A stretch of 64,000 nucleotides of DNA from Heptranchias perlo (taxonomy: Eukaryota), in the NCBI RefSeq assembly GCF_035084215.1, contig NC_090335.1, positions 7,998,001 to 8,062,000 on the forward strand, in the 5' to 3' direction. A program made the position numbers and the translations under genes. This document shows, in pieces, positions 1 to 64,000 of this stretch. The notes beneath the pieces were generated by a model that saw nothing but the letters and a program-made list of their open reading frames with translations, did not search any database and was not told where the DNA came from. The number at the start of each line of letters is the position of its first letter. Position 1 is the first letter of the stretch.

Positions 1-72
1 TTGAACTCATGACTCCAGATTATTCGTCCATATCCCTGGATTACTAATCCAGTAAAACAACCACCATGCCCG
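1..72 (-). mobile_element. tRNA-derived SINE head fragment (degenerate)
   Basis: Reverse complement reads ...ACTGGATTAGTAATCCAGGG...GAGTTCAA, resembling a tRNA-like SINE 5' end with a B-box; cut by the window edge. Confidence 0.35.
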
Positions 73-729
73 TTAGTGCAAAAACAATGTCAATGTTTGC
101 CCCACCGAACTGCCTTCCATCACCCAGTACCTATTGAACATGAGTTCACCTTCCCAACACCCAGTTAGGATGCCCACAAGTTACTGAGTGAATGAATTAA
201 CCCTTTCTTGCCATATCGTCACAGAAGTCAGACAAGTCTTGCACTAACAATTGTTTATTAACTTCAAATCATGATTAGCAATAATCAAACATTGAGATGC
301 AAATAATTAGTAGATAGGATTATTAACAAAATGAATAGCAGGCACTTCAGTGATATTACAATAATTCAGCATTAACTGGGTCGCTGCTTATCAAATAGTC
401 GTTGAGATCATTGCCTGAGATTGATATAAATTGGTGAAATGAATTGAGGAGTAAACTCCTTAGTTAGCTGGCAAGTTAACAGCATTAGATAGCTAGTCTA
501 TTGGATAGATGATAGTGTGTGTGCTGGTGGTTAGCAATGTTTCCAGAACTTGTATGAATTGTATTGATCAGCTGCTTGGTTAAACTGGTCGTCTTCACTT
601 GGGACAATGGTATTGGCTTGTGGGATGTTGAGGTGATCAGCCTCCTTGTGTTGAGGTGTTCTCCGTTCCTCATGGATCCTCTGTCCTTTGGGCAAATCGA
701 CCTTACGCAGTGATAGCAGTATCCGGACT

Positions 730-1440
730 AGGTGGAGAAGAGATAGGAGTGAGGGAGGTGAGAGAAGGTGAAAGTGGAGAACAGAAACTGAAGTTGAAGA
801 GAGAGAGAGAGATGAATGGAAGGGAGAGAGTGAAACAGACAGCAAGGAGGTGAAAGAGAGACACAGAAGCAGAGAGGAAGATACGCAAAGTGAGGGGGGA
901 GAACGATGAAACTGGAAAAAAAGAGGCAAAGATGGAGGAGAGGGAGAGAGCAAGAAACAGAAATGGAGGAAGAGAGAAAAATGAATGTGAGGGAGGTGAG
1001 GGGGCGATGGAAGTGAAGGTGAGGGTCCAGCATTGAGGAGAGAGATATGAAAGGAGTGAGAGAGAAATAGAAGAAGAGGAGAGAGCAATAATAAGTGGAG
1101 GAGGAGAAAGAGAAATAGAAGTGAAAAAGAAAGTGAGAAACAGAATTGGAGGAGGAGAGAGAAAAACAGAAGTGAAGGAGGAGAAAATAAAAAATAGAAT
1201 GGTGGAGAGAGAAACATAAGTGACGGAGGAAAAAGTGAGAAACAGAATGGGGCAGGAAAGAGAGAAAGTGAGAAATAGAATGTTGGAGGAGAAGAAAGTG
1301 GGAAATAGAAGTGGAAGAGGAGAAAGAGAAAGAGAAATGGGAGAGAAGAGAGAAACATAATGGTTGAGGAGAAGAAGGTGGGAGCAGCTGTGGAGAAGAT
1401 GGTGAGAAACAGAAGTGGAGAAGAGAGAGAAACAAAGCAG
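730..1440. repeat. Purine-rich (GA) low-complexity tract
   Basis: Almost purely G/A on the + strand with loose GAGAGAAA/GAAGTGGAG units; the long minus-strand Phe/Leu/Ser ORFs are compositional artefacts. Confidence 0.85.
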
Positions 1441-1609
1441 TGAATCAGAGTGAGACTTTACTACACCCAGTATCCTCAGCTAGAGGAGGGAGAAAGACTG
1501 AGGGGGAGTTGGTGGGATGACATCACTTGCCAGAAATATCGACAGTCCTGCCTGACATGCCCCCGTGCCTGGATCGTGCATTGTCAGGGTAACATCCTGG
1601 TGGAGAGAG

Positions 1610-1840
1610 GAACATAGGAACAGGAGGAGGCCATTCAGCCCCTTGAGCCTACTCCACCATTCAATTAGATCATGGCTGATCTGTATCTTATCTCCATCTG
1701 CCCGTCTTAGTTCCCTAACCCTCAATACCCTCACCGAACAAAAATCGATCAATCTCAGTTTTGTAATTTTCAATTGACCCTCAGCCTGAACAGCTTTTAT
1801 GGGGGAGAGAGTTCCAGATTTCCACCACCCTTTTGTGAAG
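1610..1840 (-). mobile_element. CR1 LINE 3' end fragment
   Basis: AACATAGGAACAGGAGGAGGCCATTCAGCCC...GATCATGGCTGATC is the reverse complement of the CR1 3' UTR/tail seen at 59830-59933. Confidence 0.85.
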
Positions 1841-1842
1841 GT

Positions 1843-2376
1843 GGGATCAGCGATCGGGAGTGGGAGGGGGACAGCGATCGGGAGAGGGAGGGGGGCAGCG
1901 ATCGGGAGAGGGAGGGGGACAGCGATCGGGAGAGGGAGGGGGACAGCGATCGGGAGAGGGAGGGGGACAGCGATCGGGAGAGGGAGGAGAACATCAATCG
2001 GGAGAGGGAGGGGGACTGAGATCGGGGGACATTCGAGAGGGGAGCGGGCGGCAGTGGTTGTACTTTGGTGCCGAGACGAACCCTCCTGCACCTCCTGGTT
2101 CCACATTCAGGTAAGTATATTTAAAAATTGACCTTTTTGATGGCGGCCCTTTAAGGACCCCTGGTTAGGCCGCACTTAGACCAGATTTTCCTGAATACAA
2201 CCGGCGGGAACAGTACGAATGGGGGGGATGGTTAAGATGGGGAGAGCTCGGACTGTGTTTCCGACATATTCCCACACATCTTAACTTGACTAAATTCAGG
2301 CACGGGAAGTTTGCCTGCCCCAGAGGAAAGAGAGGTGGGAGAGGGGGGCTGGTCGGCCCAGACCAAAATCTAACCC
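1843..2376. mobile_element. Partial non-autonomous DNA element (Harbinger-type MITE remnant)
   Basis: Ends in AAAATCTAACCC, like the AAAATCGAGCCC/AAAATCGGGCCC termini of the two Harbinger elements in this window; the left end is not visible. Confidence 0.4.
1848..2028. repeat. 24-bp minisatellite (CAGCGATCGGGAGAGGGAGGGGGA)n, about 7-8 copies
   Basis: Directly visible tandem units. Confidence 0.95.
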
Positions 2377-2413
2377 ACAGATTTCATGCCACAGCCTGAA
2401 AGCTGTGAGAATG

Positions 2414-2800
2414 ACATAGAAATTACAACACAGAAACTGGGCGTTGGCCCCAACCAGTCGGTGCTGGTCTTGATCCCCCACACGAGCAGTATCCTAATCC
2501 CATGTGTCCGCCCTATCCCTTCGTTCCCCTTTCCATCAATCACCTGTCTAACCTGTTCTTAAATGTTGACACCATCCCTGCTGCAATCACTGTCTCCAGT
2601 AGTGTATCCACCATAACCCACAGCCTCACAGCCCTCTGTGCAAAAACCTTTCTGCTGCTCTCTGTCCTCAATCTCTTCCATTTAATCCTGTATCTCGATT
2701 CACCATTACCTCTTGCCTTAAACCCGCTATTCCATGAACTTTTTCTATAACCTTATCTACTTGAGGTGCTGCTTTTAATGTCTTGTGAGGTTGAAGCAGA
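2414..2800 (-). mobile_element. Old degenerate CR1-like 3' fragment
   Basis: ACATAGAAATTACAACACAGAAACTGG...CCCAACCAGTC resembles the reverse complement of the CR1 tail at 4170-4240. Confidence 0.5.
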
Positions 2801-2837
2801 TATTGCTGGTACCTTTTGTATTTGGTTATTTTAAAAG

Positions 2838-3018
2838 CTGTTTTCCTGACCCAGGATGCAGTGATCAACCTGAAGTCTGTCCAAGAACTCGCCAAAGACC
2901 TGGGCTTTGAATGGACCATTGTGGCTTCCGAGCTGGGATTCACAAGGGCGGAGATCGGCCGTTTTCACACGGCCTCTGTTCAGAAAAAGGTGCAAGCAAA
3001 GAAAATGTTAGAGAGCTG
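2838..3018 (+). CDS. Exon encoding most of a death domain (gene not identified)
   Basis: Translates (A)VFLTQDAVINLKSVQELAKDLGFEWTIVASELGFTRAEIGRFHTASVQKKVQAKKMLESW, matching the death-domain pattern LA..LG..W..LA..LG.....I............Q...ML..W; acceptor AG at 2836-37 (alternative CAG at 2852-54) and strong donor TG|GTATGT at 3018/3019. Confidence 0.8.
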
Positions 3019-3225
3019 GTATGTCGAAAGCTCCATCACTAAAAATGAATAGTCTTAAGGAGTGGGATCTCACTAATGTTTCTGAGCTAGCATTTAATGC
3101 AATGACCCTCTCACCGTTCTGATATTGTACGCAGCTCTCCAAACCGGCAGACAATGGGCCGTCTCCCAATGTACATGGTGACTGGGTGAGGTGCTGAGTG
3201 CGTAGTGACAGGCATGGAGGAGAAA

Positions 3226-4475
3226 CACTTGCATTTATATAGCACCTTTCATGGCCTCGGGACATCCCACAGCACTTCAATGAAGTACGTTTCAAGTGTA
3301 GTCACTTCAAAGTGAAGTTGTAACGACACCAAATAAGGGGGTAGAGTTAATACTGAGGAGGATGGGAGAAAATACAAGAAGACATCAATAAACTTGCAGA
3401 ATGGGCGTGTAATTGGCAAATGAATTTCCATATACATTAAGTGTGAGGTGGTACATTTTGGGAGGAAGAATAAAGAGGCCACCTACTCCTTGGAAAATCA
3501 GAGTCTAAATGGGGTCGAGGAGCAGAGGGATCTGGGGGTCCAGATACACAAATCACTAAAAGTGACAACAGAGGTTAATAAGGCCATAAAAAAGGCAAAT
3601 CAAGCACAAGAATTAATTTTCAGCGGAATAGAACTGAATAGCAGAGAAGTTATGTTAAACATGTATAGAACCTTTGATGGATCACACTTGGAGTACTGAG
3701 AACAGTCCTGGTCTCCATATTATGAAAAGGATATCGAGGCATTGGAGAAGGTGCAAAAAAGATTTATTCGGCTGATACCAGAACTGAGAGGTTATACCAA
3801 TCAGGAAAGATTGAACAAGCTGGGCTCTTTGGAAAAGAGAAGACTGAGGGGTGACCTGATAGAGGTCTTTATGGTGATGGGATGGCTTGATAGTATAGAT
3901 GTAGAGAAAATGTTTCCACTTGCAGGGAGACCAGAACTAGGGGCCATAAATATAAGATAGTCACCAATAAATCCATAAAGGAATTCAGGAGAAACATCTT
4001 TCCCCAGAGAGTGGTTAGAATGTGGAACTCGCTACCACAAGGAGTAGTTGAGGCGGCTAGTCTAGATACATTTAAGTGGAAACTAGATAAACACATGAGG
4101 GAGAAAGGAATAGAAGGATATGCTGATAGGGTTAGATGAAGAAGGGTGGGAGGAGACTCATGTGGAGCATAAACACCAGCATGGACCTGTTGGGCCGAAT
4201 GGCCTGTTTCTGTGCTGTACATTCTATGTAATTCTATGTAATGTAGGAAATGTGGCAGCTAATTTACACACAGCAAGATCCCACAAACAGCAATGAGATA
4301 AATAAATAGATGATCTATTTTTTTTGTGGTTTTGGTTGAGGGATAAATATTGTCCCGGACACTGGGGAGAACTCCCCTGCTCTTCTTAGAAATAGTTCCA
4401 TGGGTTCTTTTACATCCACCTGAGAGGGCAGACAAGGCCTCGGTTTAACGATTCATCCAAAAGACGGCACCTCCG
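3226..4475 (-). mobile_element. Deu-domain SINE (SacSINE1-like) split by a CR1 insertion
   Basis: ACTTGCATTTATATAGCACCTTTCA...GTTGTAA (3226-3323) resumes as TGTAATGTAGGAAATGTGGCAGCT...AAGACGGCACCTCC (4237-4475); reverse complement of the SINEs at 6372 and 61333. Confidence 0.8.
3324..4240 (+). mobile_element. 5'-truncated CR1 LINE (RT C-terminus plus tail)
   Basis: Frameshifted ORFs VHFGRKN..QRDLGV..HLEY and LEKRRLRGDLIEVF; tail (ATTCTATGTA)2. Confidence 0.92.
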
Positions 4476-4576
4476 GGCAGATGAAAATTTAATGTTGGTT
4501 GTTTTTCTTTTCCCAGAGGACGTTGGACCAGTGGAACAGGTTGCCGGCTCGTGTGGTGAACACTGATAGAAACTTG

Positions 4577-6360
4577 GAACATAGAAAATAGGAGCAGAGT
4601 TGGCTATTCAGCCCTTCGAGCCTGCTCCTCCATTCAATATGATCATGGCTGATCCTCTATCTCAATACCATATTCCCGTTCTCTCCCCATACTCCTTGAT
4701 GCCTTTTGTGTCTAGAAATCTATCTTGCTCCTTCTTAAATATATTCAGTGACTTGGCCTCCACAGCCTTCTGTGGTAGAGAATTCCACAGGTTCACCACC
4801 CTCTGAGTGAAGAAACTTCTCCTCATCTCAGTCCAAAAGGTCCTACCCCGTATTCTGAGACTGTGACCCCTCGTTCTGGACCCTCCCAGCCAGGGGAAAC
4901 ATCCTCCCTGCATCCAGTCTGTCTAGCCCTGTCAGGATTTTATATGTTTCAATGAGATCCCCTCTCATTCTTTTAAACTGAAGTGAATGCAGGCCGAGTC
5001 GACCCAATCTCTCCTCACAGGACAGTCCTGCCAATCCAGGAATCAGTCTGGTGAACCTTCGCTGCACTCCCTCTATGGCAAGTATCTCCTTTCTTAGGTA
5101 AGGAGACCAAAACTGCACACAATACACCAGGTGTGGTCTCACCAAGGCCCTGTATAACTGCAGTGAGACATCCTTGCTCCTGTACTCAAATCCTCTTGTA
5201 ATGAAGGCCAACATACCATTTGCTTTCCTAATTGCTGCTGCACCTCCATGTTTGGTTTCAGTGACTGGTGTACAAGGACACCCAGGTCCCTTTGTACATC
5301 AACATTCCCCAATCTATCACCATTTAAAAAATACGCTGCCTTTCTGTTTTTCCTTCCGAAGTGGATAACTTCACATTTATCCACATGTTACTGCATCTGC
5401 CATGTATTTGCCCACTCACTCAACTTGTCTAAATCGCCTTGAAGCCTCTTTGCATCCTCCTCACAACTCACGATCCCACCTAGTTTTGTATCATCAGCTA
5501 ACATGGAAATATTACATTTGGTTCCCTCATCCAAATCATTGATATATATTGTGAATAGCTGGGGCCTAAGCACTGATCCCTGCGGTAACCCACCTGTCAC
5601 TGCCTGCCACCCCGAAAAAGATCCGTTTATTCCTACTCTCTGTTTCCTGTCTGTTAAACAATTTTCAATGCATGCCAGTATATTCCCCCCAATCCCATGT
5701 GCTTTAATTTTGCACACTAACCTCTTATGTGGGACTTTATCAAAGGCCTTCTGAAAATCCAAATAAACCACATCCACTGGTTCTCCCTTATCTATTCTAC
5801 CAGTTACATCCTCAAAAAACTCCAGTAGGTTTGTCAAACATGATTTCCCTTTCATAAATCCATGTTGACTGTGTCTAATCCCATTGATATTTTCTAAGTG
5901 TCCTGTTATCACATCCTTTATAATAGTCTTACATTTTCCCTACTACTGATGTTAGACTAACCGGTCTGTACTTCTTCTTACTGGTCCCTTGGTTCCCTCG
6001 CATTTCTGGGAAGTTATTTGTGTCCTCTTCCATGAAGACAGAACCAAAGTATTTGTTTAATTGCTCTGCCATTTCCTTGGTCCCCAATATAAATTCTCCC
6101 ATTTCTGACTGTAGGAGACCTACATTTGTCTTCACTAATCTTTTTCTTTTTACATACTTGGAGAAGCTTTTACAGTCCACTTTTATGTTCCTTGCAAGTT
6201 TACTCTCATACTCTATTTTTCCCCTCTTAATCAATCTCTTGGTCCTTTTTTGCTGAATTCTAAACTGCTCCCAATCCTCAGGCTTCTTACTTTTTCTGGC
6301 AACTTTATATGACTCCTCTTTGGATCTAATACTATCCTTAATTTCTTTTGTTGGATGGGC
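4577..6360 (-). mobile_element. CR1 LINE, truncated RT pseudogene
   Basis: ORF pieces SQHGFMKGKSCLTNLLEFFE..YLDFQKAFDKVPH, PQGSVL.PQLF..YINDL, LADDTKL, RPHL.YCVQFWSP. Confidence 0.95.
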
Positions 6361-6371
6361 TGTGTTTGTGG

Positions 6372-6745
6372 TGTCAGCTGTGGCTCAGTCAGTAACTATT
6401 TGTGCCTTTATGTCTGACAAAGTCATGAGTTCATTGTCCCACTTTCGTGCATTACCGAGAGAGTGTTGTGCTGTCTTTCATGTAAGGTGTTTGTAAAAGA
6501 TCACATGACATTATTTTGGAGTGCTCCCCAGTGTCCTGGTCAATATTCATCTCTCAACCAACATCACTAGAACAGATTATCTGGCCATTTCCTCATTGAT
6601 GTTTGTGGGATCTTGCTGTGTGCAAATTGGCTGCTGCGTTTCCGACATTGCGACAGTTACCAAACTTCAAAACTACTTCATTGGCTGTAAAGTGCTTTGG
6701 GACATCCTGAGGTTGTGAAAGGAGCTATATAAATGCAAGTTCTCT
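6372..6745 (+). mobile_element. Deu-domain SINE (SacSINE1-like)
   Basis: tRNA-like head TCAGCTGTGGCTCAG, core GTTTGTGGGATCTTGCTGTGTGCAAATTGGCTGC, 3' end GCTATATAAATGCAAGTTC. Confidence 0.8.
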
Positions 6746-7816
6746 TAAAAAAAACAAAATTTCCTCAAAGTCCTGTTTCTAGGACCTCGGGTGGAGAACA
6801 CCTCGTTGAAGAGTTAGTTATCCTGTAATATAAGTCAGGGTCTATGTGATCTCCTGGGCTAGTTTTGATCACCTTTGGATATCACAGAGGAATTTTCCAG
6901 ATTTTATTTCCCTAATTGTCCTACATTTTTAATCTGTTTTTTCACCTCTCCCAGGGAATTACACGGCTCTGGGTGGGTGGGGAGTATCTGTATCGAGATG
7001 CATCGGGCAGCACAACTTCATGGGATAGGCTAGATTGACCAGTTGGTCTTTTCCTGTCTGTCACTTTCCTGCACTTAACTGACTCCCAAACTCATTGCCT
7101 TCCCCATTAGGCCACTGGGGTCACAGCTACTACCACAGCCTTTGTGCAATTGGTCATTGCTCTACGCTCTCATAACATTCTGTTCTTGTCGACATTCACT
7201 TTGTTTTTATCAATAAATATATCTGCCAATTCCACACACTTCAGCAATGATTGGTAGCAGTTGTGAACACTTTTGATTCCTGAAAATGTAGACAAGAGTT
7301 CCGGTCTCTGAATGGTGGGTTGACATCCGGTGGGGTACTCGTGTCTGATGGGAGCAGAGTAACGACCCCCCCCATCATATCTATCTGGTGGTCCTGGTAA
7401 GGAGTTGCGAGTCAGGGTAACAACTGTTCATGTTAGAATGGACTCTGACACTGAAAAAACCCAGAGCATGACCGGCTGGATGGAAAGCAGTGCAAGAAAT
7501 GGGTTTCCTCTTGTACTGTTAGGCATGGAAGAGGAGGAGAAGAAGAAGACAGTGTTTGGTAAAATGAGGAAAGGAGGTAAAGGGACATGATTTGCCTGGA
7601 AAGTGCAGGTGACATTGTTCCCTGAGTATTGGGATGGCACACAGCTTGGTAGAAGCATCGCATTGGTTTGTACCACTGGAAAGCAAGTGACAGAGTGAGA
7701 AGGGTGCTGGACAGGAACTCCCTGGATTGGTTGATAACTCAAAAAGAAAGCGACCAAACTGTGGCAATGTTCACAAAAGGTGCTATGGCACTAAATTGCA
7801 GGGCCAGAACTTTTGT

Positions 7817-7889
7817 CACTCCAGATAGGATTTGAGCCCACAATTCCTGGTTGAGGAAGCCAGTGCCTTATCCATTAGGCCACTGAGGT
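7817..7889 (-). pseudogene. tRNA-Arg(CCT) pseudogene
   Basis: Reverse complement ACCTCAGTGGCCTAATGGATAAGGCACTGGCTTCCTCAACCAGG...; B-box mutated (GGCTCAAAT) and stems mismatched. Confidence 0.8.
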
Positions 7890-8261
7890 GGTATAAGATT
7901 AGTGTATGTTGCTTGGTGCTTGCAACCTGCCCCTTTGTCTCTACATAATCACTTCCAAACTTGATACCTTTTCATCGGCCATCCCTCACATTGGGCTCGA
8001 ATTTAGCAGGCCTGCGGGTTCCCAGCGGGTGGTCCTCCGGGAGCGTGGTCAACACGCTCGGCGAAATTAGTGGGTTGCCCGCGCGATCGTACCAGGCAAC
8101 ACACGAATAGGAATCAATTACCTGCTCCTCCGGGGTCCACGGCGCTGGTCTGCGCGTCGGGCGGGCTGCGCATGCGCAGTACGATCTGTCAGCTGGAGGC
8201 TCTCTAGTTAAAGGGGCAGTCCTCCACTGACAGATGCTGCAACCAATGGGACAAATTGCAG

Positions 8262-8508
8262 CATGGAGCAGCCCAGGGGGAAGGCTGCTCCCAGTTTAAT
8301 GATGCCTCACCCCAGGTATCATCAGATGGGGTGAGGAGGAGGGGGAGGACACAGATCTTCCCCCCGGCGGGCGGGAGGAAGCGGCCTGCCTCTGCCACCA
8401 AGAAGGCCTGGCTCGAGGTGGCAGAGGGGGTCACCTGCGCCACCAACATATCGCCCACCTGCATACAGTGCAGGAGGCGCTGCAATGACCGCAGTAGGTC
8501 AGCCGCAG
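8262..8508 (+). pseudogene. Harbinger Myb/SANT-like DNA-binding ORF remnant
   Basis: IFPPAGGRKRPASATKKAWLEVAEGV....SPTCIQCRRRCNDRSR fits the W..VA..V...RT..QC...NDL.R trihelix pattern; followed by a GTGAG donor. Confidence 0.8.
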
Positions 8509-9059
8509 TGAGAACACGAAGTCTTTCCCTGCACTCCGTCTGCCACAACACTGCCCCCACCCCACATCTCCTTCGGCACCGCCAACACTACTCTGTCACA
8601 TCACCCCTTATACCCACTCAAACCCCATCCTCATCTTACCTCCACCTACTCATCTCGCCAGTACTCATCCTGCCACTAACACGCGACCCAATCCTCATAC
8701 AATCTCATTGCTCCATCCCATACTCAACCTCTCGTGCATCTCCCTCACGGCCAGCCTCACTCAACCTGCCACCACCTGTGCTGCAGCCACAGGGCATGCA
8801 TCACATATGTGCAGTAGGCAGCGTAAGGCAAACGTGTCGTGAGCATGAAGGGGGTGCACAAGGGTGTCTGAGGGTTTGTCCTGGGTGTTACCTATATTGA
8901 ATTTCAGAGCAACAAACAGCACACATTATATTGACACCACCACTGCCATGTCTCCGCGAATCCTGTCCGTTGTGTCCAATAATGCCCGCTCCTGGGTATC
9001 ACTATGAGGACCCACCACTGATGCCACCCATCGTGTTACTGCAGAGTAGGTGCAGGTGT

Positions 9060-9370
9060 ATTTGCAGGGCTCTTCCGCGCAGACGACTGAGAGACATCGG
9101 CGGTGTAGCCGGCTGCACCCTGGAAGGATGCGGAGGAGAAGTTGTGGAGGGCAGTGGTGACTTTGACAGCGACAGGTAAGCAGTTGGTGCTGGGGCCAGC
9201 CAGGAGCAGCTCGGCATGAAAGAGCCTGCAGATCTCCACGACTACATGTCGAGCGAATCTGCGCCTCCGTGTGCACTGCTGTTCGGAGAGGTCCGGGGAG
9301 CTGCGCCTCGGTCTGTGGACCCTGCGGCGAGGGTAGTGCCCTCTGCGATGCGTCTCTCCCTGCGGTAGCC
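9060..9370 (-). pseudogene. Harbinger (HARBI1-like) transposase N-terminal remnant
   Basis: DLSEQQCTRR.R..RHVVVEIC.L....LPVAVKVTTALHNFSSASFQ...DVSQSS; the DDE core is absent. Confidence 0.8.
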
Positions 9371-10300
9371 CTCCCTCCTGCTGTGCAGGTGGGCGTGCAA
9401 CAACACCGTGTTGGGGGGCTCCACATCTCTGCGGCGGACGGCGTGGACTGCGAGGCTGCTGGGGCTGGTCATGCTGTTCATCCTCCGAGGGTGTCCACGC
9501 ACCACCCATCTGGCAGGTGTTGGTCTGAGGGGTTGTGCAGGGTAGGTGGGTGGTTCCTCGCACTGGGGCTGCGGTTTCGTGTCGGTCTGTCCTCTGGCTT
9601 GGCGGGGGGTGGTGGAGGGCAGGGGTTGCCCTATGTGACGCGGTGGCCTCCTGCGTGGATGAGGGCTCTCCCCCGTGGAGTGCACCTTGGCACCTGCCAC
9701 AGGCTGCTGGCTGCAACACGCCTGGTTGGAGAGAGACTGTTTCCCCCAGTGTGGGAAACTCACTGCCTTGAACCCAAAATCCCACACTTCCTCTTTTGAC
9801 AGCTGCTTCAGCTCATTAACTGACCTCAACAAGCAAGGTAAGTACTCTCAAGTGGAACCCCGCTGGCTTTAATTGCCTGCGGGATTCCCACCAGCGGGGC
9901 TTGCGCGCGCAGCCCCGCATGTCAGCGCGGTACCCGGAAGTGGGCGGGATTTCGGCGCGATCCGGTCACGTGACAGGATATCGGGATTTTTGGGGCCACC
10001 CCGCTGGAAACCCGCAGGTAACCCGACGCAAAAATCGAGCCCATTGTATCAGTTCCAAAGATCCCAGCAATGACGTGAAGGATCTGACTTGCTTTTACGT
10101 GTCAGCAATTGGTACAGTTGAGTGCTGGGCAAAATGCTGATTTTATATGAAAAACAAATGCTTTTGCAAAGATCTCCTTGTTTGCCCTGGCTGTAAGTGT
10201 CATTGATTTACAACATAGCTTCCTTCATCTAAATATTTAATATCTCTGTACTTCAGCAGTGAGGATAAACAGCTGGTTTTCACAGAGTGAAGTTGATTTT

Positions 10301-10307
10301 AAAAAAA
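10301..10307 (-). terminator. Pol III oligo-T terminator of tRNA-Arg(CCG)
   Basis: T7 run on the minus strand 7 nt downstream of the tRNA 3' end. Confidence 0.65.
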
Positions 10308-10314
10308 TCAAGGT

Positions 10315-10387
10315 CACCCCAGATGGGACTTGAACCCACAATCCCTGGCTCCGGAAACCAGTGCCTTATCCATTAGGCCACTGGGGC
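10315..10387 (-). tRNA. tRNA-Arg(CCG), apparently intact
   Basis: GCCCCAGTGGCCTAATGGATAAGGCACTGGTTTCCGGAGCCAGGGATTGTGGGTTCAAGTCCCATCTGGGGTG: 73 nt, full cloverleaf with G-U pairs only, intact A and B boxes, loop TT-CCG-GA. Confidence 0.88.
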
Positions 10388-13300
10388 CATATGATGTTAT
10401 TAGCAGCTTTGATGCACTTGGCCATTGCTCTACATTCTCACTAAATTTTACTTTGTGGCCACTCACTTTGTTTTCATCAACATATCGACCAATTCTACAT
10501 ACTTTCGCAATGATTGATAACAGTGGTGAGGACATTTGATTTCCTGAAGACAGCACAGTGGGATGATTTACAACCAGGAGATAAGGACAGAGATGCTTAT
10601 GTGCAGAACAACGCAGCCGAATAGCATAAAGATAAAGCCTGCTCCGTCCCGAAAGTTAGAGTTCTTGAGAGGACGGTCGGAAGTCCATTGCCCAGGAACC
10701 CACAGAAGTCAGATTTGATCAATTTTGTGTCTGAGGAAGTAAAACCAGGTTGTATTGATTGCTTGTCTTCTAATGTAATCTGAAGACAGTTGCATTATAA
10801 CTATAATACTGTGTGAGTCAATGTATTAAAGCTGGTTATTTTATAGCCACACAGGCTTGTATCACGGCAAAATTACTGTTGAAGGATTAACAACCCTTTG
10901 AAGCAACAGTAATGGGAAAATCCACTAACAAATGGGGTCCCTGGGTGGCCCGGAGTTTCAAAGGTTTAAAGTAGCTAATGTTGAGAGATTGACCGAGTAA
11001 TTCAGACGAGACAGAGAGGAGGGATAAGTAGTTGGAAAACGAGAAAAGGTAGACAACCCCCCAAGCTCATGAGATGAGACGGGAAGGAGGAATAGGTGGT
11101 TGTGACCGAGTGGGGTAAAGGTAGCCAACCCTCAAACCTGAGAGAGAATGAATCATGGCGATTGCACCAGATGGTTTATGTTCGACAATCCACACATACG
11201 TGGAAAAGTCATTCCGTTGAGAGAAGAGGAAAGAAATTGTGCAGGAGGACGAGGAGTTAAAATGAGTCCTTTCACAGCAGAGAGAGGCCGTAAAGGAATT
11301 ATGTAAAAATCAGATGCAAAGTATATCCAGGAGAACATAGGAACTTGTACTGTATTAGTTAAAATCTGTCAGACTTCGTGTGAGGTGGAGACTAAGATGA
11401 AGAAACTGGTAAAGGTGAAGAAAATTAAAGAGCAGAATTGGAAATCGGGAATCTTGTTGTTTCATCCACAAGAGTTAGGGAGATTGAGAGAGGAAGGTGA
11501 AATTCGGAAGGGTAGGTTGAAAGATAAAGAAGAAAGAAGAAGAAAAAGAAAGATGGAGGGACCTTCACCACACCAGGCTTGAGGACACAGACTGTGAGCT
11601 TGAGACTTTCAGTCAGTACAGAATGGAGTTAAGTCACAAACATCAGAAATTGAAATTTGGTTTGAGTAAAAAAAGGATAATCTATGATGGAACCAAGCTA
11701 CAGAATGAGTTCTTTTGTTTTCAGTGGACTGTCTCTTTAAAAAGCCTGTCCTCACTGTGAGTGCTTTCTTTTCACTGTTGCGGGCCATGGCCCCATCTTA
11801 ATGCTTGTTATGTGTTTTCCTCTTTTGTGTAATGTTAAAAAGATTTTGCATAGCTGTGAAAGCAGTAATTTCCAGTATTTTTGGAAAGGTGCACCTGAAG
11901 ATCGAACAAAACGAAAGACAATATAATTTATTGGGTTTTAGTGAGAATGTACTATATTGATAATTTTATTTGTTCTGTCTTGTGTTTAATTTTGATATTG
12001 TTGAATTAAAATTGGAGTTATTGAGGTTAACTAAACTATCAGATTGTGGAAACCAAACTTTTATTGTGGCCACAGTGAAATTCTAGTTCTTATAAATTTG
12101 AACATAAGAGTTTCAAATGCCGATCATGAGGTTATCACATGAAAATTGATATTTTGAATTCCTTAAATGCTTAATGTGTTGAGTATTGGTGAGCGTAAAT
12201 TGATCTGATTGTGGAGTTGTGTTGCATATTAGTGAGCATGTATTGATGTATAAGGAGTTAGTGTTGTGAGTCACTGTAATCGAAGAACGATATCTTGTTA
12301 TCTAGTACAGGACATCAATTTTGAAAATTTTGAGTTAATCATCTTGGTTGTACTGGAATGTGATAACTGTTAGCAAACTGACAGCATCCCTTTAATCTTG
12401 TGATTGGCTGTGGTCAGAAAAAAGTGACTGAAAAAATAAAAAGATTAATAAATGATTTTGTATCTCTATGAGAACAATTAGGAAATGTTGTGTCGTTGGA
12501 CTATCTAAGAGTTAATAAATTTTGGACATCGCTTAAATAAATGCTAAAGGCTTTAACAACATTTGGAATTTAATCTGCAATGATTTTGGATAAAAAGGCC
12601 AGGCCCAAGTACCTTTTAAAAAAAAAACTGACATGAACGAATTGAAATGCTATCCCCCGACACAAAAGGTTTTTATAAATTCATGTGAAAGCTATGCTGA
12701 CGTACGCTGCGTGAGTCTAATGATATCTGGCTCCGTCGTTTTGTTTCTGCGAAAAAGTTAAGCCCTTCCAAGGACACGGACATCTGTTTTTAATTCACCA
12801 AGCAACAACCTTTCCATTTATTTAAAATAATTGCCAAAATTTAATTGGAGATTTCCCCACGGGTGACAGAATGAAATCATGAAATCGTGAATTGACTAAT
12901 TAACCCCTTGGGCTCTCAAGAAGAGCCACAATGGATTTTCTGTGTTTCTTTTTAAACAGGGGATATGGTTTTTGGGACGGCATGAGTGTTGATGGTGACG
13001 GATTACCAAGAGTAGTTCTTTGGCATAACAGTGGATTCACAAAGTCATGGAGCAAGCATTGCTGGAAATGTGTTGGTGCAGGAAGTGATCCAGTGGTGTT
13101 AAGAATTTAAGATCTTATCCGCAGACTTCGGCATATATCAAATCTCACAGCATGGTGTCGTTTTGGATGAAGGCTTAAGACTTGAATTTTGAAAATTCAA
13201 AATTACATAGAGAAGGAAAAGCAATCATCAGCCTTGATCAAATTTCTTCTATACTTAATGAAGAATATACCAAGTTGTTTTTCCTCTTTTGAAATGTTTT

Positions 13301-14261
13301 GATTTGTTTTACTTTAACCCATTTATTTTCCGAGACAGCGTGCTATAGCTGGGGGTGAGGGGAGGTGGTTAAGATATATCCAAAAGTAATTACATAAGAA
13401 CATAAGAGATAGGAGCAGGAGTAGGTCATTCAGCCCCTCGAGCCTGCTCCGCCATTCAATGAGATCATAGCTGAGCTGATTCTGGTCTCAACTCCACTTT
13501 CCCGCCTGTTCCCCATATCCTTTGACTCTCTTGCTGATCAAAAATTTGTCTAACTCATCCTTGAATACATTCAATGTCTCAGCCTCCACCACTCTTTGGA
13601 GAAAGAATTCCAAAGGTTCACTGCCCTCTGAGAGAAGAAATTTCTCTTCATCTCCGTCTTAAACGGGCGACCCCTTATTCTGAGACTATGCCCCCTAGTT
13701 TTAGATTCCCCCATGAGGGGAAACATCCTCTCAGCATTTACCCTGTCAAGCCCCCTCAGAATCTTATATGTTTCAATAAGATCTCCTCTCATTCTTCTAA
13801 ACTCCAATGAGTATAGGCCCAACCTGTTCAATCTTTCCTCATAAGAAAACCCTTCCATACCCGGAATCAACCTAGTGAACCTTCTCTGAACCGTCTGCAA
13901 TGCAAGTATATCCTTCCTTAAATAAGGGGACCAAAACTGTACGCAGTACTCTAGGTGCGGTCTCAACAGCACCTCGTACAGTTGTAGCAAGACTTCCCTG
14001 CTTTTATAATCCATTCCCCTAGAAATAAAGGCCAATATTCCGTTTGCCTTCCCAATTACCTGCTGCACCTGTATGCTAACTTTTTGTGTTTCATATACGA
14101 GGACACCCAAATCCCTCTGTACCGCAGCATTCTGTAGTCTTTCTCCATTTATATATAATATTTCGCTTTTTTAGTTTTCCTCCCAAAGTGGATGACTTCA
14201 CATTTTCCCACATTATCTGCCAAATTTTTGCCCACTCGCTGTAACCCTTTGCAGACACTTT

Positions 14262-16313
14262 GGGCCCGATTTTAGCACCCGCTATCGGGTGCGTCCTCGG
14301 CGGGGGGGCCTCGAAAATCGTGAAATGCAGGAGCCCGACCAGATCCCGCCTCGATCCCGCCCACTTCCGGGTTCCCCGCCGACGCGCCAGCGTGCGCGCG
14401 CAGCACCCGCTGGTGGGAATCCCGCAGGCAATTAAAGCCAGCGGGATGCCACTTGACAATATTTGGTTTGGTATTTCAGGTCATTAACTGACCTGATTAA
14501 GGGACTGTGTGTGATTTTTGATCAACATGGGACTGTTTCCCACACTGGGGGAAACACTCCCAGCTCGAATGGACCTGTTGCAGCTGTCAGCCTGTGGCAG
14601 CTGCAAAGGTCCATTTGACAGGTGTTGGGGGGGAGACCCTCACCCATTGCAGGAGGCCACTCTGTCACTTGGGACAAAGTTTGGCCTCCACCACCCTCCT
14701 CCTGACGGTCAAAGTCACCAACCTGCACACTTACCCCGGGGTCCAGAGACATGTACCTACCTTGCGGACCCCCTCAGATGTACATCTTGCGGATGGGGGC
14801 CGCCGTAGCTGCAGTCATGACCTCCTCGGAGGGCGAACAGCATCACCAGCCTCGCCATCCACGCCATCCACCTCTGACACGTGGAGCTCCACAACACAGT
14901 GCTGTGACACATCCACCTATACAGCAGGAGGGAGGGCAACCGCAGAGAGAGATGCGTCGCAGAGGGCACTACCCTCGCCACAGGGTCCACAGACCGAGGC
15001 TCAGCCTCCTGGACCTCTCTGAGCAGCAGTGCACACGGAAGCTCAGAGTCACTCGACATGTAGCCGTGGACATCTGCAGCCTCTTTCATGCCGAGCTGCT
15101 CCTGGCTGGCCCGTGCACCATCTTCCTACCTGTCGCTGTCAAAGTCACCACTGCCCTCCCGAACTTCTCCTCCGCATCCTTCCAGGGTGCAACCGGGGAC
15201 ATCGCCGATGTGTCTCAGTCGTCTGCGCAGAAGAGCCCTGCAAATACACCGACACCCACTCTGCAGTGACACAATGGGTGGCATCAGTGGTGGGTCCTCA
15301 TAGTGATACCCAGGAGCGGGCATTATTGCACAAACCGGACAGGATTCGCGAAGACATGGCAGTAGTGGTGCCAATATAATGTGTGATGTGAGTTGTTCTG
15401 AAATTCAATAGAAGTAACAACCATGACAAACCCTCAAACACCCTTGTGCATCCCCTTCATGCTCACGACACGTTTGCCTTACGCTGCCTACTGCACATAT
15501 GTGATGCATGCCCTGTGGCTGCAGCACAGGTGGTGGTAGGTTGAGTGAGGCTGGCCGTGAGAGAGATGCACGAGAGGGTGAGTATGAGAGAGAGCCATGA
15601 GATTGTATGAGGATTGGGTTGCGTGGTAGTGGCGGGGTGAGTACTGGCGAGGTGAGTAGGTGCAGGTAAGATGAGGATGAGGTTTGAGTGGGTGTGAGGG
15701 GTGATGTGACAGAGTAGTGTTGGCAGCGCCGAAGGAGATGTGGGGTGGGGGCAGTGATGTGGCAGACGGAGTGTAGGGGACAGAGTAAGTGTACTCACTG
15801 TGGCTGACCTACTGAGGTCATTGGAGCGCCTCCTGCACTGTGTGCAGGTGGGCGATATGTTGGTGGTGCAGGTGACCCCCTCTGCCACCTCGAGCCAGGC
15901 CTTCCTGGTGGCGGAGGCGGGCCGCTTCCTCCCGCCCGCCGGGGGGAAGATCTCTGTCCTCCCCCTCCTCCTCACCCCATGTATTGATACCTGGGGTGAG
16001 GCATCATTAAACTGGGAGCAGCCTTCCCCCTGGGCTGCTCCATGCAGTCATCTTTGCTATTGGTTGCAGCATCTGTCAGTGGAGGACTGCCCCTTTAAAT
16101 AGAGCGCCTCCAGCTGACAGATCTTACTGCGCATGCGCAGCCCGCCCGACGCGCAGATCAGCAGCGGGGAACCCGGAGGAGCAGGTAAGTGAATCCAATT
16201 AGTGGGTTGCCTGCTACGATCGCGCGGGAAACCCACTAATTTCACCGGGCGCGTTACCAACGCGCCCGCTTGCCCATCCAACGAGAACCCGCATCCCTGC
16301 TAAAATCGGGCCC
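14262..16313 (-). mobile_element. Non-autonomous PIF/Harbinger transposon, 2052 bp, inverted relative to the 7993 copy
   Basis: Perfect 16-bp TIR GGGCCCGATTTTAGCA / TGCTAAAATCGGGCCC; TSD TTT; transposase relic at about 14950-15240 (+) and Myb-like relic at about 15797-16045 (-). Confidence 0.94.
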
Positions 16314-17950
16314 TTTGTGTCCTCCTCACAACTTACTTTTCCACTTATCTTTGTATCATCAGCAAATTTGGCCAGGTGACACTCGCTTCCTTCATCCAAG
16401 TCATTGATATGGATTGTAAATAGTTGAGGCCCCAGCACTGATCCCTGCGGCACCCCACTAATTACAGATTGCCATCCTGAAAATGACCCCTTTATCCCAA
16501 CTCTCTATTTTCTGTTCATTAGCCAATCCTCTATCCATGCTAATGTATTACCCCCAACACCATGAGCTCTTACCTTGTGCAGTAACCTTTTATGTGGCAC
16601 CTTATCAAATGCCTTTTGGAAATCCAAATACACTACATCTACTGGTTTCACTTTATCCATCCTGCTTGTTACTTCCTCGAAGAACTCTAATCAATTTGTC
16701 AAACATGATTTCCCCTTCATAAAACCATGTTGACTCTCCTTGATTTTATTTTGAGTCCCTAAATGTCCTGCTACTACTTCCTTAATAATGGATTCTAGCA
16801 TTTTCCCAGTGACCGATGTTAGGCTAACTGGTCTATAGTTACCTGCTTTCTGTCCCCCTGCTTTCTTGAACATTCCAATCCAGAATCTAGTGAATTTTGG
16901 AAGATTACAACCAATGCATCCACTATCTCTGTCGCCACTTCTTTTAAGCCCCTTGGATGCAAGCCATCAGGTTCAGAGGACTTGTCAACCTGCAGACCCA
17001 TTAGTTTGCCTGGTACTTTTTCTCTAGTGATAGTGATTGTTTTTCGATCCTCCCTCCCCTTTGCACCTTGATTATCTACTATTATTGGTATGCTTTTAGT
17101 GTCTTCTACTGTGAAGACAGATACAAAATATCTGTTCAATGCCTCTACCATTTCCATTATTATTTCCCCAGTCTCATCCTCTAAGGGACCTATATTTACT
17201 TTAGCTACCCTCTTTTTATATACTTGTAAAAGTTCTTACTGTCAGTTTTTATATTTCTTGCTCGTTTACTCTCATAATCTATTTTCTCCCTCTTTGTTTT
17301 TTTAGTCCTTTGCTGGTTTCTAAAGTTTTCTCAATTTTTGGGCTTACCACTAATCTTTGCCACATTGTATGCCTTTTCTTTTAACTTGATACCATCTTTA
17401 ACATCCTTAGTTAGCCATGGTTGGTACACCCTTCTAGTGGAGTTTTTCCTCCTTACTGGAATATATTTTTTTTGAGAGTCATAAAATATCTTTTTAAATG
17501 TCTGCTACTGCTTATCCATTGTCATACCTTCTAATCTGTTTTCCCAGTCCACTTTAGCCAACTCTGTCCTCATGCCATTGTAATTGCCCTTATTTAGGTT
17601 TAATACAGTAGTTTCAGATCCAAGATTCTCACTCTCAAACTGAATGTGAAATTCTTTCATATTATGATCACTGTTTCCTAAGGGATCCTTTACTTTGAGG
17701 TCATTAATTAATCCTGTCTCATTACCCAATACCAGATCTAAAATGGCCTGTTCCCTGGTTGGTTCTACAATGTATTGTTCTAAGAAACAGTCCCGAATAC
17801 ACTCTGAACTCAACCACAGGGCTACTTTTGCCAATTTGATTTGTCCAATCTAAATGTAGTCATGATGTGGAGATGCCGGTGATGGACTGGGGTTGACAAT
17901 TGTAAACAATTTTACAACACCAAGTTATAGTCCAACAATTTTTATTTGAA

Positions 17951-17991
17951 ATCTACAAGCTTTCGGAGGCTTCCTCCTTCGTCAGGTAAAT
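17951..17991 (-). ncRNA. Minimal type I hammerhead-ribozyme-like motif (left arm)
   Basis: Exact reverse complement of the motif at 18515-18555. Confidence 0.6.
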
Positions 17992-18514
17992 GTTCAGGAG
18001 CTCCTCGAAGCCTACGCATTTATACATATAGAACAATACATGGTGTTTACAGACTGCCCCTGCAACTGCCCGTTGCCAAGGCAATCACCGTGTTCAGACA
18101 GAGAGGTGTCACCTACAGAACCCCCGAATACACATTCAACAAAAAAACAAACAGGAAAAAAAACAGAGAGAGGCAGAAACATCCGGAAGGCAGAGAAAGC
18201 CAGCAAATGACCCATTATATTAAAAACTTGGGTTCATGTCACGCTACACGTTACCCCACCAGCGAACAAATGTTATCTGTTTTTAATATAATGGGTCATT
18301 TGCTGGCTTTCTCTGCCTTCCGGATGTTTCTGCCTCTCTCTGTTTTTTTTTCCTGTTTTTTTTTTGTTGAATGTGTATTCGGGGGTTCTGTAGGTGACAC
18401 CTCTCTGTCTGAACACGGTGATTGCCTTGGCAACGGGCAGTTGCAGGGGCAGTCTGTAAACACCATGTATTGTTCTATATGTATAAATGCGTAGGCTTCG
18501 AGGAGCTCCTGAAC

Positions 18515-18555
18515 ATTTACCTGACGAAGGAGGAAGCCTCCGAAAGCTTGTAGAT
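18515..18555 (+). ncRNA. Minimal type I hammerhead-ribozyme-like motif (right arm)
   Basis: AUUUAC-CUGACGA-A-GGAGG(AAG)CCUCC-GAAA-GCUU-GUAGAU: core boxes CUGANGA and GAAA, stems I and II, and a palindromic vestigial stem III (AAGCUU). Confidence 0.6.
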
Positions 18556-20504
18556 TTCAAATAAAAATTGTTGGACTATAACTTGGTGTTGTAAAATTGT
18601 TTACAATCTAAATGTAGGTTAAAATCGCCCATGATTATTGTATTACCTTTTTTACAAGCTCCCATTATTTCTTGATTTATATTTTGCCTTACAGTATAGC
18701 TACTGTTAGGGGGCCTTTAGACTACTCCCACCAGTGATTTCTTACCCTTGCTATTTCTTACCTCCACCTAAATTGATTCTACACCTTGATCTGAGCCAAA
18801 ATCATTTCTCACTATTGTACTAATTTCATTCTTTATTAACAGAGCTACCCCACCACCTTTTCCTTTCTTCTTATCCTTCCAAAATGTCACATACCCCTGA
18901 ATATTCAGTTCCCAACCTTGCTCACCTTGTACCACCTTCTCTGTATTGGCCACAAGGTCATACCCATTTGTTTCTATTTGTGCCGTCAATTCATCTAATT
19001 ATGAATGCTGCGCACATTCAGATAAAGAACCTTTAATTTTGTCTTTTTACCATTTTTTCCCACTATGACTCCATTTGCTGGTGCACTCTTATGTTTGTTC
19101 ACTCTGTCCCTTCCTGTCACACACTGGTTATCATTACCCCTTTCTCTTCCCTGTACTACTTCCTTGTCCTTTCTCTTCAACATTCTAAATTTTCCCCCAC
19201 CTGAACCTTCCCCCCTCCCTATTTAGTTTAAAGCCCTATCTATAGCTCTAGTTATTCGATTCACCAGAACACTGATCCCAGCATGGTTCAGATGAAGCCC
19301 GTCTTGATGGAACAGCTCGCTCTTTCCCCACTACAGGTGCCAGTGCCCCATGAATTGAAACCCACTTCTCCCACACCAATCTTTGAGCCATGCATTCATC
19401 TCTCTGATCTTATTTACTCTATGCCAATTTGCTCGTGGCTCAGGCAATAATCCAGCGATTATTAACTTTGTAGTTCTGCTTTTTAATTTAGTTCCTAGTT
19501 GCTCATACTCTCTCAGCAGAACCTCTTTCTTAGTCTTACCTATGTCGTTGGTTCCTACATGGAGCACGACAACTGGATCCTCCCCCTCCCACTTCAAGTT
19601 CCTCTCCAGCCTGGAGGAAATGTCCTTAACCCTGGCACCAGGTAGGCAACACAGCCTTCGGGACTCACGCTCTTGGCTGCAGAGAACAGTGTCTATCCCC
19701 CTAACTATACTGTCGCCTACTACTACCACCTTTCTTTTTACTCACCCCACTTGAATGGCCTCCTGTACCACGGTGCTGTTGTCAGTTTGCTCATCTTCCC
19801 TGCAGTCCTTGCCCTCATCCACACAACTTGCAAGAACCTCGTAACTGTTAGACAAGTGCAAAAGCTGAAGCTCCTGCAATGCAACCTCCAGGATCCCCGT
19901 ACCTGCACTTCTGTCTCTACTGTAAAATCACAAAGCCTGGACATAATCGGTTTCTGAAATTGGAATTGATAAGATAAATTGATAAGAGTTGTGGTTCAAG
20001 CTCTCGAGAAGGTAAAATTTATGTGTAGTTTAAGGGAATAATCAAATTCTATTTTAAAATAAAAGGAGTCCAGTCTAAATGGTTCCTGTCCAATGCTGTG
20101 AATCAAGGAAGAAAGTATTTTGGCGGGAAATAAAATTGTACGTTGACAAGTCCTGTCAGTCCAACAATAATGCCGTCTGGATTTGGAATAGTTTTGAAAT
20201 GACAGAATGGGCTCAGGCACAATGTAACGGGTTGTTGGGTAAAATGAAGACATGCTTTAAGGGGGCAGTATTTTCCTGGAGAGTATAAGTAACATTGTTC
20301 CCTGAGGGTTGGGAAGGCGTGCAGCTTGGTAGAAGCATCCCATTGGTTTGTGCGACTGGAAAGCATTTGATGGAGTGAGAAGGGTGCTGAACAGGAACTG
20401 CCCGGATTGGTTGATAACTCAAAAAGTAAGTTACCTGACCATCACAGAACGTGATGATGTTTATAGAGGTGTTTTAGCATTTGCTGCAGTACCATAATTT
20501 GCTT

Positions 20505-20577
20505 CACCCCAGATGGGATGTAAACACACAAATTTCTGATTTAGAGGCTAGTACCTTATCCATTAGGCCACTGAGGC
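20505..20577 (-). pseudogene. tRNA-Arg pseudogene
   Basis: D-arm half (CCTTATCCATTAGGCCACTG on +) retained; T-arm and anticodon arm degenerate. Confidence 0.75.
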
Positions 20578-20939
20578 TATAAGGAATAACAACTTGGTGC
20601 TTACAAGCTGCCCCTTTGCCTCTATATATTCCCCTCCAAATTTGATGCCTTTTTATGGGCCGCTCCTTTCCTTTCATACACAATCACATTGTATCAATTC
20701 CAAGGATCCCAGCAATGACGTGACAGGGTCTGACTTAATTGTGCGTATCAGCAATTGATACAGATGGGCAAAATGTTGATATTATGTGAAAAACAAATGA
20801 GACCTACTTGCTTGCCTTGGCTGTAAGTTCCATTGATTGACAAGACAGCTCCCTTGCTTAGCTCTTTGATCTCTCTGTATTTCAGCAATGTGGACAAAGA
20901 ACTGATCTTCACAGAATGAAGTTAATTTAAAACCAAGCG

Positions 20940-21012
20940 CACTCCAGATGGGACTTGAACCCACTATCCCTGACTCTGGAAACCAGTGCCTTATCCATTA
21001 GGCCACTGGGGT
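20940..21012 (-). pseudogene. tRNA-Arg-derived copy with CCA anticodon
   Basis: ACCCCAGTGGCCTAATGGATAAGGCACTGGTTTCCAGAGTCAGGGATAGTGGGTTCAAGTCCCATCTGGAGTG; A and B boxes intact; one C-A mismatch in the acceptor stem. Confidence 0.75.
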
Positions 21013-21162
21013 TATGTGATTAGAGGAGCAGCCTCAATGCACTTGGTCATGCTCTACATTCTCACTATATTCTACCTGACCTTGTGGCCACTCAACATAT
21101 CGACCAATTTCACACACTTTAGCAATGATTGGTAGTAGTTGTGAGAACATTTGATTTCCTGA

Positions 21163-24100
21163 AGTCAGCACAGTGGGATAATTTACAACGAGGATATAAG
21201 GGCAGAGATGCTGACGTGTAGAAGAACACAGCCAAATAGGATAAAGATAGACCATGCTCCCTCCTGAAAGTAAGAGCTCTCAAGGGGACGGTCGGAGGTC
21301 CATTACCCAGGCATCCCATAGATCAATTTTGGGTCTGGGATGGTAAAACCAGGTTGTATTCATTGCTTGTCATTTAATGTAATCTGAAGACAGTTATATT
21401 ATAACAATAACACTGTGTGAGTCAATCTATTAAAGTTTGTTATTTTATAACCACTTGGGCTTGTATCACGGGGCAGTTATTGTTCAAGAATTAACAACCC
21501 TTTGAAGCGACAGTAATAGGAAAATCTGCGAACAAATGGCATCCCTGGGTGGGCCCGAGTTTTAAAGCTTTAAAGTAGCTATTGTTAAGAGATTGACTGA
21601 ATAATTCCAAAAAGATGCGGAGGAGGAATAAGTAGTTGGAAGCCGGGGAAAGGTAGCCAAGCCCGTGAGACGAGACGGGAAGGAGGAATAGGTGGTTGTG
21701 ATCGACTGGGCTAAAGGTAGCCACCCCTCAAACCCATAAGAGAATAAACCATGGTGAGTGCAACGGATGGTTCATGTTCGACAATCTACACATACGTGGA
21801 AAAGTCATTCGGGTCATGCATGCCGTTGAGAGAAGAGGAAAGAAATTGTGCAGGAGGACGAGGAGTTAAAATGAATCCTTTCACAGCAGAGAGAGGCTGT
21901 AAAGGAATTATGTAAAAATCAGATGCAAAGTATATCCAGGAGAACATAGGAACTTGTACAGTATTAGTTAAAATCTGTCAGACTTCGTGTGAGGCGGAGA
22001 CTAAGAGGAAGAAACTGGTAAAGGTGAAGAAAATTAAAGAGAAGGATTAGAAAGCGGGAATCTTGTTGTTACAGCCTCAAGAGTTAGGGAGGCTGAGAGA
22101 GGAAGGTGAAATTCGGAAGGTAGGTTGAAAGATCAGGAAGAAAGAAGAAGAAAAAGATGGAGGGACCTTCACCACACCAGGCTTGAGGACACAGACTGTG
22201 AGCTTGAGACTTTGAGTTGGTACAGAATGGAGTTCAGCCACAAACACCGGTAATTGGAATTTGGTTGAAGTAAAAAAAAAAGGGTATTCTATGATGGAAT
22301 CATGAAGGAGAAAGGGAGAGGATCACAAGGTATAGAATGTGTTCTTTTGTTTTCAGTGTACCGTCTCTTTAAAAAGCTTGTCCACAATGTGAGTGCTTTT
22401 TTTTCGCTTCAATTTCGCTTTAATTAATTGGACATTTCCCGATAGTGACAGAATGAAATCATGAAATCAGGAATATACAAATTAACCCCTTGGGCTCTCA
22501 AGAAGAGCCACGATGGATTTTCTGTGTTTCCGTTTAAACAGGGGATATAGTTTTCGGGACGGCATGAGTGTTGATGGTGCTGGATTACCAAGAGTAGTTC
22601 GTTGACATAAAAGGGGCTTCACAAAGTTAGGGAGCAACCATTACTGGAAAAGTGTTGGTGCAGGAAGTGATCCAGTGGTGTTAAGAATTTAAGACCTTAT
22701 CTGCAGACATCGGCAGATATCAAATCTCACAGCATGGTGATGTTTTGCACTAAGGCTTAAGACTTGGGAATTTTGAAAATTCAAAATTACATAGAGAAGG
22801 AAAAGCAGGCATCAGCCTTGATCAAATTTCTTCTATACTTAACTAAGAATATACCAAGTTGCTTTTCCCCTTTTAAAAACGTTCTGATTTCTTTTGGTTT
22901 AACCCATTTATTTTGCAAGACCGAGTGCTTATAGATGGGGGTGAGGGGTGGTGGGGGGGGGGGGTGCTGGGGGAGATAAATCCAAAAGTAATTAAAAGCA
23001 CTTCTGTCTCTACTGTAAAATCTGGACATAATTGATTCTGAAATTGGAACTGATAAGATAAATTGCGAGAAGTTGTGGTTCAAGCACTTGAGAAGGTAAA
23101 ATTTACTTGTAAATTAAGAGGATAATCAAATTATATTTTAAAATAAAAGGAGTCCAGTCTAAATGGTTCCTGTCCAATGCTGTGAATCGAGGAAGAAAGT
23201 ATTTTGGGGGGGACGTAATATTGTACGTTGACAGGTCTATAGAGATGGTGGATGCATCGGTTGGCATCTTCCAAAATTCTATCGATTCTGGAATGGTTCC
23301 TACAGATTGGAGGGTAGCAAATGTAACCCCACTATTTAAGAAAGGAGGGGGAGGGAAAACAGGAAACTATAGGCCTATTAGCCTGACATCAGTAGTAGGG
23401 TGAATGCTAGAATCTATTATAAAGGCTGTGATAGCAGGACACTTGGAAAATAATAATAGGATTTGGCAGAGTCAACATGGATTTATGAAAGGGAAATCAT
23501 GTTTGACAAACCTATTGGAGTTCTTTGAGAATGTAACTAGTAGAATAGATAAGGGGGAACCAGTGGATGTGGTGTATTTGGATTTTTCAGAAGGCTTTCA
23601 ATAAGGTCCCACACAGGAGGTTGGTGAATGAAGTTAGAGCAGATGGAATTGGGGGTAATATACTGGCATGGATTGAGAATTGGTTAACAGACAGAAAACA
23701 GAGAGTAGGAATAAATGGCTCTTTTTCAGGTTGGCAGACTGTGACTAGTGAGGTACCGCAGGGATCAGTGCTTGGGCCCCAGCTATTCACAATCGATATC
23801 ACTGATTTGGATGAGGGGACCAAATGTAATATTTCCAAGTTTGCTGATGACACAAAACTAGGTGGGAATGTGAGTTGTGAGGAGGATGCAAAAAGGCTTC
23901 AAGGGGATATAGACAAAAAGGCTTCAAGGGGATATAAATGAGTGGGCAAAAACATGGCAGATGGAATATAATGTGGAAAAATGAGAAGTTATCCACTTTT
24001 GTAGGAAAAACAGAAATGCAGAGTATTTTTTAAATGGTGAGAGATTGGGAAATTTTGATGTTCAAAGGGACCTGGGTGTCCTTGTACATGAGTCACTGAA

Positions 24101-24875
24101 AGCTAGCATGCAGGTGCAGCAAGCAATTAGGAAGGCAAATGGTATGTTGGCCTTTATTACAAGAGGATTTGAGTACAGGAGTTAAGATGTCTTACTGCAA
24201 TTATATAGGGCCTTGGTGAGACCGCACCTGGAGTATTGTGTACAATTTTTGTCTCCTTACCTAAGAAAGGATATGCTTGCCATAGAGGGAGTACACGAAG
24301 GTTTCTCCACAGTGATTCCTGGGATGGCAGGATTGTCGTATGAGGAGAGATTGAGTAGACTAGGCCTGTATTCTCTTGAGTTTAGAAGAATGAGAGGTGA
24401 TCTCATTGAAATATACAAAATTCTTATAGGGCTCGACAGGGTAGATGCAAGGAGGATGTTTCCCATGGCTGGGGAATCTAGAACTAGGGGTCACAGTCTC
24501 AGAATAATGGGTAGGCCATTTAGGACTGAGATGAGGAGAAATTTCTTCACTCAGAGAGTGGTGAATCTTTGGAATTCTCTACCCCAGAGGGCTGTGGAGG
24601 CTCAGTCATTGAGTACATTCAAAACAGAGATCGATAGATTTCTCGATATTAAAGGCATCAAGGGATATGGGGATGGTGCTGGAAAATGGTGTTGAGGTAG
24701 AAGATCAGCCATGATCTTTTTGAATGGTGGAGCAAGCTCGAGGGGCTAAATGGCCTACTCCTGCTCCTATTTCTTATGTTCTTATGTTCTTAGTTTGAGT
24801 CAGTCCAACACTAATGCTTTCTGGAATTGGGATAATTCTGAAATGATGGAATAGACTCAGGCATAATGTAGCAGT
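21163..24875 (+). mobile_element. ERV relic copy b (partial LTR, PBS 21537-21554, gag-like, PR-RT deleted, tether, RNase H split by CR1)
   Basis: AACA-AA-TGGCATCCCTGGGTGGGC; colinear with the other copies except a deletion near 22410; LYVDRS at about 23221. Confidence 0.8.
23238..24792 (+). mobile_element. 5'-truncated CR1 LINE (RT)
   Basis: [52 protein letters not shown]; tail (TTCTTATG)n. Confidence 0.95.
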
Positions 24876-25068
24876 AGTTGGATAAAATGAAGAACATGCG
24901 TTAAAGGGGCAGTATTTGCCTGGAAAGTAAGTGATTAAGTGAGAAGGGTGCTGAACAGGAACTGCCAAGGTTGCTTGATAAGTTAAAGGAAAGCTACCTG
25001 ACTGTCATGGAATGCAGCAATGTTTACGGAAAGTGCTTTGGCATTTGTTTCACAGCCAGAAGTAACCC

Positions 25069-25143
25069 ACACCCAGATGGGACTGTGAACCTGCAACCAC
25101 CTGGCTTAGGAGGCTAGTGCCTGATCCATTAAGCCACTGGGGC
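25069..25143 (-). pseudogene. tRNA-Arg(CCT) pseudogene
   Basis: Loop CTCCTAA retained; indels in the T-arm. Confidence 0.75.
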
Positions 25144-25498
25144 TATATGAGATTGGTGCTTGTAACCTGCCCCTTTGTCTCTATCTAATCACTGCCAAAT
25201 TTGATGCCTTTTTATGGGCCATCCCTTTCTTTTAATACACAATCACATTGTGTCAATTCCAAAGATCCCAGTAATGACGTAACAGGACCTGACTTGCTTT
25301 TGCACATTAGGCATTAGTACAGTTGAGCGCTGGGCAAAATGTTGATCGTGAAAAGCAAGTGGCTTTGTAGATGTTTCCTACCTTGCCCTGGGTTTAAGTT
25401 TCATAGATTTGCAAGGCATCACTCAGGAGTGAAGCTATTTGCTATCTCTGTATTTCAGAGCTAGTTTTCACAGAATGAAGTTGATTTAAAACCACAAT

Positions 25499-25542
25499 CA
25501 CCCCAGATGGGGCTAGTGCCTTATCCATTAGGCCAGTGGAGC
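25499..25542 (-). pseudogene. Internally deleted tRNA-Arg pseudogene
   Basis: CACCCCAGATGGG joined directly to GCTAGTGCCTTATCCATTAGGCCA. Confidence 0.7.
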
Positions 25543-26622
25543 CAAATGAGCATATTAGCCGCCTTGATGTACTTGGTCATTGCTCAACATTCTCACTAAA
25601 TTCTCCTAACCGCTCACTTTGATTTCATCAACCAATCATCGACCAATTCCACATATTTTAGCTATGATTGGTAGTCGTGAGCACATTTGATTTCCTGAAG
25701 CCTCATGCTAAATGATCCATTTTACTATCTTGGAAATGTCACTGCCTATCATTAGGAATCAAGTTTACAAATCTTTCCTTCAGCATGCTGCCCTTCAATT
25801 TGACAAGCACCGCTATGTTGATTAGGCTTCTATTGCTGGATATATGCTCTGACTTACAATGGACCTTGATATTTGGTGACAACTGTTAATGGGCTGGGGA
25901 CTCCTTCAGAGATTCGCGAGTGTTCGTAAGGGTTCAACAAGCGAATGATGTCAATCATCGTCAAATACATCATTATGTTACTTCCACATCATGAAGGTGA
26001 AGGCATTCGATGCCGCAGTGGGTCTCAAGAAATCTGTATGATTGAAGCTTGATTATTGTCAATCTGCTCACTGTATCTGTTCACTACCTCCCCTGTCTGA
26101 GAGGAGCTAACCTCAGCTCACAGCAGGTATTGAGCCTGGCAACTGCCTGGCCTGTGCAGCTCAGTACCCCAGCACACTGTGCATTTGCCTGCTGAGTATT
26201 TTTGTAACGTGGTAGCCCAGAGAGCATTTGAAGCTAGAATTTTCCAGCTTGGAGGAAGAGTTAGTGATGTATTTGGCCACTGATTGAATCGGATAACATG
26301 AATCGTACATATAATGTAATTGGGTGTCGACATTTCAAAGTAGCAACTGTGCCTGGGATGTTGGGTAAAATGAAGAAAGGAGGTTGAGGGGCATTAGCTG
26401 CCTGGAAAGTGCAGGTGGCATTGTTCCCTGAGTATTGGGATGGCGCACAGCTTGATGGAAGCGTTGCATTGGTTTGTGCTACTGAAGTGTGAGTGGCGGA
26501 GTGAGAAGGGTGCTGGACATGAATTTCCCAAATTGGTTGATAAATTAAAAGTAAAGCTTCCTGACGGTGGCAATGTTTACAGTAGGTGTTTTCTTATTTG
26601 TTGTAGAATTAGAATTTACTCC

Positions 26623-26688
26623 AGCACCAGAAAGGACTTGAACCCATAATCCATGAGGCCAGTATTTTATCCATTAAGCTACTGGGGC
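26623..26688 (-). pseudogene. tRNA-Arg pseudogene (anticodon-arm deletion)
   Basis: GGACTTGAACCCATAATCC..GAGGCCAGT..TTATCCATTAAGCTACTGGGGC; identical copy at 37088. Confidence 0.7.
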
Positions 26689-27058
26689 CCTATGAATGTG
26701 CTTGGTGCTTGCAACTTGCACCTTTGTCTCTATCTAGTCACTGCCAAATTTGATCCTTTTTTTGGGCCGATCCTTTCTTTTCATACACAATCACATTGTA
26801 TCAGTTCCAAAGATCCCAGCAATGACGTGACAGGATCTGACTTGCTTTTGAATGTCAGCAATTGGCACAGTTGAGTGCTGGGCAAAATGTTGATTGTATG
26901 TGGAAAGCAAATTGCTTTGTAGATGTTTCCTTGCTTGCCCTGGGTATAAGTTTCAATGATTTGCAAGATCCTGACTGAAGTTATTTGATCTCTGTGTATT
27001 TGAGCAATGAGGACAATGAGCTAGTTTTCACAGAACAAAGTTGATTTAAAACCAAGCT

Positions 27059-27131
27059 CCCTCCAGATGGGACTTGAACTTACAATTCTTGGCTTAGAAG
27101 GTCAGTGCCTTGTCCATTAGGCCACTAGCAG
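27059..27131 (-). pseudogene. tRNA-Arg pseudogene with TCT anticodon
   Basis: Loop CT-TCT-AA; acceptor and T stems mismatched. Confidence 0.7.
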
Positions 27132-28126
27132 CAACAAACTTCATACACTTGGTCATTGCTCTACATTCTCACTATATTCTACCTGTCCTTGTGGCCACTC
27201 ACTTTGTTTTCATCGACATCGCTACCAATTCCACACACTTTAGCAGTGATTGGTAGTTGTTGTGAGCTCATTTGATTTCCTGAAGCCCCATGCTAAATTA
27301 TACATTTTACTATCTCAGAAATGTCACTGCCTATCATTAGGAAGCAGGTTTACAAATCTTTCCTTCAGCATGATGCCCTTCAATTTGACAAGCACCGCTA
27401 TGTTGATTAGGCTTCTATTGCTGGATATATGCTCTGACTTACAATGGACCTTGATATTTGGTAACAACTATTAGCGGGCTTGGGACTCCAACAGAAATTC
27501 GCGGGTGTCCGTAAGGGTTCAAAAATACAAGACAATGATGTTAATCATCGTCAAAAACATCATTATGTCACCTACTCATCATGAAGGTGAAGGCATTCGA
27601 TGCCTCAGTGCACATGTGAGTCTCAAGAAATCTGTTTGATTGAAGCTTGATTATTGTCAATCTGCTCACTGTATCTGTTCACTACCTCCCTGGCTGAGAG
27701 GAGCTAACCTCAGCTCACAGCAGGTATTGAGCCTGGCAACTGCCTGGCCTGTGCAGCTCAGTACCCCAGCACACTGTCCATTTACCTGCTGAGTATTTTT
27801 GTAATGTGGTAGCCCAGAGAGCATTTGAAGCTAGAATTTTCCAGCTTGGAGGAAGAGCGTGCTCTGTATTTGGACATTGAATCTGATAACCTGAATCGTA
27901 CATGTAATGTAATTGGGTGTCGATATTTCAAAGTAGCAGCTGTGCCTGGGATGTTGGGAAAATTTGCGTTAAAGGGGCAGTACTTGCCTGGGAAGTACAG
28001 GTGACATTGTTCCCTTAGTTTTTGGGATGGTGCACAGCTTGGTGGAAACGTTGCATTCATTTTTGCCACTGGAATGCAAGCAACAGAGTGAGAAGGGTGC
28101 CAAACAGGAACTGCCTAGATTGGTTG

Positions 28127-28872
28127 TGTAAGGACATGGTTTGAAACAAGCATAGACAAGAATAGCACCAAGCATTGCAGCAAGAGGGTGGATGTTAAAG
28201 GGGGGGCAAAGTTCAGCAGCTTTATGAGAAAGATAAAATACAGAATCCCAAGAGGTCATTGAAAGAATGCTGAGGCATTAGAGTGATGAAAACAACCAAA
28301 GTCAGGAGACAGTTTGTACCAGATATTTGCTAAGAAACCACATACTCTAAGACCTGATAACAGTGAAAGGGCTACTTAAACAGTCGACATGATGAGGCCG
28401 TACACCATGAGTGAATCCACACTAACCATTATCGGATGTTTATACAACAGAGGTAAGGGATGAGACAGCCATGGCTCATGTTTGGTTGTTTTCACGGAGT
28501 CAGCACAATGGGATGGTTCACAACCAGGAGATAAGGACAAAGTTAATACCGTACAGAACAACGCAGCCAAATAGTATCAAGATAGACCATGCTCCCTCCC
28601 AAGAGTTCGAGCTCTCGTGAGGACGGTCGGAGGTCCATTACCCAGGCATCCCACAGAGGTCAGATTTAATCAATTTTGAGTCCGGGGAAGTAAAACCAGG
28701 TTGTATTGATTGCTTGTCATTTAATGTAATCTAAAGACAGTTGTATAATACTGTGTGAGTCAATCCATTAAAGTTTGTTATTTTATAACCACTCAGGCAT
28801 GTATCACGTGGCAGTTATTGTTGAAGGATTAACAACCCTTTGAAGCGACAGTAACGGGAAAATCTACAAACA
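28127..28872 (+). mobile_element. LTR of the ERV relic (about 750 bp)
   Basis: TG...CA termini (TGTAAGG...AAACA); TATA-like motif (TAGTATAAGATAG in the 38971 copy); ATTAAA at about 28767; followed by AA and the PBS; full copies also at 38526, 50679, 62691. Confidence 0.8.
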
Positions 28873-30165
28873 AATGGCATCCTTGGGTGGGACAAAGTTT
28901 TAAAGGTTTAAAGTAGCTAATGTTAAGAGATTGATTGTAATTCTGACAATAAAGCGAGGAGGAATAAATAGATGGAGGCTAAAGAAAGGTAGATGACCCA
29001 CTCAAGCCCATGCGATGAGACGGGGAGGAAGATTAGGTGGTTGTGATCGACTGAGCTAAAGGTAGCCACCCCTCAAGTCTATAAGAGAATAAACCATGTC
29101 GAGTGCACCGGATGGTTTATGTTCAACAATCCACACATACATAGAACAGTCATTCAGGCCATGCATGCCGTTGAGAGAAGCGGAAAGAAATTGTGAGGGA
29201 GGACGATGAGTTAAAATGAATCCTTTCACAGCAGAGAGAGGCTGTAAAAGAATTATGTAAAAATCAGATGCAAAGCATATCCAGGAGAACAAAGGAACTT
29301 GTACAGTATCAGTTAAAATCTGTCAGACTTAGTGGGAGCTGGAGACTAAGATGAAGGAACTGGTAAAGGTGAAGAAAATTAAAGAGGAGGATTGGAAATC
29401 GGGAGTCTTGTTGTTTCCACCACAAGAATTACAGATGTTGAGAGAGGAAGATGAAATTCGGAAGGATACGTTGGAAGATAAGGAAGAAAGAAGAAGAAAA
29501 AGAAAGATGGAGGGACCTTCACCACACCAGGCTGGAGGACACGGACTGTGAGTTTGAGACTTTGAGGCGGTACAGAATGGAGTTAAGTCGCAAGCATCAG
29601 AAATTGAAATGCATTTGAAGTAAAAAAAAGGGTAATCAATGATGGAATCAACGAGGAGAAAGGGAAAGTTTCACAAGCTGCAGGATGTGTTACTTTGTTC
29701 TCAGTGTACTGTCTCTTTAAAAAGCCTGTCCTCACTGTGAGTGCTTTCTTTTAACTGTTGCGGGCTATGGCCCCTTTTTAATGCTTGTTATGTGTTTTCC
29801 TCTTTTGTGTAATGATACAAAGATTTTGATCAGCTCTGAAAGCAGATATTTCCGGTATTTTTGCAGTTTTTGGAAAGCTGTGCCTGTAGAACGAACAAAA
29901 TGAAAAACGACGTAATTTACTGGCTTTTAGTAAGCATGTGCTATATTAATAATTTTATCTGTTCTGTCTTGTGTTTAACTTTGAAATTGTTTAATTAAAA
30001 TTGGAGTTATTGAGGTTAACTAAACTATCAAATTGTCAAAACCAGACTTTTATTGTGGCCATAGTGAAATTCTGGTTCTTATAAATTTAAATGTGAGTGT
30101 CTCAAATTCCAGACTTGAGATTATCACAAAGGAAAATTGATATTTTGAATTTGTTAAATGCTCAA

Positions 30166-30695
30166 TGTGTTGAGTATTGGTGAGTGTGAATTGATCTGAT
30201 TGAAGTTGTGTTGAGTATTGGTGAGTGTGAATTGATCTGATTGAAGTTGTGTTGAGTATTGGTGAGTGTGAATTTATCTGATTGAAGTTGTGTTGAGTAT
30301 TGGTGAGTGTGAATTGATCTGATTGTGGAGTTGTGTTGAGTATTGGTGAGTGTGAATTGATCTGATTGAAGTTGTGTTGAGTATTGGTGAGTGTGAATTG
30401 ATCTATTTGGAGTTGTGTTGAGTATTGGTGAGTGTGAATTGATCTGATTGAAGTTGTGTTGAGTATTGGTGAGTGTGAATTGATCTATTTGGAGTTGTGT
30501 TGAGTATTGGTGAGTGTGAATTGATCTGATTGAAGTTGTGTTGAGTATTGGTGAGTGTGAATTGATCTGATTGTGGAGTTGTGTTGAGTATTGGTGAGTG
30601 TGAATTGATCTGATTGTGGAGTTGTGTTGAGTATTGGTGAGTGTGAATTGATCTGATTGAAGTTGTGTTGAGTATTGGTGAGTGTGAATTGATCT
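30166..30695. repeat. 41-43 bp minisatellite GTTGTGTTGAGTATTGGTGAGTGTGAATTGATCTGATTGAA, 13 copies
   Basis: Counted directly; head-to-tail with no unique spacers. Confidence 0.97.
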
Positions 30696-32299
30696 ATAAG
30701 GAGTTAATGTGTGTAACTGTAATCGAAGAACGATATCTTGTTTTCTAGTAGAGGATATCAATTTTGAAAATTTTGAGATAATCATCTTGGTTGTACTGGA
30801 ATGTGATAACTGTTAGCAAACTGACAGCATCCCTTTAATCTTGTGATTGGCTGCGGTCAGAAAATATGACCGAACAAAGAAAAAGATTAACTAACGGATC
30901 TCGTTTCTCTATGAGAAGAATTGGGAAATGTCGTGTCGTTGGATTATATAAGAGTTAATAGATTTTGGACACCTCTTAAATAAATGCTAAATGCTTTAAC
31001 AACAATTGGGATTTAATCTGCAATGACTGTGGATAAAAAGGCCAGGCCCAAGTATGTCTCTTTAAAAAAAAAACTGGTATGAATGAACTGAAATGCTATC
31101 CCCGACACAAAAGGTTTATTTTAAATTGATGTGAAAGCTACGTTGACGTGCACTGACTCACGCTGCGTGAGTCTGATGATATCTGGCTCCGTTGTTTTGT
31201 TTCTGCAAAGAAGTTAAGCCCTTCCAAGGACATCAACATCTGTTTTAATTCACCAAGCAACAACCTTTGCATTTATTTAAAATAATTGGCATAATTTAAT
31301 TGGATATTTCCCCACGGTGACACAATGAAATCATGACATCATGAATCAACAAATTAACCCCTTGGGCTCTCAAGAAGAGCCATGATGGATTTTCCTACTT
31401 TCTTTTTAAACAGGAGATATGAATTTTGGGACAGCATGAGTGTTGATGGTGCAGGATTACCAAGAGTAGTTCTTTGACACTTTTCTCTACCCCAGAGGGC
31501 TGTGGATGCTGAGTCGTTGAATATATTCAAGGCTGAGACAGACAGATATCTGGAGTCTAGGGGAATCAAGTTGCTTTTCCTCTTTTGAAAACGTTTTGAT
31601 TTGTTTTGCTTTCACTCATTTATTTTCCGAGACAGCGTGCTTATAGGGTGGGTGGGTTGGGGGGGGCGGGGGGTGAATCGGAGGGGGGAGATATACCAAA
31701 AGTAATTACAAGCATTTCTGCCTCTACTGTAAAATCACAAAGCCTGGACATAATTAGCTTCACAAATTGGAATTCCTAAGATAAGTTGATAGGAGTTGTG
31801 GTTCAAGCACCTGAGAAGGTAAAATTTACCTGTAGTTTAAGGGGATAATCAAATTATATTTTTAAATAAAAGGAGTCCAGTCTAAATGGTTCCTGTCCAA
31901 TTCTGTGAATCAAGGAAGAAAGTATTTTGGGGGGGAGAATAACACTGTACGTTGTCAAGTCCTGTCAGTCCAACAATAATACTGTCAGGATTTGGGATAA
32001 TTCTGAAATGGTGGCATGGTCTCAGGCACAATGTAGCGAGTTGTTGGGTAAAAGGAAGACATGCGTTAAAGGGGCAGTATTTTCCTGGAAAGTGTAGGTG
32101 ACATTTTTCCCTGAGTGTTGGGAAGGCGTACAGCTTGGTAAAAGCTTCACGTTGGTTTGTGCCACATTGGCAAGTGACAGAGTGAGAAGGATCGATGGCT
32201 GAACAGCCTAGATTGCTTGATATGTTAAAGGACTGTCACAGAATGCAGCAATGTTTACGAAAGGTGCTCTGGCATTTGTTTCACAGCCAAAAGTGACCT

Positions 32300-32372
32300 C
32301 ACCCCAGATGTGAATTGAACCCACAATCCCTGGCTTAGGAAGCCAGTACCTTATCCATTAGGCCACTGGGGC
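32300..32372 (-). tRNA. tRNA-Arg(CCT), near-intact (possibly a pseudogene)
   Basis: GCCCCAGTGGCCTAATGGATAAGGTACTGGCTTCCTAAGCCAGGGATTGTGGGTTCAATTCACATCTGGGGTG; a single G-A mismatch in the T-stem; TTTT downstream. Confidence 0.6.
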
Positions 32373-32588
32373 ACTATGCAATAGGTGCTTGCTACTTTCC
32401 CCTTTGACTATATGTAATCAATGCCAAATTGGATGCCTTTTTATGGGCCGCTCCTTTCTTTTTATCGACAACCACATTGTACCAATTCCAAAGATCCCAG
32501 TAATGATGTGAAAGTATCTGACTTGCCTTTGCCCATTAGCAATTGGTACAGTTGAAAGAGCTGGTTTTCACAGAATGAAGTTGATTGA

Positions 32589-43538: not shown

Positions 43539-46500
43539 ATGACTATATCAACAACTTGATGCACTTAGTCAGTGCTCTACATTCTCACTATTCTACCTGT
43601 CCTTGTGGCCACTCACTTTGTTTCCAAAAACATATCTACCAATTCCACACACTTCAGCAGTGATTGGTAGTTGTTGTGAGCACATTTGATTTCCTGAAGC
43701 CCCATGCTAAATGATATATTTTACTATCGTGGAAATGTCACTGCCTATCATTGGGAATCAGGTTTACAAATCTTTCCTTCAGCATGCTGCCCTTCAATTT
43801 GACAAGCACCGCTATGTTGATTAGGCTTCTATTGCTGGATATATGCTCTGATTTATGATGTACTTTGATATTTGGTAACAACTGTTAGCGGGCTGGGGAC
43901 TCCTTCAGAGATTCGCGAGTGTTTGTAAGGGTTCAACAAGGGAATAATCGTCAAATACATCATTATGTTACTTCCACATCAGGAAGGTGAAGGCATTCGA
44001 TGTTGCAGTGTACAGGTGGGTCTCAAGAAATCTATGTGACTGTAGCTCGATTATTGTCAATCTGCTTACTGTATCTGTTCACTACCTCCCCTGGCTGAGA
44101 GGAGCTAACCTGGGCTCACAGCAGGTATTGAGTCTGGCGACTGCCTGGCCTGTGCAGCTCAGTACCCCAGCACACTGTGTATTTGGCTGCTGAATATTTT
44201 TGTAATGTGGTAGCCCAGAGAGCATTTGAAGCTAGAATTTTCAAGCTTGGAGGAAGAGTGTGCTACATGTTTGGACACTGAACCTGATAACATGAATCGT
44301 ACATGTAATGTAATTGGGTGTCGATATTTCAAAGTAGCAACTGTGCCTGGGGTGTTGGGTAAAATGAAGAGAGGCGTTAAAGTGGCAGTATTTGCCTGGA
44401 AAGTGCAGGTGACATTGTTCCCTGAGTATTGGGATGGCGCACAGCTTGGTAGAAGTGTTGCACTGGTTTGTGCCACTGGAAAGCAAGTGACAGAGTGAGA
44501 AGGGTGTGGACAGGAACCCTCTTGAGTTGTTGATACATTAAAAGGAAAATGACCTGACTGTCACAGAATGTGGCAATGTGTACAGAAGGTGCTTTGGCTT
44601 TTGTTTCACTGTTAAATTTGATGCCTTTTTATGGGTTGGCCCTTTCTTTTCATAGACCACCACTTTCATGAATTTCATTTACATATATTTCAAGAACTTA
44701 TTCGATAAAGAAAGCCTGGATGCCATAAAAACTGATTTTTCTTAAAAATCGAGCAGTGTAACTTGTACAATTATCCACTCCATTCAAACTAGGGAATCAC
44801 GTTGCCTGAATCATTCCAGATTCCTCATTTGGTAAAATAGATCCAAAGATCCCAGCAATGACGTAACAGGAGCTGACTTGCTTTTGCACATTAGGCATTG
44901 TATAGTTGAGTGCCAGGCAAAATGTTGATTCTACATGAAAAGCAAGTGGCTTTGCAGAGGTTTCTTAGCTTGCCCTGGCTGTGATTTCCAGTGATTTAAG
45001 AACGTAAGAACATAACAAATAGGAGCAGGAGTAGGCCATATGGCCCCTTGAGCCTGCTTCGCCATAGAATCAGATCATGGCTGATCCTCAACCTCAACTC
45101 CACTTTCCCGCTCTATCCCCATATCCCTTGATTCCCCTAGTGTCCAAAAATCTATTGATCTCAGTCTTGAATATACTCAACAACTGAGCATCCACAGCCC
45201 TTTGGGGTAGAGATTCTCCACCCTCTGAGTGAAGAAATCCTTCTTTATCTTGGTCCTAAATGGCCAACCCCTTATCCTGAGACTATGAGCCCTAGTTCTA
45301 GACTCTCCCACCAGGGGAAACAGCCTCTCAGAATCTACTCTGTCAAGCCCTCTCAGAATCTTAAATGTTTCATTGAGATCACCTCTCATTCTTCTTCACT
45401 CCAGAGAACATAGGCCCATTCTACTCAATCTCTCCTCATAGGACAACCCTCTCATCCCAGGAATCAATCTAGTGAACCTTTGTTGCATTCCCTCTAAGGC
45501 AAGTATATCCTGCCATGGGTAAGGAGACCAAAAATGTACACAGTACTTCCGAATTGCTTGCTGTACCTGCACGTTAACATTCTGTGATTCGTGTACAAGG
45601 ACACCCAAATCTCTCTGACTACCAACATTTCTTAGTCTCTCACCTTTTAAAAAATATTCTGCTTTTCTATTCTTCCTACCAAAGTGGATAATTTCACCTT
45701 CTCGCCCATTCACTTAATCTGTCTATATCCCTTTGCAGCCTCTTTGTGTCCTCCTCACAGCTTACTTTCCCACCTAGCCTTGTATTGTCAGCAAACTTGG
45801 ACACATTACACTTGGTCCCCTCATTGTCATTAATATGAATTGTAAACAGCTGAGGCCCAAGCACTGATCCTTGTGGCACCCCACTAGTTACAACCTGCCA
45901 ACCCGAAAATGACCCGTTTATTCCTACTCTCTGTTTTCTGTCTGTTAAGCAATTCTCAATCCATGCTAATATATTACCTCCAATCCCACGAGCCCTAATC
46001 TTGTGTAACCACCTTTTGTGTGGCATCGTATCGAATGCCTTTTGAAAATCCAAATATACTACATCCACTGGTTCCTCCTTATCTACCCTGCTAGTTACAC
46101 ACTGAAAAACCTCTAATAAATTTGTCAAACACAATTTCCCTTTCATAAAATCCTGTTGACTCTGCCTAATTATATTATGATTTTCTAAGCGCCCTGATAG
46201 ATTCTAGCATTTTGCCTACTACTGATATCAGACTAACTGGCGTTTAGTTCCCTGTTTTCTCTCTCCCTCCTTTCTTGAATAGCAGGGTTACATTTGCTAC
46301 CTTCGAACCCACAGGAACCGTTCTAGAATCTAGTGAATTCTGGAAAATCAAAACCAATGCATCCACTATCTCTGCAGCCACCTCTTTTAAAACTCTAGGA
46401 TGTAGGCCATCAGGTCCATGGAATTTGTTGGCTTTTAGTCCCATTAATTTCTCCAGTACTTTTTCTTGGCTAATCTTACTTACTTTAAATTCCTCACTTT

Positions 46501-46554
46501 CATTTGACCCTTGGTCCCCCACTATTTCCGGTATGTTTTTTGTGTCTTCTATTG

Positions 46555-48537
<1,983 letters not shown>

Positions 48538-48617
48538 TTCTATTGCGAAGACAGGTACAAAATATTTGTTTAATGTCTCTGCCAATTCCTTATTTCCCAT
48601 TTTAATTTCTCCTGTCA

Positions 48618-48775
48618 AATTCAATAGTAAATTTCAAAAGGTATTTGGATAAATGCTTGAAGGGAAAAAAATTACCAGGTCATGGGGAAAGAGCAGGGGA
48701 ATGGGGCTAATTGGATAGCTCTACCAAACAGCCAGCACAGGCATGATGGGCCAAATGGTCTCCTTCTGTGCTACA
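48618..48775 (+). mobile_element. CR1 3' UTR fragment
   Basis: TTTCAAAAGGTATTTGGATAAATGCTTGAAGGG...GGGCCAAATGGTCTCCTTCTGTGCT. Confidence 0.75.
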
Positions 48776-48777
48776 GA

Positions 48778-49432
48778 GGATCATAGAATCATAGAAAGGT
48801 TACAGCAGAGAAGAAGGCAATTCGGCCCATCGAGTCGCACCGGCTTTATGCAAGAGCAATCCAGCTAGTCCCACTCCCCCGTAGCCCTGCAAATTTCTTC
48901 CTTTCAAGTACTTATCCAGTTCTCTTTTGAAGGCCATGATTGAATCTGCCTCCACCACCCCCTCAGGCAGTGCATTCCAGATCATAACCACTCGCTGTGT
49001 AAAAATGTTTTTCCTCATGTCACCTTTGGTTCTTTTGCCAATCACCTTAAATCTATGTCCTCTGGTCCTTGACCCTTCCATCAATGGAAATAGTATCTCA
49101 CCATCTACTCTGTCTAGACCCTTCATGATTTTGAATACCTCTCTCAAATCTCCTCGCAACCTTCTCTGTTCCAAGGAGAACAACCCCAGCTTCTCCAGTC
49201 TATTCACGTAGAGTCCCTCATCCCTGGAATCATTCTAGTAAATCTCTTCTGCAGTCTCTCTAAGGCCTTCACATCTTTCCTAAAGTGTGGTGCCCAGAAC
49301 TGGACACAATACTCCAGTTATGGTTGAACCAGTGTTTTATAAAGGTTCATCATGACTTCCATACTTTTGTACTCTATGCCTCTATTTATAAAGCCCAGGA
49401 TCCCATCTACATTTTTAACCACTTTCTCAACC
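48778..49432 (-). mobile_element. CR1 3' fragment
   Basis: RLEKLGLFSLEQRRLRGDL..FTQRVV..WNALP; tail ATCATAGAATCATAGAA. Confidence 0.92.
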
Positions 49433-49608
49433 ATCATTCTATCATTCTATGATATGTGAAAAGAAGCTTTTTCCTTGCTTACCTTGTGTATAAGTTTAAT
49501 TGATTTGCAAGGAATCTCCCCTGACCGAAGCAATTTGATCTCTGTGTATTTCAGCCATGAGGACAAAGAGCTGGTTTTCACAGAATGAAGATGATTTAAA
49601 ACCAAGCT

Positions 49609-49681
49609 CACCCCAGATGGGACTTAAACCCACAATCCCTGACTCCGGAAGCCAGTGTCTTATCCATTTGGCTACTGGGGC
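49609..49681 (-). pseudogene. tRNA-Arg(CCG) pseudogene
   Basis: Loop TT-CCG-GA; B-box GTTTAAG and D-stem mutated. Confidence 0.8.
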
Positions 49682-50678
49682 CAGATGAGCGCACAAGCAG
49701 CCTTGATGCACTTAGTCAGTGCTCTACATTCTCACTATATTCGACCTGTCCTAGTGGCCATTCCCTTTGTTTCCATCAACATATCTACCAATTCCACACA
49801 CTTCAGCAGTGATTGGTAGTTGTTGTGAGCACATTTGATTTCCTGAAGCCCCATGCTAAATTATACATTTTACTATCTTGGAAATGTCACTGCCTATCAT
49901 TAGGCAGCAGGTTTACAAAGCTTTCTTTCAGCATGATGCCCTTCAATTTGACAAGCACCGCTACGTTGATTAGGCTTCTGTTGCTGGATATATGCTCTGA
50001 CTTATAATGTACCTTGATATTTGGTGACAACTGTTAGCGGGCTGGGGACTCCTTCAGAGATTTGCGAGGGTTCGTAAGGGTTCAAAAACACAAGGCAATG
50101 ATAACAATCATCATCAAATACGTCATTATGTTACTTCCACGTCATGAAGATGGAGGCATTCGATGCCATAGTGCACAGGTGGGTCTCAAGAAATCAAAAT
50201 GATTGAGGCTTGATTATTGTCAATCTGCTCACTGTTTCTGTTCACTACCTCCCCTGGCTGAGAGGAGCTAACCTCAGCTCACAGCAGGTATTGAGCCTGG
50301 CAACTGCCTGGTCTGTGCAGCTCAGTACCCCAGCACACTGTCCATTTGCCTGCTGAATATTTTTGTAATGTGGTAGCTCAGACAGCATTTGAAGCTCAAA
50401 TTTTCCAGGTTGGAAGAAGAGTGTGCTCTGTATTTGGTCACTGAATCTGATAACCTGAATCTTATATGTAATGTAATTGGGTGTCGACATTTCAAAGTAG
50501 CAACTGTGCCTGGGGTGTTGGGTAAAATGAAGGCAGGCTTTAATGGAGCAGAATTTGGCTGGAAAGTGCAGGTGACATTGTTCCCTTAGTGTTGGTGGAA
50601 ACGTTGCATTCGTTTGTGCCACTGGAATGCAAGCAACAGAGTGAGAAGGGGCCAAACAGGAACTGCCTAGATTGGTTG

Positions 50679-53600
50679 TGTAAGGACATGGTTTGAAACA
50701 AGCATAGACAAGAATAGCACCAAGCATTGCAGCAAGAGGGTGGATGTTAAAGGGCGGCAAAGTTCAGCAGCTTTATGAGAAAGATAACTTAGAACCCCAA
50801 GAGGTCATTGAAAGAAAGCTGAGGCATTAGAATGATCAAAACAACGAAAGTCAGGAGACAGTTTGTACCAGATATTTGCTAAGAAACCACATACACTAAG
50901 ACCTGATAACAGTGAAAGGCTACATAAACAGGAGACATGATGGGTCCGTGGAAGACCATGAGTGAATACATACTAACCACTATCAGATGTTTACACAACA
51001 GAGGTAAGGGATGAGACAGCCACGGCTCATGTTTGGGTGTTTTCACATAGTCAGCACAATGGGATGATTTATAACCAGGAGATAAGGACAAAGAATCGGA
51101 CGTGCAGAACAATGCAGCTGAATAGTGTAAAGGAAGGGCATGCTCCCTCCCGAGAGTTAGAGCTCTCGAGAGGATGGACATAGGTCCATTGCCCAGGCAA
51201 ACCACAGAGGTCAGATTGGATGAATTTTGAGACCGATGAAGTAAAACCAGGTTGTATTGATTTCTTGTCATTTAATTTAGTCTGAAGATAGTTGTATTAT
51301 AACTATAATACTGTGTGAGTCAATCTATTAAAGCTTGTTATTTTATAACCACTCGGGCTTGTATCACACTGCAGTTATTGTTAAAGGATTAATAATCCTT
51401 TAAACGACACTAACGGGAAAATCCGTAAACAAATGGTGTCCCTGGGTGGGCCCGAGTTTTAAAGGTTTAAAGTAGCTAGCGTTAACATATTGACTAAGTA
51501 AGTCACACGAGATGGGGAGGAGGAATAAGTAGTTGGAAGCCGGGGAAAGGTAGCCGTGGAAACGGGAAGGAGGAATAGGTGGTTGTGATCGACTGGGCTA
51601 ATGGTAGCCACCCCTCAAACCCATAGGAGAATAAACCATGGTGAGTGCACCGGATGGTTCATGTTCGGCAATCCACACAGATGTGGAAAAGTCATTCGGG
51701 TCACGCATGCCATTAAGAGAAGAGGAAAGAAATTGTGCAGGAGGACAAGGAGTTAAAATGAGCCCTTTCACAGCAGAATGAGGCTGTAAAGGAATTATGT
51801 AAAAATCAGATGCAAAGCATATCCTGGAGAACATAGGAACTTGTACTGTATTAGTTAAAATCTGTCAGACTTTGTGTGAGGTGGAGACTGAGAGGAAGAA
51901 ACTGGTAAAGGTGAAGAAAATTAAAGAGCAGAATTGGAAATCGTGAGTCTTGTTGTTTCAGCCACAAGAGTTAGTGAGATTGAGAGAGGAAGTTGAAATT
52001 TGGAAGGGTAAATTGAAAGATAAGGAAGAAAGAAGAAGAAAAAGAAAGATGGAGGGGCCTTCACCACACCAGGCTTAAAACCTGGTTGAAGTAAAAAAAA
52101 GAGTAATCTATGATGAAATAAAGAAGGAGAAAGGGAGAGGATCACAAGCTACAGAATGTGTTCTTTTGTTTTCAGTGCCCTGGCTCTTTAAAAAGCCTGT
52201 CCTCACTGTGAATGCTTTCTTTTCGCTGTTGTGGGCTACGGCCCCTTTTTAATACTTGTTATGTGTTTTCCTCTTTTGTGTAATGTCACAAAGATTTTGA
52301 TTAAGTGCAAAAGCAGTTATTTCCAGTATGTTTACAGTTTTTGGAAAGGTGCTCCTGAAGAACGAAAGACGATGTAATTTACTGGGTTTTAGTAAGCATG
52401 TGCTATATTGATGATTTTATCTGTACTCCCTTGTGTTTAATTTTGATATTGTTGAATTAAAATTGGAGTTATTGAGGTTAACTGATCTATCAGTTTGTGG
52501 AAACCAGACTTTTATTGTGGCCACAGTGAAATTCTGGTTCTTATAAATTTAAAATGTTAGTGTCTCAAATTATCACATACGAAAATTGGTATTTGAATTT
52601 CTTAAATGCTTAATGTGTTGAGTATTGGTGAGTGTGAATTGATCTGATTGAAGTTGTGTTGAGTATTGGTGAGTGTGAATTGATCTGATTGAAGTTGTGT
52701 TGAGTATTGGTGAGTGTGAATTGATCTGATTGTGGAGTTGTGTTGAGTATTCGTGGGTGTGAATTGATCTATAAGGAGTTAATGTTGTGTGTAACTGTAA
52801 TCGAAGAATGATATCTTGTTATCTAGTACAGGACATCAATTTTGAAAATTTTGAGACGATCATCTTGGTTGTACTGGAATGTGATAGCTGTTAGCAAACT
52901 GACAGCATCCCTTTAATCTTGTGATTGGCTGTGGTCAGAAAAAAAGCGACTGAGAAAAGAAAAAGATTATCTGACGGATCTCGTATCTCCATGAGAAGAA
53001 TTGGGAAATGTCGTGTCGTTGGACTCTCTAAGAGTTAATAAATTTTGGACATCACTTAAATAAATGCTAAATTTTTAATATCAATTGGAATTTAATCTGC
53101 AACGATTGTGGATAAAAAGGCCAGGCCCAAGTGCTCCTTTAAAAAAAAACTGACATGAACGAACTGAAATGCTATCCCCCGACACAAAAGGTTTTAAAAA
53201 AATTTATGTGAAAACTACGCTGACGTACGCTGTGTGAGTCTGATGATATCTGGCTCCGTCGTTTTGTTTCTCCAAAGAAGTTAACTCCTTCCAAGGACAT
53301 CAACATCTGTTTTTAATTCACCAAGCAACAACCTTTCCATTTATTCAAAATAATTGGCAAAATTTAATTGAATATTTCCCCACGGTGACAGAATGAAATC
53401 ATGAATCAACAAATTAACCCCTTGGGCTCTCAAGAAGAGCCACAATGGATTTTCTGTGTTTCTTTTTAAACAGGGGATATGGTTTTCGGGACGGCATGAG
53501 TGTTGATGGTGACGGATTACCAAGAGTAGTTCTTTTACATAATAGTGGCTTCACAAAGTTCGGGAGCAAGCATTGCTGGAAATGTGTTGGTGCAGGAAGT

Positions 53601-54243
53601 GATCCAGTTGTGTTAAGAATTTAAGATCTTATCCGCAGGCATCGGCAGATATCAAATCTCACAGCATGGTGATGTTTTGGACTAAGGCTTACGACTTGGA
53701 TTTTGAAAATTCAGAATTACATAGAGAAGGAAAAGCAGTCATCAGCCTTGATCAAATTTCTTCTATACTTAACGAAGAATATACCAAGTTGCTTTTCCTC
53801 TTTTGAAAACGTTTTGATTTGTTTTGCTTTAACCCATTTATTTTCTGAGACAGAGTGCTTATAGGGTGGGGGGTGGGGTGAGGGGGAGGGGGCTGGTGGA
53901 AATATATCCAAAAATAATTACAAACACTTCTGTCTCTACGGTAAAATCACAAAGCCTGGACATAATTGGTATCTGAAATTGGAATTGATAAGATAAATTG
54001 ATAGGTGTTGTGGACTCGAGAAGGTAAAATTTACCTGTAGTTTAAGGGGATAATCAAATTCTATTTTAAAATAAAAGGAGTCCAGTCTGAATGGTTCCTG
54101 TCCAATGCTGTGAATCAAGGAAGAAAGTATTTTGGGGGGAAATAAAATTGTACGTTGACAAGTCCTGTCAGTCCAACAATAATGTGTCTGGATTTGGGAT
54201 AATTCTGAAATGATGGAATGGGCTCAGGCACAATGTAGTGGAT
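50679..54243 (+). mobile_element. ERV relic copy f (full LTR 50679-51431, PBS 51434-51451)
   Basis: AAACA-AA-TGGTGTCCCTGGGTGGGC; 4 copies of the 41-bp unit at about 52614-52772; LYVDKSC at about 54148. Confidence 0.82.
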
Positions 54244-54516
54244 CGTTGGGTAAAATGAAGACATGCGTTAAAGGGGCAGTATTTGCCTGGAAAGTGGAGG
54301 TGACATTGTTCCCTGAGTATTGGGATGGCGCACAGCTTGGTAGAAGCATCACATTGGTTTGTGCTACTGGAAAGCAAGTGATGGAGTGAGAAGGGTGCTG
54401 GACAGGAACTGCTTGGATTGGTTGATAAGTTAAAAGGAAAGCTACCTGACTGTCATGGAATGCGGCAATGTTTACGGAAGATGCTTTGGCATTTGTTTCA
54501 TAGCCAAAAGTGCCCT

Positions 54517-54590
54517 CACTCCAGCTGGGACTTTGAACGCACAATCCCTGGTTTAGGAGGCTAGTGCTTTAGCCATTCGGCCACTGGGGC
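54517..54590 (-). pseudogene. tRNA-Arg(CCT) pseudogene
   Basis: Loop CTCCTAA retained; 1-nt T-loop insertion and stem mismatches. Confidence 0.75.
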
Positions 54591-54962
54591 TGTATGTGAT
54601 AAGAGTTTGGTGCGTGCAACTTGCCCCTTTGTCCCTATCTAGTCACTGCCAACTTTGATGCCTTTTTATGGGCCGTCCCTTTCTTTTCATACACAATCAC
54701 ATTGTATCAGTTCCAAAGATCCCAGCAATGACGTGACAGGATCTGACTTGCTTTTGTGCGTCAGCAATTGGTACAGTTGAGTGCTGGGCAAAATGTTGAT
54801 TTTATGTGAAAACCAAACGACTTTGTAGATGTTTCCGCTGGCTGTAAGTTTCAATGATTTGCAAGACAGCACTTCAGATTGAAGCTATTTGATATTTGTG
54901 TATTTGAGTAATGAGGACAAAGAGCTGGTTTTCACAGAGTGAAGTTGATTTAAAACCAAGCG

Positions 54963-55029
54963 TACCCCAGAGGGGACTCAAACCCACAATCCTAGACACC
55001 AGAAACCAATTTCTTATCCATTCGGCCAC
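54963..55029 (-). pseudogene. tRNA-Arg pseudogene
   Basis: ACCCCAGAGGGGACTCAAACCCACAATCC...TTATCCATTCGGCCAC. Confidence 0.7.
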
Positions 55030-56093
55030 AAGTTTGTTGTTGCAGCCTTGATGCACTTGGTCATTGCTCTACATTCTCGCTACATTCTCCCAGTCCTTGC
55101 GGTCACTCCCTTTGTTTTCATCAACATATCAACCAATTCCACATACTTTAGCAATTTCCTGAAGCCCCATGCTAAATGATACATTTTACTACCTTGGAAA
55201 TGTCACTGCCTATCATTAGGTTACACGTTTAAAATCTTTCCTTCAGCATGCTGCCGTTCACTTTGACAAGCACCACTACGTTGATTAGGCTTCTATTGCT
55301 GGATATATGCTCTGACTTACAATGGACCTTGATATTTGGTGAGAACTGTTTGCGGGCTGGGGACTCCTTCAGAGATTCACGAGTGTTCGTAAGGGTTCAA
55401 AAACGCACGGCAATGATGTCAATCATCGTCAAATACATTATTATGTTACTTCCACACCATGAAGATGGAGGCATTCGATGCTGCAGTGCACAGGTGGGTC
55501 TCAAGAAATCTGTGTGATTGAAGCTTTATTATTGTCAATCTGCTCACTGTTTCTGTTTACTACCTCCCCTGGCTGAGAGGAGCTAACCTCAGCTCACAGC
55601 AGGTATTGAGCCTGGCAACTGCCTGGCCTGTGCAGCTCAGTACCCCAGCACACTGTGCATTTGCCTGCTGAGTATTTTTGTAATGTGGTAGCCCAGAGAG
55701 CATTTGAAGATGGAATTTTCCAGCTTGGAGGAAGAGTATGCTCTGTATTTGGCCACTGAACCTGATAACAAGAATCATACATGTAATGTAATTGGTTGTC
55801 GACATTTCAAAGTAGCAACTGTGCCTGGGGTGTTGGGTAAAATGAAGACATGCATTAAACGGGCAATATTTGCCTGGAAACTGCAGATGACATTATTCCC
55901 TGAGTGTTGTGATGGCACACAGCTCGGTCGAAGCTTCGCATTGGTCTGTGACACTGGAAGGCAAGCGACAGAGTGAGAAGGGTGCCAGACAAGAACTGCC
56001 TAGATTGCTTGATAACTTAAAAAGAAAGCTACCAGCCTGTTGCAATGTTTACAGAAGATGCTCATACATTTTTTGCAGGAGCAGAACTTACTT

Positions 56094-56166
56094 CACTCCA
56101 GATGGAACTTGACCCTATAATCCCAAGTGTAGGAGGCTAGTGCCTTATCCATTAGCCCATTGGGGC
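56094..56166 (-). pseudogene. tRNA-Arg(CCT) pseudogene
   Basis: TAGGAGGCTAGTGCCTTATCCATTAG retained; T-arm degenerate. Confidence 0.7.
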
Positions 56167-56257
56167 TGTATGTAATAGGAGCTTGGTGCTTGAAACCTGC
56201 CCCTTTGTTTCTATTTATTTCTATCAATTCCAAAGATCCCAGTAATGACGTGACAGG

Positions 56258-59200
56258 GAGATGGCTTATCAGGGGAAAGCAGCAAGAGCCAAGTTCGTGG
56301 CACCACGGGTGGCTCTGCTGCACAGGAGGGGAGGAAGAAGAGTGGCAGGGCTATAGTGATAGGGGATTCAATTGTAAGGGGAACAGATAGGCATTTCTGC
56401 GGCAGCAAACGTGACTCCAGGATGGTATGTTGCCTCCCTGGTGCTAGGGTCAAGGATGTCGCGGAGCGGCTGCAGGACGTTCTGGAGGGGGAGGGTGAAC
56501 AGCCAGTAGTCGTGGTCCATATCGGTACCAACGACATAGGTAAAAAAAGGGATGAGGTCCTGCAAGGTGAATTTAAGGAGTTAGGAGATAAATTAAAAAG
56601 CAGGACTTCAAAGGTAGTGATCTCAGGATTACTACCAGTGCCACGTGCTAGTGAGTATAGGAACAGGAGAATAGGCAGGATGAATGCGTGGCTGCAGGGA
56701 TGGTGTAGGAGGGAGGGATTTAGATTCCTGGGACATTGGGACCGGTTCTGGGGAAGGTGGGACCTGTACAAGCGTGATGGGTTACACCCGAGCAGGACCG
56801 GGACCAATGTCCTCGCGGGGGTGTTTGCTAGTGCTGTTGGGGAAGGTTTAAACTAGAGTAGCAGGGGGATGGGAACCTGAGCGGGGAGACAGAAGGGAGT
56901 AAAGTTGAGAGCAGCAAGAGAGAGGAAGACCCAGGGGAAATCTACAATACAAATAATACAAACAGTTGTTCAAGAACAAGTGAAAGGGAAAAGCAGAAAG
57001 AAAGTGTACTTTAGGCACGACAGCTAAAGTGAAAACTAGAAGGCGTAAGGTGATTAACCCAGCATCAAAGCTGAAGGTCAGGCTAGGGTGTGTGGCCCAA
57101 CTAAGAGTTCTATATACAAATGCACAGAGTATAAGGAATAAATTAAATGAACGACAGGTTCAAATTCAAATTGGAGGGTATGACATGATAGCTATTACTG
57201 AGACATGGCTGCAGGATGGTCAGGATTGGGAACTAAATATACCGGGTTATAAGGTCTACAGGAGAGATAGGGAAAATGGAAGAGGGGGTGGAGTAGCCTT
57301 AGTGATTAGAGATGAAATCACTTCAATGATAAAGGAGGATATAACGAGAGGTAAGCAGCCAACAGAGACCTTATGGGTTGAATTGAGAAATAGAAAAGGA
57401 TTTAAGACTATAGAGGGAGTTGTATATAGGACCCCTGCACCAGCTCTGAAGTGCTAGATTGTATAAATGCAGAGATTAGAAAAGCGTGTAACAAAGGCAC
57501 AGTGGTCTTAATGGGGGACTTCAACCTTCACATAGATTGGGAAAAGCAGACTAGCAACTGTCAGAAAGGTAGTGAATTTCTTGAGTGCGTCCGGGATAGT
57601 TTTCGACAGCAGTATGGCCTAGAGGCAACAAGGGGGCAAGCCATACTAGATTTAGTAATGAGTAATGAACCAGATTTAGTTAACGGCTTAACTGTGCGTG
57701 AACAGCTATCCAATAGCGATCATAACATGATCGAGTTCAATGTAGTGTTTGAAAGGGAAAAAAATGAATTAGGTGCTAAGATTCTAGACTTGGGTGTGGC
57801 CGACTTCAATGGGATGAGACAGAGACTGTCCACGGTAAACTGGGCAAATCTGTTAATGGGTAAAATGACTGATGATCAGTGGGAAATGTTTAAAGAAACA
57901 TTTAACGTGATACAGAATCGGTTTATACCCCTGAGGGGCAAGAACTCTACTTGCCAAAAAAAACAGCCATGGAGAACTAAAGAGGTAAGGGACAGTATAA
58001 GACATAAGGAAAGGGCATACAAAAAGGCAAAAAATGGCACAGATCCTGGCGAATGGGAAAGATCAACAAAGGGTCACAAAACAGATAGTAAGAGCTACAA
58101 AGAGAGAGTATGAAAAGAAACTTGCAAGGGATATCAAAACCAATACGAAGAACTTTTATAGTTACATTAGAAAAAAGAGGGTGGTCAGGAGCAGTGTTGG
58201 CCCCTTCAAAACGGAAAGTGGGGATATTGTCGTTGACAATGAGGAAATGGTGGACATGTTGAACAATTACTTTGCGTCAGTATTTACAGTGGAAAAAGAG
58301 GATAGCATGCCGGAAATCCCAAGAAAACTAATATTGAATCGGGGACAGGGTCTCGATAAAATTAACATAAGTAAAGCAACAGTAATGAAGAAAATAATAG
58401 CACTAAAGAGTAACAAATCCCCAGGACCAGACGGTTTCCATCCCAGGGTTTTAAAGGAAGTAGGTGAGCACATTGCAGATGCCCTAACTATAATCTTTCA
58501 AAGTTCTCTAGATTCAGGAACTGACCCTCTAGATTGGAAAATTGCACATGTCACTCCGCTTTTTAAGAAAGGAAAGAGAGGGAAACCGGGGAATTATAGA
58601 CCAGTTAGCCTAACATCTGTTGTGGGGAAAATGCTGGAGTCTATAATTAAGGATGGGGTGACTGAACACCTCGAGAATTTTCAGTTAATCAGAGAGAGCC
58701 AGCATAGATTTGTGAAAGGTAGGCCGTCAATGGATGTTATTTATATGGACTTCCAGAAGGCATTTGATAAGGTCCCACATAAGAGACTGTTAGCTAAGCT
58801 AGAACCCCATGGAATCGAGGGAAAAGTACGGACTTGGTTAGGAAGTTGGCTGAGCGAAAGGCGACAGAGAGTAGGGATAATGGGTAGGTACTCACATTGG
58901 CAGGATGTGACTAGTGGAGTCCCACAGGGACCTGTCTTGGGGCCTCAATTATTCACAATATTTATTAACGACTTAGATGAAGGCATAGAAAGTCTCATAT
59001 CTAAGTTTGCCGATGACACAAAGATTGGTGGCATTGTAAGCAGTGTGGATGAAAACATAAAATTACAAAGCGATATTGATAGATTAGGTGAATGGGCAAA
59101 ACTGTGGCAAATGGAATTCAATGTAGACAAATGTAAGGTCATCCACTTTGGATCAAAAAAGGATAGAACAGGGTACTTTCTAAATGGTAAGAAGTTAAAA

Positions 59201-59933
59201 ACAGTGGATGTCCAAAAGGACTTAGGGGTACAGGTACATAGATCAATGAAGTGTCATGAACAGGTGCAGAAAATAATCAATAAGGCTAATGGAATGCTGG
59301 CCTTTATATCTGGAGGACTGGAGTACAAGGGTACAGAAGTTATGCTGCAGCTATACAAAACCCTGGTTAGACCACACCTGGAGTACTGTGAGCAGTTCTG
59401 GGCACCGCACCTTTGGAAGGACATATTGGCCTTGGAGAGAGTGCTGCGTGGGTTTACTAGAATGATACCTGGACTTCAAGGGTTAAGTTACGAGGAGAGA
59501 TTACACAAATTGGGGTTGTATTCTCTAGAGTTTCGAAGGTTAAGGGGTGATCTGATTGAAGTTTATAAGATATTAAGGGGAACAGATAGGGTGGATAGAG
59601 AGAAACTATTTCCGCTGGTTGGGGATTCTAGGAGTAGGGGGCACAGTCTAAAAATTAGAGCCAGACCTTTCAGGAGCGAGATTAGAAAACATTTGTACAC
59701 ACAAAGGGTGGTAGAAGTTTGGAACTCTCTTCCGCAAACGGCAATTGATACTAGCTCAATTGCTAAATTTAAATGTGAGATAGATAGCTTTTTGGCAATC
59801 AAAGGTATTAAGGGATATGGGCCAAAGGCAGGTATATGGAGTTAGATCACAGATCAGCCATGATCTTATCAAATGGCGGAGCAGGCACGAGGGGCTGAAT
59901 GGCCTACTCCTGTTCCTATGTTCCTATGTTCTT
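56258..59933 (+). mobile_element. Long CR1 LINE (ORF1 SGNH esterase 56356-56856; frameshifted ORF2 APE-RT, about 57100-59845)
   Basis: IGDSIVRG..CCLPGARVKD..HIGTND..DGLH; LYTNAQSI..ITETWL; MGDFN; SDHN; 603-aa RT ORF with FADDTK; tail (TTCCTATG)n; empty site GACAGG|ATCTG in paralogs. Confidence 0.96.
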
Positions 59934-60159
59934 AGGATCTGACTTGCATTAGCAATTGGTATGGTTGAGTGCTGGGCAAATTGTTGATTGTATGTGAAAA
60001 GCAAGTGGGTTTCCAGAGGTTTCCTTGCTTTCCCTGACTGTAAGTTTCATCGATCTACAAGACATCTCTCCTGTGATTGAATGATTTGATCTCTGTGTAT
60101 TTCAGCAACAATGACAAAGAGCTGGTTTACACAGAATGAAGTTGATTTAAAACCAAGCT

Positions 60160-60408
60160 TACCCCGGATGGGACTTGAAACCACAATCCATGGCTTAGGA
60201 GAACATAAGAAATAGGATAAGGAGTAGGCTATACGGCCCTCGAGCCTCCGCCGCCATTCAGTAAGATCATGGCTGATATTTGACCTCACCTCCACTTTCC
60301 TGCCCAAGATCTCTTGAATCACTTGGAGTCCAAAAATCAATCAATCTCAGTCTTGAATATATTATGAGATGCTATCGGAGGCTCGTGCCTTATCCATTAG
60401 GCCACTGG
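60160..60408 (-). pseudogene. tRNA-Arg(CCT) disrupted by two insertions
   Basis: 3' half 60160-60201 and 5' half 60377-60408 flank a CR1 tail; the 5' end is cut by a solo LTR. Confidence 0.85.
60202..60376 (-). mobile_element. CR1 3' tail inserted in the tRNA anticodon loop
   Basis: AACATAAGAAATAGG..GGAGTAGGCTATACGGCCC; GGAG duplicated at 60198 and 60377. Confidence 0.85.
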
Positions 60409-61211
60409 TGTAAGAATCCCCGTCGGAGGCCACGAAAATGATATAGCCTGGGCCTCACAGCAGAGAACCTTGGGGAGTCTCTACAATCTAGGAAAGTCTA
60501 TCACGAATCAATTGGTAACAGTTGAGTACTTTATTTGGAATAAGACAGAGTCAAGTACACGCAGAGTATGTCAAAGCGATTTATTCTGAACAACAAAGGC
60601 AAACCTCACCAGAGTGGTGTTTCGGGCAGAGTTGTATTCTGGCTCCAGCTGTTGCACGTTAGTCAACAGTGGGCCTTGGGATGGTGATGTTCACATACCC
60701 GTGGGTTACCTCCTTCTAAATTGGAGACCTTTAACCTCTCTTTATTCAACTTTGTTGCAGACCCTACAGTTTTCGTACGGCTGCAAAGCATGTAGCCATT
60801 ACTGTTTCCAGACATGGGCCTCTGTCTTGTCAAGGCCGGCTGGCAGCTGCTCGCCCTTCCTATCTCTGTTATCTCTGTACTGGGGACGACTGCCTGTCAT
60901 CTTCCCAGACTGACACAGAGAAACATTATGCTAATGAATGCTTTACAGAGGTTTCCGAAAGCACGTGCAACTATATTAATGATTATATGTTTCAGGCTAC
61001 TAAAAGCTATCATGATTAAATGTAAAACACAAATTTAAAACACACAGTTTGTTTGACTAAACTAGCTCCATAATTGTTTGGTTAACATACTAAATAGATG
61101 TACTAAATGAATCATTCGGTTAAATGTTTGTGGGTAAAAAAAAAACATACAAACAAGGTTAACTATGATTGATCATAAGTAAATGAAGTATAAACATATC
61201 ATTTCCCTTCA
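60409..61211 (-). mobile_element. Solo LTR (803 bp), unrelated to the array's LTR
   Basis: TG...CA ends (minus strand TGAAGGGAAA...GGGGATTCTTACA); AATAAA on the minus strand at about 60530; probable 4-bp TSD CTGG/CTGT; absent from paralogous units. Confidence 0.75.
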
Positions 61212-61332
61212 CTGTGACCACATGACTGTGTCAGAAGATTTCATACACTTGGTCATTGCTCGACCCTCTCACTAAATTCTACCTGTCCTTCTAGCCACTC
61301 ACCTCATTTTCATCAACAGATCAGGTGTGCTA

Positions 61333-61786
61333 TCAGCTGTGGCTCAGTTGGTCATACTCTTGCCTGAGTCAGAAGGTTGTGGGTTCATCGTCCAACTCCA
61401 GAGATATGAATGCCAAATCCAGGCTGGTGCTTCCACTATAGCACTGAGGGAATACTGTTCTGTTGGAGTTCCTGTCTTGCAGATGAGACATCAAACTAAC
61501 ACTCCATTTGCCCTCTCAGATGTATGTAAACCAGCCCAGGCACTATTTTGAAGAGGAGCAGACGACTTGTCCTCAGTGTCCCGAGCCAATATTTATCCCT
61601 CAACCAACACCGCTGAAAAAAAGAGATGATCTGGTCATTATCACATTGCTGTTTGTGGGACCTTGCTGTGTGCAAATTGGCTGTCATGTTTCCTAGATTA
61701 CAACAGTAACTACACGTTAAAACTACTTCATTGATTGTAAAGTGCATTGGGATGTCTTAAGGTTTTGAAAGGCACGATATAGTCTT
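61333..61786 (+). mobile_element. Deu-domain SINE (SacSINE1-like), near full length
   Basis: tRNA-like head TCAGCTGTGGCTCAGTTGG..GTGGGTTCA; core GCTGTTTGTGGGACCTTGCTGTGTGCAAATTGGCTG. Confidence 0.82.
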
Positions 61787-62690
61787 TATCTAATTCCCCT
61801 TACTTCCATGCAGTTGATTGATAGTTGTTCTCAGCACATTTGATTTCCTGAAGCCCCATGCTAAATGATACATTTAAATGTCATTGCCTATCATTAGGAA
61901 GCAGGTTTACAAATCTTTCCTTCAGCATGATGCCCTTCAATTTGACAAGCACCGCTATGTTGATTAGGCTTCTATTGCTGGATATAAGCTCTGAATTATA
62001 ATGGACCTTGATATTTGATAACAACTGTGAGAGCGCTTGAGAATCCATCAGAGATTCGCGAGTGTTCGTAAGGGTTCAAAAGCACAAGGCAATGATGCAA
62101 ATCATCGTCAAATACACCATTATGTTACTTCGACACCATGAAGGTGAAGGCATTCAATGCCGGAGTGTGCAAGGTGGGTCTCAAGAAATCTGTGTGATTG
62201 AAGCTTGATTATCGTCAATCTGCTTACTGTATCTGTTCACTACCTCCCGTGGCTGAGAGGAGCTAACCTCAGCTCACAGCAGGTATTGAGCCTGGCAACT
62301 GCCTGGTCTGTGCAGCTCAGTACCCCAGCACACTGTGCATTTGCCTGCTGAGTATTTTTGTAATGTGGTAGCTCAGACAGCATTTGAAGCTAGAATTTTC
62401 CAGGTTGGAGGAAGAATGTGCTCTGTATTTGGCCACTGAATCTGATAACATGAATCGTACATGTAATGTAATTGGGTGTCGACATTTCAAAGTAGCAACT
62501 GTGCCTGGGGTGTTGGGTAAAATGAAGGCAGCTTTAATGGAGCAGAATTTGGCTGGAAAGTGCAGGTGACATTGTTCCCTTAGTGTTGGGATGGTGCACA
62601 GCTTGGTGGAAACGTTGCATTTGTTTGTGCCACTGGAATGCAAGCAACAGAGTGAGAAGGGTGCCAAACAGGAACTGCCTAGATTGGTTG

Positions 62691-64000
62691 TGTAAGGACA
62701 TGGTTTGAAACAAGCATAGACAAGAATAGCATCAAGCATTGTAGCAAGAGGGTGGATGTTAAAGGGGGGACAAAGTTCAGCAGCTTTATGAGAAAGATAA
62801 AATACAGAATCCCAAGAGGTCATTGAAAGAATGCTGAGGCATTAGAGTGATCAAAACAACCAAAGTCAGGAGACAATTTGCATCAGATACTTGCTAAGAA
62901 ACCACATACTCTAAAACCTGATAACAGTGAAAGACTACATAAACAGTAGACATGATGGGGCCATGCAACACCATGAGTGAATCCACACTAACCACTATCA
63001 GATGTTTATACAACAGAGGTAAGGGATGAGACAGCTATGGATCATGTTTGGGTGTTTTCACAGAGTCAGAACAGTGGGATAATTTACAACCAGGAGATAA
63101 GGACAAAGATGATTACATGCAGAACAATGCAGCCGCATAGTGTAATGATGGGGTATGCTCCCTCCCAAGAGTTAGCATTCTCATGAAGACGGTTGGAAGT
63201 CCATTGCCTAGGCAATCCACAGAGGTCAGATTTGTTCAATTTTCAGTCCAGGGAAGTAAATTCAGGTGTATTGATTTCTTGTCATTTAATGTAATCTGAA
63301 GACAGTTGTAGTATAACTATAATACAGTGTGAATCAATCTATTAAAGCTTATTATTTTATAACCACGCAGGCTTGTATCATGCGGCAGTTATTGTTAAAT
63401 GATTAACAACCCATTGAAGCGACAGTAACGGGAAAATCCGTTAACCAATGGTGTCCCTGGATGGGCCAGAATTTTAAATGTTTAAAGTAGCTTTTGTTAA
63501 GAGATTGACTGTGTCATTTAGACGAGCTGGGAAGGAGGAATAAATAGTTGGAAGCCCAGGAAAAGTAGGCAAACTCTGTTGCCCGTGAGATGAGATGGGG
63601 AGGAGGAATAGGTGCTTGTGACCGAGAGGGCTGAAGGTAGCCACCCCTCAAACCGAAAGAGAATAAACCATGGCGAGTGCACCGGATGGTTTATGTTCGA
63701 CAATCGACACAGATGTGGAAAAGTCATTCAGGTCATGCATGCCGTGGCAAAAAGAGGAAAGGAATTGTGCAGGAGGACGAGGAGTTAAAATGAGTCCATT
63801 CCCAGCAGAGAGAGGCTGTAAAGGAATTATGTAAAAATCTGATGCAAAGTATATCCTGGAGAACATAGGAACTTGTACAGTATTAGTTAAAATCTGTCAG
63901 ACTTTGTGTGAGGCGGAGACTAAGATGAAGAAACTGGTAAAGGTGAAGAAAATTAAAGAGCAGAATTGGAAAGCGGGAGTCTTGTTGTTTCATCCACAAG
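62691..64000 (+). mobile_element. ERV relic copy g (LTR 62691-63446, PBS 63449-63466, gag-like), cut by the window end
   Basis: Same LTR start TGTAAGGACATGG; PBS TGGTGTCCCTGGATGGGC. Confidence 0.8.

What the first reader, a model, noticed from the sequence alone, without database searches (positions are those of the whole stretch)
7085..64000. tRNA-Arg gene cluster co-amplified with a fossil retrovirus as one composite tandem unit
Seen: about 22 minus-strand tRNA-Arg copies alternate with seven same-orientation copies of an LTR-PBS-gag-pol relic. The junctions are fixed. The four full LTRs start at the same nucleotide (…CTAGATTGGTTG|TGTAAGG) inside the tRNA flank, and the six copies whose 3' end is in the window all stop in RNase H and join the tRNA flank at …TTGGGTAAAATGAAG. 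Inference: a single ancient insertion and truncation became part of the repeat unit and expanded with the tRNA genes, giving a tRNA-ERV macrosatellite under birth-and-death evolution. I know of no description of this unit.
Basis: partly seen in the sequence, partly recalled or inferred. Interest (0 to 1): 0.8.

Follow-up and report, generated by a model that had tools for sequence, protein, structure and literature searches.

The report
Retrovirus relic riding a tRNA array
A broken retrovirus that landed once in a cluster of arginine tRNA genes was copied along with them 17 times, which is a clear new example of a known process, with an unproven hint that the youngest copies keep a less common arginine tRNA intact.

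Summary
The composite array is real. One internally deleted endogenous retrovirus (745-bp LTR, tRNA-Asn primer site) inserted 92 bp downstream of a tRNA-Arg gene and lost its 3' end at a microhomology with the tRNA flank. It was then amplified with the tRNA pair: 7 copies in the window, 9 more just downstream, 1 inverted copy 220 kb upstream.

Both junctions occur only in this cluster (13 and 15 exact-pattern hits genome-wide, controls 0). Array copies form one clade, and so does the host DNA in front of them.

Downstream lies a regular ten-unit 5.4-kb array, 94-99.5% identical. There one tRNA is damaged (CAU anticodon, broken B box), while the other is an intact-looking Arg(CCG) gene; the array holds 9 of 21 CCG-type genes found. 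Selection on it is only suggested and expression is untested. Primate RNU2 and the human 1q23.3 tRNA repeat are precedents.

The parts
10536..20235 (+). Element copy 1: lacks the first ~360 bp of the LTR; split at 13394-19905 by later insertions
21151..24880 (+). Element copy 2: same 5' truncation junction as copy 1, extra internal deletion, CR1-type LINE at 23241-24790
28127..32040 (+). Element copy 3 with full 5' LTR (reference copy)
28127..28872 (+). 5' LTR, about 745 bp; extent defined by the match to 3' LTRs of complete dispersed copies
28875..28892 (+). Primer-binding site complementary to host tRNA-Asn(GTT): 15-17 of 18 in six window copies, against 10-12 of 18 for the array's tRNA-Arg
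29079..29550 (+). Decayed short ORF of the element's 5' region; no family assigned, 'gag' not shown
30150..30700 (+). Element-internal minisatellite (about 41-bp unit), 1-12 motif hits per copy
30963..31059 (+). Joint of the 3.2-kb internal deletion that removed protease, RT and RNase H; also seen in dispersed short forms L095 and L098
32030..32061 (+). 3' junction: element sequence joined to the tRNA 3' flank at an imperfect microhomology, about 180 bp before an empty insertion site
32590..35275 (+). Element copy 4: lacks the first ~490 bp of the LTR, larger internal deletion
38526..42265 (+). Element copy 5 with full LTR; sister of copy 3 (shared LINE insertion point, 5.4-kb colinear block)
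50679..54240 (+). Element copy 6 with full LTR
62691..64000 (+). Element copy 7, first unit of the regular 5.4-kb array that continues to about C11:8,122,500
42538..42610 (-). Intact tRNA-Arg(CCT), identical to genes of the ERV-free cluster (A position)
10315..10387 (-). tRNA-Arg(CCG) with G37 on an Arg(CCT)-type body, all stems paired (B position)
32300..32372 (-). tRNA-Arg(CCT), 4 changes, 1 broken pair
20940..21012 (-). B-type copy with anticodon decayed to CCA
49609..49681 (-). B-type CCG copy, B box C56T, 2 broken pairs
7049..60411 (-). Span of all 22 tRNA-Arg-derived copies; the 17 not listed above are decayed
24920..28126 (+). Two ERV-free ~1.55-kb host units (flank, tRNA A, tRNA B, spacer): the unit into which the element inserted; empty sites at 24977 and 26539, filled site at 28126

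Best explanation
A passenger provirus fragment inside a tRNA-gene tandem unit. Step 1 (shown): the host unit is a ~1.55-kb repeat with two minus-strand tRNA-Arg genes; it exists without the element in a sister cluster at C11:6.47-6.58 Mb and in the window. Step 2 (shown): one copy of a dispersed, already internally deleted ERV family with a tRNA-Asn primer site inserted 92 bp downstream of the A gene, facing it. Step 3 (junction shown, mechanism inferred): a deletion or ectopic recombination at a ~15-bp imperfect microhomology joined the element's interior to the flank of a downstream empty unit, removing the 3' LTR and the 3' target duplication. Step 4 (inferred): unequal crossover or similar DNA-level duplication amplified element plus tRNA pair. 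An old round gave the irregular window copies (87-94% identical) and one inverted copy. A later round gave ten 5.3-6.0-kb units (94-98% identical), and a recent 33-kb duplication is 98.7-99.5% identical. The element cannot transpose itself and is most likely neutral filler and recombination substrate. Most tRNA copies decayed, as in birth-and-death evolution.
For: Junctions confined to this cluster (13 and 15 hits, controls 0). Array copies monophyletic in two element segments: 17 array vs 7 dispersed, 99/96; 16 vs 9, 100/99. Host spacer before 13 filled sites is one clade against 14 empty ones, 99/96. 10 empty and 4 filled sites in the window; all 31 aligned sites in the sister cluster empty. 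Complete dispersed copies have two LTRs, a polypurine tract and a 5-bp target duplication, all absent at the array's 3' ends. Internal deletion shared with dispersed L095 and L098. Periods 5316-6000 bp and the unit identity matrix. Later insertions interrupt single units only.
Against: Deep nodes among window copies are unresolved, so tree congruence between host and element parts is shown only for the main clades. The inverted copy groups with the young clade in its 3' segment but not in its 5' segment, which implies gene conversion or mosaic units beyond simple unequal crossover. Near-identity of units 2/8 and 3/9 could be an assembly duplication. No read-level or cross-species confirmation was obtained.
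Confidence: 0.88

Rival explanations
1. Selected expansion: the young 5.4-kb array was favoured or is kept because each unit carries a working tRNA-Arg(CCG) with G37, and the ERV fragment hitch-hiked. This adds to the best explanation rather than replacing it.
For: In nine consecutive young units the B gene has CCG, G37, intact A and B boxes and a T-run 3' of the gene; 8 of 9 have no broken stem pair. The A gene has C35A and C56T in 9 of 9. The array holds 9 of 21 tRNA-like CCG pattern hits, and 9 of 12 with G37. B-type genes of the ERV-free sister cluster are mostly decayed. 6 of 7 B changes are structurally tolerated, P 0.02-0.03, post hoc.
Against: The nine genes descend from one recent ancestor, so they are one observation. 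One fixed change on the stem branch is not below neutral expectation (P 0.12-0.29), and B versus A gives Fisher P 0.066. The gene-versus-flank test is as low for the damaged A genes as for B. The last unit's B gene has decayed to CCA. At least 12 other CCG-type genes exist outside the array, including an independent gene on C26. No expression data.
Confidence: 0.2
2. Site-specific retroelement: the family targets this position in the tRNA flank and inserted there repeatedly, as Dewa or Dada elements do in fish tRNA arrays.
For: All full LTRs start at the same base. tRNA-targeting elements exist in fish (PMC3706591, passages). Another young ERV sits in the same cluster at 7.776-7.784 Mb.
Against: All copies share one 3' truncation, have no 3' LTR or target duplication, and form one clade with their host flank. 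14 of 15 10-kb stretches around dispersed relatives contain no tRNA gene; the one call is a 92-nt tRNA-Phe. Empty sites remain abundant.
Confidence: 0.02
3. The LTR-to-LTR unit (LTR, element interior, tRNA pair, spacer, next LTR) is itself a non-autonomous retrotransposon that captured tRNA genes and amplified by copy-and-paste, as conjectured for RNU2.
For: In tandem the unit is bounded by two LTRs and keeps a primer site. The family has captured host sequence before (ERLEC1 piece). The idea is raised for RNU2 in 10.1101/2025.11.08.687349 (passages).
Against: No polypurine tract precedes the next LTR in the array, unlike dispersed 3' LTRs. No composite copy occurs outside the cluster. Duplicated blocks span several units (33-kb offset).
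Confidence: 0.03
4. The regular array is partly an assembly artefact (false duplication of haplotypes).
For: Units 2/8 and 3/9 are 99.5% and 99.2% identical; a 14.8-kb block repeats at 98.7%.
Against: The other unit pairs differ by 2-6%, two units carry private insertions with target duplications, and the 264-kb region has no N. This could affect at most about three units, not the finding.
Confidence: 0.07

Closest known systems
Primate RNU2 macrosatellite (U2 snRNA array; 11-kb Old World monkey unit with part of an ERVK13 provirus, 6.1-kb ape unit with a solo LTR). Source: 10.1101/2025.11.08.687349, passages read
   Same: A small-RNA gene tandem array whose repeat unit took up a provirus once and amplified it by concerted evolution; contiguous expansions of variants.
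   Different: Here tRNA genes, not U2. One LTR plus interior, truncated at a microhomology rather than flanked by two LTRs or reduced to a solo LTR. The element fills roughly 70% of the unit. Many gene copies are pseudogenes, and the array is only a 114-kb edge of a larger ERV-free cluster.
Human 1q23.3 tRNA VNTR (7.3-kb unit, five tRNA genes) and its mouse counterpart. Source: PMC4041453, passages read
   Same: tRNA-gene macrosatellite with an ERV-derived piece in every unit, and LTR-rich surroundings.
   Different: There the LTR fragment is 5.7% of a GC-rich unit with five different tRNA genes. Here a 3.5-3.9-kb LTR-plus-interior relic dominates an AT-rich unit with two Arg-derived genes, one with a changed anticodon.
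Target-specific elements in fish tRNA arrays (Dada DNA transposons, Dewa). Source: PMC3706591, passages read
   Same: A mobile element at a fixed position in multicopy tRNA loci.
   Different: Those insert repeatedly, each with a target duplication. This is one insertion copied by DNA duplication, and its dispersed relatives are not near tRNA genes.
Helenus/Ajax TRIMs. Source: PMC10886601, abstract only
   Same: LTR elements associated with tRNA-like sequence.
   Different: Their tRNA-like sequence lies inside the LTR and they disperse by transposition; here the tRNA genes are host genes outside the element.

Membership tests
Endogenous retrovirus (family level, dispersed relatives) | Two LTRs with TG...CA ends, polypurine tract, short target-site duplication | tested here: met
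   L103 and L104: LTR pairs 85.7% and 87% identical, purine tract before the 3' LTR, 5-bp duplication in L104
Endogenous retrovirus (family level, dispersed relatives) | tRNA primer-binding site after the 5' LTR | tested here: met
   15-17 of 18 bases match host tRNA-Asn(GTT) in six window copies
Endogenous retrovirus (family level, dispersed relatives) | Protease, RT, tether and RNase H in retroviral order | tested here: met
   L105: PF13650, PF00078, PF17917, PF00075 in that order
Endogenous retrovirus (family level, dispersed relatives) | Placement in a named ERV class by RT phylogeny | not tested
   No RT tree with reference viruses was built. 'Class I / epsilon-like' is a recalled resemblance only.
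   RNase H lies in the deleted 3.2 kb; copies end about 1.4 kb further 3'
   No Pfam hit in 12 frames; no usable Atlas hit for the open form of the ORF in L105
Macrosatellite / tandem gene array with a passenger ERV (RNU2-like) | Head-to-tail multi-kb units of high identity | tested here: met
   Ten units, nine periods of 5316-6000 bp, 94.4-99.5% identity; the window part is older and irregular
Macrosatellite / tandem gene array with a passenger ERV (RNU2-like) | ERV part descends from one insertion and is co-inherited with the gene unit | tested here: met
Macrosatellite / tandem gene array with a passenger ERV (RNU2-like) | Copy-number variation between individuals | not testable with these tools
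   The listed holders of more than half the words are one sample; no read depth was obtained
Macrosatellite / tandem gene array with a passenger ERV (RNU2-like) | Each unit carries a functional, expressed RNA gene | tested here: inconclusive
   B genes look intact in the young units, A genes do not; expression not tested
Target-specific insertion element (Dewa/Dada-like) | Independent insertions at one target, each with a target duplication | tested here: not met
TRIM with tRNA-derived LTR (Helenus) | tRNA-like sequence inside the LTR | tested here: not met
   No tRNA hit within 28127-28872

The most novel reading that the evidence does not exclude
An ERV-bearing repeat unit became the vehicle that rescued and multiplied an anticodon-shifted isoacceptor, a tRNA-Arg(CCG) with G37 built on an Arg(CCT) body. 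The array would now supply the largest block of this genome's CGG-reading tRNA genes (9 of 21 found; 9 of 12 with G37), with array copy number tuning CGG decoding, while the partner gene in each unit died after a change to a CAU anticodon.
Probability: 0.2. Interest if true: 0.65.

Novelty: new member of a known kind. Interest (0 to 1): 0.42.

Why it matters
It is an unusually complete record of how a provirus fragment becomes part of a multigene repeat unit. The empty ancestral unit, the single insertion, the truncation, old irregular copies and a young homogenised array all survive on one chromosome, so the neutral ERV part can serve as an internal clock for turnover and selection of tRNA genes. 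It also warns annotators: ARAGORN calls nine 'tRNA-Met(CAT)' genes here that are damaged Arg bodies. If the CCG genes are expressed, it would be a case of isoacceptor supply shaped by a selfish-DNA-laden macrosatellite.

Tried and rejected
Pfam on four array copies in three frames: no retroviral family. ESM Atlas on the short 5' ORF of L105: no usable hit, which shows neither absence nor novelty. tblastn of array copies against integrase-bearing loci only recovered family members and LINEs. An integrase query hit only L102 among nine family loci and gave only a 13-aa, E 0.43 match in the window. My first impression that the array holds most CCG genes (9 of 12) shrank to 9 of 21 with a broader pattern. 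Ten of those 31 hits were set aside as not tRNA: nine had no ARAGORN call, one was not fetched. In the gene-versus-flank test one of 14 comparisons (sis6557687) was out of register and ignored; the test did not separate A from B. The Fisher table miscounted one A change and was redone (P 0.066). Bacterial promoter scan of the LTR: irrelevant to a vertebrate, nothing above chance. No read or contig lay was obtained, so copy number, expression and presence in other species stay open. Earlier scan findings: none in three look-ups. Literature: eight searches, listings only except the four papers cited, found no description of this array or of the ERLEC1 capture. The library lacks most subscription papers, and I did not read supplements or repeat databases, where the family may already be named.
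Full report
SETTING. The window is G000:C11:7,998,001-8,062,000 in a 3.25-Gb assembly. No call named the organism. The LINE tails look to me like those of cartilaginous fish, which is recalled, not tested.

OBSERVATION. A BLAST of the best tRNA gene gives 23 minus-strand hits, that is 22 copies, as one gene is split by an insertion. ARAGORN genes, one of them outside this family; Rfam passes 9. Only 42538 and 10315 keep all 21 stem pairs. Seven element copies lie on the plus strand: four with a full LTR (28127, 38526, 50679, 62691), two sharing one 5' truncation (10536, 21151) and one with another (32590). Six 3' ends map to the same position of a long relative, L105:7182-7187.

THE ELEMENT. 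Genome searches return many dispersed relatives at 73-88% identity (only 40 of 928 and 40 of 1432 candidates were scored). I fetched 15 stretches around 14 of them. L103 and L104 are complete, with LTR pairs 85.7% and 87% identical, a purine tract and, in L104, a 5-bp target duplication. The LTR is about 745 bp. The primer site matches host tRNA-Asn at 15-17 of 18 bases in six window copies and the array's tRNA-Arg at 10-12, so the tRNA-Arg neighbours are not the primer. L105 carries protease, RT, tether and RNase H. All of these lie within L105 2754-5991, which the array copies lack; dispersed L095 and L098 show the same gap, so the deletion predates the insertion. An RNase H query from a neighbouring provirus hit L105 (E 3e-11), L093 and L091 but no array copy. 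The copies therefore end about 1.4 kb 3' of RNase H and 1.5 kb before the 3' LTR. The lost 3' part holds a captured piece of the host ERLEC1 gene: PF07915 in 4 of 5 dispersed copies, E 2.7e-34 to endoplasmic reticulum lectin 1. What the retained interior once encoded is unresolved.

THE HOST UNIT AND THE JUNCTIONS. The LTR begins 92 bp downstream of the A gene's 3' end. The window has 10 empty and 4 filled versions of this site. All 8 aligned sites upstream (7.90-7.99 Mb) and all 31 in a sister cluster at 6.47-6.58 Mb are empty, and no element piece was found in that cluster. At the 3' end the element's own sequence resembles the flank motif over about 15 bases, and the array sequence switches from one to the other there. 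A microhomology-mediated deletion or recombination into a downstream empty unit is the simplest reading (inferred). Exact patterns find 13 5' junctions and 15 3' junctions in the genome, all between 7.785 and 8.122 Mb of C11, with 0 control hits; two decayed window junctions escape the second pattern.

EXTENT AND HISTORY. Downstream the unit becomes regular: ten LTR starts from 8,060,691 to 8,109,974, periods 5316-6000 bp, whole-unit identity 94.4-99.5%, with a 14.8-kb block repeated 33,040 bp away at 98.7%. Nothing of the unit was found between 8.1225 and 8.162 Mb. One inverted copy with the same 3' junction lies at 7.785 Mb, on the opposite-strand arm of the tRNA cluster. The total is 17 copies. 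Array copies form one clade in the 5' region (17 vs 7 dispersed, 99/96) and the 3' region (16 vs 9, 100/99). Mean identity is 90.7% among window copies, 97-98% among downstream copies and 86-89% to dispersed copies. The host spacer in front of 13 filled sites is also one clade against 14 empty ones (99/96), and the nine young units group at 100/100 in both spacer and LTR trees. Only copies covering 80-85% of each segment entered the trees. Deep nodes are open, and the inverted copy is mosaic (91% to the young clade in the 5' segment, 98% in the 3' segment), which points to conversion as well as unequal crossover. Repeated targeted insertion is rejected: shared truncation, monophyly, and no tRNA call in 14 of 15 stretches around dispersed copies. 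Retrotransposition of the composite is unlikely: no purine tract before the next LTR and no dispersed composite.

THE tRNA GENES. The intact Arg(CCT) core has 49 exact hits, 46 on C11 and only one inside the ERV-bearing array. In the nine young pairs the A gene always has C35A (anticodon CAT; ARAGORN calls it Met), a broken anticodon-stem pair and C56T in the B box. From established knowledge of Pol III promoters these are probably silent. The B gene has CCG, G37, intact boxes and a following T-run; 8 of 9 have no broken pair. G37 is the usual base next to such anticodons (recalled). B-type genes predate the insertion, and in the sister cluster most have decayed. A broad CCG pattern gives 31 hits, 21 tRNA-like, 9 of them in the array; with G37, 9 of 12. 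These are pattern counts, not a census. Evidence for selection is weak: 6 of 7 B changes tolerated (P 0.02-0.03, post hoc), B versus A P 0.066, stem-branch test P 0.12-0.29, and no separation in the gene-versus-flank test. Expression was not tested.

COMPARISON. It works like primate RNU2, where the baboon 11-kb unit is reported to carry part of an ERVK13 provirus (10.1101/2025.11.08.687349, passages), and like the human 1q23.3 tRNA VNTR, each unit of which holds an LTR fragment (PMC4041453, passages). It is not a target-specific element of the Dada or Dewa kind (PMC3706591, passages), nor a Helenus-type TRIM (PMC10886601, abstract). Eight literature searches showed no description of this locus, within the limits of the library.

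VERDICT. A real, well-resolved composite array and a new member of a known kind. Single insertion, truncation and DNA-level co-amplification: 0.88. The functional Arg(CCG) reading: about 0.2. Interest 0.42.

Noticed in passing
L105:7721-7960 (G000:C14) and L098, L102, L103: Dispersed copies of the family carry a captured fragment of the host ERLEC1 coding sequence (PF07915 in 4 of 5; E 2.7e-34 to PDB 8kes_E). The array copies are truncated before it.
   Followed up: partly
L011-L015 (C11:8,064,636-8,108,625): Nine tRNA-Arg bodies with a CAT anticodon that ARAGORN calls tRNA-Met; all have C56T and a broken anticodon-stem pair.
   Followed up: partly
C11:7.49-7.72 Mb (L143-L148), 6.51-6.55 Mb, 5.58 Mb: Nine Arg(CCT)-type genes with a CCG anticodon but A37: further anticodon shifts in the ERV-free cluster.
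   Followed up: partly
L164-L177 (C11:6.468-6.581 Mb): Sister tRNA-Arg array without the element; six copies have a CTT anticodon on the Arg body (C35T).
   Followed up: no
L163 (C38:23,217,942): A solitary intact-looking B-type Arg(CCG) copy with only short flank similarity, on another contig.
   Followed up: no
C11:7,775,737-7,784,319 (L107-L108): A different, younger ERV (LTRs 97.9% identical; RNase H, integrase and envelope-like Pfam hits) lies in the tRNA flank next to the inverted composite copy.
   Followed up: partly
C11:8,110,640-8,118,672 and 8,082,337-8,083,016: An 8-kb LTR element (LTRs about 98-99% identical) and a 680-bp solo LTR, each inserted into the LTR of one array unit with a short target duplication.
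   Followed up: partly
L102 (C2:63.338-63.346 Mb): Recombinant: the family's interior combined with other LTRs (93% identical), an integrase remnant and an envelope-like stretch.
   Followed up: no
window 56211-59930: Nearly full-length CR1-type LINE: esterase ORF1 (PF13472), endonuclease and RT.
   Followed up: partly
window 7987-10004 and 14300-16319: Two inverted 2-kb GC-rich copies (83% identical) of one element; resembles a Harbinger-type transposon by recall, no Pfam hit.
   Followed up: no
window 46740-47039: hAT transposase C-terminal remnant (PF05699).
   Followed up: no
C23 and several small contigs: 176 exact hits of a tRNA-Asn 3' pattern, dozens spread along C23: a tRNA-Asn-rich chromosome.
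   Followed up: no
C11 between 7.79 and 7.88 Mb: The tRNA-Arg cluster switches strand here: plus at 7.40-7.77 Mb, minus at 7.88-8.12 Mb.
   Followed up: no
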